A stretch of 56,024 nt of DNA. Source: Patescibacteria group bacterium (GTDB lineage Bacteria; Patescibacteriota; Minisyncoccia; Phycocordibacterales; SBAW01). This document shows, in pieces, positions 1 through 56,024 of the stretch. The stretch is taken from contig JAGWLV010000002.1 of NCBI GenBank assembly GCA_028864875.1, positions 1 through 56,024 of the forward strand. Reading direction: 5' to 3'. Below the pieces are notes generated by a model. It searched no databases, had not been told where the DNA came from, and was given only the letters and a program-made list of their open reading frames with translations. The number at the start of each line of letters is the position of its first letter. Position 1 is the first letter of the stretch. The translations under genes were made by a program, and so were the position numbers.

Positions 1-273
1 AAACTGGATACTGAAGGTGGCCAAGTCCGATTCAATAGTAGGGTCATCATACGCGCCCACGATAACGATAGTGCCACTGCCTCCAATCAGTGGCAGGTGG
101 TAGATATTTTTTATCTGGTCGGGTGTCACGCCGCTAGGCGTTTTGCTTGCTCCTCCATACACATGGATAGGTGGGCGACCTTTGTAGTTCGAAAAATGAT
201 AGGAAGCCTCGGCAGGCACGCCGACAGACACAGCCAAAGCCACGATGCTGAAAATAAAAAGCACACACCTCAT
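1..273 (-). CDS. Secreted S8/S53-type serine peptidase, N-terminal fragment (gene continues beyond window start)
   Basis: ATG at 273 opens a frame with no stop down to base 1. It reads MRCVLFIFSIVALAVSVGVPAEA (signal-like), then TPDQIKNIYHLPLIGGSGTIVIVGAYDDPTIESDLATFSIQF, typical of sedolisin/subtilase N-termini. Absent from the ORF track because it is open-ended. Confidence 0.5.
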   Translation of the reverse strand, partial: MRCVLFIFSIVALAVSVGVPAEASYHFSNYKGRPPIHVYGGASKTPSGVTPDQIKNIYHLPLIGGSGTIVIVGAYDDPTIESDLATFSIQF

Positions 274-306
274 CAAAAATATTGTAGCGTTTATTTTTGA
301 AAAAAC

Positions 307-462
307 TTAGGCGCTGCCGACCTGGTCAGGATTATTGAACTTCGCGCTCTCTTGGGCAAAAAAGTATATCGCGCCGACCGCAAGGAGGATAACGACGACC
401 GCGATGCCCACCATAGGGCCTATGCCCGCCTCGCCTTTTTTGAGTTCGTGAGTGGGCTCCAT
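307..462 (-). CDS. Small single-pass membrane protein
   Basis: Internal Met of the 307..558 ORF, chosen to avoid overlap with ppa: MEPTHELKKGEAGIGPMVGIAVVVILLAVGAIYFFAQ. One clear TM helix; no obvious SD. Confidence 0.4.
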   Translation of the reverse strand: MEPTHELKKGEAGIGPMVGIAVVVILLAVGAIYFFAQESAKFNNPDQVGSA

Positions 463-505
463 GCCGTCAGTGTACGGCCAGCCGCGCGTTTGTGTGTGTG
501 GATTG

Positions 506-1048
506 CTATTTCCCAAACTTCTTTTGGTAGAGGTCAATGCCTTTCTTGAGTTCAGCAACTGCAGCGGCTTTGTCTTTGAAGCCGTGGATCGTTACGACGG
601 CGGGCTTTTTCTTGAGCTGTTTGATGGTCTCGAAGAAATGCTGGAACTCCCGCAGTGTGTGTTGATTGAGATCCTTGAGGTCTTGAATATCCTCCCAGCG
701 GCGGTCGTCCACGGGCACCCCGATTATTTTGCTGTCCGGTTCGTCATCATCGGTCATTTCCATGAGGGCAACCGGGCGCATGGTGACAAGCACACCCGGG
801 TTGAGCGGATAGGTCGCAAGCAAGAGGATGTCCAGAGCATCTCCGTCTTCGCCAAGTGTGCGCGGCACAAAACCGTACTCAGCAGGGTAGGGTGTGGCGT
901 TGTAGTTAGCCCGGTCGAGCCTAATAAGGTTGAAATCCTTGTCGTATTCGTACTTATTGTGTGAGCCGCGTGGTATTTCAATAATAACGTTTATTTCCTC
1001 CGGTGCGGACTCTCCGACCGGGATGTCGTGCCACAAATTCATACGCAT
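506..1048 (-). CDS. ppa: Inorganic pyrophosphatase (family I)
   Basis: 180 aa. The segments NVIIEIPRGSHNKYEYD, PAEYGFVPRTLGEDGDALDILLL and DDEPDSKIIGVP match soluble PPase signatures. Confidence 0.93.
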   Translation of the reverse strand: MRMNLWHDIPVGESAPEEINVIIEIPRGSHNKYEYDKDFNLIRLDRANYNATPYPAEYGFVPRTLGEDGDALDILLLATYPLNPGVLVTMRPVALMEMTDDDEPDSKIIGVPVDDRRWEDIQDLKDLNQHTLREFQHFFETIKQLKKKPAVVTIHGFKDKAAAVAELKKGIDLYQKKFGK

Positions 1049-1055
1049 GAGCGTA

Positions 1056-1349
1056 TCACACTCTATAAAAAAGAAAATGCCCGCCCCGTGTAACAGGGGC
1101 GGGCGGGAATGCGGCGAGTGCCGGTGAGCTCTGTTCCTCGTCTTCGACGGGTGAGTGGCCGCACCAACTGCACTTCAGAAACTCGTGCGTGTTGTTGCGG
1201 ATGAGCTTAAGCGCATGCTGGCCGCACCCCGGACAGGCGTGCGGTTCGAAGCCGGAGGCTTCGGGGTTGTTTTTGATGCGCTCAAGAATAGCCGGGTCTT
1301 CCTCGCGAAAGATGCGTTGAAGCTCCCCGTAATCAGGTGCGATGGGCAT
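1056..1349 (-). CDS. Zinc-ribbon protein, function unknown
   Basis: 97 aa with CPGC...CSWC (two CxxC pairs). Preceded by a GGCTGAA leader module and a GGGAG SD. Confidence 0.55.
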   Translation of the reverse strand: MPIAPDYGELQRIFREEDPAILERIKNNPEASGFEPHACPGCGQHALKLIRNNTHEFLKCSWCGHSPVEDEEQSSPALAAFPPAPVTRGGHFLFYRV

Positions 1350-1365
1350 GCCGTTGCTCCCAATT

Positions 1366-1384
1366 TTCAGCCGATAGAACTCTA
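1366..1384 (-). promoter_or_regulatory. Promoter/5'-leader module: TAGAGT-6nt-GGCTGAA
   Basis: Minus-strand reading is TAGAGTtctatcGGCTGAAaattgggagcaacggcATG. It overlaps the nusA stop codon. Confidence 0.5.
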
Positions 1385-2608
1385 CGCTTCTTTTTGCTCT
1401 TCGGCAACAGGTGCGTCAGGATTCCCGGAGGGTGCCGCCGCGCTTGCTTCAGCGGGAGCGGCACCCTCTCCGGCGGGGGCGCCGAGGGATTGGATGTCGA
1501 TGCGCCAGCCGGTCAACTTGGCTGCCAAACGGACGTTTTGTCCGCCGCGGCCGATGGCGAGCGACTGTTGGTCGGGGGCGACTTTTACCGTGGCGGCGTG
1601 CTCGTCGTCGTTTAATTCAACCGACAACACGCGCGCGGGGGAGAGTGCCTCTTCTATAAATGCTTTGGGGTCCTCGCTCCACTCGACGATGTCTATCTTT
1701 TCGCCGCCAAGCTCGCTTGTGACGGTCGAGACGCGCACGCCGCGCTGGCCGACGAGTGAGCCGACCGGGTCGACGTGGGAGTCGGCGCTTGCAACCGCGA
1801 CTTTGGAGCGGCTCCCGGCCTCGCGCGCGATTGCTTTAAAGAGTACGGTACCGCTTTGTGCCTCGGGTGCCTCCATTTCAAACAACTTCTTCAAAAAGTC
1901 CGGGTGCGCGCGCGAGAGGCGCAGGTACACGCCGCGCGGAGACTCCTCTACTTGATAGAGCAGTGCGCGGATGCGCTCGCCCTGGCGGTAGCGCTCGCCG
2001 GGGATTTGCTCTTCGTAGGGCAAGATGCCGGTCGCGCGGCCCAAGTCGACGTACAAGTTGCCGCGCTCCATGCGCTGCACGGTGCCGCCGACGATTTCGC
2101 CGGCGCGCGCGCCGAACTCGGCCACGACGGAGACCTTTTCGGCCTCGCGGATTTTTTGGATGATGACCTGCTTGGCGGTTTGGGCGGCGATGCGTCCGTA
2201 GTCATCTTTTCTTTCGAGCGGGAAGACGAGCTCGTCGCCCACTTTTGCGTCGCGTTTGATGAGCCGCGCATCGGCGAGTGTCATGTGTTGCTCGGGATTG
2301 TAGCGGGGGAGCACCTCAACCGGGTTGCCCTCTGCGTCAAACTGGGGCTCCGCCGGAGCTTCGTCCTCCTCGTCTTCCGGAACAAAGCGCACCGTCGACT
2401 CGTCGACGACGGTTTTGACCTGGGAAAATTCGGTCGAGCCTGAGTTGAGGTCGATATGGGCTTTGATGACCTGGCCCTTTTTTGCGTACTCCTTTTTGTA
2501 CGCGGTCGCGAGCGCCATCTCGATTGCCTCGATGACCTTTTCGCGCGGGATGCCGCGCTCTTCTTGGAGCTCGCCGAGCACTGAGTTGATTACTTTTAGA
2601 TCAAACAT
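1382..2608 (-). CDS. nusA: Transcription termination/antitermination factor NusA
   Basis: 408 aa. N-terminal MFDLKVINSVLGELQEERGIPREKVIEAIEMAL, then S1 and KH regions (GxxG: AIGRGGQNVRLA). Confidence 0.95.
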   Translation of the reverse strand: MFDLKVINSVLGELQEERGIPREKVIEAIEMALATAYKKEYAKKGQVIKAHIDLNSGSTEFSQVKTVVDESTVRFVPEDEEDEAPAEPQFDAEGNPVEVLPRYNPEQHMTLADARLIKRDAKVGDELVFPLERKDDYGRIAAQTAKQVIIQKIREAEKVSVVAEFGARAGEIVGGTVQRMERGNLYVDLGRATGILPYEEQIPGERYRQGERIRALLYQVEESPRGVYLRLSRAHPDFLKKLFEMEAPEAQSGTVLFKAIAREAGSRSKVAVASADSHVDPVGSLVGQRGVRVSTVTSELGGEKIDIVEWSEDPKAFIEEALSPARVLSVELNDDEHAATVKVAPDQQSLAIGRGGQNVRLAAKLTGWRIDIQSLGAPAGEGAAPAEASAAAPSGNPDAPVAEEQKEA

Positions 2609-2684
2609 ATCTTTTCTTTAATTTCTTAAAAGGAGAACCGCCCTCTCGGGGCGGTTTCCAGATAGTGCGAGTATATTCCTCTTA

Positions 2685-2690
2685 TATACT
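2685..2690 (+). promoter_or_regulatory. -10 box TATACT, 8 nt before ATG 2699 (leaderless start)
   Basis: Sequence is cttaTATACTtaagtcaaATG. Confidence 0.5.
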
Positions 2691-2698
2691 TAAGTCAA

Positions 2699-4357
2699 AT
2701 GCAAGAGAAGTCATCGGTGCAAGACGAACTGTTGGCGGGGATGCTCATCGCAAGCGGCGCACTCTCCCGCCGCGCGCTACAAGAAGCGCTCGAAGAGCGC
2801 TCGGACACACCGCTTTCAACACTATTGGTAGAGCGCGGCTTGCTGTCGGAGGACGAAGTGCGCCGCGCACAGGCGCAGGCACTCGGTGTGCCGTTTGTGA
2901 CGCTCGAGAGCATTGACCCCGAAGCGCTCTCTCTCGTCCCCGAGCCGCTGTGCCGTTCGCTCAATTGTCTTGCATATGCGGCGGGGGATGTCGTCGAGGT
3001 CGCGGTCCTGTCGCTCGGCGTCCTCCCGGAGCTCGAGCCGCTGCGCGGGCAGGCGTCCTTCGGCGGCAGGCGCATTGCGGCGCGACTCACCACCAAAGAG
3101 GCGCTGCGCCGCGGACTCCTGCAGTATCAGCGTCAGCTGCGCGAGCGCTTTGGCGCGGCGATGGGGAGCGGGGACGGCGAAGTGTTGCTGCGCAACCTCG
3201 TCGAGCACGCGCGCCTCAGCGCTGCGAGCGCGATAGAACTCACGCTCGGAGCACGCGCGCAGGTGCGCTACCGCACGCATGGAAGTCTCCACGACGCGCT
3301 CGAACTCTCCGAGCGCGCCGGGCGCGCGCTTGGTGCCGTGCTGCGTGTGGGCACTGTGACTGTGGAGCTTGGCCACGGCGAGTCGGCGACACTGCGGTGT
3401 GTGCGCGCGCCCGGCGCCAACCGCTGGACGCTCACGATACTGCCCCGCGGGCGCGGCTATGCTCTTGAGGACATCGGGTTCCATGGTACCTCTCTCGAGC
3501 GCGTGCACGCGATACTCGCCGCGCGCACAGGGCTCGTGCTCATCGCTGGGGAAGAGGGCGGCGGCCGCTCCACCCTCCTCTATACGCTGCTCCACGCGCT
3601 CAATGCCCAAGGTGCATCCATCATCACCGTAGAATCGCCGGTCGGCTCGCCACTCCAGTTTGCAACACAGATTGCCGCGGGCGAAGGCAACCCGCTTTCG
3701 GTCGCCGCGGCGGTGCGCGCCGCGGCGCGCATGGAGAGCGATGTGCTCGCCGTCGACGCGATTGAGGACCGCGACACGCTCGCGGTGGCGCTCGGCGCCG
3801 CGGCGCGCGGCACGTTTGTCCTTGCAACCGTCGCCGCGCGCGGAAGTGCCAACGCCATAGACCTTGTGCGCCGCCTCGGCGCCTCGGACAAAGAGCTCGC
3901 CGCCCTTGTGAAAGGAGTCATTGCAACGGCGGTGCTCCCCAAGCTGTGCACAAAAAAATTTATGGACATGCGCCGCGGAGCGCGCGGCGAACTCAATGTA
4001 TTTGAAGCGGCGGGAGCAAACTTTGGGCGCGTGCTGAGCGCCTTAAAAGAAGAAGAGGTCGCCGCGCAACAGCTCCAGTGGAAGGACGTAACCTTCGGCA
4101 CCCCGGCGGGGTGCAGCGAGTGTAGCCACGGCTACAAGGGCACGCTCGGCGTACACGAGGTGCTCGCCCCCTCGCTCATCGGCGCGGATTTGTTGCGCCG
4201 CGGCGCGGGCGGGGCGGAGGTTGTCGAGCAATCACGCACCGAAGGCATGCTCACGCTTGTAGAAGACGGGCTCTTTAAAGCCGCCGCGGGGCAAACAAGC
4301 CTCGAAGCTCTCAAATTTGTCAGAAATGATATTTCTGACGCCTCATTGACACAGTAG
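2699..4357 (+). CDS. PilB/GspE-family paralogue with degenerate ATPase motifs (probable pseudo-ATPase) and MshEN-like N-terminus
   Basis: 552 aa. N-terminal T2SSE_N-like repeats (ELLAGMLIASGALSRRALQEALEE; LSTLLVERGLLSEDEVRRAQAQ). Walker A is GEEGGGRST versus GPTGSGKST in the pilB at 52485. Asp box is ESPVG versus EDPVE. Walker B is VLAVDAIED versus IIMVGEIRD. His box is GTFVLATVAAR versus GHLVLSTIHTN. A C-terminal CSECSHGYKG is retained. Confidence 0.8.
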   Translation: MQEKSSVQDELLAGMLIASGALSRRALQEALEERSDTPLSTLLVERGLLSEDEVRRAQAQALGVPFVTLESIDPEALSLVPEPLCRSLNCLAYAAGDVVEVAVLSLGVLPELEPLRGQASFGGRRIAARLTTKEALRRGLLQYQRQLRERFGAAMGSGDGEVLLRNLVEHARLSAASAIELTLGARAQVRYRTHGSLHDALELSERAGRALGAVLRVGTVTVELGHGESATLRCVRAPGANRWTLTILPRGRGYALEDIGFHGTSLERVHAILAARTGLVLIAGEEGGGRSTLLYTLLHALNAQGASIITVESPVGSPLQFATQIAAGEGNPLSVAAAVRAAARMESDVLAVDAIEDRDTLAVALGAAARGTFVLATVAARGSANAIDLVRRLGASDKELAALVKGVIATAVLPKLCTKKFMDMRRGARGELNVFEAAGANFGRVLSALKEEEVAAQQLQWKDVTFGTPAGCSECSHGYKGTLGVHEVLAPSLIGADLLRRGAGGAEVVEQSRTEGMLTLVEDGLFKAAAGQTSLEALKFVRNDISDASLTQ

Positions 4358-4365
4358 ATTTTTCG

Positions 4366-4388
4366 TGATAGGGTGTTGGACGGCTGAA
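4366..4388 (+). promoter_or_regulatory. Promoter/5'-leader module: TGaTAGGGT-7nt-GGCTGAA
   Basis: Sequence is gTGaTAGGGTgttggacGGCTGAAagcaTCAGCtttt. The leader hairpin is GCTGA/TCAGC, followed by a GGAGGG SD and ATG 4422. Confidence 0.5.
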
Positions 4389-4421
4389 AGCATCAGCTTT
4401 TCTATTTTTGGAGGGCTTCCG

Positions 4422-4673
4422 ATGTTCAAAAATTGGTGGGTACGCTTTGGCCTAATTGTGGCTGCGGCGTTCATCTTCTTGCAACCGATCGTGGCAAGCT
4501 TCACGAATCGGCCTTGCAATCCGCACTACGACTGCGGGGTATTCGGTGCCATCAACAGCACGATGTTCTACCCCAATCATCAGGCAACACCGATCGGCGA
4601 GCTCATACTGCTCCCGCTAGTTCTGTGGGGGCTGTATCTCGTCTTCAGAAATGTTGGCAAGAAGAAGAGTTAA
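4422..4673 (+). CDS. Small membrane protein (2 TM)
   Basis: MFKNWWVRFGLIVAAAFIFLQ...ELILLPLVLWGLYLVF. A GGAGGG SD lies about 8 nt upstream. The start was trimmed from the track ORF beginning at 4365. Confidence 0.6.
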   Translation: MFKNWWVRFGLIVAAAFIFLQPIVASFTNRPCNPHYDCGVFGAINSTMFYPNHQATPIGELILLPLVLWGLYLVFRNVGKKKS

Positions 4674-4683
4674 GGAGCACATC

Positions 4684-4917
4684 ATGTGGCGCGTCAGGCT
4701 CATCGTGATGGCGATCCTTATAGTCCTGGCCGTGTGCCTCTTTGTTCCTCCAGTGGTTGGTTTTGTCGGGGGGTTTCAAAGACGCGGGCTCGGGCTTGGG
4801 TTCACTGCCGTCCTCAACTGGGGGTGTGAAGTCGGTTCCTCCGGCTACACCCACTTCACCGAAGCAATCTTGCTTGTCGCGCTAATCATCGTCATCGATA
4901 GAATATGGCCGCGCTGA
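4684..4917 (+). CDS. Small membrane protein
   Basis: MWRVRLIVMAILIVLAVCLFVPPVV...ILLVALIIVIDRIW. An AAGGAG SD sits at 4672..4677. Confidence 0.6.
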   Translation: MWRVRLIVMAILIVLAVCLFVPPVVGFVGGFQRRGLGLGFTAVLNWGCEVGSSGYTHFTEAILLVALIIVIDRIWPR

Positions 4918-4933
4918 TAAGCTGGCTTCAAGA

Positions 4934-4964
4934 CCTCCGGGGTTCGCCCCGGGGGTTTTTGTTT
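4934..4964 (+). terminator. Intrinsic terminator
   Basis: Stem CCTCCGGGG/CCCCGGGGG with a TTCG loop, followed by a T-run. Confidence 0.75.
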
Positions 4965-5002
4965 TACCCCCGTTTAGCCGGAGCAGGTATACTTCTGTAT
5001 GT

Positions 5003-5761
5003 ATGGCCAAAAAGCGCATCGTCATTGCCAACTGGAAGATGTACATCGCTTCGCCGAAGGCGGCGCTCGGGTTCGCCCGCGCGCTGCGCCGCCGCACGCG
5101 GCTCTTCGGCGGCATAGATATTGTGCTCGCGCCCCAGACCCCGCTCATCGGGGCGCTCTCCGGCACGCTCAAGGGCTCGACCATCAAAGTGGCGGCCCAA
5201 CACGTCTCTGAATTTGAAGACGGCGCCCACACCGGCGAGGTTGCCGCCGCCGCTCTGAAGGCCGCGGGCGCGCAGTGGGTTATTGTCGGGCACTCCGAGC
5301 GCCGCGCGCGCGGCGAAAAGGAGGCGTCTATCCACCAGCAGTTGGTAAACGCCGCCCACGCGGGGCTCGTGCCCGTGCTGTGCGTCGGCGAACGCCACCG
5401 CAGCGAGGACGGCTCACACTTCACAGTGATTGAAAAGCAGCTGCTGAGCGCCGTAAAGGGTGCGCAATCGATGCTCGGCAAAATTGTCATCGCATACGAA
5501 CCGGTGTGGGCGATAGGCAAGACTGCGGAGCACGCGATGAAGCCGGATGATCTCGAAGAGATGGTTATTTTTATCCGCAAAACCCTCGCCGAAGCGCTCT
5601 CGCGCAAAGAAGCGCTCACTCTGCCGGTCCTCTACGGCGGCTCGGTCGAGCCCCAGAACGCTGCGGCACTCATACGCACCGGCATTTCGGGCTTTCTTGT
5701 CGGACACGCGAGCGTAGAGCTCAATTCGTTCATCGAAATTCTTACCGCATGCAAAAGATAA
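5003..5761 (+). CDS. tpiA: Triosephosphate isomerase
   Basis: 252 aa with IVIANWKMY, VIVGHSERR, AYEPVWAIGTG-like (AYEPVWAIGK) and YGGSV. A TATACT -10 at 4988..4993 implies a leader of only 2-3 nt. Confidence 0.95.
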   Translation: MAKKRIVIANWKMYIASPKAALGFARALRRRTRLFGGIDIVLAPQTPLIGALSGTLKGSTIKVAAQHVSEFEDGAHTGEVAAAALKAAGAQWVIVGHSERRARGEKEASIHQQLVNAAHAGLVPVLCVGERHRSEDGSHFTVIEKQLLSAVKGAQSMLGKIVIAYEPVWAIGKTAEHAMKPDDLEEMVIFIRKTLAEALSRKEALTLPVLYGGSVEPQNAAALIRTGISGFLVGHASVELNSFIEILTACKR

Positions 5762-6828
5762 GCTCCGTCCAAGATGCTGATGTCGCAGACAAGCGCGTTG
5801 TCGTGCGCGTCGACTACAACGTGCCGCTTAAAGAGGGCCGCGTGCTCGACGACACGCGCATCGCGCTCTCGCTCCCTACGCTCAAACTCCTCAAAGAGAA
5901 GGGCGCCTCAAAACTAATTCTCCTCACTCACGTCGGCCGGCCCACAGGCACCGAAGGCGCGCTGCGTGTCGCCCCCATCGCTGCGCGGCTGCGCGAGATG
6001 CTTGGCGACCCGGGCATCGAGTTGCGCGAGAATCTGCGTTTTGATCCGCGGGAGGAGGAGGGGAGTGAGGACTTCGCCAAAGAACTCGCGCTCCTCGGCG
6101 ACGTGTATGTCAACGAGGCGTTCTCCGTCTCGCACCGCCCGCACACATCGGTTATATTTTTGCCGAAATTGCTGCCGCACTACGCCGGTCTGCGTTTTAT
6201 TGAAGAGATAGAAAAGCTTAGTGCTGCGCTCACACCGCCGCCAAAAAGCCTTGCGCTTGTCGGGGGAGCGAAGTTTGAAACAAAAGAGGCGCTGCTCGAA
6301 AAACTCCTCGGCCTCTACGACAAAGTATTCCTCGGCGGCGCGCTCGCCGACGACATCCTCAAGGCCCGCGGGATGCCTTTTGGTGGCTCGCTTGTCTCTC
6401 AAGTGCCGGTGCCCACGGTACTTGCGGGCAACGAGAAGCTTATTGCGCCCGGCGATGCCGCGGTCGTGGCCGAAGGCGTGACCCGCGGGCGCACCACACC
6501 GGTCAACGATGTCCGCGCGCACGAGCGTATTGTCGACATAGGCCCCACAACCGCCGCGGCGTGGGCCGCGGAGCTCGCTCAGGCGCCGTTTGTAGTGTGG
6601 AACGGGCCGATGGGAATTTACGAGCAGGGCTTTAGGGAGGGGACCGATACGCTCGCCAAAGCGCTCGCAGCATCGAGCGCCCGCGCGCTCATCGGCGGGG
6701 GCGACACAATCGCCGCAATCAAACAATTTTCCTTCGACCCCAAGCGCGTCTACCTTAGCAGCGGCGGCGGCGCGATGCTGCAATTTCTCTCCGATGGCAC
6801 GCTCCCCGGCATCGAGGCGTTGAAATAA
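5749..6828 (+). CDS. pgk: Phosphoglycerate kinase
   Basis: 359 aa with RVDYNVPL, LLTHVGRP, NEAFSVSHR, WNGPMGIYE and GGGDT. Overlaps the tpiA end by 13 nt. Confidence 0.93.
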   Translation: MQKISSVQDADVADKRVVVRVDYNVPLKEGRVLDDTRIALSLPTLKLLKEKGASKLILLTHVGRPTGTEGALRVAPIAARLREMLGDPGIELRENLRFDPREEEGSEDFAKELALLGDVYVNEAFSVSHRPHTSVIFLPKLLPHYAGLRFIEEIEKLSAALTPPPKSLALVGGAKFETKEALLEKLLGLYDKVFLGGALADDILKARGMPFGGSLVSQVPVPTVLAGNEKLIAPGDAAVVAEGVTRGRTTPVNDVRAHERIVDIGPTTAAAWAAELAQAPFVVWNGPMGIYEQGFREGTDTLAKALAASSARALIGGGDTIAAIKQFSFDPKRVYLSSGGGAMLQFLSDGTLPGIEALK

Positions 6829-6839
6829 TATTCAAAAAA

Positions 6840-6862
6840 TGCGATAGTGGCGGCGGCTGCAA
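6840..6862 (+). promoter_or_regulatory. Promoter/5'-leader module (variant): TGcGATAGT-6nt-GGCTGCAA
   Basis: Sequence is aaTGcGATAGTggcggcGGCTGCAAtaatctatagggtgtgcccATG. Confidence 0.4.
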
Positions 6863-6881
6863 TAATCTATAGGGTGTGCCC

Positions 6882-6998
6882 ATGTCGATAGATTCTGACA
6901 GCAAGGCTACAACCGGCACCATCGCCGGCATCGCTTACCTCGTCGTCTATAGTGTAATTGGCGTTTGGGCGCTGGGACGCTTGTTCGGCGCCTGGTAA
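6882..6998 (+). CDS. 38-aa membrane smORF (below ORF-track cutoff)
   Basis: MSIDSDSKATTGTIAGIAYLVVYSVIGVWALGRLFGAW. It has its own leader module upstream and a strong terminator downstream. Confidence 0.45.
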   Translation: MSIDSDSKATTGTIAGIAYLVVYSVIGVWALGRLFGAW

Positions 6999-7011
6999 GG
7001 CACAAAGAATT

Positions 7012-7042
7012 AAAACACCACCCCGCCAGGGGTGGTGTTTTT
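7012..7042. terminator. Bidirectional intrinsic terminator
   Basis: AAA-ACACCACCCC-gcca-GGGGTGGTGT-TTTT, between the smORF (+) and the HIT gene (-). Confidence 0.8.
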
Positions 7043-7044
7043 AA

Positions 7045-7407
7045 TCACTGTAGCGCGGCGCGCAATTTTTCTGCGTTTTTTTCAAATTCCATCAGCTGCG
7101 CGGAGTCTTCGGTCGAAGGGTACACCCAAATGTGTGCGTGGGCGACTTCGTCGCCAATAATGCGTGAGAGTATCCACTCGGTGCCGAACGCTTTTCGCTG
7201 TGCGAGCGCAATTGTGCGCGCAATTTCAAAATACCCGCCCACATCGGGCACGTCCCACACCCAACGCGTGTGGGCTTTTGGTATCACTTGCGTGTGGCCG
7301 GGGGCCTTGGGGTGTATGTCGAGGAAGGCGAGGTACGTGTCGTCCTCATACACCTTATGCGCGGGGATTTCGCCGCGCACTATTTTGCAAAAAATACAGT
7401 TGGGCAT
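7045..7407 (-). CDS. HIT-family (histidine triad) nucleotide hydrolase
   Basis: 120 aa with [13 protein letters not shown] and the HxHxHxx motif (HAHIWVYP). Confidence 0.9.
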
Positions 7408-7415
7408 GTTTCGCT

Positions 7416-7424
7416 TATACTATA
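7416..7424. promoter_or_regulatory. Overlapping divergent -10 boxes (TATACT for recJ, TATAGT for HIT gene)
   Basis: On the + strand, TATACT at 7416..7421 lies 7 nt before ATG 7429. On the - strand, TGtTATAGT (reverse complement of 7419..7424) lies 11 nt before ATG 7407. Confidence 0.5.
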
Positions 7425-7428
7425 ACAA

Positions 7429-9081
7429 ATGAAGTCCTACACGCTGCGCGCCCGCGAGCACGAAAATCTGCTCGATGACCTGCTCGCCGCCCGCGGGGTG
7501 GACTTTGTGGAGCGCGACGCGTTCCTGAACCCGGATTTTGTGCAGGGGAGCGCCGACCCGTACCTGCTCCCCGACATGGAGCGGGCGGTGGAGCGCATCC
7601 TCGCAGCCAAAAAAAATAATGAAAAAGTCGCGGTATGGAGCGACTACGACGTCGACGGGACCTCGGGTGGCGTCATGCTCGTGCAATTTTTGCGCGCGCT
7701 CCCGCTCGACGTGGCGCACTACATCCCGCACCGCCATGAAGAAGGCTACGGCCTCAACGCCGAAGGACTCTCGGAGCTTGCGCGCGCCGGAGTCACACTT
7801 GTTGTGACGGTCGACTTGGGCAGCAGCGATGTGGGGCCTGTCGCGCACGCAAAGAGTCTTGGTACCGAGGTTATTGTGACCGACCACCACGAAGTGCCCG
7901 TACCCGGGCCCGTCGCATATGCGCTCGTCAATCCTAAACATGCCGGCTCCCAATATCCGTTTATGGGGCTCTGCGGCGCGGGCGTGGCATGGAAATTAGT
8001 CCAGGCGATCTTGCAGAAAGAGCGTCCAGCATCGTGGGGGCAGGAGGAGGAAAAGTGGTTGCTCGATTTGGTCGGGCTCGCGACACTCAGCGACCGCGTG
8101 CCGCTGCGCGGCGAAAATAGGATGCTCGCGCACTTCGGGCTGCGCGTGTTGCGCCGCGCGCGGCGGCCCGGGCTCGCGGCACTCCTCGACTTGTTGCGCA
8201 TCCGGCCGCACACACTCACCGAAGATGATGTCGGTTTTATGCTCGCGCCGCGTATCAACGCCGCATCGCGCATGGACTCCCCGCACTCTGCGGCAAAACT
8301 CCTCATGAGCGCCGACCCGCTTGAAGCCAAGCAACTTGCGCAGGAGCTCGACACGCTCAATCACGCCCGCAAGGGCATAGTGGCCGCGACGGTCAAGGAG
8401 GCCAAGCGCCGCCTCGCACAGAGTGTGGAGAGTCCGGTCATCGTGCTCGGCAACCCCGCGTGGCGCCCGGGCGTATTGGGGCTTGTGGCGGGGGCGCTGT
8501 GCGAGGCGGAGCGCAAACCCGTGTTTGTGTGGGGGCGCGAGGGCGGGAGCGTCATCCGCGGCAGCTGCCGCTCCGACGGCTCGGTGAGCGTCGTCGAGCT
8601 GATGCAGGGCGCGCACGCGCTTTTTGGCGAGTATGGCGGGCACCACGCCTCCGGCGGCTTTTCGCTCCCCGAGGAAAACATTCACACTCTCGGCGATGCA
8701 CTGCGGGGAGCCTACGAGCGTACCCGCGCGCAGGCGCACGAGCCGCAACCAACTGTTATAGATCGTGAGTTGCCACTCGGCGAACTGGGAGCTGCGCTCC
8801 CCGTGCTCGCACAACTTGCACCCTTCGGCGAGGGACACCAGAAGCCGCTGTTTGTACTCCCAAACATATCGCTCGGGCGCGTGCGCACCTTCGGCAAGCA
8901 GCAAAATCACCTTGATGTCGAATTGATACACGGCACCACCCGCGCCGCAGGGGTCGCCTTCTTTTCGACTCCGGAATCGTTTACAAAAAAAGCCGACGTC
9001 GGCGGGCGCGCCGACATCGTCGGCCATGTCGAGCGCGACTGGCGCGGGCAGCCGCGGGTGCGTATTGTTGATATTCTGTAA
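7429..9081 (+). CDS. recJ: Single-stranded-DNA-specific exonuclease RecJ
   Basis: 550 aa with DHH motifs: DYDVDGTSG, TVDLGS, VTDHH, and the GGH of DHHA1 (EYGGHHASGG). Confidence 0.92.
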   Translation: MKSYTLRAREHENLLDDLLAARGVDFVERDAFLNPDFVQGSADPYLLPDMERAVERILAAKKNNEKVAVWSDYDVDGTSGGVMLVQFLRALPLDVAHYIPHRHEEGYGLNAEGLSELARAGVTLVVTVDLGSSDVGPVAHAKSLGTEVIVTDHHEVPVPGPVAYALVNPKHAGSQYPFMGLCGAGVAWKLVQAILQKERPASWGQEEEKWLLDLVGLATLSDRVPLRGENRMLAHFGLRVLRRARRPGLAALLDLLRIRPHTLTEDDVGFMLAPRINAASRMDSPHSAAKLLMSADPLEAKQLAQELDTLNHARKGIVAATVKEAKRRLAQSVESPVIVLGNPAWRPGVLGLVAGALCEAERKPVFVWGREGGSVIRGSCRSDGSVSVVELMQGAHALFGEYGGHHASGGFSLPEENIHTLGDALRGAYERTRAQAHEPQPTVIDRELPLGELGAALPVLAQLAPFGEGHQKPLFVLPNISLGRVRTFGKQQNHLDVELIHGTTRAAGVAFFSTPESFTKKADVGGRADIVGHVERDWRGQPRVRIVDIL

Positions 9082-9083
9082 CT

Positions 9084-9506
9084 ATGGAGAAACTCATCGT
9101 ATACACCGACGGTGGTGCGCGCGGCAACCCGGGCCCGGCGGGCATCGGGGTCGTTATAACCGACGAGCAGGGCGTCGTGCTCCACGAGTGCAACGCCTAC
9201 ATCGGCGAGACGACCAACAACGTCGCCGAGTATGAGGCGCTCATCCGCGCGCTTGAAGATTTGCAGATGTTCGGCGACGTGTTGCGCACCGTGCCGGTTG
9301 AAGTACGCATGGACAGCGAGCTTATTGTCCGGCAAATGCAGGGCGCCTACAAGGTCAAAGAGCCCTCGCTCAAGGAACGTTTCGGCAAAGTGGCCGCGCT
9401 CAAACTCTCCCACGTGCCCAATCTCACCTTCACGCACATTCTGCGGGAAAAGAACACGCGTGCCGACGAGTTGGTCAACGAGGCCATCGATGCCCGCCTC
9501 GCCTAA
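9084..9506 (+). CDS. rnhA: Ribonuclease HI
   Basis: 140 aa with YTDGGARGNPGPAGIG, NNVAEYEAL, DSELIV and NTRADELV (DEDD residues). Confidence 0.9.
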   Translation: MEKLIVYTDGGARGNPGPAGIGVVITDEQGVVLHECNAYIGETTNNVAEYEALIRALEDLQMFGDVLRTVPVEVRMDSELIVRQMQGAYKVKEPSLKERFGKVAALKLSHVPNLTFTHILREKNTRADELVNEAIDARLA

Positions 9507-10929
9507 CACGTCGAGTCGAGGCGGGCCCACGGCAAGTAAGTGGCTCCTTGGGCTCCTTATTTTTTGTACGTTGCTTGCAGTGCGCGTGCTTGTGCTCGTG
9601 CACGCCGAGCGCGCAGACACGCTCCGGAATTTTATTAATACGACCGCAGTGGTTGCGGGTATTGTCGCCGACGATCCGGATGTGCGCGCCGCGTCCGTGC
9701 GCGCCACTGTGGATGTCCGTTCCATAAACGGGCGCGCGGCGGGCGGGCGGCTCATCGCCGTGTTGCCGCGCACGACGGCCGTAGCGTACGGCGACACCGT
9801 GAGTGTGCGCGGATTTGTCGAAGCGCCCGCCGCGTTTCAAACAGACACAGGGCGACTCTTCGACTACCCTGGCTACTTGCGCGCGCAGGGAGTCTCCGCA
9901 CTCATAAACTTTGCCTCGCTGCGCTCGGCAACCCCTGCGGGGCCGACGCTGCGCGGCACACTCTTTGCGCTCAAACACACGTTCGAGCGCTCGCTTGAAA
10001 AGACGCTCCCTCAGCCCGACACCGCACTGCTCGAAGGTGTGCTCCTCGGAGAAAAGAGCGGCCTGCCGGCGCCGCTCACGCAAGCGTTCATCATCGCCTC
10101 GCTCATCCACGTGGTCGTGCTCTCGGGCTACAATATTTCCATCGTCGCCGAGGCGGTCTTGCGGCTGCTGCGCCGCTTGCCACGGGTGTTGCGCTACGCG
10201 CTCGGCGCGGTGCTCATGATCCTTTTTGCGCTGGCAACCGGCCTTGCCGCAGCCACCGTCCGCGCGCTCATTATGGCGCTTGTCGCGATGCTCGCGCGCT
10301 ACCTGCGGCGCCCCACGCTTGCGCTGCGCTCGCTAGTAGCCGCCGTGGGCGCGATGATCCTGTGGAATCCACTCGTCGCACTCTACGACCCCGGGTTCGT
10401 ACTTTCGGTCCTTGCCACGTTCGGGCTCATTGTGCTTGCACCTGCGGTCGAGGCGCACCTGCCGCGGGTACTTCAGCGCGCGCCGCAGGTGCGCTCGATA
10501 GTGGCCTCGACAATTGCCGTGCAAATTTTTGTGTTGCCGGCGCTGCTCTACTTTACAGGCGTGCTCTCGTTCGTCGCACTGCCCGCGAATATCCTCGTCT
10601 TGCCGCTTGTGCCCTTCGCCATGCTCATGGGATTTGTCGCGGGGCTCCTCAACATGCTCAATCCGATACTCGCGCTTGTGCCCGCATTGCTCGGCGACGC
10701 GGTGTTGAAGTGGATGATGTTCGTCGCGCACGCGGCGGGTGCACTACCGCTCTCCCACGTGACGGTGCCCGCATTCCCCGCGTGGGTTGCAATGCTCGTC
10801 TATCTGCCGCTTAGTGTGCTAGCGCTTGTAATTTCGCGGAGCAAAATTCTCCGCGGAGGAGTTGGGGTCGTGTTTATCTCTCCGGAGCGGAGAGTTTTGC
10901 AAAGCGACTCTCAACAACACCCCAATTGA
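9490..10929 (+). CDS. comEC: ComEC/Rec2 competence channel protein (no C-terminal metallo-beta-lactamase domain)
   Basis: Start trimmed to ATG 9490, since the track ORF from 9232 overlaps rnhA out of frame. Polytopic membrane protein with an OB-like N-domain and a competence domain (LLEGVLLGEKSGL, LIHVVVLSGYNIS). The end overlaps sod convergently. Confidence 0.8.
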   Translation: MPASPNTSSRGGPTASKWLLGLLIFCTLLAVRVLVLVHAERADTLRNFINTTAVVAGIVADDPDVRAASVRATVDVRSINGRAAGGRLIAVLPRTTAVAYGDTVSVRGFVEAPAAFQTDTGRLFDYPGYLRAQGVSALINFASLRSATPAGPTLRGTLFALKHTFERSLEKTLPQPDTALLEGVLLGEKSGLPAPLTQAFIIASLIHVVVLSGYNISIVAEAVLRLLRRLPRVLRYALGAVLMILFALATGLAAATVRALIMALVAMLARYLRRPTLALRSLVAAVGAMILWNPLVALYDPGFVLSVLATFGLIVLAPAVEAHLPRVLQRAPQVRSIVASTIAVQIFVLPALLYFTGVLSFVALPANILVLPLVPFAMLMGFVAGLLNMLNPILALVPALLGDAVLKWMMFVAHAAGALPLSHVTVPAFPAWVAMLVYLPLSVLALVISRSKILRGGVGVVFISPERRVLQSDSQQHPN

Positions 10930-11479
10930 GATTTTTGAAAAAGGCGTCGATGTATGTGCCGCGCCCCGAGGCGCCGTAGTCGAGGATATACGCATGCTCC
11001 CACACGTCGAGCGCCAACAAAATCGGCAGTGTCACAAAGTGCCCCTGGTGCTGCTCGCCCACAAAGCCCGAGAGCGGCTGCCCAGCCTCCCGGTCCCAGT
11101 ACAAAATGGCCCAGCCCGGTCCGCGCACCGAGGCAACAAGCTTCATCATAGAGACGAGGTTGTCCGCTCCACGGTACTCTTTGTCGAGCATCTGCGTGAG
11201 CACTCCACCTTTTGAAATTTCTTTTGTGCCGCCTTCAAGCTGCGCGAAGTAGTGCTCGTGGAGGCGCATCCCGTCAAACTCAAACGCGCGCCGCCGGGCC
11301 AACTCGCCAAGCGCGATGGCGTACTTTTCGTGGTCGATGCCGGCCAACTCGTTAATTTGTGCTGACATCGCATTGAAATTTTTGACGTACCCCGCATAGA
11401 GTGCAAGGTGCTGCTTGACCGACTCGTCGGAGATGCCTTCAAGAGAGGGGAGGTTAAACTTTTTTTCTGCATAGTTCAT
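10874..11479 (-). CDS. Fe/Mn superoxide dismutase family protein
   Basis: Start trimmed to MNYAEKKFNLPSL. C-terminal LALDVWEHAYILDY is the metal-ligand motif, and LHEHYF is also present. TGgTATCCT lies 7 nt before the ATG (leaderless). Confidence 0.85.
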   Translation of the reverse strand: MNYAEKKFNLPSLEGISDESVKQHLALYAGYVKNFNAMSAQINELAGIDHEKYAIALGELARRRAFEFDGMRLHEHYFAQLEGGTKEISKGGVLTQMLDKEYRGADNLVSMMKLVASVRGPGWAILYWDREAGQPLSGFVGEQHQGHFVTLPILLALDVWEHAYILDYGASGRGTYIDAFFKNLNWGVVESRFAKLSAPER

Positions 11480-11548
11480 ACTTTTAAGGATACCAAAAAT
11501 AGGCCTATAAATCAGGTGAATTGGGGGATTGACTTTATACCCACAAAG

Positions 11549-11571
11549 TGCTATACTCGCGAACGGCTGAA
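11549..11571 (+). promoter_or_regulatory. Promoter/5'-leader module: TGcTATACT-7nt-GGCTGAA
   Basis: Sequence is gTGcTATACTcgcgaacGGCTGAAgggtctgcagttgcaggccc. A hairpin follows the heptamer. Confidence 0.55.
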
Positions 11572-11615
11572 GGGTCTGCAGTTGCAGGCCCGCCACAGAT
11601 TCTTTGGGGGAATCC

Positions 11616-11804
11616 ATGCGCGCCATCATTGGTACCTGCTTTGCTGTCGCTACCGTCATCGTTGCAGTGGCTGCCTATCACTCGGGCCTCGTCTATCGCG
11701 AGAAGCTGCCGAAAGTCTACACGCAGCTCTCCGAGCCGTGGCCCGACGCCGGCGGCCTCAGCATCGTCTCCAAGACCAAGGTCTCGGAAGCGCAAGCTCA
11801 CTAG
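11616..11804 (+). CDS. Small membrane protein
   Basis: MRAIIGTCFAVATVIVAVAAYH..., with a GGGGG SD-like run upstream. First unit of the minigene array. Confidence 0.5.
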   Translation: MRAIIGTCFAVATVIVAVAAYHSGLVYREKLPKVYTQLSEPWPDAGGLSIVSKTKVSEAQAH

Positions 11805-11824
11805 GCCGCAACACATTATTCGAG

Positions 11825-11856
11825 ACCGCCCGGTTTTGCCGGGCGGTTTTATTTTT
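11825..11856 (+). terminator. Intrinsic terminator (CCGCCCGG/CCGGGCGG family)
   Basis: ACCGCCCGG-ttttg-CCGGGCGGT followed by TTTTATTTTT. Confidence 0.8.
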
Positions 11857-11870
11857 ATACAAATTTGGAG

Positions 11871-11890
11871 TATGGTTGGAAGTGGCTGAA
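11871..11890 (+). promoter_or_regulatory. Promoter/5'-leader module: TATGGT-7nt-GGCTGAA
   Basis: Sequence is TATGGTtggaagtGGCTGAAgcaatacGAGGttggtcATG. Confidence 0.5.
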
Positions 11891-11907
11891 GCAATACGAG
11901 GTTGGTC

Positions 11908-12087
11908 ATGTTCGAAGCGCTTGAAAAGCTCAAAGGAGCAATGCACCGTCCTGGTTTGAAATATCCGCTCATCGCCATTGCATCAGTGCTCTGGCTCGTC
12001 GGCTTGGTGGACCAAATCTCCGACCCGATGCAATTGGCCAAGTACGTCGGCCTTTCGGCCCTCATCGCCGCCGTCATGTGGGTTTAA
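11908..12087 (+). CDS. Small membrane protein
   Basis: MFEALEKLKGAMHRPGLKYPLIAIASVLWLVGLV...LSALIAAVMWV. ATG 11908 is preferred over the track's TTG at 11902. Confidence 0.5.
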   Translation: MFEALEKLKGAMHRPGLKYPLIAIASVLWLVGLVDQISDPMQLAKYVGLSALIAAVMWV

Positions 12088-12096
12088 ATCAGACAG

Positions 12097-12123
12097 CCGC
12101 CCGGAAATCCTCCGGGCGGTTTC
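12097..12123 (+). terminator. Intrinsic terminator (same hairpin family, weaker T-run)
   Basis: CCGCCCGGA-aatcc-TCCGGGCGG followed by TTTCGCTT. Confidence 0.6.
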
Positions 12124-12148
12124 GCTTCCACGCACTTTAATGAAGGTG

Positions 12149-12170
12149 TGATATTCTACAAATGGCTGAA
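12149..12170 (+). promoter_or_regulatory. Promoter/5'-leader module: TGaTATTCT-6nt-GGCTGAA
   Basis: Sequence is gTGaTATTCTacaaatGGCTGAAgaaattcGGGGGAGaagATG. Confidence 0.5.
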
Positions 12171-12187
12171 GAAATTCGGGGGAGAAG

Positions 12188-12385
12188 ATGATCAAACAGT
12201 TGGCTTGTGCGGTAGTTGCGGCATACATCATAGGCTGCATTACGCTGGGAATAAGCGGACGACTGACTGAAGACCCGTCCGATTCCCAAACAGTCGATCG
12301 CACTCACAAGAGCGACCGTCTGTCTGCGGTCACCGCCGCAGTCCTGCATGATGAAGAAGACGACTGCGATTGTCACGAACAATAA
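12188..12385 (+). CDS. Small protein with one N-terminal TM helix and an acidic Cys/His tail
   Basis: MIKQLACAVVAAYIIGCITLGISG...HDEEDDCDCHEQ, with a GGGGGAG SD. Confidence 0.5.
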   Translation: MIKQLACAVVAAYIIGCITLGISGRLTEDPSDSQTVDRTHKSDRLSAVTAAVLHDEEDDCDCHEQ

Positions 12386-12421
12386 AAAACCGCCCGGTTC
12401 TGCCGGGCGGTTTTGCTTTTT
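12384..12421. terminator. Bidirectional intrinsic terminator (near-identical to the one at 11825)
   Basis: AAAAAACCGCCCGG-ttctg-CCGGGCGGTTTTGCTTTTT. Serves both the smORF (+) and rpmB (-). Confidence 0.8.
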
Positions 12422-12423
12422 AT

Positions 12424-12666
12424 TTAAATAATCCCCGCTTCTTTGAGCGTTTTGTACGCGCCGCGTTTGGCTATCGTCTTGATGGCCTGTGTCGAGAGCG
12501 TGAGCGTGATGGTGCGGTTGAGTTCCGGCACAAAAATGCGCTTTTTTTGGAGGTTGACCTGCTTGCGGCGCATGCCCGAGGGGTTGAATTTGGTAGCACG
12601 AACACGGTTGCTGTACTTGCCGGCAACTTTTGAGCCTTTTTTCGTGACGGGGCATGTCTTGGCCAT
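12424..12666 (-). CDS. rpmB: 50S ribosomal protein L28
   Basis: MAKTCPVTKKGSKVAGKYSNRVRATKFNPSGMRRKQVNLQKKRIFVPEL. Start trimmed to ATG 12666. Confidence 0.88.
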   Translation of the reverse strand: MAKTCPVTKKGSKVAGKYSNRVRATKFNPSGMRRKQVNLQKKRIFVPELNRTITLTLSTQAIKTIAKRGAYKTLKEAGII

Positions 12667-12679
12667 ATGGGACCGCAAC

Positions 12680-12689
12680 ATGCTATCAT
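12680..12689. promoter_or_regulatory. Overlapping divergent extended -10 boxes (TGcTATCAT on +, TGaTAGCAT on -)
   Basis: The + box is 12 nt before ATG 12702. The - box is 13 nt before ATG 12666. Implied leaders are only about 5-6 nt. Confidence 0.45.
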
Positions 12690-12701
12690 TTTTTAACTGT
12701 T

Positions 12702-13346
12702 ATGCAAGTTGATGCGCTCTTCGGACTGGTCGTACTTATATTCTCCGTGGTACTCCACGAAGTGGCTCACGGCTACATGGCCAACTGGCTCGGCGATCCG
12801 ACCGCACGCTTGCAGGGGCGGCTTACACTGAATCCCTTAGTACACGTCGACCCGCTCGGCTCGGTCTTGTTGCCGGCGATACTGCTCTTTACCCACTCGC
12901 CGATACTCATCGGCTACGCCAAGCCGGTACCCTACAACCCGTACAACTTGCCGGGGCGCTACGACGAGGCGTTCGTCGCGGCGGCGGGGCCCATGACCAA
13001 CATCGGACTCGCGGTCATCTTCGGCCTCGTCATACGCATGGCACCCGCACTCGACCCCACGCTCCAGGCGGCGTTCGGCGGCATCGTGCTCATCAACATC
13101 CTTTTGGCCTGCTTTAATCTCATCCCGGTGCCGCCACTTGATGGTTCCAAAGTCCTCTCGGCCTTTTTTGAGGTGCTCTCGCCCACGCTCGCGCGCGGGT
13201 ACAACACGTTCCGGCTCAATTTCGAGCGCCTCGGCGTACTTTCTGGCACGCTCCTTATTATGGTCATCTTTTATATAGTGGCGCCGTACTTTTTTGGCTC
13301 GATACTGGCGCCGCTCTTCTCGTTTTTGACAGGAGTGCCTCTGTAA
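12702..13346 (+). CDS. Site-2 protease family (M50) zinc metalloprotease
   Basis: HEVAHGYMANWLGD (HExxH), a polytopic membrane protein with a LIPVPPLDGSKV motif. Start trimmed to ATG 12702. Confidence 0.85.
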   Translation: MQVDALFGLVVLIFSVVLHEVAHGYMANWLGDPTARLQGRLTLNPLVHVDPLGSVLLPAILLFTHSPILIGYAKPVPYNPYNLPGRYDEAFVAAAGPMTNIGLAVIFGLVIRMAPALDPTLQAAFGGIVLINILLACFNLIPVPPLDGSKVLSAFFEVLSPTLARGYNTFRLNFERLGVLSGTLLIMVIFYIVAPYFFGSILAPLFSFLTGVPL

Positions 13347-13410
13347 TATAGATTGTGTGAGACGCCCGAGGGCTCTGCCCTGCAAAATCTAGGGCGTTTT
13401 GTCTTAAGAA

Positions 13411-13818
13411 ATGGCACGTATCTCGCAATTGGTCCGCAAGGGCCGCAAACAATTTAAGTCCAAATCGAAGAGCCCCGCACTCGGGGTCGGCTTCAACGTG
13501 CTCAAGAACAAGCCGGTGTACTACCCCTCGCCCTTCAAGCGCGGCGTGTGCACCAAGGTAACTACGACCACACCCCGCAAACCCAACTCCGCAATCCGCA
13601 AAATCGCACGTGTCCGTTTGACCAACGGCCGCGAAATCACCGCATACATCCCCGGCGAGGGCCACAACCTCCAGGAGCACTCGGTGGTCTTGGTGCGCGC
13701 CGGCCGCGTCAAGGACATAAACGTCCGCTATCAAATTGTGCGCGGGCGCCTCGACACCTCCGGCCTCGAGAAGCGCCGCGTCAGCCGCTCGCGCTACGGC
13801 ACCAAGCGCCCCAAATAG
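13411..13818 (+). CDS. rpsL: 30S ribosomal protein S12
   Basis: Contains [39 protein letters not shown]. Confidence 0.97.
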
Positions 13819-13839
13819 ATAAGTAGATAAACTTTACGT

Positions 13840-14310
13840 ATGCGCCGCCCTGTAAAAAATCGCAATGTGCCCGGAGTCGACATCAAGTACGGCTCGGTGC
13901 GCGTGGAAAAGTTCATCAACTCGGTGATGTGGGACGGCAAGAAGTCGACCGCACGCAAAGTCGTGTACGACGCATTCGACATCATTAAAGAGAAGGCCAA
14001 GGTGGAGAATCCGGTGGAACTCTTCGACACCGCGGTGCGCAACGTGGGGCCGCAAATGGAAATCCGCTCCCGCCGCGTCGGGGGCGCCAACTATCAGGTG
14101 CCGCGCGAGGTGCGCCCCGAGCGCAAGCAAGCGCTTGCGTACCGTTGGATTTTGACCGCCGCGCGCGGCGGGAAGGGGAAGCCCATGGCCGAAAAATTAG
14201 CCGCAGAACTGATCGCCGCGGCCAACAACGAGGGCGCCGCTATCAAGAAGAAAGAGGACACGCACCGCATGGCCGAGGCCAACAAAGCCTTCGCTCACTT
14301 CGCGTGGTAA
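13840..14310 (+). CDS. rpsG: 30S ribosomal protein S7
   Basis: 156 aa with [15 protein letters not shown] and [16 protein letters not shown]. Confidence 0.97.
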
Positions 14311-14342
14311 CCATAGTAAAATAACAAGCGCCTTTTTTATTT

Positions 14343-16493
14343 ATGCCAAACAGGGACTACCCGCTCGAGAAAGTACGCAACTTCGGCATCATCGCGCACA
14401 TTGACGCGGGCAAAACGACCACATCCGAGCGCGTGCTCTACTACACCGGCGCGCAGCACAAAATCGGCGAGGTACACGAGGGCGAGACGACCACCGACTG
14501 GATGGAGCAGGAGCGCGAGCGCGGCATCACCATCACCGCCGCGGCCATCACCTGTTTTTGGACGCGCACAAACGAGCCGGACAAAAAAGACATCGCAAAA
14601 AAATTTCGCTTCAACATCATCGATACGCCGGGCCACATCGACTTTACGGTCGAGGTCAAGCGCTCTATGCGCGTCTTAGACGGCGCGGTGGTCGTCTTTG
14701 ACGGCGTTGCAGGCGTTGAGCCGCAGAGCGAGACGAACTGGCGCTATGCCGACGAGGCGCAGGTGCCGAGGATTTGCTTTATCAACAAGCTCGACCGCAT
14801 GGGCGCGAATTTTGAAAAGTCATACCAATCTATTTTGGAGCGCCTCACCAAAGCGGCAGTGCGCATGCAGCTCCCCATCGGTGCCGAGGGCGACTTCGAG
14901 GGCGTTATAGACCTCCTTGAGCGCAAGGCGTACAAGTTTGAAGGCTCGATGGGGGAGAGTGTCGTCGAGATGCCTGTGCCGGAGAATATGAAAGCCGACA
15001 TGGAAAAGTACCGCGGCGAACTTGTTGAGAAAATCGTCGAGACCGACGACAAGCTCATGACCGACTATCTTGAAGGCAAGGTGGCCGACCTGTCCGACTT
15101 GAAGGCGACGCTGCGCAAAGCGGTTATTGCAAACAAAATCTTCCCCGTCTACACCGGCTCGGCGCTGAAAAACAAAGGCGTGCAGTTGGTGCTCGACGGC
15201 GTTGTCGACTACCTGCCCTCGCCGCTTGATATGCCGCCTGTCAAAGGCACCAACCCCAAGACCGGCGAGGAGGTTGTGCGCACGGCCTCCGACACGGAGC
15301 CTTTTACCGCGCTCGCGTTCAAGCTCCAGGCGGACCCGTTTGTCGGCCAGCTGACGTTCTTTCGTGTCTACTCCGGCACCGTCGAGGCGGGCTCGTACAT
15401 TTTGAATTCTTCGACAGGCGAGAAGGAGCGCTTGGGCCGCATCGTACGCCTCCAGGCCGACAAGCGCGAGGAGGTAAAGAAGGTCTATGCCGGCGAAATC
15501 GCCGCCGCGGTCGGTTTGAAGTCCGCCAAAACCGGCCACACGCTGTGCGACGAAACCAACCCGGTTATTTTGGAGGGCATTACGGTGCCCGAGCCGGTCA
15601 TTTCGATGCGCATCGAGCCCAAAACCAAGGCGGACCAGGAGAAAATGGGCGTCGCACTCAAAAAACTTTCAGACGAAGACCCGACATTCCGTGTGACTAC
15701 CGACCAAGAGACCGCCGAGACGCTCATCTCCGGCATGGGCGAGCTCCACCTCGAAATTTTGGTCGACCGCATGAAGCGCGAGTTCAACGTCGACGCCAAC
15801 ACGGGCAAGCCGCAAGTCGCCTATCGCGAAACTATTACCAAGAGCGCCGAAGCGGAAGGCAAGTACATCAAGCAAACCGGCGGCCGCGGCCAGTACGGCG
15901 ACGTCAACTTGCGGCTGAAACCCATGGGCCCGCTTGAAACCAACAAAAAACTCGCCAAAAACATCACCCGCGAGGACCACTTCGAATTCATCAACAACAT
16001 CAAGGGCGGCGTGGTCCCCAACGAGTACATCCCCGCGGTTGAAAAGGGCGTGCGCGAGGCGATGGAGCGCGGCATTGTCGCGGGTTTTAAGATGGTCGAC
16101 ATTTCGGTCGAGCTCTACGACGGCTCGTACCACGACGTCGACTCTTCCGAAATTGCGTTTAAAATTGCGGCATCGATGGGCTTCCAAGACGCGGCCAAGG
16201 CCGCGGGCCCGGTCCTGCTTGAGCCTATTATGAAAGTCGAGGTGGTGACACCGGAGAAGTTCATGGGTGACGTCACCGGCAGCCTCAACTCCAAGCGCGG
16301 ACAGATTGAAGGGATGGAGGAGCGCGGCCTTGCACGCGCCATCCGCGCCAAGGTGCCTCTTTCAGAAATGTTCGGCTACACGACCAACTTGCGGAGTATG
16401 ACCGAGGGCCGCGCGAGCTTTACGATGGAGTTTGACCACTACGCGATAGTACCGCCCAACGTCGCACAGACGATTATTGCGGGGCGGAAATAG
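14343..16493 (+). CDS. fusA: Elongation factor G
   Basis: 716 aa with [20 protein letters not shown] and [11 protein letters not shown]. Confidence 0.98.
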
Positions 16494-16613
16494 CCCTTGC
16501 GCGGTTTTAAGGCCTCATATATAGTTTGTGTCACTGCATTAGGGCGGGCTTTCCTATGCTCAAACGAGGGCGCGGGCGGAATTATTGTTGTTACAAATTA
16601 AGCATTAATTTAT

Positions 16614-17807
16614 ATGGCAGATTTTGATCGTCAAAAGCCGCACATCAACGTAGGCACCATCGGCCACGTTGACCACGGCAAGACCACGCTCACCGCCGGC
16701 ATCCTCCATGTCCTCGACATGGCCAAGGGCGACGGCTACGGCGCCCGTGTAGAAGGCGTCGAGGGTATCGACAATGCGCCGGAGGAAAAGGCGCGCGGTA
16801 TCACCATCGCGCTCCACCACTCGGAGTACTGGACGCCCAAGCGCCACTACGCGCACATCGACGCTCCCGGCCACGCCGACTACATAAAGAACATGATTAC
16901 CGGTGCCGCCCAAATGGACGGCGCGGTGCTTGTGGTCGCGGCGACCGACGGCGTGATGCCCCAGACTAGGGAGCACATCCTCCTTGCGCGCCAAGTCGGC
17001 GTGCCGAAAATCATCGTCTTCCTCAACAAGGTGGACATGGTTGACGACAAGGAGCTTGTCGACCTGGTCGAGGCCGAGGTCAAAGACCTCCTCGCCAAGT
17101 ATGGCTACAACGACGCTCCGGTTATCCGCGGCTCGGGCCTCAAGGCCCTCGAGAGCAAGGGCCTCGACGACGAGTACGCAAAGAAAGTACTCGAGCTCGT
17201 CAACACGCTCGACTCCTACATCCCGGACCCTGTCCGCGAGATGGACAAGCCCTTCCTTATGCCGATTGAAGACATCTTCTCGATTGAAGGCCGCGGCACC
17301 GTGGTGACCGGCCGCATCGAGCGCGGCAAGGTCAAGGTGGGTGAGGAAGTCGAAATCGTCGGTCTCCAGCCTACGGCCAAGACTACCATCACCGGCATCG
17401 AGATGTTCAACAAGCAGCTCCAGGAAGGGTTGGCGGGCGACAATGCCGGCATCCTCCTGCGCGGCACCAAGAAAGAAGACGTCCACCGCGGCCAAGTGCT
17501 CGCAAAGAGCGGCTCGGTGACCCCGCACACGGAGTTCGAGGCGGAAGTCTACGTCCTGACCAAAGACGAAGGCGGCCGCCACACGCCGTTCTTCTCCGGC
17601 TACAAGCCGCAGTTCTACGTGCGCACGACCGACGTGACCGGCGAGGTGACCCTGCCGCAGGGGACCGAGATGGTCATGCCCGGCGATACCATCACCTTCA
17701 AGGTAAAGTTGGTCGCTCCAGTGGCGCTCGAGGAAAAGACGCGCTTTGCAGTGCGCGAGGGCGGCAAGACTGTCGGCGCAGGCGTCGTCACCAAAATCAT
17801 CGCGTAA
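16614..17807 (+). CDS. tuf: Elongation factor Tu
   Basis: 397 aa with [38 protein letters not shown] and NKVD. Confidence 0.98.
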
Positions 17808-17833
17808 TTCTTACAATAATTTTTGAAGAAAAA

Positions 17834-17872
17834 GTCCCGCTCCTGGTATATACTTGTGGGCGGGATTTTTTC
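17834..17872 (+). terminator. Probable intrinsic terminator after tuf
   Basis: GTCCCGC...GCGGGAT stem with a large loop, followed by TTTTTT. Confidence 0.55.
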
Positions 17873-18000
17873 TTGCTACTGTAGAGAGCGTTCCAATTAC
17901 AAGTGAGTAAGCAACCGGGTATAGGTTACGGCCAACTGTAAAAAGTTAGACCGAGAACTAGACCCCCAGGCAACTCGTTGCCTGAAGATATAAAAGAAAT

Positions 18001-18426
18001 ATGGCTACCGCTAAAAAGACCCCAGTTAAAAAAGTTTCCGCTAAGGTAAAAGCGGCTCCTGCCACGGCGTCCGCCGAGGCAAAGCCCAAGCGCACAAAGA
18101 AAGTCACCGCGCCGGTTGAAGTGCAGCGTCTGCGCATCAAAGTGCGCGCGTACGAGCACAAAGTGCTCGACGCAAGCGTCAAGCAGATTTTGGACACGGC
18201 GCTGCGCTACGACGCAAAAGTCGCCGGGCCCATCCCTCTGCCGACCGAAATTAAAAAGTACACGGTCAACCGCTCGACCTTTATCTACAAAGACGCGCGC
18301 GAGCAGTTTGAGATGCGCATCCACAAGCGCCTCATCGACATCCTCGACCCGAGCCCCAAAGTCATCGAAGCTCTGACGAACTTGTCTCTACCCTCGGGCG
18401 TTACCATCGATGTGAAGATGGCATAA
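18001..18426 (+). CDS. rpsJ: 30S ribosomal protein S10 with a ~40-aa Lys/Ala-rich N-terminal extension
   Basis: The core [15 protein letters not shown]...HKRLIDI is S10. It is preceded by [34 protein letters not shown]. Confidence 0.93.
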
Positions 18427-18512
18427 GATTAGGATGTCCGGTCCGGGTCGAAGGGGCGAACCCCGTTGTAGACCGCCGGAGACCGACTGGTTGCTACGAA
18501 TTGCCAGTCAGA

Positions 18513-18551
18513 GGGCGGCTCACCCGTGAAAACGAGCCGCCCTTTCTCTTT
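18513..18551 (+). terminator. Intrinsic terminator directly after rpsJ
   Basis: GGGCGGCTC-acccgtgaaaac-GAGCCGCCC followed by TTTCTCTTTTT. Confidence 0.75.
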
Positions 18552-18569
18552 TTGTGCTATAGTAGAGAT

Positions 18570-18643
18570 GTTCAGGTCCCCTGAACGAACTTCCAACCAT
18601 TCTGCGGCGCTTTGGGATTCAGACCCCCTGGCGCCGCTTTTTT
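18570..18643 (+). ncRNA. Candidate short transcript or attenuating leader between rpsJ and rplC
   Basis: TGcTATAGT at 18555..18563 lies 7 nt upstream. A 5' hairpin TTCAGG/CCTGAA spans 18571..18585. The stem GCGGCGC (18604-10)/GCGCCGC (18631-37) is followed by TTTTTT. A further -10-like box TGaTATATAGT lies at 18664..18674 before rplC. Confidence 0.4.
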
Positions 18644-18730
18644 ATTTGCATAAAAAGGGGTGGTGATATATAGTCCTTGGGACTCTAGACATAGAGTTGT
18701 TCCACGTCTCCCCGGAGACCAATAGACAAC

Positions 18731-19360
18731 ATGAAATTTATCCTTGGCCAAAAGGGCAAGATGCTCACAGTATTTACCGACGACGGTCGGGCCTTTGCCG
18801 CGACCGTCGTTGTGGCTGCGCCGAACACCGTCACGCAAATTAAGTCCAAAGAAAAAGACGGCTACGCCGCAGTGCAACTCGGCGCCCTCGAAGGCAAAGA
18901 AAAGCACATGCGCAAGCCGCAGCTCGGCCACGCGAAGGGGAAGGCGCTGCGCGCATTTGCAGAATTCCGCCCGCGCTCGGGCACGCCCGTTGAGGGTGTC
19001 GAACTTGGAGTGGCTATCGATGTCTCGGCCTTTGCGGCGGGGGACAAGGTGACCGTCTCTGCCATTTCCAAAGGCAAGGGCTTTGCGGGTGTGGTCAAGC
19101 GCCATGGCTTCCACGGCGGGCCGCGTTCCCACGGTCAAAAGCACTCCGAGCGGAGCCCCGGCTCCATAGGCGGCGGCGGCGGGCGCGCAGGCGGGCGTGT
19201 GGCCAAGGGTATGCGCATGGCCGGGCGCATGGGCAGCGACCGCGTGTCGGTGCGCAACCTTTCGATACTCCAAGTGCACCCCGAAACAAACGAACTCGTC
19301 ATCTCCGGCGCGATTCCTGGTAAGCGCGGCACACTGGTAGAAGTGCGCGGCGAACAATAA
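18731..19360 (+). CDS. rplC: 50S ribosomal protein L3
   Basis: 209 aa with GKGFAGVVKRHGF.GGP.SHG. Confidence 0.97.
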   Translation: MKFILGQKGKMLTVFTDDGRAFAATVVVAAPNTVTQIKSKEKDGYAAVQLGALEGKEKHMRKPQLGHAKGKALRAFAEFRPRSGTPVEGVELGVAIDVSAFAAGDKVTVSAISKGKGFAGVVKRHGFHGGPRSHGQKHSERSPGSIGGGGGRAGGRVAKGMRMAGRMGSDRVSVRNLSILQVHPETNELVISGAIPGKRGTLVEVRGEQ

Positions 19361-19364
19361 ATAC

Positions 19365-20045
19365 ATGAGCGTAGCAAAAAATAAAACTAGTATGGAAGCA
19401 AAAATTTACAACATGCAGGGCAAAGAGGTGGGGACGACGACGCTCCCCGAATCGGTCTTCGGCGCGCGCTGGAGTGCCGACCTTGTGCACCAAGTCGTCA
19501 CCTCGATGCAGGCTAATACCCGCGCGCCTATCGCGCACACCAAGACCCGCGGCGAGGTCCGCGGCGGCGGCAAAAAGCCGTGGGCCCAAAAGGGCACCGG
19601 CCAGGCGCGCCACGGCTCGACCCGCAGCCCCATTTGGGTCGGCGGCGGCATCTCCCACGGCCCGCGCAACGCGCGCAGCTACGTCAAAAAGGTAAACCGC
19701 TCGATGCGCCAGGCGGCGCTGCGCGCCGTGCTCTCGCGCAAGGCCCGCGACGGCGAACTCATCCTTGTTGAAAACATCGCCATGCAAACGCCGAAAGCCG
19801 CCGAGGCCAAGGCGATGCTCGCCGCTCTCTCCAAGGCGGGCTTTGCGCTGCAGCGCCGCCGCAACGCGGCGCTTATCGCGCTCCCCGCGCCCTCCAAGGC
19901 GGCGCACAAGTCCTTCCGCAACTTTGGCAACGTGGCGGTCGAGGAGCTGCGCAACATCAACCCGGTTTCCGTCCTCTCCAAAAAGTATCTCGTGATTGCC
20001 AATCCGAAAGCGGCGTTTGAGGCGCTTGAGAAGTCCGCAACCTAA
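19365..20045 (+). CDS. rplD: 50S ribosomal protein L4
   Basis: 226 aa with TKTRGEVRGGGKKPWAQKGTGQARHGS. Confidence 0.96.
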   Translation: MSVAKNKTSMEAKIYNMQGKEVGTTTLPESVFGARWSADLVHQVVTSMQANTRAPIAHTKTRGEVRGGGKKPWAQKGTGQARHGSTRSPIWVGGGISHGPRNARSYVKKVNRSMRQAALRAVLSRKARDGELILVENIAMQTPKAAEAKAMLAALSKAGFALQRRRNAALIALPAPSKAAHKSFRNFGNVAVEELRNINPVSVLSKKYLVIANPKAAFEALEKSAT

Positions 20046-20050
20046 ACTAT

Positions 20051-20335
20051 ATGAAACACTCTTCGCACATACTCCTCTCGCCGCGCATCACCGAAAAGGG
20101 CGCGCTCCTCTCGCAGCACAACTGTTGGGTCTTTAATGTGGCGCCTTCTGCAAGCAAGCGTGATGTTGCCGAGGCGGTGCGCGCGGTCTACAATGTGCGC
20201 CCGCGCAAAGTGACACTCGCCGCGCTCCCCACCAAAACGCGCGTCACCCGCGGCACCAACCGCATGGGAGTGAGCGGCGGGGGCAAGAAGGCGTACGTAT
20301 ACCTCAAGCAGGGCGACACCATCGAGTTCGCATAG
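20051..20335 (+). CDS. rplW: 50S ribosomal protein L23
   Basis: 94 aa; ITEKGALL...FNVAPSASKRDVAEAV...GKKAYV. Confidence 0.93.
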   Translation: MKHSSHILLSPRITEKGALLSQHNCWVFNVAPSASKRDVAEAVRAVYNVRPRKVTLAALPTKTRVTRGTNRMGVSGGGKKAYVYLKQGDTIEFA

Positions 20336-20364
20336 TTCGACTACGCTCACTACAAGTAACTACT

Positions 20365-21210
20365 ATGAAATCCTACAAGCCATACACCAAATCGCGCCGC
20401 CACATGTCCAACGTGCCCTTCCGCACGCTGCTGAGCACAAGCGAGCCGCACAAGGCGCTCACAAAAGGCGGCAAACGCGACATGGGCCGCAGCCACGGCC
20501 GGATTTCGACGCGCCACAAGGGCGGCGGACACAAGCGCCGCTTCCGCGACGTCGACTTTACGTACAAAAAGCTCGTCCCCGCGCGTGTCGAAACTATCGA
20601 GTACGACCCGAACCGCTCGGGCTTCATCGGCCTCCTCCTCTACCGCGACGGTGAGCGCCGCTACGCACTCCTGCCCCGCACGACCAAAGTGGGCGACCCC
20701 ATCGAGACGGGCGAGGACGCCGCGCCCAAGCCGGGCAACCGGCTGCCGCTGCGGAGCGTCCCTATCGGCGCGTTTGTCTACAATGTTGAGATTAAGCCCG
20801 GACAGGGCGGCAAGCTCGGGCGCTCGGCCGGGGTGCACATCGAGGTTGTTGCGCGCGACCAGGGATATGTCGACCTCAAGATGCCTTCGAGCGAAATCCG
20901 CAAAGTCCCCGAGACCTGCTTTGCAACGCTCGGCGAAGTGAGCAATGACGAGCACCACCTCACTATTGTGGGTAAGGCCGGCCGCAGCCGCTGGAAGGGC
21001 ATCCGCCCGACCGTGCGCGGCTCGGCGATGAACCCGGTCGACCACCCCTACGGCGGCGGCGAAGGCCGCCAAGGCCGCGGCACCCGCCGCGCAAAATCGC
21101 TGTGGGGCAAGCCGACCGGCAAGGGTCAAAAGACGCGCACACCGAAGAAGTACTCCAACTACTTGATTGTGAGCCGCCGCAAAGTCGGCAAACGCAACGC
21201 CAAACAATAA
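20365..21210 (+). CDS. rplB: 50S ribosomal protein L2
   Basis: 281 aa with GRSHGRISTRHKGGGHKRR and VRGSAMNPVDHPYGGGEG. Confidence 0.97.
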   Translation: MKSYKPYTKSRRHMSNVPFRTLLSTSEPHKALTKGGKRDMGRSHGRISTRHKGGGHKRRFRDVDFTYKKLVPARVETIEYDPNRSGFIGLLLYRDGERRYALLPRTTKVGDPIETGEDAAPKPGNRLPLRSVPIGAFVYNVEIKPGQGGKLGRSAGVHIEVVARDQGYVDLKMPSSEIRKVPETCFATLGEVSNDEHHLTIVGKAGRSRWKGIRPTVRGSAMNPVDHPYGGGEGRQGRGTRRAKSLWGKPTGKGQKTRTPKKYSNYLIVSRRKVGKRNAKQ

Positions 21211-21283
21211 GAGCAGGCTTCGCCTTTCATAACGCCGTCGCTCGCTCGGAAGAATAAATTCTTCGCTCGCTTCGCTAGGCGTT

Positions 21284-21319
21284 AATAAAAACAAACCGCC
21301 CCGGACTGAAAAGTCCGGG
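21284..21319 (-). terminator. Intrinsic terminator for the antisense gene
   Basis: The minus strand reads CCCGGACT-tttc-AGTCCGGG followed by GCGGTTTGTTTTTATT. Confidence 0.7.
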
Positions 21320-21334
21320 ACGTGTTGCATGTAG

Positions 21335-21916
21335 TTAGGCTACACGCAACTTCTTGCGGCTCCCCGACGGTTTGTAGAAAAAACCATCATGAAGAGTGAC
21401 GAACTTTTTTTCGACAGGTTGCCCTATCCTTTCGCAGTAGTTTTGCAGCACTTCAGCCCACGCCTGGTCAAGAAATTTCGAGTCGATCGACTCATCAATT
21501 AGCACATTCTCAGGGGCATAGTGTTTCATTTCGAGAAATCCGAGCCGCTGTGCGTCGTAGGACGACGGATTGACCGAGCCAAAGCCGAAGTGCGGCGCGA
21601 CTGTCGCCCAGGTGACCCGCCCGTCGCCTCCGGCAAATTCGGCCACGCGCCGGAATGCAAGAGCCAGAGGATTTTGGTCATTCCAGCAGGTCTTGACGGT
21701 TGAGCGGACTTTCCCCTCAAAGATGGAGACCATCTCTAAGTACCAGCCGGGCGGGGCATTTTCCTCTAGCCACTTGAAGCCGTTTTTAGCGCGCTCAAGC
21801 ACATTGGCTGGCAAGTCGATTGCTTTTATGGCCGCCTGAACATGAGGTGAGAATTGGGAGAGATCTACAGCCACGACACTTCTCCATCGTTGTTTCAGCC
21901 GCTCAAAAAATAGCAT
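21335..21916 (-). CDS. Hypothetical protein, antisense insertion between rplB and rpsS
   Basis: 193-aa ORF with protein-like composition and no motif I recognise. It is AT-richer than its flanks. If the leader module at 21894..21915 is real, the likely start is GTG 21874, with GGAG about 8 nt upstream. Confidence 0.6.
   Translation of the reverse strand: MLFFERLKQRWRSVVAVDLSQFSPHVQAAIKAIDLPANVLERAKNGFKWLEENAPPGWYLEMVSIFEGKVRSTVKTCWNDQNPLALAFRRVAEFAGGDGRVTWATVAPHFGFGSVNPSSYDAQRLGFLEMKHYAPENVLIDESIDSKFLDQAWAEVLQNYCERIGQPVEKKFVTLHDGFFYKPSGSRKKLRVA
21894..21915 (-). promoter_or_regulatory. Promoter/5'-leader module: TGcTATTTT-6nt-GGCTGAA
   Basis: Minus-strand reading is TGcTATTTTttgagcGGCTGAAacaacgatGGAGaagtgtcGTG. 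It overlaps the first codons of the long ORF version. Confidence 0.4.
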
Positions 21917-22029
21917 AATTTGACGCCCCTAGCCACTTCCTATATAGTGCCCGTACATCCCGTGCTGCAAGGTCCAGGCGCTCGCTGCTTGTGACGGGCA
22001 GGGGAATTTCATTTGGAAATAAAAAAATC

Positions 22030-22377
22030 ATGTCACGCAGTCTCAAAAAAGGTCCGTACGTGGACGAAAAATTGCTCCAAAAAGTAGCCGGCACAAAGCC
22101 CGGCTCTGTGACCATCAAAACATGGGCGCGCCGCAGCGCGATTGCGCCGGAGTTCGTCGGCTTTACCTTCGGGGTGCACAACGGCAAGTCGCACATCGAC
22201 GTGCTCGTGACCGAGGATATGGTCGGGCACCGCTTGGGCGAATTTTCTCCGACCAAGAAGTTTACCCGCCACGGCGGCAAGATGCAGAAGGAGCTCGAGC
22301 AGAAGCAGAAGGAGGCTGAAATCGCCGCAGCCCAAGCCGCCAAATCTGTCACCGACACCAAGGAGAAGAAGCAATAA
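22030..22377 (+). CDS. rpsS: 30S ribosomal protein S19 with a charged C-terminal extension
   Basis: [16 protein letters not shown]...[13 protein letters not shown], plus the tail [34 protein letters not shown]. Start trimmed to ATG 22030. Confidence 0.93.
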
Positions 22378-22380
22378 CGT

Positions 22381-22746
22381 ATGGCAGTCTCAACCGCACA
22401 ACTCAAAAACTACCGCCAGTCGCCGCGCAAAGTGCGCTTGGTGGCCGACTTGGTGCGCGGCAAGTCCGCGGCCCGCGCGCTCGACATACTTGGCGCACTC
22501 CCCAAGCGCGCGAGCGACCCCATGGCCACGTTGATTAAGTCTGCGGTCGCCAACGCGGCTGGCGTCCCCGCGAGCGAGCTCTACATCGAGCGCATTGAGG
22601 TTAACGGCGGCATCGTCTTTAAGCGCATGATGCCCCGCGCGCGCGGCCGTGCTGCACAAATCCTCAAGCGCACGAGCCACGTCACAATCGCGCTTGCCAA
22701 AAAGCAACCCAAACAGCAGAAAGCCCCCAAGGCGGCTAAAAAATAA
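22381..22746 (+). CDS. rplV: 50S ribosomal protein L22
   Basis: 121 aa; SPRKVRLVADLVRGKSAARALDIL. Confidence 0.95.
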   Translation: MAVSTAQLKNYRQSPRKVRLVADLVRGKSAARALDILGALPKRASDPMATLIKSAVANAAGVPASELYIERIEVNGGIVFKRMMPRARGRAAQILKRTSHVTIALAKKQPKQQKAPKAAKK

Positions 22747-22747
22747 T

Positions 22748-23416
22748 ATGTCTAAAGTAGTACACCCATTTGCACACCGCCTCGGAATTTTGTGTGACTG
22801 GCGCCACCGCTGGTTCGCCGACGGCCCCCAGTACGTCCAAAATCTCAAGGGCGACATTTTGCTGCGCGAATTTTTGCTCCATGAGCTGCGCGGCATGTAC
22901 GTGGGCGGCCTTGAAATCGAGCGCAGCAAGAACCTGCGCGTCGTCATCAAGACCTCGCGCCCCGGCATGCTCATCGGCAAGCAGGGCGAGGGCTCGAGCA
23001 AACTGCGCCAATCGATCGCCGACTTTCTTAAGAGCAAGAAACTCCCCGTACCCGAAATAAAACTCGACATCGAGGAAATCCGCTCGCCGGAGAGTAACGC
23101 CGCTATTGTGGCGTGGATGGTGGCCGAGAGTTTGGAGAAGCGGATGCCCTTCCGCCGCGTGCTCAAGCAAACTATTGAAAAAGTGATGGCCAACCGTGAC
23201 GTCAAAGGCGTGCGCATCGCCGTTGCGGGTATGCTTGGCACAGGCTCGATGTCGCGCACCGAGGAGCTCAAGAAAGGCCGCATTCCTCTGCAAACGTTCC
23301 GCTCCGACATCGACTTTGCACGCGAGCGTGCAAACTTGCCGCTCGGCGTCATCGGCATCAAGGTATGGATATACAAAGGCGAGGTCTTTGCCGGCGAGAA
23401 GGAGAAGTCTAAGTAA
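22748..23416 (+). CDS. rpsC: 30S ribosomal protein S3
   Basis: MSKVVHPFAHRLGI..., KH domain, GRIPLQTFRSDIDFA. Start trimmed. Confidence 0.96.
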   Translation: MSKVVHPFAHRLGILCDWRHRWFADGPQYVQNLKGDILLREFLLHELRGMYVGGLEIERSKNLRVVIKTSRPGMLIGKQGEGSSKLRQSIADFLKSKKLPVPEIKLDIEEIRSPESNAAIVAWMVAESLEKRMPFRRVLKQTIEKVMANRDVKGVRIAVAGMLGTGSMSRTEELKKGRIPLQTFRSDIDFARERANLPLGVIGIKVWIYKGEVFAGEKEKSK

Positions 23417-23422
23417 ACCACC

Positions 23423-23845
23423 ATGCTATTTCCTAAAAAAGTAAAATTCCGCAAGTGGCACACGATGCGCCGCAACGCAAAGCGTGGCAAGGTGGAGACC
23501 CGCGGCATCACGGTCGCCTTTGGTAGTCACGGACTTAAAGCCACAACCCACGCACGCGTGCGCTCCAACCAAATCGAGAGCGCCCGCAAGGTTATCGCCC
23601 GCTCGCTCGGCAAGACCGGCAAGCAGTGGGTGCGCATCTTCCCGGACAAGCCCTTTACGCAAAAGCCGCCTGAAGTGAAACTCGGCAAGGGCAAGGGCGA
23701 CCCGCAGGGCTATGAGGTTGAGGTGTGGCCGGGTCGTGTCTTGTTTGAGGTCGACGGTGTCGGCGATGTTGCTGCTATCGAGGCGCTCACCAAGGCCGCC
23801 AAGAAACTCCCGCTCAAAGCCAAGGTTGTTGCACGCACGCACTAA
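23423..23845 (+). CDS. rplP: 50S ribosomal protein L16
   Basis: 140 aa; MLFPKKVKFRKWH...RMGKGKG-like LGKGKGDP. Confidence 0.96.
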   Translation: MLFPKKVKFRKWHTMRRNAKRGKVETRGITVAFGSHGLKATTHARVRSNQIESARKVIARSLGKTGKQWVRIFPDKPFTQKPPEVKLGKGKGDPQGYEVEVWPGRVLFEVDGVGDVAAIEALTKAAKKLPLKAKVVARTH

Positions 23846-23846
23846 T

Positions 23847-24035
23847 ATGGCACAAAAGACTTCATACAACGGCCGCTCCAAAGAGGAGCTCCTCAAAACC
23901 GCAAACGACAAGCGCGAGGAGCTGCGTGTCTTGCGCTTTGGCTCCGCGGGGAGTAAAAACAAGAACGTCAAAGCGGTCCGCACGCTGCGCAAGGACATAG
24001 CACGGGTGCTCACGGCGATGAACGCACAGAAATAA
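23847..24035 (+). CDS. rpmC: 50S ribosomal protein L29
   Basis: 62 aa; SKEELLKTANDKREELRVLRF...VRTLRKDIARVLT. Start trimmed. Confidence 0.9.
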   Translation: MAQKTSYNGRSKEELLKTANDKREELRVLRFGSAGSKNKNVKAVRTLRKDIARVLTAMNAQK

Positions 24036-24036
24036 T

Positions 24037-24291
24037 ATGGAAAAGACCCAAGAAATAAAAAAACACAAAAAGACGCTCCGGGGTACGGTGGTGTCCGACA
24101 AAATGCAGAACACCGCGGTCGTCGCGGTCACCCGCTATGTCAAACACCCCAAATACAAAAAGTACATGAAGATAACCAAGCGCTACCACGCCCACAATCC
24201 GGACAATAAGGCCAAGGAAGGGGAGAGCGTCACCATCCGCTCCTGCCGCCCCATGAGCCGTCACAAACACTTCGAGATTGTGTTCGCCTAA
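24037..24291 (+). CDS. rpsQ: 30S ribosomal protein S17
   Basis: 84 aa; LRGTVVSDKMQNTAVVAVTRYVKHPKYKKY. Confidence 0.95.
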   Translation: MEKTQEIKKHKKTLRGTVVSDKMQNTAVVAVTRYVKHPKYKKYMKITKRYHAHNPDNKAKEGESVTIRSCRPMSRHKHFEIVFA

Positions 24292-24298
24292 CATCACT

Positions 24299-24679
24299 AT
24301 GATCCAAGACCGCTCACTCGTCACCATTGCAGACAACACCGGCGCTAAAATCGGCCGGATTTTCAAGATTCTCGGCTCGGCCAAGAAGCGTTACGCGCAC
24401 ATCGGCGAGGTGGTGGTTTTGTCGGTACAAACTGCCGAGCCCCGCAAGAGTGTCAAGAAGAAAGACATTTTGCGCGGCGTTGTCGTGCGCACGCGCGCGC
24501 CATTGCGCCGCAAGGACGGCTCGTACCTGCGCTTTGACGAAAACGCGGTCGTCATTATTGAAGGTACCGGCAAAAACGCCAAAGAGCCCAAGGCCGGCCG
24601 CATCTTCGGTCCCATACCCCGCGAGCTCCAAGAACTCGGCTATCAAACGATAATTTCCCGCGCGCCCGAAGTGGTGTAA
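24299..24679 (+). CDS. rplN: 50S ribosomal protein L14
   Basis: MIQDRSLVTIADNTGAK...VVVRTRAPLRRKDGSYLRFDENAVV. Confidence 0.96.
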   Translation: MIQDRSLVTIADNTGAKIGRIFKILGSAKKRYAHIGEVVVLSVQTAEPRKSVKKKDILRGVVVRTRAPLRRKDGSYLRFDENAVVIIEGTGKNAKEPKAGRIFGPIPRELQELGYQTIISRAPEVV

Positions 24680-24688
24680 AAAGACTAT

Positions 24689-24919
24689 ATGATGCCCAAA
24701 CTCCACATAAAGAAAGGCGACACAGTGACTATCCGCACCGGCAACGACAAAGGCAAAAGCGGCAAGGTGCTGCGCGTCTTCCCCCGCACGAACAAGGTGA
24801 TAGTCGAAGGGGTCGGCATGCGCACCAAGCACCAAAAGCCGCGCAAGGCGGGGCAGGCCGGGCAAATCGTCCAGAAACAACACCCCATCCACGCGAGCAA
24901 CGTAACGCTCAAAAAATAA
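24689..24919 (+). CDS. rplX: 50S ribosomal protein L24
   Basis: 76 aa with the KOW motif: IKKGDTVTIRTGNDKGKSGKVLRV. Confidence 0.94.
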   Translation: MMPKLHIKKGDTVTIRTGNDKGKSGKVLRVFPRTNKVIVEGVGMRTKHQKPRKAGQAGQIVQKQHPIHASNVTLKK

Positions 24920-24925
24920 AACAGT

Positions 24926-25462
24926 ATGGAACTCGTACAAGCAAAACAAAAAAAGACATTTGAATCGCTCAAAAAAGATTTGGGTTGGGACAATCCCATG
25001 CAAGCGCCCCGCGTTGAAAAGGTCGTCGTCTCGGTCGGCGTGGGCCGCCTCGGCAAAGAGAAGGGCAAGCTCGAACTTGTGGCCGACCGCTTGGCAAAAA
25101 TAACCGGCCAAAAGCCGGCGGTGCGCGGCGCCAAGAAGTCTATCGCGACCTTTAAGACCCGCATCGGCGACACGCTCGGCTACCAGGTGACGCTTCGCGG
25201 TGTGCGTGCGACGGACTTCCTCAACCGCTTGATAAATATCGCGCTCCCGCGCACCAAAGACTTTAAAGGCATCTCGACCGCGGCTATAGACGACATGGGC
25301 AACTACACGCTCGGCATCCGCGAGCACACCGTCTTCCCCGAAACGGCCGACGAGGACATCCGCGATGTCTTTGGTCTTGCAGTCACCGTCGTGACGACCG
25401 CAAGGGACAAAAAGACCGCCAAGGCCTATCTCGAGCACCTCGGCTTCCCCTTCAAAAAATAA
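24926..25462 (+). CDS. rplE: 50S ribosomal protein L5
   Basis: 178 aa; NPMQAPRVEKVVVSVGVG...NYTLGIREHTVFPE. Confidence 0.96.
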   Translation: MELVQAKQKKTFESLKKDLGWDNPMQAPRVEKVVVSVGVGRLGKEKGKLELVADRLAKITGQKPAVRGAKKSIATFKTRIGDTLGYQVTLRGVRATDFLNRLINIALPRTKDFKGISTAAIDDMGNYTLGIREHTVFPETADEDIRDVFGLAVTVVTTARDKKTAKAYLEHLGFPFKK

Positions 25463-25471
25463 TTTTAAAAA

Positions 25472-25514
25472 GCAAAACCTCGCCGCCTCGGATTTGAGGG
25501 GCGGGGTTTTTTGT
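25472..25514. terminator. Bidirectional intrinsic terminator (rplE on +, cassette gene B on -)
   Basis: Long hairpin CCTCGCC.CCTC/GAGGGGCGGGG flanked by CAAAA and TTTTTT. Confidence 0.75.
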
Positions 25515-25524
25515 TTGAGGCGGC

Positions 25525-25887
25525 TTATGCCGCGAGCACAGTATCGACCACTTTGAGCAGCACCGGTGTGGGGAGCGTGCGGCCCAGGTACTCGTCGACG
25601 AACGGTGCGATTTCAACCGCCCGGATGCGCCGGCTAAAGCGGTTTATTGTCTCGTCGGTCTCCAAAAACGAGCGCTGCTGGGCGGCGTCGAGCCGCGCCA
25701 GAAGCTTTGGGTCGGAGGCCACCTTTCGAGGCGGGTGGAGTGCCTTGAATTCCTGCGCGAGCCGGATGGCCCCCGCGAGTTTTTTGAGCGACTCTTCAGG
25801 CCGCAGGCCTGCAGCCTCAATCTCCGCGAGCGCTTTCGAAAAGAGCGCGCGGTTGGACTCCACAAGTGTTTGATCAAGCGGCGTCAC
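25525..25887 (-). CDS. Hypothetical helical protein (cassette gene B, 120 aa)
   Basis: GTG 25887 has a GAGGAGG SD 7 nt upstream and overlaps the stop of gene A. Only the C-terminal 120 aa of the 198-aa track ORF looks protein-like (TPLDQTLVESNRALFSKALAEIEAAG...). Confidence 0.55.
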   Translation of the reverse strand: MTPLDQTLVESNRALFSKALAEIEAAGLRPEESLKKLAGAIRLAQEFKALHPPRKVASDPKLLARLDAAQQRSFLETDETINRFSRRIRAVEIAPFVDEYLGRTLPTPVLLKVVDTVLAA

Positions 25888-26152
25888 GAAGCACCTCCTC
25901 CTCGCCGGTTGTCGAAATCCGCACGTGTTTCGTGCCGATCTTGAACACCGCCGAGAGCCATTTGAAGTCCTCGCACGTCCGGACCGTGTTCCGCACAACA
26001 TCCGGACACTCCGGGTGGTGTTTGAGGATGTCGCGGGCGTGTTCGTCGACGTGTTTGGTGTCGTCGGCCTTGTCGTGGGTCGAGACAAACGTGAGAGCGT
26101 CGAGCAGTGCCTCGTAGGCATTGCTTATCTGCTCCTTGAAGTGCGTATCCAT
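25874..26152 (-). CDS. Hypothetical protein (cassette gene A, 92 aa)
   Basis: MDTHFKEQISNAYEALLDAL...EHARDILKHHPECPD.... It has a GGGAGG SD and a GGCTGCAA leader variant upstream. Confidence 0.55.
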   Translation of the reverse strand: MDTHFKEQISNAYEALLDALTFVSTHDKADDTKHVDEHARDILKHHPECPDVVRNTVRTCEDFKWLSAVFKIGTKHVRISTTGEEEVLRDAA

Positions 26153-26170
26153 TGAGCCTCCCTCAGAGAA

Positions 26171-26190
26171 TTGCAGCCGTGCGTAATCTA
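26171..26190 (-). promoter_or_regulatory. Promoter/5'-leader module (variant): TAGATT-6nt-GGCTGCAA
   Basis: Minus-strand reading is TAGATTacgcacGGCTGCAAttctctgaGGGAGGctcaATG. Confidence 0.4.
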
Positions 26191-26239
26191 ACCCATAAAT
26201 CTTTGTTAGTCAAATTAGTTGCACGTGCGAGAGTCCTTG

Positions 26240-26280
26240 TGCTATATTCTCCTCTAGCCCGCGAGGGCTCCTTATTTTTC
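26240..26280 (+). promoter_or_regulatory. rpsN promoter (TGcTATATT) with a terminator-like hairpin at the predicted transcript start
   Basis: TATATT at 26243..26248. Seven nt later comes AGCCC-gcga-GGGCT (26256..26269), then CCTTATTTTT. Confidence 0.45.
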
Positions 26281-26326
26281 TGCCAGGTCCCCTACATAGG
26301 TGGGATACCAGCAGAATCACAAGCCA

Positions 26327-26512
26327 ATGGCTAAAAAGTCTACAGTCGCACGCTCAAACCGCCCGCCGAAATTCAAGTCGCGGGTCGTTCGCCGTTGCTT
26401 CCGTTGCGGCCGCAAGCGCGCGTTCATGCGCGACTTCGGCCTGTGCCGCGCGTGCTTTCGCGAGGCAGCCAACGAAGGGCTCATCCCCGGCGTGCGCAAA
26501 TCGTCCTGGTAA
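26327..26512 (+). CDS. rpsN: 30S ribosomal protein S14, zinc-binding type Z
   Basis: 61 aa; [46 protein letters not shown] (CxxC...CxxC). Confidence 0.95.
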
Positions 26513-26518
26513 TCACGT

Positions 26519-26899
26519 ATGATGACTGACCCAATCTCCGATATGCTCGTTCGTCTGCAAAACGCCGCCCGCGTGGGCAAGGGTGCGTTGTCCATGCCGT
26601 ACTCGCGCATCAAACACTCCTCGCTCTCGGTCCTCAAGAAGGAGGGCTATGTCAAAGACGTATCGACCACTCAAAACGGCGGGCGCAAAATACTTGAAAT
26701 TTCCATCGACCCCTCCGCCATCCGCGGCATCAAACGCATCTCCAAAGGCTCGCGCCGCGTATACCTCGGCGCGCGCGACCTGCGCCCCGTGATGCGCGGC
26801 CACGGCCTCCTTGTACTCACCACGCCGCTTGGCGTGATGACCGGCCTCGAGGCGCGCCGCAGGGGTGTCGGCGGCGAGCCTCTGTTTGAAATCTGGTAA
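26519..26899 (+). CDS. rpsH: 30S ribosomal protein S8
   Basis: 126 aa; TDPISDMLVRLQNA...GGEPLFEIW. Confidence 0.96.
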   Translation: MMTDPISDMLVRLQNAARVGKGALSMPYSRIKHSSLSVLKKEGYVKDVSTTQNGGRKILEISIDPSAIRGIKRISKGSRRVYLGARDLRPVMRGHGLLVLTTPLGVMTGLEARRRGVGGEPLFEIW

Positions 26900-26903
26900 T
26901 CAT

Positions 26904-27437
26904 ATGTCACGACTTGCAAAACAGCCCATCGCGCTCCCCGAAAAGACCGAAGTGAATGTCGGAGGCGGCTTCATTACCGTCAAAGGCCCCAAGGGCACGC
27001 TCACGCGCACGACGCACAGGCTCGTTGATGTCGTCGTCAAGCCGGAGGGCGTGCAGGTGTCGCCGAAGTCGGGTTCGGTTGAGGCGCGCGCCGCGCTCGG
27101 CACCTACGCCAGCCACGTGCGCAACATGCTCGAGGGCGTCACAAAGGGGTTTGAAAAGAAACTCCTCGTCGAGGGTGTGGGCTACAAGTGGGACGTGCAG
27201 GGCAAGAGCCTCAAGCTCGCACTCGGCTTCTCCCACCCGGTTGTCGTGCCGATACCGGAAGATCTTACCGTCGTGGTCGACAAGGGCGCACTCCTCATAA
27301 AGGGGTTTGATAAAGAGCTTGTCGGGCAGTTTGCCGCCAACATCCGCGCGCTCAAGGAGCCCGAGCCCTACAAAGGCAAGGGCATCCGCTACGAGGGCGA
27401 GGTCATCCGCCGCAAGCAGGGCAAGAAAGCCGTCTAA
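26904..27437 (+). CDS. rplF: 50S ribosomal protein L6
   Basis: MSRLAKQPIALPEKTEV...EPYKGKGIRYEGE. Start trimmed. Confidence 0.96.
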   Translation: MSRLAKQPIALPEKTEVNVGGGFITVKGPKGTLTRTTHRLVDVVVKPEGVQVSPKSGSVEARAALGTYASHVRNMLEGVTKGFEKKLLVEGVGYKWDVQGKSLKLALGFSHPVVVPIPEDLTVVVDKGALLIKGFDKELVGQFAANIRALKEPEPYKGKGIRYEGEVIRRKQGKKAV

Positions 27438-27442
27438 ATTCT

Positions 27443-27790
27443 ATGCACAAGACTATTAAACAATCTATCGCCCGCTCCCGCCGCCACGCGCGCATCCGCG
27501 CGCGCGCGATAGGCTCCTCTGCGCGCCCGCGGCTCAGCGTATTTAAATCAAACCGCTACATGGTGGCGCAGCTCATCGACGACGCGAAGGGCGCGACGCT
27601 CCTGAGCGGCTCGACGATGGGGCTCAAAGGAACCAAAACGGAATCTGCGCGCGCGCTCGGCGAGACGCTCGGCAAAGCGCTGAAGGAACAGGGGATTAAG
27701 GCGGTGGTCTTTGACCGCGGCGGCTTCCGCTACACGGGGCGCGTCGCGGCGGTTGCCGACGGCGTGCGTACACAAGGTATTGATTTTTAA
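27443..27790 (+). CDS. rplR: 50S ribosomal protein L18
   Basis: 115 aa; RPRLSVFKSNRYMVAQLIDD...VFDRGGFRYTGRV. Confidence 0.95.
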   Translation: MHKTIKQSIARSRRHARIRARAIGSSARPRLSVFKSNRYMVAQLIDDAKGATLLSGSTMGLKGTKTESARALGETLGKALKEQGIKAVVFDRGGFRYTGRVAAVADGVRTQGIDF

Positions 27791-27795
27791 ATTAT

Positions 27796-28419
27796 ATGGC
27801 TGACGACACACAAAAAAAAGTTGAAGGTGCTGCTCCCGAAGCCGTTGCTCCGGCGGCCCCTGCCGAGGCGCCCCGCCAGAGCGGAGAGCGCGGCCTGCCC
27901 GACGGCAAGGCGGGCCGCGGACGCGGCGCTCGCGGCGGACGCGGCGAGCGCCGCGGCGCGCGCTCGGGCTCGCGCCCCCCGCGCGCCCGCAGCGAGTTTG
28001 ACACCCGCATGATCAACATCCGCCGCGTGGCACGCGTCGTTGCGGGCGGACGGCGTTTCTCCTTCTCGGTTGCTATAATCATCGGCAACAAGAAGGGCAA
28101 AGTGGGTGTGGGCCTCGGCAAGGCGGGGGACACGACGCTCGCGATAGACAAGGCGACGCGCGACGCAAAAAAACACATGATTGAAGTGGCGCTCACCAAG
28201 GACAGCTCCATCGCGCACGATGTCGCGGCCAAGTACGCCGCAAGCCGCATCGTGCTGCGCCCCAGCCCGGGTCGCGGGCTCGTCGCGGGCTCCTCGGTCA
28301 AGCCGGTCTTGGAGCTCGCGGGCATCAACAACACCGTCGCCAAGGTGCGCTCGGGCTCCAAAAACGGTCTCAATAACGCCCGCGCGACCATCGAGGCACT
28401 CAAATCGCTCAAAGCCTAA
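27796..28419 (+). CDS. rpsE: 30S ribosomal protein S5 with a ~70-aa Ala/Pro and Arg/Gly-rich N-terminal extension
   Basis: The core INIRRVARVVAGGRRFSFSV...GKAGDTTLAIDKA is S5. It is preceded by ...GKAGRGRGARGGRGERRGARSGSRPPRAR. Confidence 0.94.
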   Translation: MADDTQKKVEGAAPEAVAPAAPAEAPRQSGERGLPDGKAGRGRGARGGRGERRGARSGSRPPRARSEFDTRMINIRRVARVVAGGRRFSFSVAIIIGNKKGKVGVGLGKAGDTTLAIDKATRDAKKHMIEVALTKDSSIAHDVAAKYAASRIVLRPSPGRGLVAGSSVKPVLELAGINNTVAKVRSGSKNGLNNARATIEALKSLKA

Positions 28420-28427
28420 AAATATAT

Positions 28428-28874
28428 ATGCAACTCCACACACTCAAACGCAAAACCGAAAACAAAGGCAGCAAACGCATCGGCCGCGGCCGCGCCTCGG
28501 GCAAGGGCAAGACCGCCGGGCGCGGCACCAAAGGCCAGAACGCGCGCGCCGGGCACAAAAAGCGCCCGGAGATCCGCGAGCAGCTCAAAAAGCTCCCCAA
28601 GCTCCGCGGCCGCGGCGTGCACGGCCTCCGGTCCATTGTTGCGCCGGCAGAAGTACTCAACGTCTCGAGCCTCGAGCGTGCCTTTGCGCCGGGGGACACT
28701 ATCACGGTCGCACTTCTCCTCGAGCGCGGCCTTGTGCACGCACGCAAGGGCAAGCAGCCCCGCGTCAAACTGTTGGGCGACGGCGAGCTGACCAAAAAGC
28801 TCGCCGTGCAGGGCATCTCCGCCTCGGCCTCGGCCAAACAAAAAATAGAACAAGCGGGGGGCTCGGTCGCATAA
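28428..28874 (+). CDS. rplO: 50S ribosomal protein L15
   Basis: 148 aa; RIGRGRASGKGKTAGRGTKGQNARAG. It follows rpsE directly, with no L30 gene between them. Confidence 0.95.
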   Translation: MQLHTLKRKTENKGSKRIGRGRASGKGKTAGRGTKGQNARAGHKKRPEIREQLKKLPKLRGRGVHGLRSIVAPAEVLNVSSLERAFAPGDTITVALLLERGLVHARKGKQPRVKLLGDGELTKKLAVQGISASASAKQKIEQAGGSVA

Positions 28875-28878
28875 GCGT

Positions 28879-30150
28879 ATGAACGCACTGATGCAAAAAC
28901 TTTCGCTCCTTGTACAGGATGCGGCGCTGCGCAACCGCATGCTCTTTGTGCTCGGCGCGCTTGCCGTCTCGCGCGTGCTCGCGGCAATTCCTATCCCCGG
29001 CATCAACGCGCTTCAGCTCCAAAACTTTTTTGCACAAAACCAATTCTTCGGGCTCCTCAACCTCTTCTCCGGCGGCGGACTCTCGAGCCTCTCTATCGTG
29101 ATGCTCGGTGTCGCGCCTTACATCACAGCCTCGATCGTCATGCAGCTCTTGACGCTCATGGTCCCCAGCCTCAAAGCACTCTATCAAGAAGAGGGCGAGG
29201 TCGGCCGGCAGAAATTCTCGCAGTACTCGCGCTTACTCACCGTGCCGGTGGCGCTTGTCCAAGGGACATCATTCCTCCTCATCCTCGAGCGCCAGGGAAT
29301 TCTGCCCGCGCTCGGACTCTTTCCGTTTTTGGTCAACCTCTCCGTCATTGTCGCAGGTTCGCTCTTCCTCATGTGGATAGGCGAGCTCATTTCCGAGTAC
29401 GGCCTCGGCAACGGCGTCTCCGTCATCATCTTTGCGGGCATCGTCGCGCGCCTCCCGCAAGACCTCAATCAGCTCCTCTTCTCGTTTGACCCGACCCAAA
29501 TCCCCGTGTACCTCGGCGCGCTGCTTGCAGCGGTTGCGGTCGTCGCCGCTGTCGTGTTTGTGACCGAAGCGGAGCGCCCAGTGCCCGTGACCTACGCCAA
29601 GCGCGTGCGGGGGATGAAGTTCTTCGGCGGGCAGAGCACGTACTTGCCGCTGCGGCTCAATCAAGCGGGTGTCATTCCGATTATCTTTGCACTCTCCTTC
29701 CTCCTTATTCCGCAGATGTTCGCGAGCTTCTTCCAAAACTCCAGCCATGCGTGGCTCGCCCACATCGCGAGCGCGATACTCTCGTGGTTCCAGAACCTCG
29801 GCGTCTACGGCGCGCTCTACTTTGTCCTCGTGTTCCTCTTTACGTACTTCTATACAGCGGTGACTTTCGACCCGCACCAACTGTCGGAAAACCTCCAGCA
29901 AAACGGCGCCTTCATCCCCGGCGTGCGCCCCGGCCCCTCCACCCAGGACTACGTGGGCAAGGTCATTACGCGCATCACGTTCGTCGGCGCGCTCTTTTTA
30001 GGTATTATCGCGGTGTTGCCTATTGCGATGCAATCCTTCACGGGTGTGCAGAGCTTGGCGCTCGGCGGCACGGCGCTCCTCATCGTGGTGACGGTTATTT
30101 TGGACTTGGCGCGCCGCATCGACGCGCAGATTTCCATCCGCGAGTACTAG
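28879..30150 (+). CDS. secY: Preprotein translocase subunit SecY
   Basis: 423 aa, 10-TM pattern; LGVAPYITASIVMQLL, WIGELISEYGLGNGVSVIIFAGI. Confidence 0.97.
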   Translation: MNALMQKLSLLVQDAALRNRMLFVLGALAVSRVLAAIPIPGINALQLQNFFAQNQFFGLLNLFSGGGLSSLSIVMLGVAPYITASIVMQLLTLMVPSLKALYQEEGEVGRQKFSQYSRLLTVPVALVQGTSFLLILERQGILPALGLFPFLVNLSVIVAGSLFLMWIGELISEYGLGNGVSVIIFAGIVARLPQDLNQLLFSFDPTQIPVYLGALLAAVAVVAAVVFVTEAERPVPVTYAKRVRGMKFFGGQSTYLPLRLNQAGVIPIIFALSFLLIPQMFASFFQNSSHAWLAHIASAILSWFQNLGVYGALYFVLVFLFTYFYTAVTFDPHQLSENLQQNGAFIPGVRPGPSTQDYVGKVITRITFVGALFLGIIAVLPIAMQSFTGVQSLALGGTALLIVVTVILDLARRIDAQISIREY

Positions 30151-30158
30151 CCCGCGGG

Positions 30159-30164
30159 TATACT
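30159..30164 (+). promoter_or_regulatory. -10 box TATACT, 8 nt before ATG 30173 (leaderless)
   Basis: Sequence is gggTATACTaaattagtATG. Confidence 0.45.
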
Positions 30165-30172
30165 AAATTAGT

Positions 30173-30532
30173 ATGAATAGAATTGGCGCGCGGGTGATGG
30201 CAGAAGTTGTTTTTGTCATCCACGCCGGGCAGATGGCGCTCGTGCTCTTCGGCTGGCTCTTGCCGTTTCCATACTACTATCTCTACCTCGCCGACTTGTC
30301 GCTCACCTTCCTCAATCAGCTCATATGGCGTTCGTGCTTCTTGACCGCCTGGGAGTTCTACTTTAGGCACATCGCCGACCCTTCAATCAAAAACGACCGG
30401 TACTTTCTTACGTACTACTCGGACAAGTATTTTCCAAGTTTTGTGACCGACGGCCTGGTTGATCGCGCGTCGCTTGTATTTCTTTCGGTATCGCTTGCAT
30501 TCGCCGCGTTCCGTCTCGCCGGTATTTTGTAG
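30173..30532 (+). CDS. Membrane protein (DUF2784-like by appearance) inserted between secY and adk
   Basis: 119 aa, 3-4 TM; VFVIHAGQMALVLFGWLLPF...CFLTAWEFYFR. Confidence 0.6.
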   Translation: MNRIGARVMAEVVFVIHAGQMALVLFGWLLPFPYYYLYLADLSLTFLNQLIWRSCFLTAWEFYFRHIADPSIKNDRYFLTYYSDKYFPSFVTDGLVDRASLVFLSVSLAFAAFRLAGIL

Positions 30533-30544
30533 TAGAGTAGGCAG

Positions 30545-31120
30545 ATGCAAGACATCCGTACGTTTTTGATGATGGGCCGCCCCGGCGCGGGCAAAGGCAC
30601 ACAAGCAAAGTTACTTGCAAAAAAACTCGGCGCCGAAGTCTACTCCTCGGGCAACCGTCTGCGCGAAATGGCCAAGGGCCACGGCTTCGTGGCGCGGAAA
30701 ATAAAGGACGTCATCGACAGCGGCGGCCTCCTGCCGTCGTGGCTCTCCTCGCACCTGTTTGAAGGGGCGCTCTTGATGCTTGAGCCCGAGGAGCTCGTCG
30801 TGTTCGAGGGGGCGTGTCGCCGGCTTGAAGAGGCGCGGGCTTTCGACCGCGTGGTTGCCTGGCTCGAGCGCCCCTACAAAGCGGTGTTTATCAATGTGTC
30901 CGACGAGGAATCCGAGAAGCGCCTCAATGCACGGCGGGCGGTAGAAAGGCGTGCCGACGACGCTTCAGACACCGTCATAGAGCGCCTTGCCGAGTATGAA
31001 GAAAACACCCGCCCGGCGGTCGAGTTTTTGCGCGAGCGCGGCGTCCTTGTTGAAATAGACGGCCACAAAAGTGTCGAGGACGTGCACAAAGCGATACTCA
31101 GTGCCCTCCGCCTTCAATGA
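30545..31120 (+). CDS. adk: Adenylate kinase
   Basis: 191 aa with P-loop MGRPGAGKGTQAKLLA and a short lid lacking Cys. Confidence 0.92.
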   Translation: MQDIRTFLMMGRPGAGKGTQAKLLAKKLGAEVYSSGNRLREMAKGHGFVARKIKDVIDSGGLLPSWLSSHLFEGALLMLEPEELVVFEGACRRLEEARAFDRVVAWLERPYKAVFINVSDEESEKRLNARRAVERRADDASDTVIERLAEYEENTRPAVEFLRERGVLVEIDGHKSVEDVHKAILSALRLQ

Positions 31121-31881
31121 TTGTTACTACTCCACAAGAGCGCAAAGACCTGCACGCCGCGGGCATCATACTTTCGAGCATTCTCGAAGATCTCTCCGCG
31201 CAAGTGCGCGAGGGGACGAGCGCCGCGGCGCTCGACCTCTTTGCCGAGTCGGCCATACGCACGCACGGCGCCACGCCCGCGTTCCTCGGCTACACGCCGG
31301 CGGACGCGCCGGGGCCCTACCCGGCCGCGCTGTGCGTCTCTATCAATGACGAAATAGTGCATGGCCTCCCGACCGAGCACAAGATTGTACGCAAGGGCGA
31401 CATCGTAAAGCTCGACCTGGGGCTCTCCTACAACGGCGTGTTCGTCGACGCGGCGCGCAGCGTGTGCGCAGGCTCCTGCGACGCGCGCGGAAGAGAGCTC
31501 GTTGCGGCGACCGTCGAGGCGCTGCGCGGCGGCATCGCTGCGGCAAAGGCGGGCGGGACGACGGAAGACATCGGCGCGGCGATAGGGCGCGTCGCGCGCA
31601 AGTACAAACTCGCCGTCGTACACGAGCTCGGCGGCCACAGCTTGGGGCGCACACCCCACGAGCCGCCGTTTGTGCCCAACGTCGGGCGGGAAGGGGGGGG
31701 GGATGTTTTGAAAGAAGGACTGGTGCTCGCCATTGAACCGATTTTTGCAGAAAAAAGCGGGGAAATGTTTTTGGCGCCGGACGGGTGGACGTACAAAACG
31801 CGCGACCGCTCGCGCGCCGCGCAGACCGAAGCGACCATCATCGTCGGCAAGGATTCCGCCGACATTTTGACCCCGTTTTAG
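31117..31881 (+). CDS. map: Methionine aminopeptidase type I
   Basis: 254 aa; NDEIVHGLP, GDIVKLDLG, HELGGHSLG, LAIEPIF. ATGA overlap with adk. Confidence 0.93.
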   Translation: MIVTTPQERKDLHAAGIILSSILEDLSAQVREGTSAAALDLFAESAIRTHGATPAFLGYTPADAPGPYPAALCVSINDEIVHGLPTEHKIVRKGDIVKLDLGLSYNGVFVDAARSVCAGSCDARGRELVAATVEALRGGIAAAKAGGTTEDIGAAIGRVARKYKLAVVHELGGHSLGRTPHEPPFVPNVGREGGGDVLKEGLVLAIEPIFAEKSGEMFLAPDGWTYKTRDRSRAAQTEATIIVGKDSADILTPF

Positions 31882-31918
31882 TTTGCAAAACGGACTCAAA
31901 AACGGTAGAGTCTGTGGG

Positions 31919-32503
31919 ATGAAAATAAAAGAAGAGCGGACATTCGTACTCGTCAAACCCGACGGCGTACGCAAGGGGCTTATTGGTGAAATTATCAAGC
32001 GCTTCGAGCAGCGCGACATGAAAATTGTGGCGCTTGAAATGTTTACGCCCACGCGCGCGATGATTGACCAGCACTATCCCAAAGACAAGGCATGGGTTAC
32101 CCGCCTGGGGGAGAAGACACTCAACACCTTTACCAAGTACGGTATCAGCGCCAAAAAGGAGTATGGCACCGACGACCCGGCAAAAATCGGTCCACAAGTA
32201 CGCACGTGGCTTGTCGATTTTATGGTCTCGGCCCCGCTCGTCAAAATGGTGGTGCAGGGGGTCCACGCGGTCGATATGGTCCGCAAGATTGCAGGACCCA
32301 CCATGCCGTATCTCGCCGACATGGGCACTATCCGCGGCGACTACTCCAACGACAGCCCTGCGATAGCCAACCTCGAAAAGCGCCCCGTGTACAACCTCGT
32401 CCACGCTTCCGAGACCCCCGAAGAGGCCAAGCACGAAATAGCGCACTGGTTCGGCAAGGACGCGAAAATCGTCTCCTACAAGCGCTTTGGAGTTGACGAG
32501 TAA
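31919..32503 (+). CDS. ndk: Nucleoside diphosphate kinase family protein with internal insertions
   Basis: ERTFVLVKPDGVRKGLIGEIIKRFE, LVDFMVSAP, NLVHASETPEEAKHEIAHWF (catalytic His context). There is a ~40-aa insertion after QHYP. Start trimmed to ATG 31919. Confidence 0.8.
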   Translation: MKIKEERTFVLVKPDGVRKGLIGEIIKRFEQRDMKIVALEMFTPTRAMIDQHYPKDKAWVTRLGEKTLNTFTKYGISAKKEYGTDDPAKIGPQVRTWLVDFMVSAPLVKMVVQGVHAVDMVRKIAGPTMPYLADMGTIRGDYSNDSPAIANLEKRPVYNLVHASETPEEAKHEIAHWFGKDAKIVSYKRFGVDE

Positions 32504-32565
32504 CACACAATAATTCTGCAATCTGTTATTCACAGGATTTTTCGCCCCGCGAGAATATAATTATT

Positions 32566-32712
32566 GGTGGACTACGGAGGCAATGTCCTTAACAAATTTA
32601 AGGGAGCCCGCAGTTCCTCGGCCGTAAAGGCCGAAGACAAGGCACCCACCTGGCAATAGCCAGGACACGCTTCCGAAGTCCACCAAAGAGTCCCGCTTCT
32701 GCGGGATTTTTT
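32566..32712 (+). ncRNA. Candidate structured ncRNA (~145 nt) with its own promoter and terminator; identity unresolved
   Basis: TATAAT lies at 32556..32561. The closing helix GGACUACGGAGGC/GCUUCCGAAGUCC forms 12 of 13 pairs. Internal hairpins are CCTTAA-caaat-TTAAGG, CGGCC-gtaaa-GGCCG and CCTGGC-aata-GCCAGG. The terminator is TCCCGC-ttct-GCGGGA followed by TTTTTT (32691..32712). Confidence 0.55.
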
Positions 32713-32736
32713 GATGGTTGTGGTATCATCGGGGGC

Positions 32737-33120
32737 GTGCCGATTTTTTTTAATGCGCTCGCACTTCTCTCTGCACTCACCGTCGGCTTTTTGTACTGGC
32801 ACGGCGTGCAAGACGCGCTGTTTTGGAAGATAGGAACCTACTACATTATACTCCACGTGCTGGGCGGGTTTGCGGTCGGCAGCTGGGTTTCGGCCGGGCT
32901 CTGGCGTCTGCGCGCGGCGCGCGACAAGGCACCCCTGCGTATCATGCTCGCCGCGCTCGCGGTCGGGGTGGCCTGGGAGATATTTGAATTTATAACAGGG
33001 CTCAGCTGGCCCGACCCCCACTACCTGACCAAAACAACCGGCGACCTGCTGTGCGACGTGACCGGCGGCCTTGTTGCGGCGCTCCTCTACGGCGCGCTGC
33101 GCTCGTACTTGTATGAGTAA
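32737..33120 (+). CDS. Membrane protein, function unknown
   Basis: 127 aa, 4 TM, GTG start. A TGGTATCAT -10-like box ends 8 nt upstream. Confidence 0.6.
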   Translation: MPIFFNALALLSALTVGFLYWHGVQDALFWKIGTYYIILHVLGGFAVGSWVSAGLWRLRAARDKAPLRIMLAALAVGVAWEIFEFITGLSWPDPHYLTKTTGDLLCDVTGGLVAALLYGALRSYLYE

Positions 33121-34468
33121 AATTTATTTCTACGGCGGCGCGGGCATGGTGACGGGGAGCAATTTTCTGCTTGAGACCCCTGAAACAAAATTGTTGATCG
33201 ATTGCGGGCTCCTCCAGGGGGCTCACACGTGCGACGCAAGCAACTGGAGCGCATTTGCGTACAATCTGCACACCATTAAGACGCTTGTCGTGACGCACGC
33301 GCACATCGACCACATAGGCCGCATCCCACGGCTCGTCAAAGAGGGTTTCCGCGGCACCATCTACTCGACTGCGGCGACCAAAGCGCTTGCGGAGCCGCTT
33401 TTGCACGACGCGCTTGAGTTGCTCGAGGCCGACGCACGCCGCTGCAAAGAAGAGCCGCTCTATTCAAAAGACCACGTCGCGCAGGCACTGCGGCAGTGGA
33501 AAGGACTCACCTATCACGAGGTGGTGGAGTTGCAGGGATGCACGCTCGAGCTGCTGAATTCCGGACACATTTTGGGTGCGAGTATGGTCAAGATTACGAG
33601 GGGCACAAAGAGCATCGTCTTTACCGGCGATCTGGGGCCGGGGACTTCGCCGCTCCTGTCGCCCTGCGAGGACGTCGCGGGTGCGCAGTTTTTGGTGATG
33701 GAGAGCGTGTACGGGGACCGCGTGCGCCAAAAGGGGGAGGACCGGCTCGGCGAGCTGGAAGATTTGATAGAGGGCGCCGCGCAAAAAAACGGCACTCTGC
33801 TCATCCCCGCCTTTTCGACCGAGCGCACGCAGGACCTCCTGTTTGAAATCCGCGACCTCATGATGCGCAAAAAAGTACCTTCAATGCCGGTGTATGTCGA
33901 CTCGCCGCTTGCAGAAGCCATTACGCACGCGTTTGTACGCGAGCCGGACTTTTTTGCGCCCGAAATCGCCGCGCGTATCAAGGCGGGGGAGAACATTTTT
34001 GCGTTTCCGGAGCTCCGGTTTGTCGAGGATGTCGAGGAATCAAAAAAAATAAACGGGCACACAGGGCCCAAGGTTATTCTTGCGGGTTCCGGCATGAGCA
34101 ACGGCGGGCGCGTGCAGGGTCACGAACTCTCGGTATTGCCCGACCCGAACTCGACACTACTCATTGTCGGCTACCAGGCGCCCGGCTCTATCGGCCGCAG
34201 GCTCGCCGAGGGAGCCTCGTATGTCGACATACGCGGGGAGCGTGTGCCCGTGCGCGCACAGGTCGCCGCGCTCTACGGCTACAGTGCGCACATGGACTCC
34301 GAAGCTCTGCTCGAGTTCGTCAACAAGGCCGCGCGCGACATCCGACACGTGTTTGTTGTCGAAGGCGAGCCTGCGGCGGCGGGCTTTTTGACTCAGCGCG
34401 TCCGCGACTACCTCGGGGTCAATGCCACCGCACCCGAGGCGGGAGATATCGCAGAAATTGATTTATAA
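33113..34468 (+). CDS. Metallo-beta-lactamase / beta-CASP family RNA-metabolising nuclease
   Basis: MSKIYFYGGAGMVTGSNFLLE, VVTHAHIDHIGRIP (HxHxDH), ESVYGDR, AHMD. Start trimmed to ATG 33113. Confidence 0.85.
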   Translation: MSKIYFYGGAGMVTGSNFLLETPETKLLIDCGLLQGAHTCDASNWSAFAYNLHTIKTLVVTHAHIDHIGRIPRLVKEGFRGTIYSTAATKALAEPLLHDALELLEADARRCKEEPLYSKDHVAQALRQWKGLTYHEVVELQGCTLELLNSGHILGASMVKITRGTKSIVFTGDLGPGTSPLLSPCEDVAGAQFLVMESVYGDRVRQKGEDRLGELEDLIEGAAQKNGTLLIPAFSTERTQDLLFEIRDLMMRKKVPSMPVYVDSPLAEAITHAFVREPDFFAPEIAARIKAGENIFAFPELRFVEDVEESKKINGHTGPKVILAGSGMSNGGRVQGHELSVLPDPNSTLLIVGYQAPGSIGRRLAEGASYVDIRGERVPVRAQVAALYGYSAHMDSEALLEFVNKAARDIRHVFVVEGEPAAAGFLTQRVRDYLGVNATAPEAGDIAEIDL

Positions 34469-34477
34469 TAGGAAGGC

Positions 34478-35110
34478 ATGGATCCTAAAAATACGCATCT
34501 GCAGTTGAAGTTCGCCGTCTCGGGCGCGGCGGAGACCGGCCACTGCGGCATAGACGCGTACGACAAGGGCATCGCACTCGGTCAAGAAATCGCCAAACAC
34601 GGCGGGGTCTTGGTAAACGGCGCCACAACCGGCTTTCCGCTGTGGGCGGCGATGGGGGCCAAGCAGGCAAACGGCTTTGTGGTCGGCTTTTCTCCAGCCA
34701 ATTCCGAAAAAGAGCACATCGAGGCGTACAACTTGCCCGTCGAGTACCTCGACGTCATCATCTACACGGGCTTCGGGTACCCGGGGCGCGACCTCATTAT
34801 GACGCGCAGTGCGGATGCACTTTTCTTCGGCTGCGGGCGCATCGGGACGATACACGAGTTCACCATCGCGTTCGAAGACCAAAAGCCCATCGGGATTATG
34901 GAAGCCGACTGGGACACCGACGAAGTGATTAAACAAATTTTGGAAAACGGCCACCGCCCCAACGACCGCATCGTGTTTGATACCGACCCGAAAGCGCTCG
35001 TCGAGCGGGTCATCGAGCTGGTCAAAAAAGACAAAATCAACCGTGCGTCATTCCACTTCGACCCCTCCGCCCCCGCCCAAACTCCGGGTATGGCGGCTCC
35101 AAAGGCATAG
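34478..35110 (+). CDS. SLOG/LOG-superfamily protein (TIGR00725-like Rossmann fold)
   Basis: KFAVSGAAETGHCG...GGVLVNGATTGFPLWAAMGAKQANGFVVGFSP...FGCGRIGTIHEF matches the LOG/DprA-like nucleotide-binding pattern. Confidence 0.7.
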   Translation: MDPKNTHLQLKFAVSGAAETGHCGIDAYDKGIALGQEIAKHGGVLVNGATTGFPLWAAMGAKQANGFVVGFSPANSEKEHIEAYNLPVEYLDVIIYTGFGYPGRDLIMTRSADALFFGCGRIGTIHEFTIAFEDQKPIGIMEADWDTDEVIKQILENGHRPNDRIVFDTDPKALVERVIELVKKDKINRASFHFDPSAPAQTPGMAAPKA

Positions 35111-35199
35111 AATTGACCCCACTCCCTTTTTGTGTCAAGATGCTCTGGTCAGGTCTTTAACTCGCATGCCCGGGCGAATCGGGCGTCTAACGGAAAAGG

Positions 35200-36096
35200 A
35201 TGATGACGATGTTCAAAACATCGATCACGTCTGCTGACCCGCAGGGTCAGCAAGCCGTCAAGGTTTTTGAAGCCGTCTACAATAGCCTGAAGCTCGACGA
35301 GACTCGGGCTCAAAACATCAACGAAAGCTACGAACTCAAGACCGCTCTTCAAAAGGCTCTGACCGACGCGACCGGCGTCTATTGGTCGGAGCATGGATAC
35401 CCCAAGCAGTACCGGGGCCCACGGCCGCTCGACGAGCAGATTGATGCTCTGCTAAAGCACTTTCCCGCTTTGCGCGTGGACGAAACCTTGCTCTTCATGC
35501 GCAACTCGCTTCCCAAAATCAGCCCCCCGTTTGGGGCCGAAGGATGGTTCGCCATCCCTCGATGGGAGAAGGTCGCTTCGGAATACGGGGTCGCCTTCAA
35601 CAAACTTTTCTCGGAGCTCGTCATCAAGCACAAGTGGAAGTCCCACATTGATGACAGGGTTGGCACGAAAGGTAGGCCCGTCACACCCGGTAAGCCCAAC
35701 GAGAATATGCTTGGCCGATTCAAACGCACTATCAAAGGTCAGACTGGCGACGTGGTGATTGTCCCTGCACAGTTCGGGTGGCGTCACCGTGGACGTAGCC
35801 TGGTCCAGGCGCATAGGGCAATGCGGCGTAACGAGTTTGGTCTCGGGGCGTTTGCGGTGGGGTGCATGTTGCTCACCCATCACAATCGTCTTATTCCAGA
35901 TAAATCCCTCCAGCACCTCAATACGCTTATTTGTCCCGGCGACTTCTATCGGTCAGGGCATGACGATGGGCGGGTGGAAGACTCGCCCCAGTTCAGCAGA
36001 TGGCATGATGGAGGGATTTCTTTTTGGAGGCACTCGACAGGCGTGAGTGGGCCGGACAATACTTTTGTCACGGCCTTTGTGCCGGCGTTCGACTAG
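35200..36096 (+). CDS. Orphan 298-aa protein, no recognisable domain
   Basis: It has its own sigma70-like promoter (TTGACC-17nt-CAAGAT, 35113..35141), an AAAGGA SD and a strong terminator. Trp/His/Arg-rich C-terminal half (FGWRHRGRS, RWHDGGISFWRHS). Confidence 0.65.
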   Translation: MMTMFKTSITSADPQGQQAVKVFEAVYNSLKLDETRAQNINESYELKTALQKALTDATGVYWSEHGYPKQYRGPRPLDEQIDALLKHFPALRVDETLLFMRNSLPKISPPFGAEGWFAIPRWEKVASEYGVAFNKLFSELVIKHKWKSHIDDRVGTKGRPVTPGKPNENMLGRFKRTIKGQTGDVVIVPAQFGWRHRGRSLVQAHRAMRRNEFGLGAFAVGCMLLTHHNRLIPDKSLQHLNTLICPGDFYRSGHDDGRVEDSPQFSRWHDGGISFWRHSTGVSGPDNTFVTAFVPAFD

Positions 36097-36111
36097 CCAC
36101 GTTTTGCAAAA

Positions 36112-36147
36112 GACAAAGGCCCCGCGGTTTCCCGCGGGGCCTTTTTA
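36112..36147. terminator. Bidirectional intrinsic terminator
   Basis: AAAGGCCCCGCGG-tttc-CCGCGGGGCCTTTTT, between the orphan gene (+) and rplT (-). Confidence 0.85.
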
Positions 36148-36498
36148 TTAAGAGACTTTCTTTACCAATCTTGCAAAAGTTTCGGGGGATTTTTCGGCCA
36201 ACTCCGCCAGCATTTTGCGGTTTACTTTGACGCCTTTTTTGTTGAGCGCGCCGATGAACTTGCTGTAGGAAAGAGAGATGTCGACCGCCTCGAGCCCCGC
36301 GTTGATGCGGACGTTCCACAAACGGCGGAAGTCGTTCTTTTTGTCGCGGCGGTGGGCGAAGGCGTACTTGCCCGCGTGAAAAATCGCCTCCTTGGCCATG
36401 CGCTCTTTTGTAGAGCGGCCGAAGCGGTAGCCCTTGACCATCTTCAATACATTGCGACGGCGCTTGAGCGATTGTTTACCTCCTTTGACGCGTGCCAT
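36148..36498 (-). CDS. rplT: 50S ribosomal protein L20
   Basis: 116 aa; MARVKGGKQSLKRRRNVLKMVKGYRFGRS. Confidence 0.96.
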   Translation of the reverse strand: MARVKGGKQSLKRRRNVLKMVKGYRFGRSTKERMAKEAIFHAGKYAFAHRRDKKNDFRRLWNVRINAGLEAVDISLSYSKFIGALNKKGVKVNRKMLAELAEKSPETFARLVKKVS

Positions 36499-36519
36499 AA
36501 AATTATTTCTATTTAAATA

Positions 36520-36717
36520 TTATTTGGACTTATCGAGCGAGCCGATGTAGCGCTGGGAGACTTTCTTGGTGAACGTCAGCACCTGCGAGCGGCGGCCGTT
36601 CATTTGCGTGTTGCGGCGCTCCTTGGCGTTGAAGTGGTTTTGCCCGGGCTTGCGCGCGACAAGCTTCCCCGTGCGGGTAATCTTGATGCGTTTGAGGAAA
36701 GATTTGTTGGTTTTCAT
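36520..36717 (-). CDS. rpmI: 50S ribosomal protein L35
   Basis: 65 aa; MKTNKSFLKRIKITRTGKLVARKPGQNHF. Confidence 0.94.
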   Translation of the reverse strand: MKTNKSFLKRIKITRTGKLVARKPGQNHFNAKERRNTQMNGRRSQVLTFTKKVSQRYIGSLDKSK

Positions 36718-36724
36718 GGGTGAG

Positions 36725-37237
36725 TTACGATTTGCGGCCGCGCTCTATCACACAGGCGAGTCCTTTGGGGCTCTTGGCTATAGGGTCGGCGAGTTTGAAT
36801 TCTGCCGGGATGAGCTTGAGAAACCGCTCGAGCCGCTCTTTAAGAAACGCGAACTCCATGTACTTGTAGCGGCCCCACAGGAACAGGTCGACCTTGACGC
36901 GGTGGCCCTCGGCGAGCCAGGCGGCCGCTTTATTGGCCTTCAGCATCATGTCGTGCTCGCCGGTGCCTATTTTAACCTGCACGGACTTGGTTTCGGTCAC
37001 GTGCGATTTGGCCTTTATATCACGGCGTTTTTTCTGCTGTTCGTACTGGAATTTACCATATTCCATTATCTTTGCAACAGGCGGATTGGCGTTGGGGCTT
37101 ATTTCAATGAGATCGAGGCCTATCTCTTGCGCTTTGGCGAGCGCGTCGGAGAGCGCCAAGACGCCCAAGTTCTCGCCCTCGGCTCCCACGACGCGCACTT
37201 CCTTAGCCCGGATCTGGTGGTTAATACGAGTCTCCAA
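36725..37237 (-). CDS. infC: Translation initiation factor IF-3 (non-ATG start)
   Basis: ETRINHQIRAKEVRVVGAEGENLGVL...VKIGTGEHD. The first codon of the track ORF is TTG, and an in-frame ATA lies 5 codons upstream. Confidence 0.92.
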   Translation of the reverse strand: METRINHQIRAKEVRVVGAEGENLGVLALSDALAKAQEIGLDLIEISPNANPPVAKIMEYGKFQYEQQKKRRDIKAKSHVTETKSVQVKIGTGEHDMMLKANKAAAWLAEGHRVKVDLFLWGRYKYMEFAFLKERLERFLKLIPAEFKLADPIAKSPKGLACVIERGRKS

Positions 37238-37292
37238 AGTTGGCCCTAATATAGCACAACCCCGCCTATTTGTAAGGCGGGGTTGTTTTTTG

Positions 37293-37679
37293 TCATATCC
37301 GGTAGAACAGGACGCCGCCGCTGATGAGTACGAGCACCGAGTCGATCAGAAAGCTATACGCGATAACTTGGTGCGCCGGGCGGGGATAGTGCCACAAGAG
37401 ACGCAGCAACAGGAGTATGAGGAGCGCGCCCCACACGCCGTCAAATAACAAGTGTGCATAGCGCAGCGCTGTCCACTGCCGCTCGCCGAGCGCCCATACT
37501 ACAAGCTCGAGCACCGAGACCGCGCAGACGGCGCATAAAACCACGACCGCCGCCAATTTTTTGTGCACCGATTCGTCGCTCCCTTCTCCGGTGCGCGCGG
37601 CAAAGCGGCCGGCGATTGCGGTCTGGACGACCGCGCATGTCAACGCCAGGACAAAAGGAACCAAAACAAGTTTGAGCAT
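37293..37679 (-). CDS. Membrane protein (4 TM), function unknown
   Basis: 128 aa; MLKLVLVPFVLALTCAVV.... A GGCTGAA leader module lies upstream. Confidence 0.6.
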   Translation of the reverse strand: MLKLVLVPFVLALTCAVVQTAIAGRFAARTGEGSDESVHKKLAAVVVLCAVCAVSVLELVVWALGERQWTALRYAHLLFDGVWGALLILLLLRLLWHYPRPAHQVIAYSFLIDSVLVLISGGVLFYRI

Positions 37680-37698
37680 AAGCCACCTGTCGGTTGTA

Positions 37699-37718
37699 TT
37701 TCAGCCACTCACTAGTAT
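37699..37718 (-). promoter_or_regulatory. Promoter/5'-leader module: TATACT-7nt-GGCTGAA
   Basis: Minus-strand reading is TATACTagtgagtGGCTGAAatacaaccgacaggtggcttATG. Confidence 0.5.
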
Positions 37719-37742
37719 AGCGCACTGTGCACAACCGCGCGT

Positions 37743-37760
37743 GCGCGCAAAATTGCGCGC
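37743..37760. promoter_or_regulatory. Inverted repeat GCGCGCAA-aa-TTGCGCGC in a divergent intergenic region (possible operator)
   Basis: Two 8-bp arms with a 2-nt spacer, too tight to form an RNA hairpin loop. It sits between divergent membrane-protein genes. Confidence 0.35.
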
Positions 37761-37801
37761 TACACTAAATACCATATTAGTAGTAGTTCTTTCGTTTACA
37801 T

Positions 37802-38230
37802 ATGCGTTATCACCCATTACAAGAGCTCGCTAAGCTCGCCGCAGGCCTCGCCGCGGCGGACTTCTTTTGGTTCCTCTGGTTCAGCCAGTCGCACCTGCGC
37901 ACGGCGAACTTCTTCGGCGCCTCGGTCGACCAGTCGATAGTGTGGCCGGCGATGCTCTTTGACATCGCGGCGTTCCTCATACTCGTGCACTACGGATGGC
38001 ACGTCGGCAAGCTCCCGCAAATGCGCGAGCGCAACTACATCCTCGTTGCGGGCGCCATCTTTACCGTCGTTGCCGCTGCGCACATCTGGCGCATCTTCAC
38101 CGGAGCGGACATCGTCATCATGGGCTGGGTCGTGCCGGTGTGGCTGTCGTGGTTTGGCGTCGCCATTGCGACATACCTCGCGTACACCTCGTTCCACTTC
38201 CTCTCGCGGATGGGCGGCAAACGCCGCTAA
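37802..38230 (+). CDS. Membrane protein (4 TM), function unknown
   Basis: 142 aa; LAAADFFWFLWFSQ...VVPVWLSWFGVAIATYLAY. Confidence 0.6.
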   Translation: MRYHPLQELAKLAAGLAAADFFWFLWFSQSHLRTANFFGASVDQSIVWPAMLFDIAAFLILVHYGWHVGKLPQMRERNYILVAGAIFTVVAAAHIWRIFTGADIVIMGWVVPVWLSWFGVAIATYLAYTSFHFLSRMGGKRR

Positions 38231-38244
38231 TCCTGCTCTCCCAC

Positions 38245-38275
38245 AAAACCCCCGCCTCGGCGGGGGTTTTGTTTT
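38245..38275 (+). terminator. Intrinsic terminator
   Basis: AAAACCCCCGCC-tc-GGCGGGGGTTTTGTTTT. Confidence 0.8.
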
Positions 38276-38350
38276 GCACGCTCACCTAAACTTCAACCGT
38301 ATTTGAAACAATTACTGCGCGGGCGCTTTACCAGTAATTCCTATACATCT

Positions 38351-38554
38351 ATGGCAACAACAATTGAACGCGAGCGTGATCGCAGCGACGGGGCGGCCGG
38401 ATGGGCGATAGCCGTCATCCTCGCACTCGCCATCGTCGTTGTAGCGGCTATCATTTGGGCTCGCTACTACAATGCGACTCCGGGCATCCCCAACACCGGC
38501 GGCACCAACATCAATGTCACAACCCCCGCTCCCTCAACAGGCGGCACGTACTAA
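38351..38554 (+). CDS. Small membrane-anchored protein
   Basis: MATTIERERDRSDGAAGWAIAVILALAIVVVAAIIWARYY..., with a Thr/Gly/Pro tail. Start trimmed to ATG 38351. Confidence 0.5.
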   Translation: MATTIERERDRSDGAAGWAIAVILALAIVVVAAIIWARYYNATPGIPNTGGTNINVTTPAPSTGGTY

Positions 38555-38555
38555 A

Positions 38556-38597
38556 TAGCAAAACCCCGGCCGCACATTGGCCGGGGTTTTGTTTTGT
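38556..38597. terminator. Bidirectional intrinsic terminator
   Basis: AAAACCCCGGCC-gcacatt-GGCCGGGGTTTTGTTTTGTTT. Confidence 0.8.
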
Positions 38598-38837
38598 TTA
38601 CGCAGCGACGCGCTTGAGCTGTTGGCCCACGAAATGCCGCCCCTCGGGCGGGGTGGGGCCAAATCTCTTTTTGTACGCTACAGCAGCCTTGTCGTAGTCT
38701 TTTGCTAGGGCGTAATTGAGATCAGTGGCGTTGACGAGCACATACACGCTTGGGGCTTTGTATGTCTGCTCCAGCAAAAATGTACGGTTTGAATTCAGCC
38801 ACTCCTCAGCTTTACGGAATAGTGCCATGTCCGGCAT
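38598..38837 (-). CDS. Hypothetical 79-aa soluble protein
   Basis: MPDMALFRKAEEWLNSNRTFLLEQ.... It has a TGcTATAAA promoter and an AGGAG SD upstream, and is divergent from the gene at 38929. Confidence 0.5.
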   Translation of the reverse strand: MPDMALFRKAEEWLNSNRTFLLEQTYKAPSVYVLVNATDLNYALAKDYDKAAVAYKKRFGPTPPEGRHFVGQQLKRVAA

Positions 38838-38890
38838 GGGTGTCTCCTAATCTGTCTGCCAGAGTCTTTATAGCACAAAGGGGAGGGGTG

Positions 38891-38912
38891 TGATATGGTC
38901 GTGGCGGCTGAG
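38891..38912 (+). promoter_or_regulatory. Promoter/5'-leader module (variant): TGaTATGGT-6nt-GGCTGAG
   Basis: Sequence is gTGaTATGGTcgtggcGGCTGAGttgtGGAGGctgtgtcATG. Confidence 0.45.
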
Positions 38913-38928
38913 TTGTGGAGGCTGTGTC

Positions 38929-39147
38929 ATGGCAGGCAAAAAGTCGGACAACATCGCTGTTGAGCGGGTGACCGGCATGGATGGCGACGTGGACATAAGT
39001 TTTGATGAGCAACGCGGCTACGCTATCTTGTCGCTGCGCGAGGGCAATGCCTTTGTCGAAATGGAGCTCGGCGGCGTGCCGTACATCGAGGACCTCATCG
39101 GCGCGCTCCAGCGCGTCAAAAAGAAAGCACAAAAAACTGAACAATAA
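38929..39147 (+). CDS. Hypothetical 72-aa acidic protein
   Basis: MAGKKSDNIAVERVTGMDGDVDISFDEQRGYAILSLREGNAFVEMELGG.... Start trimmed to ATG 38929. Confidence 0.5.
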   Translation: MAGKKSDNIAVERVTGMDGDVDISFDEQRGYAILSLREGNAFVEMELGGVPYIEDLIGALQRVKKKAQKTEQ

Positions 39148-39153
39148 AATGCG

Positions 39154-39183
39154 AAAGGCCCGCCACTAGTGGCGGGCCTTTGA
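39154..39183. terminator. Bidirectional hairpin terminator
   Basis: AAAGGCCCGCCA-ctag-TGGCGGGCCTTT, a 12-bp stem. Confidence 0.75.
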
Positions 39184-39194
39184 GTTTGGTGGGC

Positions 39195-39572
39195 TTACCA
39201 CATGTCCACTATTTCTTCAACGAGTGCGAGCACTGCATCGCGCCTTTCTTTAACCTTGATGCGCATGAAGTGCTTTGCGAGCTCCGGAATTTCTGGACCA
39301 AGGATGATGTCGCCGCCCCCAACCGTCGTGCGACCTGACTTGAAAAAGTACGAGACAGCGACGCCGAGTATCTCGCAGAATTGGTGCAGTTTATCGGACG
39401 GAATACGATTGAGTCCGTACTCATACTTTTGAATCTGGCCGAACGTCAGGCCAACCTTGTCGCCCAACTTTTCCTGGGACAAGCCGCATTCCTTCCTGCG
39501 CGTTTGCAAGCGGTTTCCTGCGAACACGTCGACGGGGTTGTGCCCGTTTTTCTTAATGTTTCTCCTGGGCAT
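39195..39572 (-). CDS. XRE-family helix-turn-helix transcriptional regulator
   Basis: LQTRRKECGLSQEKLGDKVGLTFGQIQKYEYGLNRIPSDKLHQFCEILGV. ATG 39572 follows a GGAGGG SD. Confidence 0.85.
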   Translation of the reverse strand: MPRRNIKKNGHNPVDVFAGNRLQTRRKECGLSQEKLGDKVGLTFGQIQKYEYGLNRIPSDKLHQFCEILGVAVSYFFKSGRTTVGGGDIILGPEIPELAKHFMRIKVKERRDAVLALVEEIVDMW

Positions 39573-39587
39573 CGGACCCTCCAATTT

Positions 39588-39610
39588 TTCAGCCGCTCCT
39601 GTTTATAGCA
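39588..39610 (-). promoter_or_regulatory. Promoter/5'-leader module: TGcTATAAA-7nt-GGCTGAA
   Basis: Minus-strand reading is TGcTATAAAcaggagcGGCTGAAaaattGGAGGGtccgATG. Confidence 0.55.
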
Positions 39611-39644
39611 CAAAAGCGCCCTTTGTGCGCTTTTGTTTTCTTTG

Positions 39645-40017
39645 TGGAGATGGGGGGAATCGAACCCCCGTGCAACAGTTGATGCAGTGCGCGTCTACAA
39701 GACGTAGTGAGCTTTCAGTTCTCGACGTGGTGCATCAAAAGCGCACAAAAGCGCATCACGTTAGAGCTCTGGTCTTAGGCGGGGTAGTGAGCAGCTACTC
39801 CGCAGCATCCCGGTGGTATAACACCCGGCTCTTCCTCACAGGAGTTGGAAGAGGGGTGACGACTTACGCCTTAGCGTAGGCGAAGTCGAAATCATTCGCC
39901 GCGAAAAACGGCGATGCAACTGATTTGGCAGTTATAGGTTGGAGCAGTTTTAAGAAGTGCTCCAGTTCTGCCTCGCAGCGCACAAGCATGCATCTGCTGT
40001 CTAGGCCTGTCATCCCC
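39645..40017 (-). ncRNA. ssrA: tmRNA (SsrA)
   Basis: The 5' GGGGAUGACAGG pairs with the 3' ...GGUUCGAUUCCCCCCAUCUCCA, with G3:U in the acceptor stem and discriminator A. An internal frame ends ...GCGGCGAAUGAUUUCGACUUCGCCUACGCUAAGGCGUAA (..AANDFDFAYAKA*). It lies immediately downstream of smpB. CCA is not encoded. Confidence 0.9.
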
Positions 40018-40066
40018 GAGAAGTGCCCGACGCTAAACCGGCGCTTTTCGTGAACTACAAGTCTAC

Positions 40067-40510
40067 TTATTTATTTTTCAATGAACGGTCAATCTCGCGC
40101 TGCGCGTCCCGCTTCTTGAGGACCTCGCGCTTGTCGTACAACTTCCGACCGCGCGCTACAGCAACCCGTACCTTGATGGTACGTCCTTTAGTGTACACAC
40201 TCAAAGGCACGATTGTCAAGCCCTTTTGCCCCTCATAGCCCGCGAGCGCGGCAATTTCTTTCTTGGTCAAGAGGAGTCTGCGTGCCCGCGCGGGGTCGTA
40301 ATGGGCGGCGGTGTTCGCCGCCTGGTAGGGCGGTATGACCATCCCCACCAAGTATGCCTGCCCGCCCCTGACGACAGCATGAGAGCCCTCCAAGTTGCCC
40401 TGCTTGCCGCGTAGCGCCTTGACCTCGCCCCCTTCCAATTCCAACCCGGCCTCGTATTCCTCGAGGACCTCGTAGTTGAGCCGCGCTTTTTTGTTCTCGA
40501 GTAAGGTCAT
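40067..40510 (-). CDS. smpB: SsrA-binding protein SmpB
   Basis: 147 aa; NKKARLNYEVLEEYEAGLEL.GGEVKALR...KGRTIKVRVAVARGRKLYDKRE. Confidence 0.95.
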   Translation of the reverse strand: MTLLENKKARLNYEVLEEYEAGLELEGGEVKALRGKQGNLEGSHAVVRGGQAYLVGMVIPPYQAANTAAHYDPARARRLLLTKKEIAALAGYEGQKGLTIVPLSVYTKGRTIKVRVAVARGRKLYDKREVLKKRDAQREIDRSLKNK

Positions 40511-40576
40511 AAAAACAGCCTCATTTTAAGGCTTTTTATCAGGCATAGCACCCCATTGACTCTTCTCTGTCATATG

Positions 40577-40599
40577 TGCTATAATTTTAAACGGCTGAA
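40577..40599 (+). promoter_or_regulatory. Promoter/5'-leader module: TGcTATAAT-7nt-GGCTGAA
   Basis: Sequence is gTGcTATAATtttaaacGGCTGAAggcaggcccaaatggccctgcc. A hairpin follows the heptamer. Confidence 0.55.
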
Positions 40600-40647
40600 G
40601 GCAGGCCCAAATGGCCCTGCCGCCACGAATCAAATAGGGGAATCGCC

Positions 40648-41010
40648 ATGGACCACCTCCGGTTCATCTACGAGAACTTGAGCATCACTGAATGTGTGCT
40701 CGCCACCATCTACCAGATGTCCGCTCCTATCAGCGCGCTGCTTACATTGTGGTGCGCGGAACAGGAATGGAAACGTATGACTGTTGTCGGTGTTGGGCCC
40801 GTAAGCCCCTACGCCGGCATCCTGCTCTATTCGGCAGGGTCAGCGATTCTGGCAGTCCTCCTATGGCTCACATTCGGGCACGGGAACGCCTACTTCGCGC
40901 TCTGGTATACGAGCCTCATGATGATGCTCGTCGTCATGATCGCGGTCCTCATCGCTTACCTCTTTTGGGAAGCAGCACGGACCGTCGTTGGATACGCTCA
41001 AGGCACCTAG
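40648..41010 (+). CDS. Membrane protein (3-4 TM), function unknown
   Basis: 120 aa; ...ILLYSAGSAILAVLLWLTFG...MMMLVVMIAVLIAYLFW. Confidence 0.55.
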   Translation: MDHLRFIYENLSITECVLATIYQMSAPISALLTLWCAEQEWKRMTVVGVGPVSPYAGILLYSAGSAILAVLLWLTFGHGNAYFALWYTSLMMMLVVMIAVLIAYLFWEAARTVVGYAQGT

Positions 41011-41075
41011 GCACGTGCATGAAGTTAGAAACCCGGCCGTGAAAGCGGCCGGGTTTTCATTATTTTGCGCGCTTC

Positions 41076-41098
41076 TGTTATAGTGTGCGGCGGCAGAA
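41076..41098 (+). promoter_or_regulatory. Promoter/5'-leader module (variant): TGtTATAGT-7nt-GGCAGAA
   Basis: Sequence is cTGtTATAGTgtgcggcGGCAGAAggtgcAGGAGatgtcgccATG. Confidence 0.4.
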
Positions 41099-41116
41099 GG
41101 TGCAGGAGATGTCGCC

Positions 41117-41443
41117 ATGGAAGTCGTCATACGAGGCGTGCCGCAGCGCTTTCAGCGCGAGCTGCTGGCCCCAATCGAAGAGAAAGTGCGTCAGTTGGTG
41201 GAGTCCTACGGCTTTGTGCCCGAGGAGGTCTCGGTCGAATTGCGTCGCAACAGTATGAAAGAGGGCCGCTACCCGCTCTACATCTATGTCCACAACGTGT
41301 CGCCCGAGCGCAACAGCGCGCGGCTGCGGCTCGCCGTCGCGGCGGCGATAGCGGGCATGTGCGCGTCGCACGCCGGGTGTCAGGAAAGCACTCGCGATAA
41401 GTTTTGGTTTGCAGGTTTTCATATTGGAGATCTGCTCGAGTAG
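41117..41443 (+). CDS. Hypothetical 108-aa protein
   Basis: MEVVIRGVPQRFQRELLAPIEEKVRQLVESYGF.... Has an AGGAG SD and a terminator downstream. Confidence 0.5.
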   Translation: MEVVIRGVPQRFQRELLAPIEEKVRQLVESYGFVPEEVSVELRRNSMKEGRYPLYIYVHNVSPERNSARLRLAVAAAIAGMCASHAGCQESTRDKFWFAGFHIGDLLE

Positions 41444-41445
41444 TA

Positions 41446-41484
41446 CCGGGCCGCCCATACTGGGCGGCCCGTTCGGTTTTATTT
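41446..41484 (+). terminator. Intrinsic terminator
   Basis: GGGCCGCCCA-tac-TGGGCGGCCC followed by GTTCGGTTTTATTT. Confidence 0.75.
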
Positions 41485-41516
41485 AAAAAACACGCTGTGG
41501 TACTATGATTTTTCAC

Positions 41517-43460
41517 ATGGCCACCCAGGCGCCCAAGCCAAAAAACCCGCGCCGCCGCATCCCCGCACCCAAGCTCCCGCACGGGGGCGGCTTTTGGCTC
41601 AACCTTACGGTGAGCGTCGTCATACTCCTCGTGCTCGCGGGCGCGTACTCCTATCTCGCGGGCGGCATCAACACACCTGAAAATATTTCGCTCTCCCAAG
41701 TGGCACAGGATATTTCGGTGGGCAAAGTCACGAGCATCAAGGTCAACGGCGACGACCTCACACTCACGTACAACAACGCAACGAGCACCCAAAAGACCGC
41801 CAAGAAAGAGCCCGAGTCCTCGCTCTCCCAGACGCTCACCAACTATGGCGTCGACAAAAGCGCGCTCGACAAAGTCGCCATCACGATAGAAAACCAGAGC
41901 GGTTGGGGGTTTTGGCTCTCGACACTCGGGCCCTTCCTTATCCCGATGGTCGCGATAGCGTTTTTTGTGTGGTACCTCAGCCGCCAAGTGCGCGGCGCGG
42001 GGATGCAGGCGTTCAGCTTCGGCCAGAGCAAGCCGCGCGTGATAGAGCCGGGCGGCTCCGAGCGCATCACGTTTAAAGATGTCGCAGGTGCCAAAGAGGC
42101 CAAAGAAGAGTTACTCGAAATCGTAGACTTTTTGAAGAATCCCAAAAAGTTTCTCGACATCGGCGCGCGCATTCCCAAAGGCATTCTTCTGATGGGCGCG
42201 CCGGGCACGGGCAAGACGCTGCTTGCGCGCGCGGTCGCAGGGGAAGCGGGTGTACCGTTTTTCAGCATTAGCGGTTCTGAATTTGTAGAAATGTTTGTCG
42301 GCGTGGGTGCGAGCCGCGTGCGCGACCTCTTTTTGACCGCCAAGCGCGCGGCACCCGCAATTATTTTCGTCGACGAGATAGACGCAGTGGGGCGCGTGCG
42401 CGGCACAGGGGTCGGCGGCGGCAACGACGAGCGCGAGCAGACACTCAACCAAATCCTCGTCGAGATGGACGGCTTTGAGCCCAACGAAAAAGTGATAGTG
42501 ATGGCCGCAACCAACCGCCCCGACGTGCTCGACCCGGCACTCCTGCGCACCGGGCGCTTTGACCGCCGGGTGACCATAGACCTGCCCGACCGCCAGGACC
42601 GCTTGGAAATTTTGCAGATACACGCGCGCAAAAAGCCGCTTGCCGAGGATGTTAATTTGAATGTCATTGCCGAGCGTACGCCGGGCTTTAGCGGCGCAGA
42701 CCTCTACTCGCTCATGAACGAGGCCGCCATTTTGGCCGCGCGCGAGAGCCGCCGCACGGTCGCGCAATACGACCTCATCCGCTCGATAGAAAAGGTGATG
42801 CTGGGGCCCGAGCGCCGCAGCCACGTGCTCAATAAAAAAGAAAAGGAGATTACCGCCTATCACGAGGCCGGGCACGCGCTCGTTGCATCAGCCTTGCCGT
42901 ACGCCGACCCTGTGCACAAAATTTCTATCATCTCCCGCGGGCGTGCGGCGGGCTACACGCTCAAGTTGCCGTTTGAAGACAAGCGCATGCAGAGCCGCAA
43001 AGAATTCCTCGACGATATTTCGATGGCGCTCGGCGGCTACGTTGCAGAAAAGACGGTGTTCGACGACGTCACAACCGGCGCACAAAATGACCTGCAGGTG
43101 TTGACCGCGCTTGCGCGCGACATGGTCACCCGCTACGGCATGAGCGACAAGCTCGGCACGGTCGCGCTCGAGGGCGAGGCGGGCCGCGTGCTCTTTGGTG
43201 CAGGGGTTGCGGGGCGCGAGTACTCGGAGAAGGTGAGCGCCGAAATAGACGCCGAGGTGCGCCGCATCATCGACGAAGCATACAAAAAAGCGGAAGCCAT
43301 CATCGCCAAAAATCGCAAAGTACTCAACTCTATCGCGCAGCGCTTGGTGGAGAAGGAGACTATAGAGCGCGAGGAATTCGAGCAGATACTCATCGCGGGC
43401 GGCATCACACCCAAAAAGAAGGAAGAAATAGTCGTCGAACCCAAAACCGTCAATTTTTAA
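41517..43460 (+). CDS. ftsH: ATP-dependent zinc metalloprotease FtsH
   Basis: [62 protein letters not shown] 41517 is preferred because TGgTACTAT (41498..41506) overlaps the track's ATG at 41505. Confidence 0.96.
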
Positions 43461-44032
43461 TGAAAGTAGAAGTAGGGTGCGGGAAAAAGAGGAGAGAAGG
43501 GTATGAGTGTTACGATGTCCGTGACCTGCCGGGCGTTGATCATATATGCAAGGCGGATGAGCTCCCGTTTCCTGCTGGCAGCGTAGATGAAGTCTATAGC
43601 CGTCATCTTATTGAGCACCTCACGCTGAAGGAATTTCTAAAAACCCTCACTGAATGGAGCCGTGTCCTTAAAGTCGGGGGAGTGGTATACATTATCTGCC
43701 CCAACCTACTGTGGCACCTAAAGCAGATTTTAGAAGGGAGCCACGAAAGTCTATATCAAAAAGAGTCCGGTAAAAACGCCCGGTACTGGGGTTTTGGAAG
43801 CTTGTTTGGCTGGCAGCAAGATGAGTACGATGTCCATAAATTTGGGTACTACTTTGAACTGCTGAGAGATATTCTTTCCGAGTCCGGGTTTGAAGATATT
43901 GAAAATTTGACCAATCAACCCGATAGTTTGGAGCATGCGCCGTGGCATCTTGAAGTAAGGGCTACAAAAAAAGCGCCGGCAAAAGAGTACACTCAAAGTA
44001 AGTTTTATACACTTTTTGATGTAAGCCACTGA
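43460..44032 (+). CDS. Class I SAM-dependent methyltransferase-like protein (AT-richer than neighbours)
   Basis: VEVGCGKKRREGYECYDV, FPAGSVDEVYSRHLIEHL, LKVGGVVYIICP. The start ATG shares a base with the ftsH TAA (TAATG). Confidence 0.7.
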   Translation: MKVEVGCGKKRREGYECYDVRDLPGVDHICKADELPFPAGSVDEVYSRHLIEHLTLKEFLKTLTEWSRVLKVGGVVYIICPNLLWHLKQILEGSHESLYQKESGKNARYWGFGSLFGWQQDEYDVHKFGYYFELLRDILSESGFEDIENLTNQPDSLEHAPWHLEVRATKKAPAKEYTQSKFYTLFDVSH

Positions 44033-44044
44033 GAGGCAGAAATA

Positions 44045-44075
44045 CAAAACGCCCCGGCTGTGCCGGGGCGTTTCT
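44045..44075. terminator. Bidirectional intrinsic terminator
   Basis: CAAAACGCCCCGGC-tgt-GCCGGGGCGTTTCT. Confidence 0.75.
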
Positions 44076-44090
44076 GCAAGGGGCGGGAGC

Positions 44091-44444
44091 CTAATAGTAC
44101 AGTAACCGCCAGGCCGTTGCAGCGATGAGCGCGCCGACAAAGGCGCAAAAACCGATGATCATGTTCCAACTCCATGGCGTGGGGGCCCACAATAAGATAG
44201 CGGTGCCCATGCCGATTGCGAAGATGGAAAAGACGGCGTACCAGGTCAGCAGCGCGGGGGTAATGTGGGTATCGTGCAGGATGCTGATCGGGTCTTGAAC
44301 CATAACTCGCCGAGCGTCCACGAAGGGCATGCCAATGGCGATGAGGCATAGTACCGCCACGAGCCCGATGGCCTGGCCAATGTTCCAAAGCCATTCCGGG
44401 AGGTGGGGCTGCACGCGCGGCGAGAGGCGGAGAATGCGTTCCAT
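44091..44444 (-). CDS. Membrane protein (3-4 TM), function unknown
   Basis: MERILRLSPRVQPHLPEWLWNIGQAIGLVAVLCLIAIG.... Start trimmed to ATG 44444, consistent with the upstream leader module. Confidence 0.55.
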   Translation of the reverse strand: MERILRLSPRVQPHLPEWLWNIGQAIGLVAVLCLIAIGMPFVDARRVMVQDPISILHDTHITPALLTWYAVFSIFAIGMGTAILLWAPTPWSWNMIIGFCAFVGALIAATAWRLLYY

Positions 44445-44462
44445 GAGGACACCCTTTAAAAT

Positions 44463-44485
44463 TTCAGCCATTTCGCACAATAGCA
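44463..44485 (-). promoter_or_regulatory. Promoter/5'-leader module: TGcTATTGT-7nt-GGCTGAA
   Basis: Minus-strand reading is TGcTATTGTgcgaaatGGCTGAAattttaaagggtgtcctcATG. Confidence 0.5.
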
Positions 44486-44515
44486 CACCACACATTTTTT
44501 AGGTAGAGTTGAGGG

Positions 44516-44587
44516 GCGCTCGTAGCTCAATGGTAGAGCAGTCGACTTATACTCGACCGGTTGTAGGTTCGAGTCCTACCGGGCGCA
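44516..44587 (+). tRNA. tRNA with anticodon UAU (Ile, AUA-decoding)
   Basis: Hand-folded cloverleaf. Acceptor GCGCUCG/CGGGCGC, D arm GCUC-AAUGGUA-GAGC, anticodon arm GUCGA-CUUAUAC-UCGAC, variable region CGGUU, T arm GUAGG-UUCGAGU-CCUAC, discriminator A. No CCA is encoded. Confidence 0.8.
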
Positions 44588-44600
44588 CAAAAAAGAAGTG

Positions 44601-44621
44601 AGGCCGCCGTGGCGGCCTCAA
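44601..44621. terminator. Hairpin GAGGCCGCC-gt-GGCGGCCTC (terminator for the minus-strand gene; T-run on the minus strand)
   Basis: Perfect 9-bp stem. The minus strand continues ACTTCTTTTTT. Confidence 0.6.
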
Positions 44622-44639
44622 GAACTGTAGCCAGAAGCT

Positions 44640-44900
44640 TTACAAAATCCGGATAATATTTTGGCGCACCTCTTCGATGACGAAGGCCTGCGCATTGAGC
44701 GTTTTGACTGTTCCGTTTTTGAACTTTACCCTCAACCAGTAGGGTGTGGCTTCAGGGCCCACACGGAGTGGGTGTTTTGATTCGTCGAGAATTTCTTCGA
44801 CGTAGGCGAGCTTGTCGCGGTAGGGGTCGGCGAACTTGGGGCAGTAGCGCACCAAATCACCCGGGGCCAAACTTACCCGGGCGCTCATGAGGACGATCAT
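44640..44900 (-). CDS. Hypothetical 86-aa protein
   Basis: MIVLMSARVSLAPGDLVRYCPKFADPYRDKLAYVEEILD.... Has an AGGAGG SD and a TGaTACACT promoter inside the recG 3' end. Confidence 0.55.
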   Translation of the reverse strand: MIVLMSARVSLAPGDLVRYCPKFADPYRDKLAYVEEILDESKHPLRVGPEATPYWLRVKFKNGTVKTLNAQAFVIEEVRQNIIRIL

Positions 44901-44948
44901 CGCGCCTCCTTTCTAGTTGTGGGAGAGAACCTCCAAAGCCTTAGTGTA

Positions 44949-47096
44949 TCACTCAAAATGCATGGCGGCAGTGCGGCTCTCCACAGCAGCTTTGAGGGTA
45001 GGGTGGGCGCGCAGTGTGGGGTCGTGTGCGACCAACTGCTGTGCTTCGGTGCGCGCCGCCTCGACCAATTTCAAATTTTTGAGCGCCTCCATGCCTATGT
45101 CGGAGATGCCCCACTGCTTGTTGCCTGCAAGTTCGCCCGGCCCGCGCTGGGCCATGTCGAGCTCGGCAAGTTCGAATCCGTTTTTTGCCTCAACGAGCGC
45201 TTTGAGGCGGGCCACCGTGGCCTCACCTTTGCTTTCGGGGACGACAAAGCAGTACGCCTGGTAAACGCTCCGCACCACGCGCCCGCGCAGTTGGTGGAGC
45301 TGGGAGAGCCCGAAGCGCTCCGCGCCCTCAATCATGATGACGGTGGCGTTCGGCACATTGACTCCCACTTCGACCACGCTGGTTGCTACAAGGATATCTA
45401 TCTCATGCGCAAGAAGTTGCACCATCACCTCGTCTTTGTCTTTCGGTTTCATTTTGGAGTGGAGTACCCCGATGCGGTACTCGGGGAAGATATCTTTTTG
45501 GAGGCGTTTGGCTTCGGCTTTGACCGACTTGGCCTGGAGTGCAAAGAGCTTTTCCGGATCGGGCTCGTCGATGCGCGGGCAAATAATGTACGCCTGCCGG
45601 CCTTCTTTGAGTTGCGCACGGATTTTTTCGTACGCAGCGGCGCGCTCGCCCTGCGCCACCACTTCGGTGATGACGCGCTTGCGCCCCGGCGGCATTTCAT
45701 CAAGGAGCGTGAGATCGAGATCGCCCCAGAGTGTGAGCGCGAGCGTGCGCGGGATGGGGGTCGCGGTCATAGACAGCAGGTGGGGGAGCGTTTTTTCTTT
45801 GCGCGCGAGCGCGCGGCGCTGATTGGTCCCGAAGCGGTGCTGCTCGTCTATCACAACGAGTGCGAGGTGTTTAAACTTCACCGACTTTTGGATGAGCGCG
45901 TGCGTGCCTATCACCACCGGTATCTCGCCGCCCGCGACCCACTTTAAGAGCTGCGCGCGCGAAATGGTTGTGGCTTTGGTACGCGAAATTTTGGAGGGGA
46001 ATTTGTAGCACCCGTTGCCGGTGATGAGCCCGATGTTGATAGGGAAGTGCTCAAAGTATTGTATAAACGATTCGAAGTGCTGCTTGGCCAAAATTTCTGT
46101 CGGAGCCATGTAGGCGACTTGGAGCGTACCGAAGTTCTGTCCCGCAGGCCGCGTGCGCACGGTGGCGTACGCCGCGGTCGCGGCGACCGCCGTCTTGCCG
46201 CTCCCGACGTCGCCTTCGAGCAGGCGGCCCATCGGCGCTCCGCGTTGCATGTCTTTGAGTATCGCCGCGACCGCGCGCTTCTGCGCCGCGGTCGGTGCGA
46301 AGGGGAAGTCATCCATAAATTCCGCCATGTCTGCGTGCGAGGCCTCGACACGGAAGCCCTGCTCTTTGCTCAAAGCTGCGCGCTCGCGGTTGCGTTCGAC
46401 CTGGATGAGGAACACTTCTTCAAACGCAAAGCGCTTGCGCGCGGCGGTCGCGTTTTTTAATTCCTTGGGCTGGTGTATCCACACAACGGCGCTGTGCAGT
46501 GTCGGGAGGTTGTACTTTTTGAGCATCTCCGGCGGTAGCGGGTCGTTCATCTCGACCCCCGCGTCGAATATTTTTTTGATAGCGCTCCTAAACCACAGTG
46601 ACGACACACCGCGACTTTCGGGATACACCGCAAAGAGCTCCGCAGAAACTTCCTCCGGAGTGAACATCCCGGCTTCTTCGATAGAAATTTTTTGTAGCGA
46701 GGGGTTCGCGAGGTAGAGTTTGCCCTCGCTCCCCGTGACCTTGCCCGAGGCGCGCACGAGCGCGCCCTCTGCGTACATTTTGGCGATGTACGGCTGATTA
46801 AACCAGCGCAACTTTATGCGACCGCTGTCGTCGCGCAAAAACCCTTCAGTCATCGGTACGCGCGACTTCCAACTTTTTTTCGCCTCCAACTTTTCAAGCG
46901 AGCCGACAAGCGTCACGTCTTGCCCCGCCACAAGTTCGGCGACGCTCCCGCTGCCGCCCGCCTGCTCGTAGCGCGCGGGGAAGTGGTAGAGCACATCGCG
47001 CACCATCTTGATGCCCAACCGGTTGAGCGCTTTAGTGTGAGCGTCGGAGAGCCGGAAGTGACTTGAGAGCGGGTCGCCTGCGTGCATCTCCCTCAT
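44949..47096 (-). CDS. recG: ATP-dependent DNA helicase RecG
   Basis: 715 aa with a wedge domain, GDVGSGKT, VVIDEQHRFG, TATPIPRT and QLHQLRGRVVR. Confidence 0.95.
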   Translation of the reverse strand: MREMHAGDPLSSHFRLSDAHTKALNRLGIKMVRDVLYHFPARYEQAGGSGSVAELVAGQDVTLVGSLEKLEAKKSWKSRVPMTEGFLRDDSGRIKLRWFNQPYIAKMYAEGALVRASGKVTGSEGKLYLANPSLQKISIEEAGMFTPEEVSAELFAVYPESRGVSSLWFRSAIKKIFDAGVEMNDPLPPEMLKKYNLPTLHSAVVWIHQPKELKNATAARKRFAFEEVFLIQVERNRERAALSKEQGFRVEASHADMAEFMDDFPFAPTAAQKRAVAAILKDMQRGAPMGRLLEGDVGSGKTAVAATAAYATVRTRPAGQNFGTLQVAYMAPTEILAKQHFESFIQYFEHFPINIGLITGNGCYKFPSKISRTKATTISRAQLLKWVAGGEIPVVIGTHALIQKSVKFKHLALVVIDEQHRFGTNQRRALARKEKTLPHLLSMTATPIPRTLALTLWGDLDLTLLDEMPPGRKRVITEVVAQGERAAAYEKIRAQLKEGRQAYIICPRIDEPDPEKLFALQAKSVKAEAKRLQKDIFPEYRIGVLHSKMKPKDKDEVMVQLLAHEIDILVATSVVEVGVNVPNATVIMIEGAERFGLSQLHQLRGRVVRSVYQAYCFVVPESKGEATVARLKALVEAKNGFELAELDMAQRGPGELAGNKQWGISDIGMEALKNLKLVEAARTEAQQLVAHDPTLRAHPTLKAAVESRTAAMHFE

Positions 47097-47168
47097 TCTA
47101 TATGTGTAATGAATGAGGGTGCGGATTGCCAGTGGGGCGAAAGAAAGGCATAGTGTAGCCGTCTACCT

Positions 47169-47693
47169 ATGCGGGACCTTCAAGTGGAGTTTGGCGACGC
47201 GTTTGAGCGCTGGAGCGATGAACTCTTCCGCCACGCGCTCATGCGGCTTAGCGACCGCGACAAGGCGCTCGAGGTTACCCAAGAGTGCTTTCTCCGGACT
47301 ATGCAGTATGCCCGGAGCGGCAAAGTGATAGAGCAGCTCCGCCCCTTCCTCTACCGGACATTGCGGCATCTCATCATCGACGAATACCGCCGCACAAAGG
47401 CGGTGTCGCTTGAAGCTATGACAGAATCGGAGGACGGCCCCACGCTCGACACGGTGCTCCCGCCGGACGAAAGCAATACGCTGGAGAGCGCCATGGAGCG
47501 CTTCGACGCCGCGCGCGCGGCGGGGCTCCTCACAACACTCCCCGAACCCTATCGCGAAGCACTCACTCTGCGCTACATTGATGGGATGAGCGTCCCCGAG
47601 GTCGCGGCGATAGTGGGCGTGAGCGAAAACGTCGTGTCGGTGCGCGTGCACCGCGGGCTCAAAAAACTGAAGGATCTACTCGAACACGAATAA
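47169..47693 (+). CDS. ECF-type (sigma-70 family) RNA polymerase sigma factor
   Basis: 174 aa. Region 2: ALEVTQECFLRTMQY. Region 4: LPEPYREALTLRYIDGMSVPEVAAIVGVSENVVSVRVHRGLKKL. Confidence 0.88.
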   Translation: MRDLQVEFGDAFERWSDELFRHALMRLSDRDKALEVTQECFLRTMQYARSGKVIEQLRPFLYRTLRHLIIDEYRRTKAVSLEAMTESEDGPTLDTVLPPDESNTLESAMERFDAARAAGLLTTLPEPYREALTLRYIDGMSVPEVAAIVGVSENVVSVRVHRGLKKLKDLLEHE

Positions 47694-47695
47694 TC

Positions 47696-48835
47696 ATGAA
47701 CACCTTTTTCAAAAAACTGAAGAATGAAGCACGGCACATCCGCATGAGCACGGGTGAAAAGGCGCGCATGCGCGCGGCGCTCTTTGGTGTGCCTTCGTCC
47801 GCACAGGTGGTGCGCACCCCTTACGTCTTTATCTCTCCGCCCGCCTTGCTGCGAGGCAGGTGGGTAACACGCTCGTTTGCCGCAGTGGCGCTCGTTGCCG
47901 TGCTCGGCGGCGGCACGGCGTTTGCCTCGGAAGGCTCGCTCCCCGGTCAACCTCTGTATGGGGTGAAGGTGGGCATCGTCGAGCCCATCAAAGTGGCGCT
48001 CGCGACGACGCCTGCGGCCAAAGCGACGGTCAACGCGCAGATTGCACAAACGCGCGTCGAGGAAGCCGAGGCGCTTGCGCAAAACGGCGCGCTCGATGCG
48101 ACGACGAGCCAGATGCTCGCGGACGATTTTGATAAGCACGCGCAAGAGGCACAGACCGCGCAGGCGCAGGTGGCCGCGGAGAATCCGGATGAGGGTACCA
48201 AAATAGAAGTGGCTATCAATTCGTCGCTGCAAGCGCACGCGGCCATTCTCACACAACTTGCCGCGCGCGACGGGGAGCGCACACGCACGCTCGCGACCTT
48301 CTTGGCGGACAAGGTGGCCGCGCGCGCCTCGTCGACCGCCGAAGTCGCGATAGAAGACGAAAACAAAGCCTCGGGCTCCGATGCAAGCACCTCCGAGCGC
48401 ATGATTTCGGTGACCTCTGCAGTACGCACCGACGCGGAGGCGACCTCGAGCGACCAAGAACACAAGGGCGGGGGGCGCGACTTCTCAAACCTTGCCGCTG
48501 CGCTCAAAGACCGTGCGGCCCAGGCACTCGAGGATGCGCAAAGTGCGCTCGCGGATGCGCAACTTTCGGCGAGCACGACCGTCCAAATACAAGCGCAGCT
48601 CTCGGCGCTCCAAGGCCTCATGGACGACGGGTCGGCGGCGCTTAGTACAGGAGACTACGCAGGCGCCGCGGCGGACTTCAAAGCCGTGCTCTCCCGCGCG
48701 CTCATCACGCAGGCTTACCTCAGCGCGGGGCAGCGTCTCAACCCCGACATCGTCGCACCCCTCCTCCAAATTCATGACCGCAATCATGGCGATGGTAACT
48801 CTGGCGGCGGCGACTCGATCAACTCCCACGACTAG
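47696..48835 (+). CDS. Putative anti-sigma factor / membrane-anchored Ala-rich helical protein
   Basis: Adjacent to the sigma gene with a 2-nt gap. It has an N-terminal cytoplasmic segment, one TM helix (FAAVALVAVLGGG) and a long helical Ala/Gln-rich ectodomain. Confidence 0.5.
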   Translation: MNTFFKKLKNEARHIRMSTGEKARMRAALFGVPSSAQVVRTPYVFISPPALLRGRWVTRSFAAVALVAVLGGGTAFASEGSLPGQPLYGVKVGIVEPIKVALATTPAAKATVNAQIAQTRVEEAEALAQNGALDATTSQMLADDFDKHAQEAQTAQAQVAAENPDEGTKIEVAINSSLQAHAAILTQLAARDGERTRTLATFLADKVAARASSTAEVAIEDENKASGSDASTSERMISVTSAVRTDAEATSSDQEHKGGGRDFSNLAAALKDRAAQALEDAQSALADAQLSASTTVQIQAQLSALQGLMDDGSAALSTGDYAGAAADFKAVLSRALITQAYLSAGQRLNPDIVAPLLQIHDRNHGDGNSGGGDSINSHD

Positions 48836-48874
48836 TTTTCTCGACCGCTCAAAAATGCTACAGTAGCGCCTATT

Positions 48875-48961
48875 GGAGGCGTGGCAGAGCGGTCGAATGC
48901 AGCACACTGCTAATGTGTTGTCCGGGAAACTGGACCGGAGGTTCGAATCCTCCCGCCTCCG
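48875..48961 (+). tRNA. tRNA-Ser (anticodon GCU)
   Basis: Acceptor GGAGGCG/CGCCUCC, 3-bp D stem, anticodon loop CUGCUAA, long variable arm, T arm GGAGG-UUCGAAU-CCUCC, discriminator G. Confidence 0.88.
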
Positions 48962-48984
48962 CATTTTGAGCGTATAGTTGAGTC

Positions 48985-49155
48985 ATGCAGACGCGCAGTA
49001 TGGTGCTCTGGGGAGCGTTCATCGGCTCGGCCATAGGCGGGTACATCCCGAGCCTGTGGGGTGCGAGCGTATTTTCATTCTCGAGCTTACTTTTGGGCGC
49101 TATTGGCGCCGTATTGGGCATTTGGCTCGGCTATCGCTTTGCACAGAATTTTTGA
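48985..49155 (+). CDS. 56-aa Gly-rich membrane smORF (below ORF-track cutoff)
   Basis: MQTRSMVLWGAFIGSAIGGYIPSLWGASVFSFSSLLLGAIGAVLGIWLGYRFAQNF. TATAGT at 48973..48978 lies 6 nt before the ATG (leaderless). Confidence 0.5.
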   Translation: MQTRSMVLWGAFIGSAIGGYIPSLWGASVFSFSSLLLGAIGAVLGIWLGYRFAQNF

Positions 49156-49161
49156 GGGTGA

Positions 49162-49758
49162 CTAGCTGTGCGCGAGTACGACCGTGTGTACGGCGCGGGC
49201 ACCGGCACCTTTGAGCGCGCGCTTGCACTCAGCAAGTGTGGCGCCCGTAGTCGACACGTCGTCGACGACGATGCACGCGCGCCCGGCAACGCTCGCAAGC
49301 GCGTGCATCGAGTGAGAAACATTTTTTATGCGCACCTGTTTTGGCAGCCCCTGTTGGGTAGGCGTATGCACCGAGCGCACGAGCGCGTGTGGCGCATACT
49401 CTATGCCTTGTATGCGGCGCACGAGTGCTTCGCACAATACCTCGGTTTGATTATGGCCGCGCTCGCGGCGTCTCTCTTGGTGCATTGGCACGGGCACGAG
49501 GAGCGGGATGCCGATGCACTCGCCGGCGGCGGCGAGCACGTCTTCTTCAAGAACTGCGGCACACAGCGCCGCGGCGCGGGGATTGGCGTAGTACTTGAGC
49601 TCCCACACGAGCGAGCGCACGCGCGGGTCGTGGTAGGGGAGACCGTCTCCTGTGCGCAGGTTTTGCACCTGCGCGAGGGTGAGCGTGCGCACAAGCCGCT
49701 CGGAGCCGCGCGGCGGCACGAGTGCGTCGATCAGAGATGAAATTAGCGCGCGCAGCAT
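49162..49758 (-). CDS. comF: ComF-family phosphoribosyltransferase-domain protein
   Basis: LKYYANPRAA..., GHNQTEVL, and the PRTase motif ACIVVDDVSTTGATL. Start trimmed to ATG 49758 (TATCAT -10 lies 8 nt upstream, leaderless). Confidence 0.8.
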   Translation of the reverse strand: MLRALISSLIDALVPPRGSERLVRTLTLAQVQNLRTGDGLPYHDPRVRSLVWELKYYANPRAAALCAAVLEEDVLAAAGECIGIPLLVPVPMHQERRRERGHNQTEVLCEALVRRIQGIEYAPHALVRSVHTPTQQGLPKQVRIKNVSHSMHALASVAGRACIVVDDVSTTGATLAECKRALKGAGARAVHTVVLAHS

Positions 49759-49762
49759 ACTA

Positions 49763-49772
49763 TATAATGATA
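49763..49772. promoter_or_regulatory. Overlapping divergent -10 boxes for pilM (TATAAT) and comF (TATCAT)
   Basis: On the + strand, TATAAT at 49763..49768 lies 6 nt before GTG 49775. On the - strand, TATCAT (reverse complement of 49767..49772) lies 8 nt before ATG 49758. Confidence 0.5.
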
Positions 49773-49774
49773 CT

Positions 49775-50863
49775 GTGGACCTTTCTTTTTCTAAGCTCTT
49801 CGCCACCGAAAGCAAAAGCGTAATCGGGGTCGACATCGGTTCAAGCACGATAAAGGTCGTGCAACTGCGCCGCGAGAAAGGGCGCGTCGTGCTCGAAACG
49901 TACGGCGCAATCGCGCTCGGCCCCTACGCCGGGGTCGAAATCGGCCGCGCCACCGCACTCGGGGCCGACAAATTGAGCGAGGCGCTCAAAGATGTCATCC
50001 GCGAGGCCAACGTCACCACGGGTGACGCCGCCATTTCTATCCCGTATGCCTCCTCGCTCGTCACCATCATCAAGCTCCCCGCCTCGACTCAAAAGCAGCT
50101 CGCGACCGTGGTGCCGATTGAGGCGCGCAAATACATCCCGGTGCCCATCAACGAGGTGGTGCTCGACTGGTTTGTCATATCCGACAAGCCCAAGGACGAC
50201 AAAATCGACGTGCTCCTCGTCGCCATCCACAACGACACCATCGCCAAGTTTAAATCGATAGCGGCCGATGCGCAGCTCGCCATTTCGTTTTTTGAAATAG
50301 AAGTGTTTTCTGCGGTGCGCGCGGCGCTCGACCACGGGCTCGCCCCCGTTGCGGTGGCCGACATGGGTGCGGGGACGACAAAATTCTACATCGTCGAGCG
50401 CGGACTCATCCGCGAAAGCCACATCATCAATTCGGGCTCCCAAGACTTGACGCTCGCGGCGAGCCGCGCGCTCTCTATTTCGGTGCTGCAGGCCGAGGAA
50501 CGCAAGCGCACGTGGGGTCTCGCGGGCTCCGCCGCGGTGGGCGCGCCGCCTGCGGCGCTCGAGCTCAAACGCAGCCTCGAACTCTCGCTCTCGCCGCTTG
50601 CCTCGGAGCTCGCGCGCACGATTTCGTCTTACGAGCAAAAGCTCAACCAGCCGCTCTCGGCGCTCGTACTCACCGGTGGGGGAGCGTCGCTCAAAGGGCT
50701 TAAAGAATATTTGCAAGGCAAGATACAAAACGACATACGGCTGGCCGACCCGTTCGGCAAAACGTCCGCACCCGCGTTCCTCGAGTCGGTACTCAAAGAC
50801 GCGGGGCCCGAATTCGCCGTTGCGGTGGGCTTGGCCCTGCGCCGCTTGCAGGAATTGGGCTGA
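49775..50863 (+). CDS. pilM: Type IV pilus assembly protein PilM (actin-like ATPase fold)
   Basis: VIGVDIGSSTIKVVQL, ADMGAGTTKFYIV, LTGGGASLKGL. The GTG 49775 start was chosen because the upstream part of the track ORF overlaps comF. Confidence 0.85.
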   Translation: MDLSFSKLFATESKSVIGVDIGSSTIKVVQLRREKGRVVLETYGAIALGPYAGVEIGRATALGADKLSEALKDVIREANVTTGDAAISIPYASSLVTIIKLPASTQKQLATVVPIEARKYIPVPINEVVLDWFVISDKPKDDKIDVLLVAIHNDTIAKFKSIAADAQLAISFFEIEVFSAVRAALDHGLAPVAVADMGAGTTKFYIVERGLIRESHIINSGSQDLTLAASRALSISVLQAEERKRTWGLAGSAAVGAPPAALELKRSLELSLSPLASELARTISSYEQKLNQPLSALVLTGGGASLKGLKEYLQGKIQNDIRLADPFGKTSAPAFLESVLKDAGPEFAVAVGLALRRLQELG

Positions 50864-50999
50864 TTGTGTGTTGAAAAGGCGGGGTTTGACTTAATTCTGC
50901 GTATATAATGGAAAGTGATAGAAGCACTTCGTCTTATATAGTCGTCGAACGCTCGGCAATATAAGTTAAGAACTTCTATTGCGCTCGCTTATCTAAACT

Positions 51000-51596
51000 A
51001 TGGATCCTGTTGCGGCTCCCGGCTCGTTCATACCCAAACAATCGCTCTCCTCGGCCCGCCGCGGCGGCATGGGGTTGCTTACGCTAATCGCCGTAATCTT
51101 TTTTGTGTTTTCGGTTATCGCCGCGGCGGGTGCGTGGGGGTACAAATTCTATGCACAGAGTGATCTCGACAGCAAAAAGGCGCAACTCCAGAAGTACCAG
51201 GATGCCTATAACTTCGGCAGTATCCAGGACCTCGTGCGCTTTGACTCGCGCATAAAAAACAGCAAACAGCTCCTCAACAAACACATTGCGGTCACTGGGG
51301 TGCTGAACTTCCTCGCACTTCAAACGCTTGAAAAGGTGCAGTTTACGAGCTTTACGTTCGACCTCGACCCTGACGGCTCGGCCAAGCTCCAGCTGACCGG
51401 CATTGCGGACTCCTTCTCGACTGTTGCGCTCCAGAGCGACCAGTTCGGCGCGTCCAAAGTGCTGCGCGACGTCGTCTTCTCCAACATCGCGGTCAATACC
51501 AAGAGCCAGGTGTCCTTTGGTGTCGCGGCGACCATCGACCCCTCGCTCCTCCTCTATAGCACCACCATCTCGCAGACCACCACACAAACGCCATGA
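51000..51596 (+). CDS. pilN: PilN-like pilus assembly protein
   Basis: 198 aa with one N-terminal TM helix, then a coiled coil (KKAQLQKYQDAY). The call rests partly on its position after pilM. Confidence 0.55.
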   Translation: MDPVAAPGSFIPKQSLSSARRGGMGLLTLIAVIFFVFSVIAAAGAWGYKFYAQSDLDSKKAQLQKYQDAYNFGSIQDLVRFDSRIKNSKQLLNKHIAVTGVLNFLALQTLEKVQFTSFTFDLDPDGSAKLQLTGIADSFSTVALQSDQFGASKVLRDVVFSNIAVNTKSQVSFGVAATIDPSLLLYSTTISQTTTQTP

Positions 51597-52150
51597 GCAA
51601 ATTCATCCTCCCCATTATGTTGGTCGCCGCGGGCGTAGGACTCTTTATCTTGTGGACATCGCCGCAATATGCAACGGCGCAAGGAATCAAGAATCAGACG
51701 GCCGCGTACGACGACGCGCTCGCGAAGTCCGCCGAGCTCAAGGGCCTGCGCGACCAACTCCTCTCCAAGTACAACACCTTCTCCACCGATGACATCAAAA
51801 AGCTCACGCGCGTCCTGCCGGACAACGTCGACAACATCCGCCTCATCATCGACATCAACAACATCGCTTCCCGCCACAATCTGACGCTCAAGAACGTGCA
51901 GCTCGGCGCTGTGTCCGACTCTTCGCAATCACGCTCTGCAACTGCGGTGGGCTCCTCGGGCGACCCGGTCGGCTCCGTGCAGGTGGGCTTTGCGGTCAAT
52001 GCGAGCTATGACGATATGATTACGTTCGTCACCGACCTCGAGCACAGCCTCCGGCTCATCGACATCCAGAAACTCGACTTCAACGCGCCTTCCGACAACG
52101 GTCCGACAACCGACTACACCTTTACTATCCGCACGTACTGGCTCCACTAA
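51593..52150 (+). CDS. pilO: PilO-like pilus assembly protein
   Basis: 185 aa with an N-terminal TM helix, a coiled coil and an LPDNVDNIRLIIDIN segment. ATGA overlap with pilN. Confidence 0.55.
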   Translation: MSKFILPIMLVAAGVGLFILWTSPQYATAQGIKNQTAAYDDALAKSAELKGLRDQLLSKYNTFSTDDIKKLTRVLPDNVDNIRLIIDINNIASRHNLTLKNVQLGAVSDSSQSRSATAVGSSGDPVGSVQVGFAVNASYDDMITFVTDLEHSLRLIDIQKLDFNAPSDNGPTTDYTFTIRTYWLH

Positions 52151-52151
52151 T

Positions 52152-52481
52152 ATGAATCTCTTTGCCAAATATCGCACCGGCCTCCTCGCAGTAGTACTCG
52201 TCCTGTGCCTCGTCATTGCGTACCTCTTCTACATGGGCGGGCCCTCGACCCCGGCGCTCTCCACCGTCGACACGTCCTCGCCGGTTTCGAGCGACCTGCT
52301 TGCCGTGCTCGGGAGCCTCCACACCATCCAGCTTGACCAGACGATATTCACCAACCCGGTCTTTGTGTCGCTGTCGGACTTCGGGGTGACTATCCCGCCG
52401 GAAAACGTCGGCCGCCGCAACCCCTTCGCCCCCGTCGGCGCCCAAACTCAATCCCAAACTAAGACCCAGCCGGGGCAGTAG
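52152..52481 (+). CDS. Small membrane-anchored protein within the pilus operon
   Basis: 109 aa with one TM helix (LLAVVLVLCLVIAYLF). It occupies the slot between pilO and pilB. Confidence 0.55.
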   Translation: MNLFAKYRTGLLAVVLVLCLVIAYLFYMGGPSTPALSTVDTSSPVSSDLLAVLGSLHTIQLDQTIFTNPVFVSLSDFGVTIPPENVGRRNPFAPVGAQTQSQTKTQPGQ

Positions 52482-52484
52482 GCT

Positions 52485-54335
52485 ATGAACATCCTCTCGC
52501 TCCTCGCGGACAACGGCATCATCGAGCGGGGCAGAGTCCCGGAGCTCGACAGCGAGCTCAAAAAGCCCGGCGCCAAAGAAGAAGACGTGCTCCAGCACTC
52601 GGGCGTAGCACTTAAAGATATCCTCAAGGTTAAAGGGGAGTACTGGGGTGTCCCCGTGCGCGAAGTGGGGGAGAAGCCGGTGCCCTTCGATATTCTGCGC
52701 TACATCCCCGAGGAATCCGCGCGCTACTATCATCTTGTCCCGCTCGGCGTCGCAGACGGTGTGCTCGAAGTGGGCATCACCGACCCGGACAATCTCGAGG
52801 CGCGCGATGCGCTCACGTTCATCTCCGCGAAGTTGGGGATGCCCTACAAGCTCTTTCTTATCACGCAAACCGACTTTGATAAGTTGCTCCAGCAGTACAA
52901 AGGGCTCTCGGGCGAGGTGGGCAAGGCGCTGAATGAGCTTGAAACGGAGATAACGATAGAAAAGGAGAAGGCACCGGTCAAAAAGAGCTCCGGATTTGAA
53001 GAGGTGGAGATAAGCGAGACGGCGAGCGAGGCTATCACCGAGGACGCGCCGGTGACCAAAATTGTGGCGACCGTGCTGCGCCACGCGGCCGAGGGGCGCG
53101 CCTCCGACATCCACATCGAGCCCATGCAGGACCAGACGCGCGTGCGCTTCCGTGTGGACGGCATCCTCATCACCAACATCACGCTCCCGCCTAAAATCCA
53201 CTCCGCGGTGGTCGCGCGTATCAAAGTGCTCTCCAACATGCGGCTCGATGAGAAGCGCAAGCCTCAAGACGGCCGCTTTTCCGCGCGCGTTTCGGGTGTG
53301 AAGGTCGACTTCCGCGTCTCAACCTTTCCCACCTACTACGGCGAGAAGGTGGTGATGCGCATTTTGGGTCAGCAGACCAAGGACTGGAAGCTCGACGGCA
53401 TCGGACTCACCGACCGCAACCTGGATCTCATCCGCGCCGCAATCAAAAAGCCCTACGGACTTATACTTATTTCCGGTCCGACCGGCTCGGGCAAATCGAC
53501 CACGCTCTATACACTCTTAAACGAGGTCGATCGCGACCAACAAAATGTACTCAGCCTCGAAGATCCGGTCGAGTACACCATCCAGGGCGTTTCGCAGTCC
53601 CAAGTGCGCCCCGAAATCGGCTACTCTTTTGCGAACGGCTTGCGCACCACGCTGCGGCAGGACCCAAACATCATCATGGTCGGCGAGATCCGCGACAGTG
53701 AAACAGCCAGCCTCGCCGTACAAGCGGCGCTCACCGGCCACCTCGTGCTCTCTACCATCCACACCAATGACGCCATCGGTATCGTGCCCCGTTTGCTCGA
53801 CATGGGGGTCGAGCCCTACCTCATTCCGCCCGTCTTAGTGCTCGGTGTCGCACAGCGCCTTGTGCGCACGCTGTGCCCCGGCGGGGGGACAAGAATAAAG
53901 GCGGAGGGGAGTCTCAAGCGCATGCTCGAGGACCAGTTCTCCGATCTGCCGCTCACGCACCGCCAAGATATTCCGTCGCTCGGCGAAGTGTACCGTGCGC
54001 AGGTGACGCCCGAGTGTCCGGCGGGGACGCGGGGCCGTGTCGCGTGCTTTGAAGTATTTGAAATGACCCCCGATTTGGAAAAAGGCATTTTGGAGCGCAA
54101 GCCGGAGGACGAATTGTACAGAATCGTGCGCTCGCAAGGCATGCTCACTATGAAGGAGGATGCTATTCTTAAATCGGTGCAAGGATTGGTGCCCTTCGAA
54201 GAGGTCAACACGCTGGGCGGCGAGTTCGAACTTCCTGAAATGGAGGCGGCTGTGCCGCTCCCCGCAGCGGCACCCGTGCACCTTGGCGATGATATCGAGC
54301 CGACCGGCTTGGATACCAAAGAAATTTCAGTATAG
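52485..54335 (+). CDS. pilB: Type IV pilus assembly ATPase PilB (GspE family)
   Basis: 616 aa with GPTGSGKSTTLYT, LEDPVEY, IIMVGEIRD and GHLVLSTIHTN all intact. Confidence 0.93.
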   Translation: MNILSLLADNGIIERGRVPELDSELKKPGAKEEDVLQHSGVALKDILKVKGEYWGVPVREVGEKPVPFDILRYIPEESARYYHLVPLGVADGVLEVGITDPDNLEARDALTFISAKLGMPYKLFLITQTDFDKLLQQYKGLSGEVGKALNELETEITIEKEKAPVKKSSGFEEVEISETASEAITEDAPVTKIVATVLRHAAEGRASDIHIEPMQDQTRVRFRVDGILITNITLPPKIHSAVVARIKVLSNMRLDEKRKPQDGRFSARVSGVKVDFRVSTFPTYYGEKVVMRILGQQTKDWKLDGIGLTDRNLDLIRAAIKKPYGLILISGPTGSGKSTTLYTLLNEVDRDQQNVLSLEDPVEYTIQGVSQSQVRPEIGYSFANGLRTTLRQDPNIIMVGEIRDSETASLAVQAALTGHLVLSTIHTNDAIGIVPRLLDMGVEPYLIPPVLVLGVAQRLVRTLCPGGGTRIKAEGSLKRMLEDQFSDLPLTHRQDIPSLGEVYRAQVTPECPAGTRGRVACFEVFEMTPDLEKGILERKPEDELYRIVRSQGMLTMKEDAILKSVQGLVPFEEVNTLGGEFELPEMEAAVPLPAAAPVHLGDDIEPTGLDTKEISV

Positions 54336-54350
54336 ATGTAAGAAGAAACT

Positions 54351-55412
54351 ATGGATTACCAGAGTACACTGACAAAACTTCTCGACGCGGTGCTCCTAGA
54401 GGGGGCGTCCGACCTCCACTTAAGCGTGGGGATGAACCCTATCGTGCGCGTCTCGGGTGCGCTCACACCGCTTTTGACCGAAGCAAAGCTCACGCCGGAG
54501 GACGTGCAGGGATTTTTGGGCATTTTGCTTGACGGTGAGCGGCGCAAAAAGTTTGCCGAGACGCAGGAGTCCGACTTTTCCTACGCGTACGGCGAAAAGG
54601 CGCGCTTCAGGGGCAATGCGTACTTCGAGCGCGGGCGCACGGCTATTGCGCTGCGGCTCATCCCGCGCACCATCCGCACCATCAAAGAGCTCAACATCCC
54701 GTCCATACTCGAGAACTTTGCCGCGCGCGAGCAGGGGTTCTTCCTCGTCGTGGGGCCGGTAGGGCAGGGCAAGACCACCACGCTCGCCGCACTGATTGAA
54801 AAGATAAACCAGGAGCGCACCGAGCACATCATCACGATCGAAGACCCCATCGAGTACCTGTTTGAAAATAAAAAATCGCTCATCGACCAGCGCGAGGTGC
54901 GCATCGACACCGCGAGCTTCGAGTCGGCGCTCGCGTCGGTGTTCCGCGAGGACGTCGACGTCGTGATGATAGGCGAGATGCGCACGCCAGAGACCATTTC
55001 GACCGCGGTGACCGCGGCCGAAACCGGCCACCTCGTGCTCTCGACACTCCACACCAACAACGCCGCGCAGACGGTCGACCGCATCATCGACTCCTTCCCG
55101 GCGGCTCAGCAAGAGCAGATCCGCATTCAACTTGCGGGCTCCTTGGCCGGCATATTTTCCCAGCGGCTCATCCCGCGCATCGCGGGCGGGCTCATCCCAG
55201 CGTGCGAACTCTTGATCAACAACAACGCGGTCCAAAACCTCATCCGCGAAAAGCGCACCCACGAAATACAAACCATCATCGAAACGGGCTCGCAAGACGG
55301 CATGATAGACATGAACCGCAGCTTGGCAGACCTGGTGCGGGCGGGGGAGATTACGCCCGAGTCGGCCTACTCCCGCTCGCTTAACCCCAAACTCCTCGAG
55401 CGTCTCCTCTAA
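54351..55412 (+). CDS. pilT: Twitching-motility (retraction) ATPase PilT
   Basis: 353 aa; GASDLHL, GPVGQGKTTTLAAL, ITIEDPIEY, VVMIGEMR, GHLVLSTLHTN. Confidence 0.92.
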   Translation: MDYQSTLTKLLDAVLLEGASDLHLSVGMNPIVRVSGALTPLLTEAKLTPEDVQGFLGILLDGERRKKFAETQESDFSYAYGEKARFRGNAYFERGRTAIALRLIPRTIRTIKELNIPSILENFAAREQGFFLVVGPVGQGKTTTLAALIEKINQERTEHIITIEDPIEYLFENKKSLIDQREVRIDTASFESALASVFREDVDVVMIGEMRTPETISTAVTAAETGHLVLSTLHTNNAAQTVDRIIDSFPAAQQEQIRIQLAGSLAGIFSQRLIPRIAGGLIPACELLINNNAVQNLIREKRTHEIQTIIETGSQDGMIDMNRSLADLVRAGEITPESAYSRSLNPKLLERLL

Positions 55413-55419
55413 AAAACCT

Positions 55420-56024
55420 ATGGCGGAATTTAAGTACGAAGCGCTCGACAACCAAGGCAAGCCGCAGGCGGGCACGATTAATGCCGCGACCCAAGACGCG
55501 GCCATATCCGCGCTCCAGCGCCGCGGGCTCACCATCACGGCGTTTAAAGAGACTTCGGAGAAGAGCTTTTTTGATACGCTCAAAACAATAACGCTCTTCA
55601 GCGCCATTTCGAGCCGCGATCTCGTCATCCTCTCGCGCCAAATCGCCACACTCTTTGAGGCGCAGGTCTCGGCCCTGCGCGTATTCCGCCTGCTCGCCGA
55701 GCAGGCGGAAAAGCCCGTCATCCGCGAAATTTTGGCGGCAGTCAGCGACGACCTCCAGGGCGGGAGCTCAATCTCCAAAGCCTTGGCCAAGCACCCAAAG
55801 GCCTTTTCCGACTTCTACGTCAACATGGTGCGCGCCGGCGAGGAGTCGGGCAAGCTCGACCAGACGTTCCTCTTTTTGGCCGACTATGTTGACCGCTCCT
55901 TCGAGCTTGCGAGCAAGGCGCGCAACGCGCTCATCTACCCCTCGTTCATCGTCGTGACCTTTATTGCGGTGATGACGCTCATGCTCACGTTCGTTATCCC
56001 CAAAATAGGCGCCATTTTGGCCGA
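55420..56024 (+). CDS. pilC: Type IV pilus platform protein PilC (GspF family), N-terminal part; runs off window end
   Basis: Hand translation: MAEFKYEALDNQGKPQAGTINAATQDAAISALQRRGLTI...SSRDLVILSRQIATLFEAQVS...FYVNMVRAGEESGKLDQTF. No stop before base 56024. Confidence 0.88.
   Translation, partial: MAEFKYEALDNQGKPQAGTINAATQDAAISALQRRGLTITAFKETSEKSFFDTLKTITLFSAISSRDLVILSRQIATLFEAQVSALRVFRLLAEQAEKPVIREILAAVSDDLQGGSSISKALAKHPKAFSDFYVNMVRAGEESGKLDQTFLFLADYVDRSFELASKARNALIYPSFIVVTFIAVMTLMLTFVIPKIGAILA

Follow-up and report, generated by a model that had tools for sequence, protein, structure and literature searches.

A GGCTGAA box at the predicted transcription start of Shine-Dalgarno-led accessory cassettes in a Patescibacteria genome fragment

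Why should a series of small and unrelated genes from one genome share the same few nucleotides at the predicted beginning of their transcripts? We addressed this question on a 56,024-nt stretch of DNA (hereafter the window), a genome fragment from an uncultivated, ultra-small member of the Patescibacteria, Paceibacteria/"Adlerbacteria"-like, whose lineage is sampled by this single 56-kb contig among the collections searched. An initial annotation had listed 14 sites where a -10-like hexamer is followed by a GGCTGAA-type box, a Shine-Dalgarno sequence (SD) and a small gene. All of them are present in the sequence, ten with the exact heptamer, and the described anatomy (-10 box, box at the predicted start, SD, small unrelated accessory ORFs) holds. 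One position was off by one nucleotide (37700-37706(-) is correct, 37699-37705 is not), and a further site, GGCAGAC at 38854-38860(-), had been missed, which brings the set to 15 modules.

Anatomy of the module

Module 1, 1347..1384 (-): -10 TAGAGT 1379-1384, spacer tctatc, box GGCTGAA 1366-1372, SD GGGAG, ATG 1349; ORF 1056-1349 (-), 97 aa, zinc-ribbon-like ORFan
Module 2, 4366..4424 (+): -35 TTGACA, TGaTAGGGT, spacer gttggac, box 4382-4388, SD GGAGGG, ATG 4422; ORF 4422-4673 (+), 83 aa, 2 TM
Module 3, 6840..6884 (+): TGcGATAGT, spacer ggcggc, variant box GGCTGCAA 6855-6862, SD AGGGTG, ATG 6882; ORF 6882-6998 (+), 38 aa, 1 TM, terminator present
Module 4, 11549..11618 (+): -35 TTGACT, TGcTATACT, spacer cgcgaac, box 11565-11571, SD GGGGG, ATG 11616; ORF 11616-11804 (+), 62 aa, 1 TM, terminator present
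Module 5, 11871..11910 (+): TATGGT, spacer tggaagt, box 11884-11890, SD GAGG, ATG 11908; ORF 11908-12087 (+), 59 aa, 1 TM, terminator present
Module 6, 12149..12190 (+): TGaTATTCT, spacer acaaat, box 12164-12170, SD GGGGGAG, ATG 12188; ORF 12188-12385 (+), 65 aa, 1 TM, terminator 12389-12420
Module 7, 21872..21915 (-): TGcTATTTT, spacer ttgagc, box 21894-21900, SD GGAG, GTG 21874; ORF 21335-21874 (-), 179 aa
Module 8, 26150..26190 (-): -35 TTGACT, TAGATT, spacer acgcac, variant box GGCTGCAA 26171-26178, SD GAGGGAGG, ATG 26152; ORF 25874-26152 (-), 92 aa, insertion between rplE and rpsN, on the strand opposite to them
Module 9, 37677..37719 (-): TATACT, spacer agtgagt, box 37700-37706, SD AGGTGG, ATG 37679; ORF 37293-37679 (-), 128 aa, 4 TM, terminator present
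Module 10, 38835..38875 (-): TGcTATAAA, spacer gactct, variant box GGCAGAC 38854-38860, SD AGGAG, ATG 38837; ORF 38598-38837 (-), 79 aa, terminator, back to back with module 11
Module 11, 38891..38931 (+): TGaTATGGT, spacer cgtggc, variant box GGCTGAG 38906-38912, SD GGAGG, ATG 38929; ORF 38929-39147 (+), 72 aa, terminator present
Module 12, 39570..39610 (-): TGcTATAAA, spacer caggagc, box 39588-39594, SD GGAGGG, ATG 39572; ORF 39195-39572 (-), 125 aa, XRE/CapH-like HTH protein, immediately downstream of tmRNA (39642-40017)
Module 13, 40577..40650 (+): -35 TTGACT, TGcTATAAT, spacer tttaaac, box 40593-40599, SD AGGGG, ATG 40648; ORF 40648-41010 (+), 120 aa, 2 TM, terminator, insertion between smpB and ftsH
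Module 14, 41076..41119 (+): TGtTATAGT, spacer gtgcggc, variant box GGCAGAA 41092-41098, SD AGGAG, ATG 41117; ORF 41117-41443 (+), 108 aa, terminator, insertion between smpB and ftsH
Module 15, 44442..44485 (-): TGcTATTGT, spacer gcgaaat, box 44463-44469, SD AGGGTG, ATG 44444; ORF 44091-44444 (-), 117 aa, 3 TM, terminator, adjoining tRNA-Ile (44516-44588)

The pattern is real and far beyond chance: the strict association TAnnnT-N6-7-GGCTGAA occurs nine times for 0.087 expected (300 Markov shuffles, maximum of two per shuffle), which confirms the initial observation. Besides the ten exact heptamers, the set comprises the variants GGCTGCAA (twice), GGCTGAG, GGCAGAA and GGCAGAC, and all 15 boxes are intergenic, each aimed at an ORF. 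By itself the heptamer is not over-represented in the window (15 exact copies, ten of them within modules, versus 9.3 expected), nor is it depleted inside genes on one strand or the other, in keeping with a context-dependent box. These numbers, together with coding-sequence counts that are as expected on both strands, led us to reject a DNA uptake sequence, which would be strongly enriched genome-wide, whatever the orientation and within genes too.

Upstream of the box, a TAnnnT-type hexamer lies 6 nt (seven sites) or 7 nt (eight sites) away, mostly as an extended -10 element (TGn in 11/15), and a -35 element matching at least five of six positions at 17-18 bp accompanies five of the 15 modules, an arrangement of sigma-70 type (TAnnnT plus TGn one base upstream, a TTGACA-like -35 element 16-18 bp away, or both). 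Position -1 is always a pyrimidine (C in 11, T in 4), predicted position +1 is G in 15/15, and +8 is a purine at most sites. A modal distance of 7 bp between -10 box and start, and a 'start element', have been described (PMC12641261); the modules accordingly carry Y-1 R+1 about 7 bp past the -10 box. An objective start-site rule selects the first G in all 15, and the YR rule combined with the 6-7-nt spacing thus places the predicted +1 on this nucleotide. From +1 to +5 the box hardly varies, CTGAA being conserved as strongly as GG, yet no relationship links the spacers, -35 regions or ORFs of different modules, which argues for selection rather than recent copying.

Downstream, the first G precedes the start codon by 22-27 nt in 12 modules and by 40, 51 and 55 nt in the three others, and a GGAG/GAGG-type SD, sought 4-9 nt before the start codon, is present in 15/15 (gap of 4-8 nt in 14). 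The SD begins anywhere from +12 to +44, whereas the box remains at the predicted +1 even in the three long leaders; together with the 6-7-nt spacing and the constant pyrimidine at -1, this suggests that the box is anchored to the start and not to the ribosome site. Compact cassettes have their SD from +12 to +19 and a terminator about 30 nt upstream, and the ORFs, small and mutually unrelated, are usually followed by a terminator of their own. As initially suggested, the module also assists start-codon choice and small-ORF calling (6882-6998, 11908-12087, 12188-12385).

In the 40-nt leader of module 2 the box is predicted to pair (GCUGA/UCAGC) ahead of a U-run, and a hairpin immediately follows it in the 51-nt and 55-nt leaders of modules 4 and 13; two of the long leaders are visibly paralogous. 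With no Rfam match in any leader, even when the gathering score was relaxed to E values of up to 0.5, and no common or conserved fold predicted across leaders, a known structured cis-regulatory RNA was rejected.

A separate gene class in a single lineage

The core genes of the contig are SD-less or leaderless, and the SD of the modules is exceptional in such a genome (15/15 module genes versus 6/54 other genes, p = 1e-10), a feature that the initial annotation overlooked, as it did the lineage specificity of the heptamer. Module genes also have lower GC and GC3 and are insertions relative to syntenic relatives. This points to accessory cassettes and core genes being two separately controlled gene classes. 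The claim that no housekeeping gene has the module stands for ten core promoters (nusA, pilB, tpi, rpsL, tuf, rplC, rpsS, rpsN, pilN and smpB), as housekeeping promoters here share the -10 type without the box, but needs an exception for ppa (inorganic pyrophosphatase, 506-1048), which is probably co-transcribed from module 1 because it starts 7 nt past the 97-aa ORF with no terminator between them.

Across ~1.6 Mb of related loci, matches to the heptamer module occur at chance level only, and the relatives have cassettes built in the same way, with the same division of genes by SD, but lack the heptamer. Their SD-led cassettes generally show a looser start context, SSC/RGA (the slash marks the predicted start), and GCGGCC/AGA in one locus (L110). 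The gene of module 7 is, among those tested, the only module gene with homologs, which in relatives likewise lie between rplB and rpsS; its six orthologous promoters retain the architecture and start with AGAA, AGAC or GGAA, a similar string, GGC/AGAA, being displaced by 3 bp. The heptamer is, as far as these sequence comparisons reach, specific to this lineage.

Candidate readings of the box

We tentatively favour the reading that the box is a lineage-specific cis-regulatory tag, anchored to the predicted transcription start of SD-dependent accessory cassettes. The 15 sites make up the regulatory DNA of self-contained cassettes of accessory genes. Their mRNAs would all begin with pppGGCUGAA, transcription starting on the first G of Y/GGCTGAAR; a strong SD comes about 5-12 nt later, then a small ORF unrelated to the others and, in most cases, an intrinsic terminator. 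Reading of the box would take place at initiation or immediately after it, most likely on the 5' end of the RNA, whether nascent or mature, and its reader would be a factor specific to this lineage, as suggested by the chance-level matches in relatives and by the different starts of orthologous promoters. Candidate readers include a protein that binds RNA, an RNase or pyrophosphohydrolase step that depends on the 5' end, and a small RNA whose seed is UUCAGCC. The SD-dependent accessory genes would then share one control, separate from that of the SD-independent core genes. Three points count against this reading: a strict sequence reader might not tolerate the C inserted in two boxes, predicted folding leaves the box no more unpaired than other parts of the leader, and an operator over +1, or a property of RNA polymerase itself, would leave the same DNA pattern.

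An operator is a credible though unlikely alternative, in which a lineage-specific repressor bound to +1 to +8 would block initiation or promoter escape at all cassettes, which would then form a classical transcriptional regulon. The repressor could be the CapH/DdrO-like XRE protein (39195-39572), which the PADLOC capH repressor profile matches over almost its whole length and whose gene carries the module itself, making autoregulation possible, or another DNA-binding protein. Positions +1 to +10 are nearly the sole free place for a site in compact cassettes, the 3-bp displacement of GGC/AGAA in relatives would be better tolerated by a DNA reader than by a reader of RNA 5' ends, and some regulators, such as SinR, Spo0A (at its 0A box) and NarL (at its heptamers), are known to use single asymmetric 7-bp sites. 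CapH, DdrO and Cro-type proteins, however, bind palindromic operators, and the box is a single asymmetric site: from -80 to +70 around it, we found no dyad or direct repeat, and no second copy or reverse complement (at most one mismatch) at a consistent position. Moreover, its fixed orientation and 1-nt register variation, even in roomy long leaders, would be unusual for a purely steric operator, and no COG2856-type or CapP-like protease partner occurs among the proteins annotated here.

We consider less probable still, and improbable overall, an effect intrinsic to RNA polymerase with no dedicated factor. As an optimised start and initial-transcribed sequence, the box would set the start precisely, make initiation GTP-dependent (+1G, +2G) and tune promoter escape, so that accessory cassettes would follow the GTP pool, core promoters often starting with A. 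G at +2 fits the core recognition element, and in Firmicutes the +1 nucleotide is an established route of stringent control. All 15 modules have G as predicted +1, versus A in six and G in five of 11 other promoters (p = 0.002), the SD-led cassettes of relatives also favour a start context, though a looser one, and Y(-1)R(+1) fits the start element (PMC12641261). Yet CTGAA is conserved like GG, although sequence reading of +3 to +7 is not known for RNA polymerase, and housekeeping promoters of the same genome have the same -10 type and no box. The box sequence also varies between close lineages, against the conservation across bacteria of the promoter-contacting residues of the polymerase (PMC12641261).

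Shared ancestry with no present function, the promoter-leader being what is left, after decay, of a single expression platform, mobile or duplicated (a mobile promoter or cassette system), that seeded all these genes, seems very improbable: despite cassettes tightly packed at insertion hot spots (beside the tmRNA, a tRNA and ribosomal-protein operon junctions), one terminator pair 91% identical between two cassettes (12389-12420 of module 6 and 11825-11856) and the paralogy of two long leaders, a box nearly invariant amid randomised flanks, spacers and -35 regions needs purifying selection, no repeat exceeds the functional elements in length, inspection of the flanks by eye showed neither target duplications nor recombination-site-like ends, and the viral contigs scanned yielded no module copies.

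Three other identities were rejected. For an integron-type array or mobile promoter, we found no repeat families over modules beyond the similar terminator pair, and no integrase among the proteins annotated. For a phage promoter class, the viral scan returned 25 isolated matches with no SD or ATG context, and the XRE protein alone matched PHROG. The window also encodes an ECF sigma factor (47169-47693), whose promoters were sought as a GGAAC/TGAAC-like -35, a CGT-like -10 16-17 nt later and a downstream start; taking the box as -35 would put the start inside the SD or the ORF, and the base after GAA is never C.

Comparison with known systems

Like extended -10 sigma-70 promoters with a start element (PMC12641261), the modules combine TGnTAnnnT, a predicted start 7-8 nt past the hexamer and Y-1 R+1 in 15/15. 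Unlike that element, which spans 3 bp, conservation here extends to +3 to +7 and is confined to one gene class and one lineage. In Firmicutes, initiating-nucleotide (stringent response) control needs only +1 and +2; the modules similarly all start with GG, many core promoters being predicted to start with A, but the conserved CTGAA is left unexplained.

The ops/JUMPstart element (RfaH) and the cspA-family 'cold box' are short asymmetric leader sequences marking unrelated transcription units, and the modules share with them such an untranslated-leader mark. The orientation of ops is fixed, as it is read in the non-template strand. Its similarity to the box is weak (GGCTGAAG versus GGCGGTAG, identical by eye at 5/8 positions), and ops, an elongation signal of long operons, is located tens of nt past +1, whereas module units are short and monocistronic, with the box at the predicted +1. 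No NusG-like protein or paralog was found among ~50 window proteins scanned from this incomplete genome. An ops/JUMPstart identity (GGCGGTAGnnTG consensus plus NusG paralog) was rejected on these grounds.

The operators of DdrO (RDRM) and CapH-CapP are palindromes of ~17 bp, RDRM sites lying near transcription starts. As in these systems, a CapH-like XRE protein (by profile match) belongs to the set and has the motif in its own promoter, but the box consists of one asymmetric 7-8-mer, and the annotated proteins include no partner protease. Finally, SD-poor Bacteroidia have rare SD genes, such as rpsU/bS21, autoregulated via a sequestered anti-SD. They belong to another phylum, and here it is accessory ORFans, not a ribosomal protein gene, that carry the SD; in both cases, nevertheless, the core proteome initiates without SD, and the strong-SD minority could form a separate translational class.

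A distinct promoter-leader class anchored at the predicted start

The 14 sites at which the initial annotation had described a -10-like hexamer followed 6-7 nt downstream by GGCTGAA or a variant were all present as described, apart from a single one-base slip (the correct position being 37700-37706), and a 15th was recognised at 38854-38860(-), where TGcTATAAA-gactct-GGCAGAC precedes a 79-aa ORF lying back to back with the module at 38906. Aligned on the heptamer (hereafter the box), all 15 sites share a TAnnnT hexamer, extended by TGn in 11 of them, and a spacer that measures 6 nt in 7 sites and 7 nt in 8 and ends in purine-purine-pyrimidine, followed by GGCTGAA plus a purine, a Shine-Dalgarno (SD) sequence and the start codon. 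Within the window, GGCTGAA is enriched 6-7 nt after -10-like boxes: the pattern TAnnnT-N6-7-GGCTGAA has 9 occurrences where 0.087 are expected, and no more than 2 in any of 300 shuffles, which rules out chance or composition as its source. By contrast, the heptamer as such is not over-represented over the whole window (15 copies vs 9.3 expected), and the signal is therefore positional.

Applying a start rule that selects a purine with a preceding pyrimidine, at the position nearest to 7 past the hexamer, the predicted +1 fell on the first G of the box in 15/15 sites, in agreement with the 'start element' of 3 bp and the most frequent -10-to-start distance of 7 bp described in the literature (PMC12641261). 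The predicted 5'UTR spans 22-27 nt in 12 units and 40, 51 and 55 nt in the other three, and in these three long leaders the box is still at the predicted +1. The box is anchored to the -10 box and the start, not to the SD. As a promoter, the module is of the usual extended -10 type and includes a start element; the whole constitutes a distinct promoter-leader class with selection on positions +1 to +7. Of the promoters predicted in this 56-kb stretch, nearly half have the box at their predicted start.

Several other identities were discarded: ECF- or sigma-54-type promoters on their spacing; a DNA uptake sequence or genome-wide word, Chi and an integron core site on spacing or frequency; and an in-frame role for the UGA of the box, whose distance to the start codon, checked by hand, does not keep frame. 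No longer repeat containing the box was found, nor any conserved RNA fold or special accessibility of the box across the leaders, and an Rfam search of box and leaders returned no family even at E up to 0.5. Outside coding regions, the window held no candidate small RNA carrying the complementary UUCAGCC. At 47169-48835 the window also encodes an ECF-type sigma factor (174 aa) and, starting 2 nt after it, a 379-aa DUF5667 protein that is a possible anti-sigma partner; the module is not among the target promoters of this sigma factor.

The long leaders have features of their own. A hairpin had been placed straight after the heptamer at 4382, 11565 and 40593; this description fits 11565 and 40593, where the hairpin is GC-rich, and fails at 4382, where the box itself pairs. 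The leaders 11565-11615 and 40593-40647 are visibly paralogous, sharing the hairpin, CGCCACRAWTC (also given as CGCCAC(A)GA(T/A)TC) and then GGGGAATC before the ATG, and their common part, without Rfam match, may be a small leader RNA element. In the 4382 leader (4382-4411), the box lies in a 5-bp hairpin, GCUGA/UCAGC, followed by the U-run UUUUCUAUUUUU, a predicted terminator-like attenuator whose hairpin could be opened by a box-binding factor. Divergent from the 11565 module, 10874-11500(-) carries an Fe/Mn superoxide dismutase gene (C-terminal domain E = 3e-17); its longest ORF overlaps the module, so that its real start is probably internal.

Accessory cassettes and the Shine-Dalgarno split

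The window holds a compact bacterial gene set, called from ORF length and GC3-GC2 contrast and checked by Pfam scans, including nusA, pilB, tpi, pgk, recJ, comEC, rpsL-rpsG-fusA-tuf, the S10 and spc ribosomal-protein clusters, secY, smpB, ftsH, recG, an ECF sigma factor and pilMN, together with one tmRNA and two tRNAs. Within this set, an SD precedes 15/15 module genes vs 6/54 others (p = 1e-10), and among the six non-module SD genes only 44640-44900 looks convincing. The regions upstream of core genes, rpsL, rpsG, fusA, tuf and rpsJ among others, are AT-rich and SD-less, tpi and pilB are nearly leaderless, and core-gene start calls are backed by their N-termini. Core genes lacking an SD, in the window and in the related loci L103, L106, L107, L110 and L111, include those for ribosomal proteins, EF-G, EF-Tu, NusA, FtsH and SecY. 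A similar split was observed in five related loci (16/28 unannotated vs 7/59 Pfam-annotated genes, p = 2e-5), where many core genes are leaderless, their ATG lying 6-7 nt past a -10 box. In near-leaderless core genes of the window (5003, 2699, 30173 and 34478), the -10-to-ATG distance is 8-9 nt vs a peak at 6-7 nt in relatives, which may reflect a small lineage shift in -10-to-start geometry, in the same direction as the 3-nt GGC displacement in modules described below. The rpsJ gene (18001-18730) encodes a protein of 141 aa in total with a Lys/Ala-rich N-terminal extension of ~40 aa, and is separated from rplC by 304 nt with an apparent promoter, which is unusual for an S10 operon.

A strong intrinsic terminator lies 10-30 nt past the end of most module ORFs, so the units are mostly monocistronic, with three exceptions:

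1366 unit: 7-nt gap to the inorganic pyrophosphatase gene ppa (506-1048), without terminator
4382 unit: a second small ORF
26171 unit: more coding sequence downstream

In the last of these, the 92-aa module ORF 25874-26152(-) overlaps, in another frame, a 198-aa ORF (25525-26121) continuing downstream; two genes may overlap here, or the arrangement could stem from a frameshift or a sequencing error. In the row of three tandem cassettes at 11.5-12.4 kb, the terminators 11825-11856 and 12389-12420 are 91% identical over 32 nt and the ORFs of these neighbouring cassettes are unrelated, which suggests local recombination or duplication. The back-to-back modules 38860(-) and 38906(+) (38835-38931), with -10 boxes ~20 bp apart and ORFs of 79 and 72 aa, adjoin the XRE gene and could form a small regulatory or toxin-antitoxin-like pair.

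The 15 served proteins are mutually unrelated, no paralogy being detected among them; eight have predicted membrane segments and one is an XRE/CapH-like helix-turn-helix protein, the only one assigned to a Pfam, PHROG or PADLOC family. The 1056-1349 protein had no homolog among 5.8 billion proteins, and the 21335-21874 protein had homologs at 43-59% identity. Compared with relatives, the module genes are insertions. For instance, smpB lies next to ftsH in divergent orientation in relatives, and two modules separate the pair in the window. The window order (39195-40510) is smpB, tmRNA (39642-40017) and the XRE/CapH-like gene, with a promoter directly adjoining the terminator of the tmRNA gene, and the related locus L106 (9752-12119) carries a serine-recombinase island with a reverse transcriptase after smpB, where the window has the XRE unit and its neighbours; the tmRNA end looks like an insertion hot spot. 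Furthermore, two opposite-strand cassettes (21335-21874 and 25525-26152) interrupt the S10 and spc clusters, one between L2 and S19, the other at L5/S14(S8). The former encodes a member of a 179-aa family (the 21874 family) that is found between L2 and S19 in six lineages or more (L107, L110, L111, L137 and L138 compared). Past the interrupting cassettes, rpsS and rpsN have their own promoters. Module genes are also lower than core genes in GC (0.562 vs 0.605) and GC3 (0.689 vs 0.752).

The box in relatives and outside promoters

The window is a complete contig of 56,024 nt. No close relative of it was found in any collection searched, the nearest standing at ~76-79% protein identity, and this lineage is represented by one contig. 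The best FtsH match in the species-level genome collection was a 'Minisyncoccia' (Patescibacteria) MAG at 79% identity, followed by Kaiser-, Taylor-, Nomura- and Paceibacteria, and the nearest SmpB proteins, Candidatus Adlerbacteria among them, reached at most 76%. The comparison set comprised 80 genome-derived FtsH loci, 21 metagenome-derived ComEC loci, SmpB neighbours and six loci that carry an ortholog of the 21874 gene. The search in relatives proposed by the initial annotation did not extend the box beyond this lineage: ~1.6 Mb of related loci gave chance-level matches only, none with module context. A phage or defence origin was likewise rejected, the viral scan, PHROGs and PADLOC being negative except for the XRE protein; viral contigs contained 25 isolated box matches, none with SD or ATG context. 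The box is lineage-specific and restricted to SD-led accessory cassettes.

The layout travels farther than the box. In the 21874 family, orthologous promoters preserve the order of elements: 6-8 nt separate the -10 box from a purine-rich leader, which is followed by an SD and an ATG. These leaders start AGAAGC, AGAATG, AGACCA, AGAAGT, GGAACG or AAGAAT. In one of them (L137), the string tatgGGC|AGAATGAAC was read, and from this single alignment, read by eye, the GGC-TGAA of the window looks like the relatives' discriminator-end GGC plus AGAA, placed 3 nt farther from the -10 box. Another relative (L110; GCA_034680565.1, 2900-10100) has its own start context, GCGGCC|AGA or GCGCC|AG, on ~7 SD-led mini-cassettes within 10.5 kb (TAnnGT, then (c/g)GCGCC or GCGGCC, then AG(A/T)C); it is a GC-rich discriminator box, whereas that of the window is transcribed. 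A looser SSC|RGA start context occurs in relatives, and since the pooled pattern is not enriched (15 vs 12 in shuffles), we do not claim a clade-wide box.

Inside genes, the depletion of the box relative to dinucleotide shuffles vanishes with synonymous-codon shuffles, and no avoidance of internal copies was found on either strand once codon usage was controlled. A reader of the box would thus act only in a promoter or 5'-end context. A 16S rRNA 3' end was looked for in the window and in all fetched loci and was present in none.

Candidate readings and known systems

From these features we infer a cis signal anchored at the predicted transcription start, with a fast-evolving trans factor as its reader. 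Among four readings, we rank first, as a tentative preference, the box as an RNA 5'-end tag, in line with a register that varies by only 1 nt, the invariant orientation of an asymmetric site, the pyrimidine at -1 enforcing an exact start and the maintenance of the box at +1 in long leaders. The second, an operator for a repressor, has an obvious candidate in the XRE/CapH-like protein (39195-39572(-)) but lacks a dyad, no second half-site or palindrome to the box having been found, and we regard it as rather unlikely. Third comes an effect of the polymerase itself, the box being a start and initial-transcribed sequence through which GTP is sensed; the predicted +1 is G in 15/15 modules, vs G in 5 and A in 6 among 11 other promoters, as such sensing would favour, but neither the conserved CTGAA nor the lack of the box at core promoters is explained. 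We regard this reading as unlikely. That the box is a non-functional relic of a mobile expression platform appears highly improbable.

A broader scheme, quite improbable in full, would give this lineage two gene-expression regimes: a leaderless or SD-independent core, and uniform mini-cassettes of newly acquired or lineage-specific genes with a 5'-terminal GGCUGAA tag and a strong SD. A dedicated factor, or a ribosome sub-population with free anti-SD, would recognise the tag at the 5' end of the RNA, and all accessory proteins, most of them small membrane proteins, could be turned on or off together, e.g. on host contact. In sister lineages, cassettes of like design would carry different start boxes, L110 for example having GCGGCC|AGA.

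Gene regulation is almost uncharted in Patescibacteria (CPR), which are not growable alone. A start-fixed signal of 7-8 nt, together with the split between SD-less core and SD-bearing accessory genes, provides a concrete and testable handle: the box would allow regulon prediction in metagenome-assembled genomes, the module aids start-codon and small-ORF calling, and it suggests how lineage-specific genes are controlled separately in these reduced genomes. If it is read at the 5' end of the RNA, the tag would mark mRNAs by sequence at their 5' terminus, which is unusual in bacteria.

We class the finding as a candidate promoter-proximal or 5'-leader regulon signal. As in ops/JUMPstart and the cold box, a box is common to unrelated accessory transcripts, but its position, sequence and type of unit differ. 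A few SD-bearing genes in a genome otherwise poor in SD sequences are reminiscent of the Bacteroidia, in which a sequestered anti-SD permits special control of the few SD genes.

Follow-up and report, generated by a model that had tools for sequence, protein, structure and literature searches.

The window, by which we mean the whole 56,024-nt stretch of DNA analysed, comes from a tiny, uncultured member of the CPR that resembles Adlerbacteria, and it contains an S10 operon that is interrupted between rplB and rpsS. The rplB gene (L2; plus strand, 20365..21210), identified from its open reading frame (ORF) and translation, is the last gene of an upstream unit, rplC-rplD-rplW-rplB, and shares 62-82% identity with rplB in MAGs of Adlerbacteria/Paceibacteria. 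The rpsS gene (S19; plus strand, 22030..22377), placed by its ATG at 22030, its ORF, and tblastn comparison with related loci, is the first gene of the following unit, which runs to rplE. The first-pass annotation of this DNA had reported a gap of 820 nt with an antisense ORF between the two genes; the antisense ORF is present, but the gap measures 819 nt (21211..22029). Few gene orders in Bacteria and Archaea are as conserved as that of S10, which serves as a syntenic block in CPR phylogenomics. Our literature search found no published description of a break at rplB|rpsS in CPR. Terminator-like hairpins after tuf, rpsJ, and rplE and promoter-like sites before rplC, rpsS, and rpsN agree with the earlier proposal that several transcription units make up the cluster. 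Throughout this work, promoters, terminators, and transcript starts are consensus-level sequence predictions.

The minus-strand ORF in the gap, which appears in the ORF list at 21335..21916 as first described, contains a coding sequence that we call ORFX. It runs from a GTG at 21874 to a TAA at 21335 (minus strand, 21335..21874; 179 aa) and is supported by homologues, N-terminal alignment, dN/dS, and an AlphaFold model. The GTG start had been favored in the first-pass annotation, and four lines of evidence now agree with it. The N-termini of homologues align with this codon (MAVDLSQF in ORFX versus MSVDISKF, MAVDVTKF, and MVDMSQF); a Shine-Dalgarno sequence (GGAG, minus strand, 21882..21885) stands 7 nt before it, with GGAG or GGAGG at the equivalent position upstream of the homologues; the alternative upstream ATG at 21916 falls within a predicted promoter element (TGCTATTTT, 21907-21915); and this element belongs to a recurring module. 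Annotation of ORFX should begin at GTG 21874. The predicted promoter and start module (minus strand, 21894..21915) is of the sigma-70 type and combines the extended -10 TGCTATTTT with a GGCTGAA (21894-21900) that coincides with the predicted transcript start. The TGcTATTTT-GGCTGAA arrangement singled out earlier recurs, as TGnTAnnnT-N6-7-GGCTGAA, six times in the window, each time preceding an ORF. In the related loci L002, L015, and L032, the equivalent promoter position is occupied by TGCTATAGT, TGCTATCGT, and TATAGT.

At the other end of the gene, a terminator scan predicted an intrinsic terminator on the minus strand (21284..21322), where a terminator had been claimed at 21284..21319. The hairpin, CGCCCCGGACT-GAAA-AGTCCGGGACG at 21297..21322, has an 11-bp G+C-rich stem with eight G-C pairs and is followed by GTTTGTTTTTATT at 21284-21296, the position of the minus-strand T-run; with its 4-nt loop and GTTTGTTTTT downstream on the minus strand, it has the form of a Rho-independent terminator. 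An equivalent hairpin and T-run follow the ORFX homologue in nine of nine other loci examined. This predicted terminator faces rplB. In several loci (L001, L010, L014) the hairpin is bordered by both an A-run and a T-run, so it is predicted to be bidirectional and should stop both convergent transcripts. The window hairpin has a good U-tract on the ORFX strand only and not on the rplB strand, and some read-through across ORFX may therefore be possible. Taken with the promoter and a 5' UTR of about 26 nt that carries the Shine-Dalgarno sequence, these predicted signals make ORFX a self-contained single-gene unit on the minus strand.

The first-pass annotation had placed no motif in the product, and profile searches likewise recognized none: the best E-values were 0.19 against Pfam and 0.014 against NCBIfam, both far below the cut-offs. 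When all 70 family members were scanned against Pfam-A, NCBIfam, PHROGs, and PADLOC, the only match other than noise was FtsK_gamma on one fusion protein, in which ORFX is joined to the FtsK gamma DNA-binding domain. Homologues do exist, although close ones are few (three among 5.8 billion proteins). An exhaustive HMM search of 1.84 billion representative proteins gave a family of 69 clusters, and dN/dS was 0.11-0.12 in close pairs, with one informative pair at 0.11, indicating purifying selection; this ratio is informative for close pairs only, synonymous sites being saturated in most pairs. By these comparative measures, a conserved homologue family under purifying selection, ORFX is a genuine gene. 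Antisense ORFs at rplE|rpsN were considered as possible relatives, but no relatedness to ORFX was found, and they had no homologue in the fetched loci or among the 5.8 billion proteins.

The AlphaFold model of ORFX had a pLDDT of 90.1 and a pTM of 0.81. Model confidence rose from a pLDDT of 40 with four sequences to 90 with 70 sequences, and the confidence of the modelled fold is driven by co-evolution in the alignment. The model places an ordered alpha/beta domain at residues 1-150 and a flexible tail at residues 151-179 (pLDDT 60-67; ending ...KKLRVA), and structure searches of PDB and BFVD (viral) found no fold relative. The invariant residues of the family are W, L, A, G, and F, the alignment contains no conserved catalytic residues, and type 1 proteins (see below) are neutral to acidic (pI 5.5-7). 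We infer that the product is soluble and cytoplasmic, about 150 aa long, that its invariant residues do not look catalytic, and that it probably works through binding, not catalysis.

The tail of the protein has a recurrent character. A C-terminal -AA is found in 16 of 81 family members and a terminal -A in about half, and several tails finish ..YAKVA, ..YNKAA, or ..YQKAA; the tmRNA (ssrA) tag encoded in the window finishes ..FAYAKA. None of the 64 other ORFs in the window ends in -AA. The E. coli ssrA tag ends ..LAA, and natural substrates of ClpXP carry -AA-like ends. The tails of the ORFX family may be akin to such degrons, recognized by ClpXP and related proteases: they are predicted to be flexible, commonly end in -AA or -xA, and in several members resemble the AYAKA end of the organism's own tag; the window copy, by contrast, ends -RVA. 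Because the tail is predicted to be disordered and often ends like the organism's tag, it suggests that ORFX is a likely protease substrate and hence a short-lived cytosolic protein, a putative degron reading drawn from C-terminal composition.

On the rpsS side of the gap, a separate promoter had been proposed from a TATAGT, and we found a candidate (TTGACG-17-TATAGT, plus strand, 21920..21948) of the sigma-70 type; at 10/12 it is the top-scoring site across the 10 kb scanned. Of 80 related loci, 62 retain TTGACW-16/17-TAnnAT ahead of rpsS. The -35 of this promoter stands 5 bp from the extended -10 of ORFX on the opposite strand, which puts the predicted transcript starts about 55 bp apart, and in L013 the -10 elements of the two promoters overlap on opposite strands. 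Between the promoter and the rpsS gene lies a 5' leader (plus strand, 21955..22029) with a conserved two-tier hairpin (about 21958-21997) whose loop, CGCTCnnTG, is invariant, and then a U-rich tract; a leader hairpin precedes rpsS in 55 of 80 related loci. The leader is not unusually stable in a thermodynamic test (z +0.67, not significant), so covariation was needed to evaluate it. In 17 Adlerbacteria-like loci, RNAalifold and counts of pairs gave 98.4% of cells paired and compensatory changes in 10 of 15 pairs; this pairing was reached by none of 500 shuffles, and slid controls were 38-50% paired. The structured leader described in the first-pass annotation is thus strongly supported by covariation and not by stability. 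It had no match in Rfam and, as a covarying structure between a promoter and a ribosomal protein gene, is a candidate new ribosomal-protein leader RNA.

Comparison of the rplB|rpsS junction across relatives bears on the claim that the antisense gene splits the operon, and it does not uphold that claim. In relatives without ORFX, rplB is already followed by a terminator, and rpsS already has its promoter and covarying leader hairpin, so the split is independent of ORFX and the gap appears to be a pre-existing, insulated landing pad with turnover of cargo. Among the 80 nearest listed Adlerbacteria/Paceibacteria relatives, the rplB|rpsS spacer could be as short as 5 nt or exceed 4 kb, and it held unrelated cargo. 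The ORFs found in these gaps were mostly singletons (86 of about 107), and other cargo included pyrE-like and pyrF-like genes and a putative diacylglycerol-kinase-like membrane protein.

ORFX is a rare occupant of this site and is found at no other. Every family member with any flanking sequence (25 of 25 loci) lies antisense between rplB and rpsS, and this holds even where identity to the window protein is as low as 26-30%; all homologues with context come from one CPR lineage and one intergenic site. Of the nearest species representatives listed by rplB, one in 80 carried ORFX (L032 only), a prevalence among the matches listed, with the known carriers L004, L005, and L014 outside the sample. 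No ORFX remnants were detected in ORFX-less gaps of the 80 nearest loci by hmmsearch --max in all frames. ORFX is monocistronic in the window, L001, L003, L005, and L014, partners vary where they are present, and the paired small co-transcribed genes of a type II toxin-antitoxin system were not seen. Other genes sit between ORFX and rpsS in L004, L006, L007, and L011, and RadC is among its neighbours in L013. ORFX appears to be an accessory gene restricted to Adlerbacteria-like Paceibacteria (CPR), where a minority of species carry it.

ORFX proteins fall into two types, deeply diverged from each other, whose distribution disagrees with the rplB tree; this incongruence is read from identity matrices and from neighbour-joining trees in which branches are long. 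Type 2 occurs in L014 although its host is of group A, type 1 occurs in L006 and L007 although their hosts are of group B, and L010 has a tandem ORFX pair. L007 and L011 are 84% identical in rplB and 28-37% in ORFX, and at an rplB identity of 87-90% that of ORFX spans 46-50% to 85-89%. Within types, close pairs look vertical, the dS of ORFX falling inside the range of the flanking genes; as a test of lateral replacement by excess ORFX dS, this is to be read against a two-fold variation in the dS of the flanking ribosomal genes themselves.

The reading we favor, with a probability of about 0.6, is that ORFX is a lineage-restricted accessory gene occupying an old terminator-to-promoter gap in the S10 operon of Adlerbacteria-like Paceibacteria. 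The old break between rplB and rpsS would serve as an insulated landing pad whose cargo turns over, with ORFX one recurrent cargo that is found at no other site. The family would persist by vertical descent with frequent loss, together with either the sorting of ancient tandem paralogues among lineages or the exchange of alleles via the highly conserved ribosomal flanks. The divergent ORFX and rpsS promoters, back to back, are probably too close for simultaneous occupancy, so ORFX output likely falls when the rpsS promoter is busy.

Two other explanations of the ORF's presence can be largely set aside. G+C-rich DNA gives many long spurious ORFs, and the ORF might have been a chance one in a G+C-rich spacer rather than a gene; this is refuted by the conserved family and purifying selection, together with the confident fold and the conserved start, Shine-Dalgarno sequence, promoter, and terminator. 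A foreign origin had been suggested in the first-pass annotation from hand counts of 31 and 25 G+C per 60 nt. The counts are exact, and over the full gene ORFX is indeed AT-richer (53.7% GC, GC3 0.62) than the average of the window genes (59.5 +/- 4.0% GC, GC3 0.733 +/- 0.067). The shift is modest, however: ORFX lies about 1.5-1.7 sd below the window means, which does not make it an extreme outlier, and several other ORFs of the window are lower still. Patchy distribution would also suit the view that a phage, plasmid, or other mobile element recently inserted itself into the S10 operon. Yet no homologue was found in 50,697 phage genomes (INPHARED, tblastn) or, in two scans, in IMG/VR contigs, and there were no plasmid or out-of-lineage relatives. 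PHROG matches, considered as a phage signal, all traced to the FtsK gamma domain of the one fusion protein. ORFX has no nuclease, integrase, or transposase domain such as a homing endonuclease or mobile element would carry, no flanking repeats suggesting insertion were found around it, and all homologues with context occupy one site in one lineage, down to 26% identity. A foreign origin is thus weakly supported, and recent foreign insertion is largely refuted.

The remaining alternatives concern what ORFX does and how it is transcribed. It is possible, although on the unlikely side, that ORFX is conflict-system cargo, a single-gene defence, immunity, or self/non-self factor whose divergent alleles diversifying or balancing selection maintains at a hypervariable locus. 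Its patchy presence, the two deep types at odds with the host tree, the tandem duplicate in L010, the wide spread of ORFX identity at nearly constant rplB identity, the RadC neighbour in L013, and the FtsK gamma fusion would all fit; but PADLOC matches were noise only, most loci have no partner gene, selection is clearly purifying, catalytic residues are not conserved, and other cargo of the islet includes the pyrE-like and pyrF-like housekeeping genes. Residence exclusively inside a ribosomal protein cluster could instead reflect a translation-linked factor whose target is the ribosome or the expression of the rpsS unit, kept in place by the shared divergent control region, a view also favored by the closely spaced back-to-back promoters (overlapping at the -10 in L013) and by ssrA-like tails that connect ORFX to trans-translation and the proteolysis machinery. 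We consider this unlikely: most close relatives without ORFX retain the rpsS promoter and leader, genes intervene between ORFX and rpsS in four loci, and the pI of type 1 proteins is unlike that of RNA-binding ribosomal factors. The locus could also be a noncontiguous operon or excludon, in which the rplB transcript reads through ORFX into rpsS and the overlapping RNAs give mutually exclusive expression. The locus does have an antisense gene set among functionally related genes that run in one direction, such arrangements have been documented in S. aureus and Listeria (PMC11034616, PMC7154746), and the one-sided U-tract of the window hairpin would permit read-through. This, too, seems quite improbable to us, as the doubly bordered hairpins in L001, L010, and L014 should stop both transcripts, even gaps free of genes end in a strong, conserved rpsS promoter and leader, and the predicted signals do not describe a single boundary-free spanning transcript.

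Placing the favored reading, accessory cargo in an old gap, beside known systems brings out what is particular to the site. In a known translation gene cluster, a few unrelated genes likewise lie between transcription units of an ultra-stable cluster, and single genes can be replaced by distant homologues with the neighbours undisturbed, as at the ORFX site. Unlike that gap, which is between operons, the break here is inside the canonical S10 operon, is clade-wide in Paceibacteria and hypervariable in what it holds, at 5 nt to more than 4 kb, and hosts a protein family found nowhere else. With noncontiguous operons and excludons (PMC11034616, PMC7154746, PMC12288877) the locus shares an oppositely oriented gene among co-directional related genes, and its layout likewise gives scope for mutually exclusive expression; its signals, however, predict insulation rather than a spanning transcript.

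Integration hotspots and genomic islets flanked by core genes are an established concept in bacterial pangenomes. The rplB|rpsS site resembles them in its fixed interval between core genes, rapid cargo turnover, and patchy accessory genes. It differs in that its flanks are essential ribosomal genes of one operon, that integrase, tRNA, and repeats are absent, and that its cargo consists mostly of antisense single genes, with one family strictly site-locked over deep divergence. In E. coli, the S10 leader controlled by L4 is a ribosomal-protein leader attenuator. The rpsS leader has in common with such attenuators a conserved covarying hairpin, a U-rich tract, a promoter upstream, and ribosomal protein genes downstream, but it stands in a new location, ahead of rpsS, and belongs to no Rfam family.

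These observations describe a whole Paceibacteria clade in which the operon is broken at rplB|rpsS, the break being marked by a terminator together with a promoter and a covarying leader RNA that are both new, and in which the break is a hypervariable cargo site within an essential gene cluster. One cargo family, ORFX, has no detectable sequence or fold relatives and is confined to this site. The site offers a concrete case in which to follow how reduced genomes may turn insulated gaps in essential operons into gene nurseries or landing pads, and ORFX, as a predicted orphan fold, is open to expression and structure solution. More speculatively, and with little confidence, one may imagine a new fold or family whose level is set by competition with the rpsS promoter and by constant degradation through the ssrA-like tail, making ORFX a translation-stress sensor or effector. 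If this were true, ORFX would accumulate only when ribosomal-protein transcription drops or when tagged products of stalled ribosomes saturate the protease, and it would be kept at rplB|rpsS because its position is part of the mechanism.

The convergent spacer between ORFX and rplB has a further structural feature. The spacer (21205-21340) folds far better than shuffled versions (z -4.7), and it contains a long imperfect hairpin (21225..21289, no strand assigned; inverted repeat I7) with arms TTTCATAACGCC and GGCGTTAATAAA and an inner stem GAAGAA-TAAA-TTCTTC.

The spacer between rplB (20365..21210, plus strand) and the rpsS start codon (ATG at 22030, plus strand) is 819 nt long in the window, and a minus-strand ORF in it spans 21335..21916. 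The first-pass annotation had placed an antisense gene here, which is confirmed, and its anatomy was mostly right, including the choice of the GTG at 21874 as start of a 179-aa product (ORFX). From this codon the protein begins M-AVDLSQF and aligns with homologue starts (MSVDISKF, MAVDVTKF, MVDMSQF), a Shine-Dalgarno-like GGAG (21882-21885, minus strand) lies 7 nt upstream, the upstream ATG at 21916 falls within an extended -10 element (TGCTATTTT, 21907-21915), and that element with a GGCTGAA after it forms a module that recurs in the window; the true start is thus GTG 21874. The module, a TGCTATTTT-type extended -10 followed after 6-7 nt by GGCTGAA (TGnTAnnnT-N6-7-GGCTGAA), has six copies in the window, all ahead of ORFs: four on the plus strand (4366-4388, 11549-11571, 12149-12170, 40577-40599) and two on the minus strand (44463-44485 and, for ORFX, 21894-21915). 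GGCUGAA would be the predicted 5' bases of the six mRNAs. AGAA or GGAA takes the corresponding position in related loci.

ORFX is a real gene, with dN/dS of 0.11-0.12 in close pairs, and is without known relatives outside its own family. Three homologues (48-55% identity) turned up when 5.8 billion proteins were searched with a word index, and 69 clusters matched its profile in an exhaustive search of 1.84 billion representatives, 25 of them with E < 1e-10; one member is annotated in GenBank as "hypothetical protein." AlphaFold confidence rose from pLDDT 40 with four sequences to pLDDT 90.1 and pTM 0.81 with a 70-sequence alignment, giving an ordered alpha/beta domain (residues 1-150) and a low-confidence tail (residues 151-179). 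The invariant or near-invariant residues are W, L, A, G, and F family-wide, with R28 invariant in type 1 (defined below), and none of these positions in the family looks catalytic.

The gene is antisense between rplB and rpsS at all 25 ORFX loci with any flank, window included, or about 21 distinct loci after merging near-identical assemblies. Besides the window these are L001-L003, L004-L007 (four GTDB representatives), L008, L010, L011, and L013 (distant members, 26-29% identity), L014-L017, L018, L032, and seven metagenome loci (L099-L105). The L018 member (P0060, 309-998) is fused at its C-terminus to an FtsK gamma winged-helix DNA-binding domain and is still divergent from rpsS. Co-oriented passengers beside ORFX vary (a DUF3298 protein, a PyrF-like gene in L007, RadC in L013, small ORFs, a tandem ORFX paralogue in L010). 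A membrane-anchored DUF3298 protein with an RsiV-like ectodomain always adjoins ORFX in the cargo-bearing gaps, or islets, of host group B (L006, L007, L011, L015-L017), with DUF3298 first in L006, L007, and L011 and ORFX first in L015-L017. Between rpsS and ORFX, some type-1 loci have a small conserved ORF, MR[TS]Y[QN]FRY...W EK..GFR[HY]V, that comes with a terminator of its own (L002 322-597; L004 about 5620-5899).

A foreign gene splitting the operon had been the original reading, but the break itself, with its predicted terminator and promoter and its leader, exists in relatives without ORFX. By rplB, MAGs with labels such as Candidatus Adlerbacteria, Nomurabacteria, and Paceibacterota are nearest to the window. 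Both genes were in the fetched stretch for 61 of 80 species representatives (the nearest by rplB among matches listed), and their spacing, taken between tblastn match ends, was 150 nt or less at nine loci, 151-300 nt at four, 301-1000 nt at 32, and more than 1 kb at 16; 11 more loci had no rpsS within 4.5 kb of rplB. The canonical junction, 5 nt counted from the rplB stop codon, was found in L095. Only L032 carries ORFX among the 80, a sample that leaves out carriers L004, L005, and L014, and no degraded remnants were detected in the other gaps of these representatives. Their cargo consists of unrelated ORFs, most of them singletons. For a group further away we take it, by eye, to be pyrE-like and pyrF-like genes and a putative diacylglycerol-kinase-like membrane protein. 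The separate rpsS promoter, predicted to be strong (TTGACW-16/17-TAnnAT), extends to short gene-free gaps, which also carry a predicted terminator after rplB and, before rpsS, a leader hairpin with U-run. The promoter was found at 62/80 loci and the hairpin at 55/80, with many different but complementary stems. The terminator, promoter, and leader recur in gaps without ORFX, so the clade's ancestor already had its S10 operon divided into two predicted transcription units, and the insulated interval that this left is a hypervariable cargo site, with ORFX as one recurrent tenant.

A foreign origin of ORFX itself is unlikely. The hand-counted G+C of two 60-nt samples was reproduced exactly, and over its full length ORFX (GC 53.7%, GC3 0.62) is below the mean of window genes (59.5 +/- 4.0% and 0.733 +/- 0.067), but only by about 1.5-1.7 sd, and we found no family member in phage genomes or viral contigs. 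The closest evolutionary precedent for the break is the invasion and separation of concatenated translation operons, and the same work found that single cluster genes can be swapped with neighbours undisturbed (PMC8046335; PMC6735719); here a junction within the S10 operon has been invaded, and the break extends across the clade. Noncontiguous operons and excludons (PMC11034616, PMC7154746) have a similar layout, although the predicted terminators, promoter, and leader favour insulation over a spanning transcript. Our search found no paper on an rplB|rpsS break in CPR.

The terminator claimed for ORFX is supported as a prediction, an 11-bp G+C-rich stem (21297-21322, minus strand) followed by GTTTGTTTTTATT, and a hairpin with T-run follows ORFX at every locus examined. 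The convergent rplB/ORFX spacer folds much more stably than shuffled sequence (z -4.7). In L001, L010, and L014 (less clearly in L004) the hairpin is bounded by an A-run and a T-run and should therefore also terminate rplB transcripts; since the window hairpin has a good U-tract on the ORFX side only, some rplB read-through is conceivable there. A terminator separates ORFX from any preceding gene in L002, L004, L006, and L032. Homologues share a -10-like element at constant distance (TGCTATAGT, TGCTATCGT, TATAGT, or TAGGGT), a short 5' UTR, and GGAG. Only 5 bp lie between the ORFX extended -10 (21907-21915, minus strand) and the rpsS -35 (21920-21925, plus strand), and the corresponding -10 elements of L013 overlap each other, one on each strand. 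About 55 bp separate the predicted starts (~21900 and ~21955), less than two footprints, so two polymerases would not fit both at once, and a busy rpsS promoter would probably lower ORFX transcription. A 10-bp palindrome (CTTGCGCAAG; CTTGCGTAAG in L003) at the ORFX -35 position in L001 (about 3150-3165), L003, and L004 may represent an operator or two divergent -35 elements that overlap.

The structured rpsS leader is borne out by covariation and not by its thermodynamic z-score, which is unremarkable by itself. In Adlerbacteria-like loci, window included, it folds as a two-tier hairpin whose CGCTCnnTG loop is invariant, with 98.4% of cells paired and compensatory changes in 10/15 pairs; 0/500 shuffles reached the observed level, slid controls were 38-50% paired, and Rfam gave no match. 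Some 30-40 nt ahead of rpsS, a short-class leader found across Paceibacteria (L019-L098, L005-L017) has a 5-7 bp hairpin and U-run right after the promoter, with stems that vary by lineage yet stay complementary (CCCGC/GCGGG, GAGCTC/GAGCTT, GCCTG/CAGGC, GCAGC/GCTGT). This leader, absent from Rfam, may act as an attenuator or 5' stabiliser.

ORFX falls into type 1, of near-neutral pI (window, L001-L008, L032), and type 2, of basic pI (L009-L011, L013-L017), and the types do not always follow the rplB host groups, A (window, L001, L003, L004, L005, L014, L032) and B (L007, L011, L015-L017), with L010 outside both. L014 is group A with type 2; L006 and L007 are type 1, L007 being group B by rplB and L006 likened to it by other ribosomal proteins and islet layout. 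L007 and L011 have 84% identical rplB and the same islet layout, whereas their ORFX proteins are just 28-37% identical. Since L010 (a 602-kb marine contig) has a shorter paralogue next to its ORFX as a tandem pair, an ancient duplication with reciprocal loss possibly explains the two types, the alternative being their exchange via the conserved ribosomal flanks. Within a type, descent looks vertical for close pairs, where ORFX dS is inside a two-fold range of flanking ribosomal genes.

ORFX is most likely, in our view, a regulatory or binding protein with a short lifetime; the chief rival readings are roles linked to conflict or to translation. The variable, low-confidence tails end in -AA in 16/81 members and in -A in about half (..YAKVA, ..YNKAA, ..YTKAA, or ..YQKAA in some; -RVA in the window copy), and, judged from C-terminal composition alone, this resemblance to an intrinsic ssrA-like degron suggests a short-lived product. 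The window tmRNA (39644-40017, minus strand) encodes the tag peptide AKSVASPFFAANDFDFAYAKA. An -AA end occurs in 0/64 other window ORFs, the sole exceptions being two antisense ORFs of the rplE|rpsN gap.

That gap (25463-26326) is a second antisense islet. After the predicted rplE terminator (25483-25504), it holds on the minus strand a 92-aa ORF ending ..RDAA (25874-26152) and another ending ..VLAA (lower part of 25525-26121); neither has homologues in the fetched loci, nor the former among 5.8 billion proteins. Upstream of rpsN, TGCTATATT (about 26240) and a hairpin with T-run (26256-26280) repeat the layout upstream of rpsS. L010, a near-genome-sized CPR contig (JGI marine, sample 3300020367), has antisense ORFs at adk|secY, rplE|rpsN, and rplB|rpsS (1187-1636, 5552-5953, 9602-10528). 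The rpsJ|rplC spacer (18427-18730, 304 nt) has two terminator-like hairpins with T-runs, an extended -10 between them (TGCTATAGT, 18555), and a TTTGCA-18-TATAGT promoter downstream (18645-18674), and may encode a short transcript or attenuator before rplC. S10 (18001-18426) is extended at its N-terminus by a Lys/Ala-rich stretch of about 35 aa, and S19 (22030-22377) at its C-terminus by a Lys/Glu/Ala-rich one of about 25 aa.

Follow-up and report, generated by a model that had tools for sequence, protein, structure and literature searches.

Why do two small genes of no recognisable family lie on the reverse strand between two ribosomal protein genes that other bacteria keep side by side, and what might they do there? 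In the canonical bacterial spc operon, rplE and rpsN/rpsZ are neighbours, tens of bases apart and co-transcribed. The stretch of DNA analysed here (56,024 nt, hereafter the window) carries a plus-strand ribosomal cluster that runs rpsS, rplV, rpsC, rplP, rpmC, rpsQ, rplN, rplX and rplE, and resumes with rpsZ, rpsH, rplF, rplR, rpsE, rplO and secY only after a spacer of 864-865 nt. Between rplE and rpsZ, unlike in the canonical operon, lie a terminator, a promoter and a pair of reverse-strand genes (Table 1). The original prediction, made from the sequence alone, had described an rplE/rpsN-type junction split by two minus-strand genes, A and B. Our measurement of the spacer and our ORF search agree with it in both respects, and the downstream gene is rpsZ, whose product has the zinc motif CxxC-x12-CxxC. 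The pair was also said to run head-on into the operon, which does not describe the geometry: A and B point towards the 3' end of rplE, with a two-way terminator in between, and away from rpsZ. The L5 protein of the window is 72-80% identical to those of Candidatus Adlerbacteria and other Paceibacteria-type members of the candidate phyla radiation (CPR), and the genome is best placed as an Adlerbacteria-like member of the CPR/Paceibacteria.

Table 1. Features at the rplE-rpsZ junction, in window coordinates.
Feature	Position	Strand	Basis or remark
rplE (L5)	24926..25462	+	closes the upstream ribosomal transcription unit; ORF and translation
Two-way intrinsic terminator, predicted (rplE on +, gene B on -)	25483..25504	both	terminator scan, folding
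Gene B, 120 aa, orphan, basic, predicted all-helical	25525..25887	-	coding statistics
A/B junction: 14-nt overlap GTGACGCCGCTTGA and Shine-Dalgarno GGAGGAGG	25874..25902	-	read in the sequence
Gene A, 92 aa, orphan, acidic, His-rich	25874..26152	-	coding statistics
Promoter-like site of the A-B unit, TTGACT-17-TAGATT	26185..26213	-	consensus match
rpsZ promoter, TTGCAC-N18-(TG)cTATATT	26219..26248	+	conserved in 10 relatives
Conserved rpsZ 5' leader	26254..26326	+	alignment, covariation, covariance-model matches
rpsZ, zinc-type S14, 61 aa	26327..26512	+	first gene of the downstream unit rpsZ-rpsH-rplF-rplR-rpsE-rplO-secY

The genome has a GC content of 59%, and because long chance ORFs are frequent at such a composition (the ORF list of the window holds dozens), we tested the coding signal of A and B in three ways. 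GC content at codon positions 1, 2 and 3 was 0.61/0.37/0.78 in A and 0.71/0.43/0.73 in B, the same pattern as in rplE, rpsH, rplF and secY; by this measure, patterns of the non-coding kind were found in the mirror ORFs and in the 5' extension of the B frame. A three-periodic Markov model trained on 31 long genes of the window scored A at +0.050 and B at +0.066 nats/nt (training mean 0.083; rpsH 0.069), and the best-scoring frame changed from that of B to that of A at about position 25880. The extension of the B frame scored -0.31, and the other spacer ORFs were negative with the exception of a plus-strand ORF at 25925..26155, which scored +0.003 nats/nt, that is, about zero; its frame gave weakly positive sliding windows at about 26000-26060, everywhere lower than those of A's frame. 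Lastly, dinucleotide-preserving shuffles of the spacer yielded a positive-scoring ORF of at least 80 aa in none of 1000 cases. The other spacer frames, including the 198-aa extension of B, were rejected as genes: their coding scores were non-positive (about zero for the one plus-strand ORF) and they had no Pfam match.

The translation starts are consistent with this result. Gene A begins with ATG, 4 nt downstream of GGGAGG, and gene B with a GTG that lies, as had been proposed, within the last codons of A; the Shine-Dalgarno sequence GGAGGAGG stands 6 nt upstream of it, inside the 3' end of A, and the two genes overlap by 14 nt (GTGACGCCGCTTGA). In a public annotation (P0001), B starts 8 codons later, at the following GTG, giving a protein of 112 aa; this start has no Shine-Dalgarno sequence, so we kept the 120-aa form. 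We take A and B as real protein-coding genes of native-like composition. Exact-protein look-ups of A, rpsZ and rplE returned no further contig, so there was no close relative for a dN/dS estimate.

Several signals suggest that the pair forms a transcription unit of its own. The sigma-70-like site upstream of A is the only match to the consensus against 0.5 expected, which is weak by itself, and it stands back to back with the rpsZ promoter. Its -35 box and a TATGGGT block before the -10 box are common to the window and the closest relative, L001. The predicted promoter of the cassette is thus present as a promoter-like site, but the "GGCTGCAA leader variant" attributed to it has to be dropped, with two matches in the window against a chance expectation of 3.0. 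At the other end of the unit, the region 25463-25524 folds at -26.5 kcal/mol on the plus strand and -21.0 kcal/mol on the minus strand (z -3.6 and -3.9; 0/200 shuffles as good), and runs of U follow the stem on both strands. Together, the stable fold on both strands and the U-runs make the proposed bidirectional terminator, shared by rplE and B, a reasonable assignment. The overlap and the placement of the Shine-Dalgarno sequence provide the geometry for the translational coupling that had been put forward, and coupling itself is suggested by that geometry. From these signals we infer that A and B are expressed. The region of the A/B promoter (26153-26215) contains no convincing operator-like palindrome, the inserted segment is not bounded by terminal direct or inverted repeats, and neither an integrase or other mobile-element gene nor a tRNA or attachment repeats were found at the site.

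How exceptional is such an interruption? We located nine genes of the cluster by tblastn in 160 fetched loci, 106 of them from CPR bacteria, and measured each junction. The rplE-rpsZ spacer could be measured in 71 CPR loci, where its median length was 552 nt and its maximum 2971 nt; it exceeded 200 nt in 53 and 500 nt in 37 of them. The seven other junctions from rpsQ to rpsE in the same CPR loci (53-96 loci each) had medians of -15 to 84 nt and a maximum of 325 nt, and none was longer than 500 nt. Outside the CPR, the rplE-rpsZ spacer was also short (52 loci; median 18 nt, maximum 172 nt, none above 500 nt). In a further 11 CPR loci, rpsZ was absent within 3 kb or more of rplE. The split thus belongs to the lineage as a whole and is confined to this one junction. 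The insertion that had been singled out as unusual is real, but it is not unique: a split junction is the rule in the CPR clade, with cargo that differs from locus to locus. Nothing like A or B was present in any of the 160 loci, in which tblastn with both proteins gave nothing below E 0.28.

Horizontal-transfer hotspots between conserved core genes are known from bacterial pangenome studies. The rplE-rpsZ junction has their characteristics, with conserved syntenic flanks, content that varies from genome to genome and is rich in toxin-antitoxin (TA) pairs, retroelements, transposases and orphans, and confinement to one junction. It differs in being flanked by two neighbouring genes of the ribosomal protein supercluster, which is contiguous in the other bacteria sampled. 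A partial search of the literature found no relevant account of insertions, whether in the spc operon or in the ribosomal operons of the CPR.

The conserved part of the spacer offers an explanation of why this junction is open to insertion. DNA similarity to relatives is confined to 26189-26325 (87% to L009 and 76% to L007), the block that contains the rpsZ promoter and leader. The promoter consists of TTGCAC (26219-26224), 18 nt of spacing and TATATT (26243-26248), with a TG at 26240-26241. A promoter for the downstream ribosomal genes had been placed at 26240 and interpreted as a consequence of the insertion; the promoter is present, but the causal order is not supported. It is kept in relatives, including the empty site of L007, and therefore predates the insertion. 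In L007, which carries no cargo, TTTGACT-N-CTATATT begins 8 nt after the rplE stop, and the same leader comes next. Among ten relatives the promoter takes two forms. In one, TTGACT-N17-TATATT, the -35 box is strong and the -10 box plain; in the other, an extended TGn -10 box accompanies a weak -35 box (TTGCAy). Such pairings would be the compensation expected for a working promoter. The inserted segment would then span roughly 25463-26218 and carry its own terminator and promoter. An ancestral rpsZ promoter followed by a conserved leader points to the junction being, in this lineage, the border of two transcription units and a lineage-wide hotspot.

The leader contains, 5 to 8 nt downstream of the -10 box, an invariant GC hairpin with a U-run (26256-26279), followed by a long irregular helix (26278-26316) with an internal loop (26285-26289/26304-26309). 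In an alignment of 11 sequences, 93% of the helix cells are paired, and double changes occur in 6 of 16 pairs. Covariation scores 0.274, compared with 0.130 for shuffles, none of which reached it (0/500), and with at most 0.152 for slid controls. A covariance model built from the leader matched once per locus, always just upstream of rpsZ, and in the Adlerbacteria-like group only; comparison of the spacer and the rpsZ leader with Rfam returned no family.

The invariant loop of this helix, 5'-A-G-G-U...A-N-A-C-C-3', can be set beside helix 21 of E. coli 16S rRNA, which reads 5'-A595 A596 G597 U598...A640 U641 A642 C643 U644. The binding site of S8 in that rRNA is a helix broken by seven conserved loop nucleotides, with the triples A595-(A596-U644) and (G597-C643)-U641, an invariant A642 and a variable position 641, and the 596-644 pair is C-G in Thermus (PMC4176348). 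Leader positions A32, G33-C56, G34-C55, U35-A52, N53 and A54, each invariant or covarying across the 11 sequences, match E. coli 595-598/640-644, and every described feature of the S8 site has a counterpart in the leader. The counterpart of A642 is at 26307, and S8 of the window is encoded by rpsH at 26519-26899. A strict descriptor of the S8 core was found upstream of rpsZ in the window and in 11/71 CPR loci, compared with 0/52 other bacteria and 0.4% of background windows. An E. coli-like form of the core, AAGU/AUACU, occurs in L012, L023 and L040, three distant Paceibacteria.

The S8 operator of E. coli lies across the beginning of rplE, and the genes from rpsN to rplO are joined to rplE by translational coupling (PMC3616713). 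The operator of the E. coli spc operon and the window element are both mRNA helices with the loop of 16S helix 21 in an operon that encodes S8 (PMC3616713, PMC4176348), and they share the A595-(596-644) triple, G597-C643, U598-A640, N641 and A642. They differ in that the window element lies in an untranslated leader before rpsZ, downstream of a separate promoter, in that rplE is outside the rpsZ unit and uncoupled from rpsZ, and in that the 596-644 pair of the leader is G-C. The leader copies the S8-binding core and probably places the unit under S8 feedback control; the operator, in rplE in E. coli, seems here to have been relocated to a new leader before rpsZ. With S8 control at the rpsZ-rpsH leader, rplE would be uncoupled from rpsZ and a gap between the two units would be harmless.

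What occupies this gap in the relatives is highly diverse. Only six cross-locus similarities were found among 83 candidate cargo ORFs, and a Pfam scan covered 20 of these 83. TA pairs sit at the junction in at least 6 relatives: a YafQ toxin with an upstream partner in L006, HicA with a HicB/UPF0150-type partner in L013 and L056, a YafQ/ParE-like toxin with its partner in L036, a PemK/MazF toxin with its partner in L045, and a ParD antitoxin with a RelE-like neighbour in L119. Two of them (L036 and L045) have the orientation and layout of A/B, with a minus-strand pair whose toxin gene abuts rplE with its 3' end, and in L045 the chosen MazF start also yields a 14-nt overlap. Other loci hold a reverse transcriptase (RVT_1; L004 and L033), an IS200-like Y1 transposase (L097), a DUF559 endonuclease (L040), a MerR regulator (L002), a ClpP-like SDH-type serine protease (L043) or a weak, sub-threshold aspartyl-protease match (L008). 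The ORF adjacent to the reverse transcriptase of L033 matches bAvd, a combination that we take to be a hallmark of diversity-generating retroelements. Many further cargo ORFs among those scanned had no match. The nearest relative, L001, has the same divergent promoter and two-way terminator as the window, but between them only an unrelated minus-strand ORF of 55 aa.

Taken together, we consider it probable that A and B are a real, expressed-looking and lineage-specific two-gene operon, the local cargo of a clade-wide insertion hotspot. The ribosomal cluster of Paceibacteria-type CPR bacteria would be cut at rplE-rpsZ, with rplE ending one unit and rpsZ beginning the next, the latter driven by its conserved promoter and by an S8-site-mimicking leader that probably gives S8 feedback control. 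Foreign or novel genes could lodge at this border without harm, because no read-through would be needed there, and the conserved flanking genes would supply homology for exchange. A and B would be made from one mRNA, at a ratio fixed by coupling, and may act together.

Sequence comparison offers few clues to what the two proteins do. A is acidic (pI 5.5, net charge -6) and contains seven His and two Cys, and B is basic (pI 9.15). Single-sequence AlphaFold models are of low confidence for both: A has four helices over the N-terminal ~70 aa and a disordered-looking C-terminal stretch of 22 residues (pLDDT 54), and B is helical (pLDDT 55). Neither protein matched Pfam, NCBIfam or PADLOC at E up to 1. 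Against PHROGs, with E up to 10, the only match was a borderline one between B and phrog_21898 (E 0.0097), a phage protein family of unknown function. A word-indexed search of 5.8 billion clustered proteins recovered for each of A and B only the window's own protein. The exhaustive profile search covered B only, A being covered by the word-indexed method; with HMMER it returned, from 1.84 billion representatives, B itself and P0003. The latter was discarded as a homologue of B, since it is a 2934-aa tandem-repeat translation in which 13 identical weak repeats inflate the E-value, making the match spurious. Searches of PDB sequences with A and B gave nothing significant (a glucose-6-phosphate isomerase remained sub-threshold at E 0.26), and a match of B to eS21 at E 0.11 was likewise rejected as not significant. 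Foldseek with the low-confidence models found nothing below E=2 in the PDB (A and B) or in a viral library (B), and a tblastn comparison of the two proteins with 50,697 phage records gave no match. The original prediction had recognised no motif in either protein, and no database searched added a family or a fold. A and B thus appear to be orphans, singletons in every database searched.

The single most likely function is that of a TA or addiction-type two-protein complex, in which A would be the neutraliser and B the effector, although this assignment is tentative. We hold it at this level because the gene layout, the charges (acidic upstream, basic downstream) and the TA pairs at the same site speak for it, and homology, fold and operator do not. 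Like type II TA operons such as DinJ-YafQ, HicAB, MazEF and ParDE, the pair consists of small, co-directional, overlapping genes in one operon (92 aa and 120 aa), with the acidic product encoded upstream and the basic one downstream, its own promoter and a location in the variable accessory genome. Unlike them, it has no match among the families or folds of toxins and antitoxins, no DNA-binding domain could be recognised in A, and no operator repeats were seen. For a known toxin, the comparison covered Pfam, NCBIfam, PADLOC, PHROGs and the PDB by sequence, and Foldseek on the low-confidence model. For an antitoxin DNA-binding domain (RHH, HTH, AbrB or Phd/YefM) in A, no domain match was obtained; the C-terminal tail is seen in a model of pLDDT 54.

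A serious contender, plausible if short of probable and, with all such functions taken together, marginally likelier than TA, is that A and B form an accessory operon of another kind that merely happens to lie in the hotspot. They might be regulators derived from a phage or plasmid, a pair serving anti-defence or immunity, or a small factor for host interaction and its chaperone. Most of the cargo in relatives is not TA, comprising reverse-transcriptase cassettes, a transposase, proteases, membrane proteins and orphans. A and B lack a toxin or antitoxin signature, and B has its borderline match to a phage family. However, nothing positive points to any specific alternative of this kind, neither tblastn nor Foldseek gave a phage match, and no integrase or mobile-element gene is adjacent.

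We regard it as unlikely that A and B are young or decaying ORFs with no selected function, either de novo frames or ruins of old cargo, possibly transcribed from the divergent promoter. The two proteins would be singletons in that case, as they are among the 5.8 billion clustered proteins (both) and the 1.84 billion representatives (B), chance ORFs are common at this GC content, and L001 shows that the same divergent promoter and two-way terminator can enclose just an unrelated short ORF. Set against this, both frames have native three-periodic codon statistics that shuffles did not match, each start has a good Shine-Dalgarno sequence, and the handover between frames falls exactly at the 14-nt overlap. 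Moreover, no other frame of the spacer was clearly positive or matched a family.

It is very improbable that A is a minimal HEPN-type RNase with B as its partner. HEPN RNases are four-helix bundles with an Rx4-6H motif at the start of the last helix. A does contain R40-x4-H45 (within EHARDILKHH), which the original prediction had rightly cautioned against over-reading: a protein rich in His and Arg should contain such a motif by chance, only ~70 residues of A are structured, and in the low-confidence model the motif falls in the second predicted helix, whereas the HEPN position would be the beginning of the last. Profiles of HEPN, DUF86 and related families in Pfam, NCBIfam and PADLOC gave no match with E up to 1. 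Hardly credible at all is a ribosome-related role, as lineage-specific ribosomal proteins or assembly factors co-regulated within the cluster, for which the location and the sub-threshold eS21 match of B could be cited, since A and B are encoded on the other strand, beyond a terminator, and are absent from all relatives, including those with 80% identical L5 and 98% identical S14.

Returning to the preferred reading of A and B as cargo of a hotspot, a bolder extension is that the rplE-rpsZ border of Paceibacteria serves as a dedicated cargo bay in which new genes are tried, insulated by the terminator and the S8-controlled promoter, and that A/B would be the sole known member of a new TA or addiction family that arose or was captured at this site. 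This idea is speculative, and we hold it as doubtful. Variable cassettes in hotspots between core genes, often TA pairs, are already a known kind of element. What is new here is the singleton proteins, the clade-wide occurrence of the site within the ribosomal protein supercluster and what looks like a relocated S8 operator.

In summary, the A/B insertion is real, yet it is typical of its lineage and less exceptional than first held. By themselves, A and B are one more set of CPR orphans, and their context is of greater interest. The junction is a defined and easily found place from which novel small cassettes can be harvested from CPR metagenomes, and it is a testable example of rewired regulation in a ribosomal operon. 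It also calls for caution in binning and phylogenomic pipelines that presume a contiguous block of ribosomal protein genes. One of the best conserved gene junctions in bacteria, rplE-rpsN/Z, has been broken throughout an entire class of ultra-small bacteria and is now a hypervariable accessory site.

The cargo, that is, the accessory genes at the rplE-rpsZ junction, differs even from that of the closest relative of the window, L001, with which it shares 80% identity in L5. As in the window, a two-way terminator past rplE and a divergent promoter form the frame, which in L001 encloses only an unrelated ORF (Table). Because the frames match and this ORF alone is enclosed, we suggest that cargo turns over within a conserved frame.

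Features of the window and of related loci
Feature	Locus	Position	Strand or placement	Remark
Unrelated 55-aa ORF	L001	3346-3513	-	Sole ORF enclosed by terminator/promoter frame
Divergent promoter	L001	3550-3600		TTGACA-N17-TATTAA; TATGGGT block common to window
Structured rpsZ leader	window	26254-26326	upstream of rpsZ	Conserved in relatives
rpsZ leader counterpart	L001	3614-3690		Others elsewhere too
rpsZ leader counterpart	L007	4571-4643
rpsZ leader counterpart	L011	5017-5093
GC hairpin + U5-7 run	window	26256-26279	5-8 nt past rpsZ -10 box	Invariant; equivalent position in 10 relatives
S5 N-terminal extension	window	27796-28000		Ahead of conserved S5 core
tmRNA	window	39642-40017	-	Rfam, 98 bits
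tRNA gene	window	44516-44587	+	Rfam gathering-level
tRNA gene	window	48875-48961	+	Rfam gathering-level
Reverse transcriptase cassette	L004	1120-3657	rplE-rpsZ junction	RVT_1 by scan of this copy
Reverse transcriptase cassette	L033	4726-7200	rplE-rpsZ junction	RT 65% identical to L004 copy

Rfam has no entry for the conserved rpsZ leader. The internal loop of this leader is invariant (AGGU / ANACC) and corresponds to the S8-binding core of helix 21 in 16S rRNA, which makes the leader a candidate S8 autoregulatory operator, sited before rpsZ-rpsH rather than at rplE. Within it, the GC hairpin would form the extreme 5' end of the rpsZ transcript, and despite this placement the hairpin and its U-run resemble an intrinsic terminator. 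The hairpin could block read-through from rplE or the cargo; in L007, another related locus, no further terminator follows rplE. Alternatively, it could stabilise the 5' end of the rpsZ transcript.

Further along the window, rplO begins at 28428, just past the end of rpsE at 28419, and therefore no rpmD (L30) lies between them; CPR bacteria typically lack rpmD at this position. The S5 ORF (207 aa) carries a low-complexity, RGG-like N-terminal extension of ~65-70 aa with abundant Ala, Pro, Arg and Gly; this extension could be genuine or reflect a start called too far upstream. Across the window, Rfam gave no gathering-level matches beyond the tmRNA and two tRNA genes.

In the exhaustive search, gene B of the overlapping minus-strand pair in the window matched P0003, a protein of 2934 aa with ~13 near-identical 225-aa repeats. 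We rejected it as a relative of B, since the E-value of 8e-17 was inflated by summing weak repeat matches to B residues 26-66. Whole-sequence E-values inflated by repeat proteins thus call for caution.

The reverse transcriptase cassettes of the related loci L004 and L033 look like putative diversity-generating retroelements: both encode a target-like protein ending in a ...GGYPALRFAS-type sequence, and an ORF adjoining the L033 reverse transcriptase matches bAvd. In 11 CPR loci (L003, L015, L021, L026, L031, L092, L106, L110, L112, L118 and L122), rpsZ and rpsH are absent within 3-4 kb past rplE, where rplJ/rplL-like genes, glycosyltransferases and a 1054-aa surface-type protein are among the genes found. 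The ribosomal cluster is fully broken at the rplE-rpsZ junction in some lineages.

Follow-up and report, generated by a model that had tools for sequence, protein, structure and literature searches.

The window, by which we mean the whole 56,024-nt stretch of DNA analysed here, belongs to a 588-kb CPR/Patescibacteria assembly of 57 contigs that is 92.7% complete. It carries a short element between ndk and a small membrane-protein gene, ahead of a gene for a CPSF-like MBL/beta-CASP ribonuclease (Table 1). The original prediction had described this element as a free-standing structured RNA running from promoter to terminator, and this description was borne out: the consensus TATAAT and the canonical terminator (TCCCGC-TTCT-GCGGGA plus TTTTTT) are both present where they had been placed, and a promoter and a terminator are found at the locus and in most of its relatives. 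Including the terminator, the transcript would measure about 147 nt, its ends being placed solely by the promoter and the terminator. The accompanying statement that no ORF fits the region was nearly right, as ORFs of 31 aa (+ strand) and of 41, 60 and 149 aa (- strand) overlap the element. We rejected a protein-coding reading, since only short or antisense ORFs overlap and the substitutions in the helices are compensatory, as in an RNA.

Table 1 Coordinates of the probable 6S RNA, its parts and other features of the window
Feature	Position	Strand	Remark
ndk	31919..32503	+	Pfam NDK, E = 2.3e-35; context, not part of the RNA
-10 hexamer TATAAT	32556..32561	+	Upstream of the RNA core
Core of the probable compact 6S RNA	32566..32685	+	120 nt, first to last closing-stem base
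Closing stem P1	32566-32573 + 32575-32581 with 32669-32675 + 32677-32684	+	8 + 7 pairs, one A/A mismatch
P2 (UGUCCU:AGGACA)	32584-32589 with 32662-32667	+	6 bp
5' bubble strand (UAACAAAUUUAA)	32590-32601	+	12 nt, A/U-rich
Terminal (upstream) arm	32602-32647	+	46 nt; GGG-A-GCC...GGC-A-CCC base, internal loop, apical hairpin CGGCC-GUAAA-GGCCG
3' bubble strand (ACCUGGCAAUAGCC)	32648-32661	+	14 nt; contains a small hairpin
3' strands of P2 and P1	32662-32667 + 32669-32684	+	
A-rich linker	32685-32690	+	Can pair with the terminator U-tract
Intrinsic terminator TCCCGC-TTCT-GCGGGA + TTTTTT	32691..32706 + 32707..32712	+	
Small membrane-protein gene	32737-33120		Downstream of the RNA
CPSF-like MBL/beta-CASP ribonuclease gene	33113..34468	+	Pfam Beta-Casp, Lactamase_B, RMMBL; context, not part of the RNA
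tmRNA	39642-40017	-	98.3 bits
Two tRNAs	44516-44587, 48875-48961	+	

The order map-ndk-RNA-(small membrane protein)-beta-CASP RNase is conserved across the order, as seen in the window (31117-34468) and in 56 related loci. Among these loci, 50 have ndk upstream and 51 have the beta-CASP RNase gene downstream, each time on the strand of the RNA. The immediate downstream gene varies among genomes, the small membrane-protein gene being present in only 13 of the 56. Among MBL/beta-CASP proteins, the ribonuclease most resembles the aCPSF1 and Cas14 types and not RNase J, and its NCBIfam matches stay below their cut-offs. Ndk itself has 194 aa, and its Pfam NDK match is split into two stretches.

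No recognisable -35 element precedes the hexamer in the window, which leaves a -10-only promoter. In many relatives, a -35 element TTGACG is formed by the last ndk codons (...GVDE stop), and the window promoter is without a good -35 because about 45 nt are inserted there relative to the relatives. The window does hold a TTGACG (32492-32497), set apart from the -10 box by these roughly 45 extra bases, which include a weak hairpin (32539-32555). A TAnnnT hexamer was found in 53 of the 56 related loci (TATAAT or TATACT in 35), and in 47 loci its end is separated from the first paired G by 5-8 nt. At the other end, a hairpin followed by a T-run stands directly 3' of the RNA in nearly all of the 57 loci when judged by eye, and a crude automatic terminator test was positive in 39 of 56. 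In most loci, the A-rich tract before the terminator hairpin (of the type ACAAAGA) is complementary to the later U-tract (TTTTTTGT; 32685-32715 in the window), a pairing that lengthens the terminator stem as in bidirectional terminators.

The RNA is structured beyond chance. Together with its terminator it folds at -77.7 kcal/mol, compared with an average of -41.7 ± 3.8 kcal/mol for 200 dinucleotide shuffles, none of which folds as well (z = -9.6); the reverse strand folds less well than the RNA (z = -7.0). An end-to-end helix of 13 positions with 12 pairs had been proposed, and the helix exists in a longer form, with 15 pairs around the single mismatch of P1. Three perfect internal hairpins had also been proposed, and all are present on the + strand. 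Two of them, CGGCC-GTAAA-GGCCG and CCTGGC-AATA-GCCAGG, are kept in relatives, either by covariation or by a changed sequence that still folds; the third, CCTTAA-CAAAT-TTAAGG, is not. We therefore do not count this last hairpin (32587-32603) as part of the family fold, since it is private to this genome and the family keeps an open bubble strand there. If formed, this hairpin would block access to the 5' bubble strand and to some of the GGG at the foot of the terminal arm, and so might modulate the activity of this copy of the RNA.

In relatives, the 5' bubble strand measures 14-21 nt by model-column count and keeps a CUUAA motif at the P2 edge. The 3' bubble of the free RNA holds a 3-bp hairpin in the predicted fold. 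When the 5' strand of P2 was barred from pairing, constrained folding extended this hairpin to the six pairs CCUGGC:GCCAGG (32649-32654 with 32659-32664). The extended hairpin takes AGG from the 3' strand of P2, and P2 and the extended hairpin are mutually exclusive. By constrained folding, the two states are nearly isoenergetic (-60.9 kcal/mol with P2 versus -60.3 kcal/mol with the extended hairpin).

A blastn search against 60 relatives returned homologues in about 10 genomes, all of the same genus. We aligned eleven of these homologues (alignment A1) and used this alignment as the basis of a covariance model, R1. The alignment shows a covarying closing stem and the invariant blocks GGGAG and CACCCACCU, and every sequence is closely flanked by a promoter on its 5' side and a terminator on its 3' side. 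R1 matches 79 of 80 genus genomes at one locus each, including all 60 of the high-quality ones, and 91 of 151 genomes of the order, where the matches are 125-167 nt long. A broader model, R2, was based on an alignment of 57 sequences from which reverse-strand matches had been left out (A4); the window RNA scores 117.2 bits with R1 and 103.3 bits with R2. Homologues and covariation show that the structure is conserved: in A4, 95.2% of the pair cells hold standard pairs and 21 of 27 modelled pairs show compensatory changes, although these covariation counts favour the structure because the alignment was fitted to the model. As a control, we slid the 3' partners by 1-3 columns, upon which only 38-50% of the cells were paired and the covariation score fell from 0.61 to at most 0.11.

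Compensatory changes were seen in all 12 modelled pairs of P1 (helices 1 and 2, 57 sequences), in two of the three pairs of the GUC/GAC core of P2 (helix 3) and in four of the five pairs of the 3'-bubble hairpin (helix 5). At the base of the terminal arm (helix 4), the GGG/CCC pairs do not vary, and covariation sets in with the pairs that follow. The terminal arm itself, which lies outside the model, folds as a hairpin in 56 of 57 relatives; the GGG/CCC base closes it (in one of these relatives as GG/CC), whereas its sequence and its length (44-78 nt) vary. Single-copy, equipped with its own promoter and terminator and endowed with a covarying conserved fold, the element is an RNA gene.

6S RNA is a widespread, near-universal bacterial RNA and a global transcription regulator, acting as an open-promoter mimic that restrains RNA polymerase. 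No Rfam family reaches its gathering score at the locus, and the best full-length match is the 6S/SsrS family, RF00013. In a sensitive Rfam scan of 301 nt, RF00013 was the only full-length structural match, aligning model positions 1-187 over 32566-32685 with 19.5 bits (E = 0.044). The gathering score of the family is 46.4 bits, so that by the Rfam criterion the window RNA is not a member, and this cut-off is reached by no genome of the genus (40 searched) or of the order (151 searched). When the whole genome was searched with RF00013 at E <= 10, the window locus was the sole match. In the alignment to the model, GGGAGCC and GGCACCCACCUGG, which are invariant or nearly so in the family described here, fall on upper-case consensus positions. 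The most conserved model positions are occupied by GGG-A-GCC, GGC-A-CCC-ACCUGG and the GUCC/GGAC pair; the last of these, in P2, is aligned to the 4-bp gccc/gggc helix beside the bubble, and the A/U-rich stretch is aligned to the 16-nt 5' bubble of RF00013. The block CACCCACCU, nearly invariant in relatives, corresponds to the best-conserved block of RF00013.

Weak RF00013 matches were also obtained in other genomes, five among the 40 genus genomes (14-25 bits) and five among the 151 order genomes (20-27 bits). All 10 coincide with R1 loci and none lies elsewhere, while the chance of a random match falling on a given 130-nt locus in a 0.6-0.7-Mb genome is about 2 in 10,000. When ten 3-kb loci were scanned together with cmscan, the 6S match was recovered in one only, because the filters tighten with more sequence; we do not take this as evidence against the relationship. 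In an even sample of the phylum, RF00013 exceeded its cut-off in 7 of 151 genomes, with up to 73.2 bits and lengths of 143-197 nt, and some Patescibacteria therefore possess recognisable 6S RNAs. Of 20 RF00013 loci taken from this sample, 12 are matched by R1 and 13 by R2 at the same place, and four of the loci so matched (L099, L101, L102 and L105) lie above the RF00013 cut-off. Sequence and structure both tie the family to the RNAs of other Patescibacteria that Rfam identifies as 6S.

The layout is likewise that of a 6S rod, with P1 of 15 bp, P2 of 6 bp, a 12/14-nt bubble and a 46-nt terminal arm, and with covariation. Other conserved rod- or cross-shaped RNAs occur in these genomes, for example upstream of ruvB, and a 6S-like shape alone is therefore not diagnostic. 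We considered the ruvB-upstream RNA (G000:C30:22803-22966, outside the window) as a rival 6S candidate and rejected it, as neither RF00013 nor R2 matches it. This RNA is conserved-looking, about 164 nt long and folds at -80 kcal/mol with a closing stem of about 30 bp; it lies on the strand opposite ruvB and is preceded on that strand by a promoter-like site (TTGACA...TATGAT). Taken on its sequence and its predicted fold, the window element is most probably a compact, divergent 6S RNA (ssrS) gene. Another housekeeping small RNA had been among the options of the original prediction, and this option fits; 6S RNA, now the best reading, had been named there only among the families to scan.

With E. 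coli-type 6S RNA, the window RNA shares the rod with closing stem, central bubble and terminal arm, a 3'-bubble hairpin that competes with the P2 3' strand, and the single-copy gene with its own promoter and terminator. At the bubble borders it keeps the GGG-A-GC...GC-A-CCC-ACCU motif of RF00013, and the 4-bp gccc/gggc helix adjoining the bubble is shared as well. The two differ mainly in size: the core of the window RNA measures about 120 nt compared with about 185 nt in RF00013 (6S RNAs usually have about 150-200 nt), and both of its arms are shorter. Relative to the RF00013 consensus, it is without about 11 positions of the distal closing stem, a 6-bp helix on the bubble side and the greater part of the apical arm (about 28 nt), and its bubble is 12/14 nt instead of 16/13 nt. 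In E. coli, ssrS is linked to ygfA, which encodes 5-formyltetrahydrofolate cyclo-ligase; unlike E. coli ssrS, the window RNA shows no linkage to a gene for this enzyme.

The Patescibacteria RF00013 loci (L099-L118; 143-197 nt, 31-73 bits) resemble the window RNA in their core motifs, in the size of the bubble, in the 3'-bubble hairpin and in the terminal arm. Their core runs from an A/U-rich 5' bubble through GGGAGC... and ...GCACCCACCURG to a hairpin, which is followed by the P2 3' strand; the main difference is the closing stem, which is longer by roughly 25-35 nt overall. Most of them lie in other gene neighbourhoods, and one member of the class (35.9 bits) is found directly after ndk.

Ms1 of Actinobacteria is about 300 nt long. 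It has a 6S-like rod shape in common with the window RNA and associates with RNA polymerase; it binds the core polymerase, and we detected no sequence similarity between the two RNAs (PMC9130861 for Ms1). The sensitive Rfam scan of the locus contained no Ms1-type family at E <= 10. The engineered B. subtilis RNAs 6S78 and 6S82cp likewise combine a central bubble with short helical arms (PMC8876501). These are artificial, entirely without a '-35-like' arm and bind about 10-fold more weakly, whereas the window RNA keeps a terminal arm of 46 nt.

Three other readings of the conserved RNA have to be weighed. The first is a 6S-descended or 6S-like housekeeping-type RNA with a different job, for instance binding of the core polymerase as in Ms1 or partnership with the beta-CASP RNase. 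The score below the Rfam cut-off, the truncation of both arms and the very strict synteny with the CPSF-like beta-CASP RNase (51 of 56 loci) would all fit such an RNA. Yet the blocks bordering the 6S bubble are invariant and recur in Patescibacteria RNAs above the RF00013 cut-off, the bistable switch between P2 and the hairpin suits the release cycle of 6S RNA, and no other 6S candidate was detected in the genome; on balance, we regard a different job as quite unlikely.

The second reading, a cis-acting 5' leader or riboswitch for the membrane-protein gene at 32737 or for the beta-CASP RNase gene, had been raised in the original prediction and does not hold up well. The downstream genes do lie on the same strand, and the linkage to the RNase gene is conserved. 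There are also weak Rfam matches to leader-type or terminator-containing families, but these cover the terminator only: the rimP leader reaches 21 bits against a cut-off of 47 in the terminator region, and the terminator parts of RsmY and istR match the window terminator on the + strand. The Rfam scans of the window and of the locus returned no riboswitch family. Against a leader stand the RNA's own terminator, with the hairpin and T-run that follow the RNA in nearly all loci by eye and in over two-thirds by the crude test, and a separate, fresh promoter-like TACAAT after the terminator in many loci. Moreover, the next gene varies, the membrane-protein gene being confined to the minority of loci given above, the terminator lies outside the conserved fold without alternative pairing to it, and related RNAs occur elsewhere in the phylum in other contexts. 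We therefore judge a leader function to be highly improbable.

The third reading, a divergent SRP (4.5S) RNA, had headed the list of the original prediction and has next to no probability: the locus is single-copy and universal in the genus, no SRP RNA was detected elsewhere in the genome and the terminal arm contains the string AAGGCA, but the locus has no match to any SRP family at E <= 10, sequence and length vary freely in its apical loop and helix whereas domain IV is the most conserved part of SRP RNA, and the protein partners Ffh and FtsY were not found.

The lack of SRP components extends well beyond the locus. RF00169 and RF01854 find no SRP RNA in the genome, in 41 genus genomes or in 151 order genomes. 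The genome itself yielded no match to PF02978 (SRP_SPB, the Ffh M domain) or PF00448 (SRP54, the GTPase type to which Ffh and FtsY belong), and a tblastn search of it with E. coli Ffh (NC_000913) gave a best E of 0.68. PF02978 was found in none of 151 order genomes and in none of the 151 genomes of the phylum sample, and PF00448 gave one weak match among the latter 151. The same Rfam pipeline finds tmRNA and RNase P RNA in this genome. The whole SRP system appears to be missing from it, and many CPR bacteria lack SRP subunits (Moreira et al. 2021, PMC8080830). SRP loss in CPR is thus already known; its phylum-wide extent is striking.

In the window, the only Rfam matches above the gathering score are a tmRNA and two tRNAs (Table 1). 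These ordinary matches indicate that Rfam models work in this lineage. Elsewhere in the genome, RNase P RNA (RF00010, cut-off 100) has two matches, at G000:C18:1003-1308 (+) with 92.4 bits and at G000:C42:3656-3949 (-) with 87.3 bits, which could reflect a duplication, strain heterogeneity or a split assembly.

Returning to the 6S reading, we infer polymerase binding, product-RNA synthesis and release from what is established for E. coli SsrS and B. subtilis 6S-1 (PMC8876501). By this analogy, the rod with its open central bubble would mimic an open promoter and occupy the active-site cleft of the housekeeping sigma-RNA polymerase holoenzyme. P2 would correspond to the 'downstream duplex' and serve as part of the predicted product-RNA template: upon a rise in NTPs, the polymerase would copy the 5' bubble strand and P2, with a predicted start near U32590, and would yield a product RNA such as 5'-AAGGACAUUGCC. 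This product would then unzip P2 (UGUCCU:AGGACA), the AGG set free in this way would join the 3'-bubble hairpin and complete CCUGGC:GCCAGG, and the RNA would be released in its refolded state. In E. coli-type 6S RNA, a hairpin composed of the 3' bubble and the P2 3' strand drives release after product-RNA synthesis has disrupted P2 (PMC8876501), and the P2/hairpin switch predicted for the window RNA matches this release hairpin. B. subtilis 6S-1 RNAs truncated to 78-82 nt retain holoenzyme binding, at an affinity about 10-fold lower, and also serve as templates for product RNA and undergo release (PMC8876501), and a natural 6S RNA of 120 nt is therefore mechanistically plausible. As the terminal arm is short (46 nt), the '-35-like' contact may be weak or missing.

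B. subtilis RNase J1 matures or degrades 6S-1 and 6S-2 (PMC10578484). The strict gene order described above could reflect a comparable functional pair, in which the neighbouring beta-CASP RNase matures or degrades a mini 6S RNA and the roughly 120-nt RNA is a natural minimal 6S that acts on the polymerase of ultra-small bacteria without a full '-35-like' arm; we offer this as a speculative idea that is rather unlikely to prove right.

What is new here is modest, namely what appears from sequence comparison to be a compact, order-wide form of 6S RNA, about 120 nt long in the genus and about 125-165 nt in the order. A literature search found no paper describing 6S RNA in Patescibacteria, the candidate phyla radiation or Parcubacteria. 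The order-wide form scores far below the Rfam threshold, which is why standard Rfam/Infernal annotation misses the gene and leaves it unannotated across a large CPR order. The remedy would be a dedicated model or additional seed sequences, and a dedicated model would also stop other conserved rod-shaped RNAs from being taken for 6S. If the 6S reading is correct, the roughly 120-nt RNA would be a naturally occurring equivalent of the engineered minimal 6S RNAs and could serve structural work as a compact model. For the organisms themselves, it would mean that ultra-small, host-dependent bacteria which have apparently lost SRP have kept 6S RNA, a pattern that would inform how they manage growth arrest and outgrowth.
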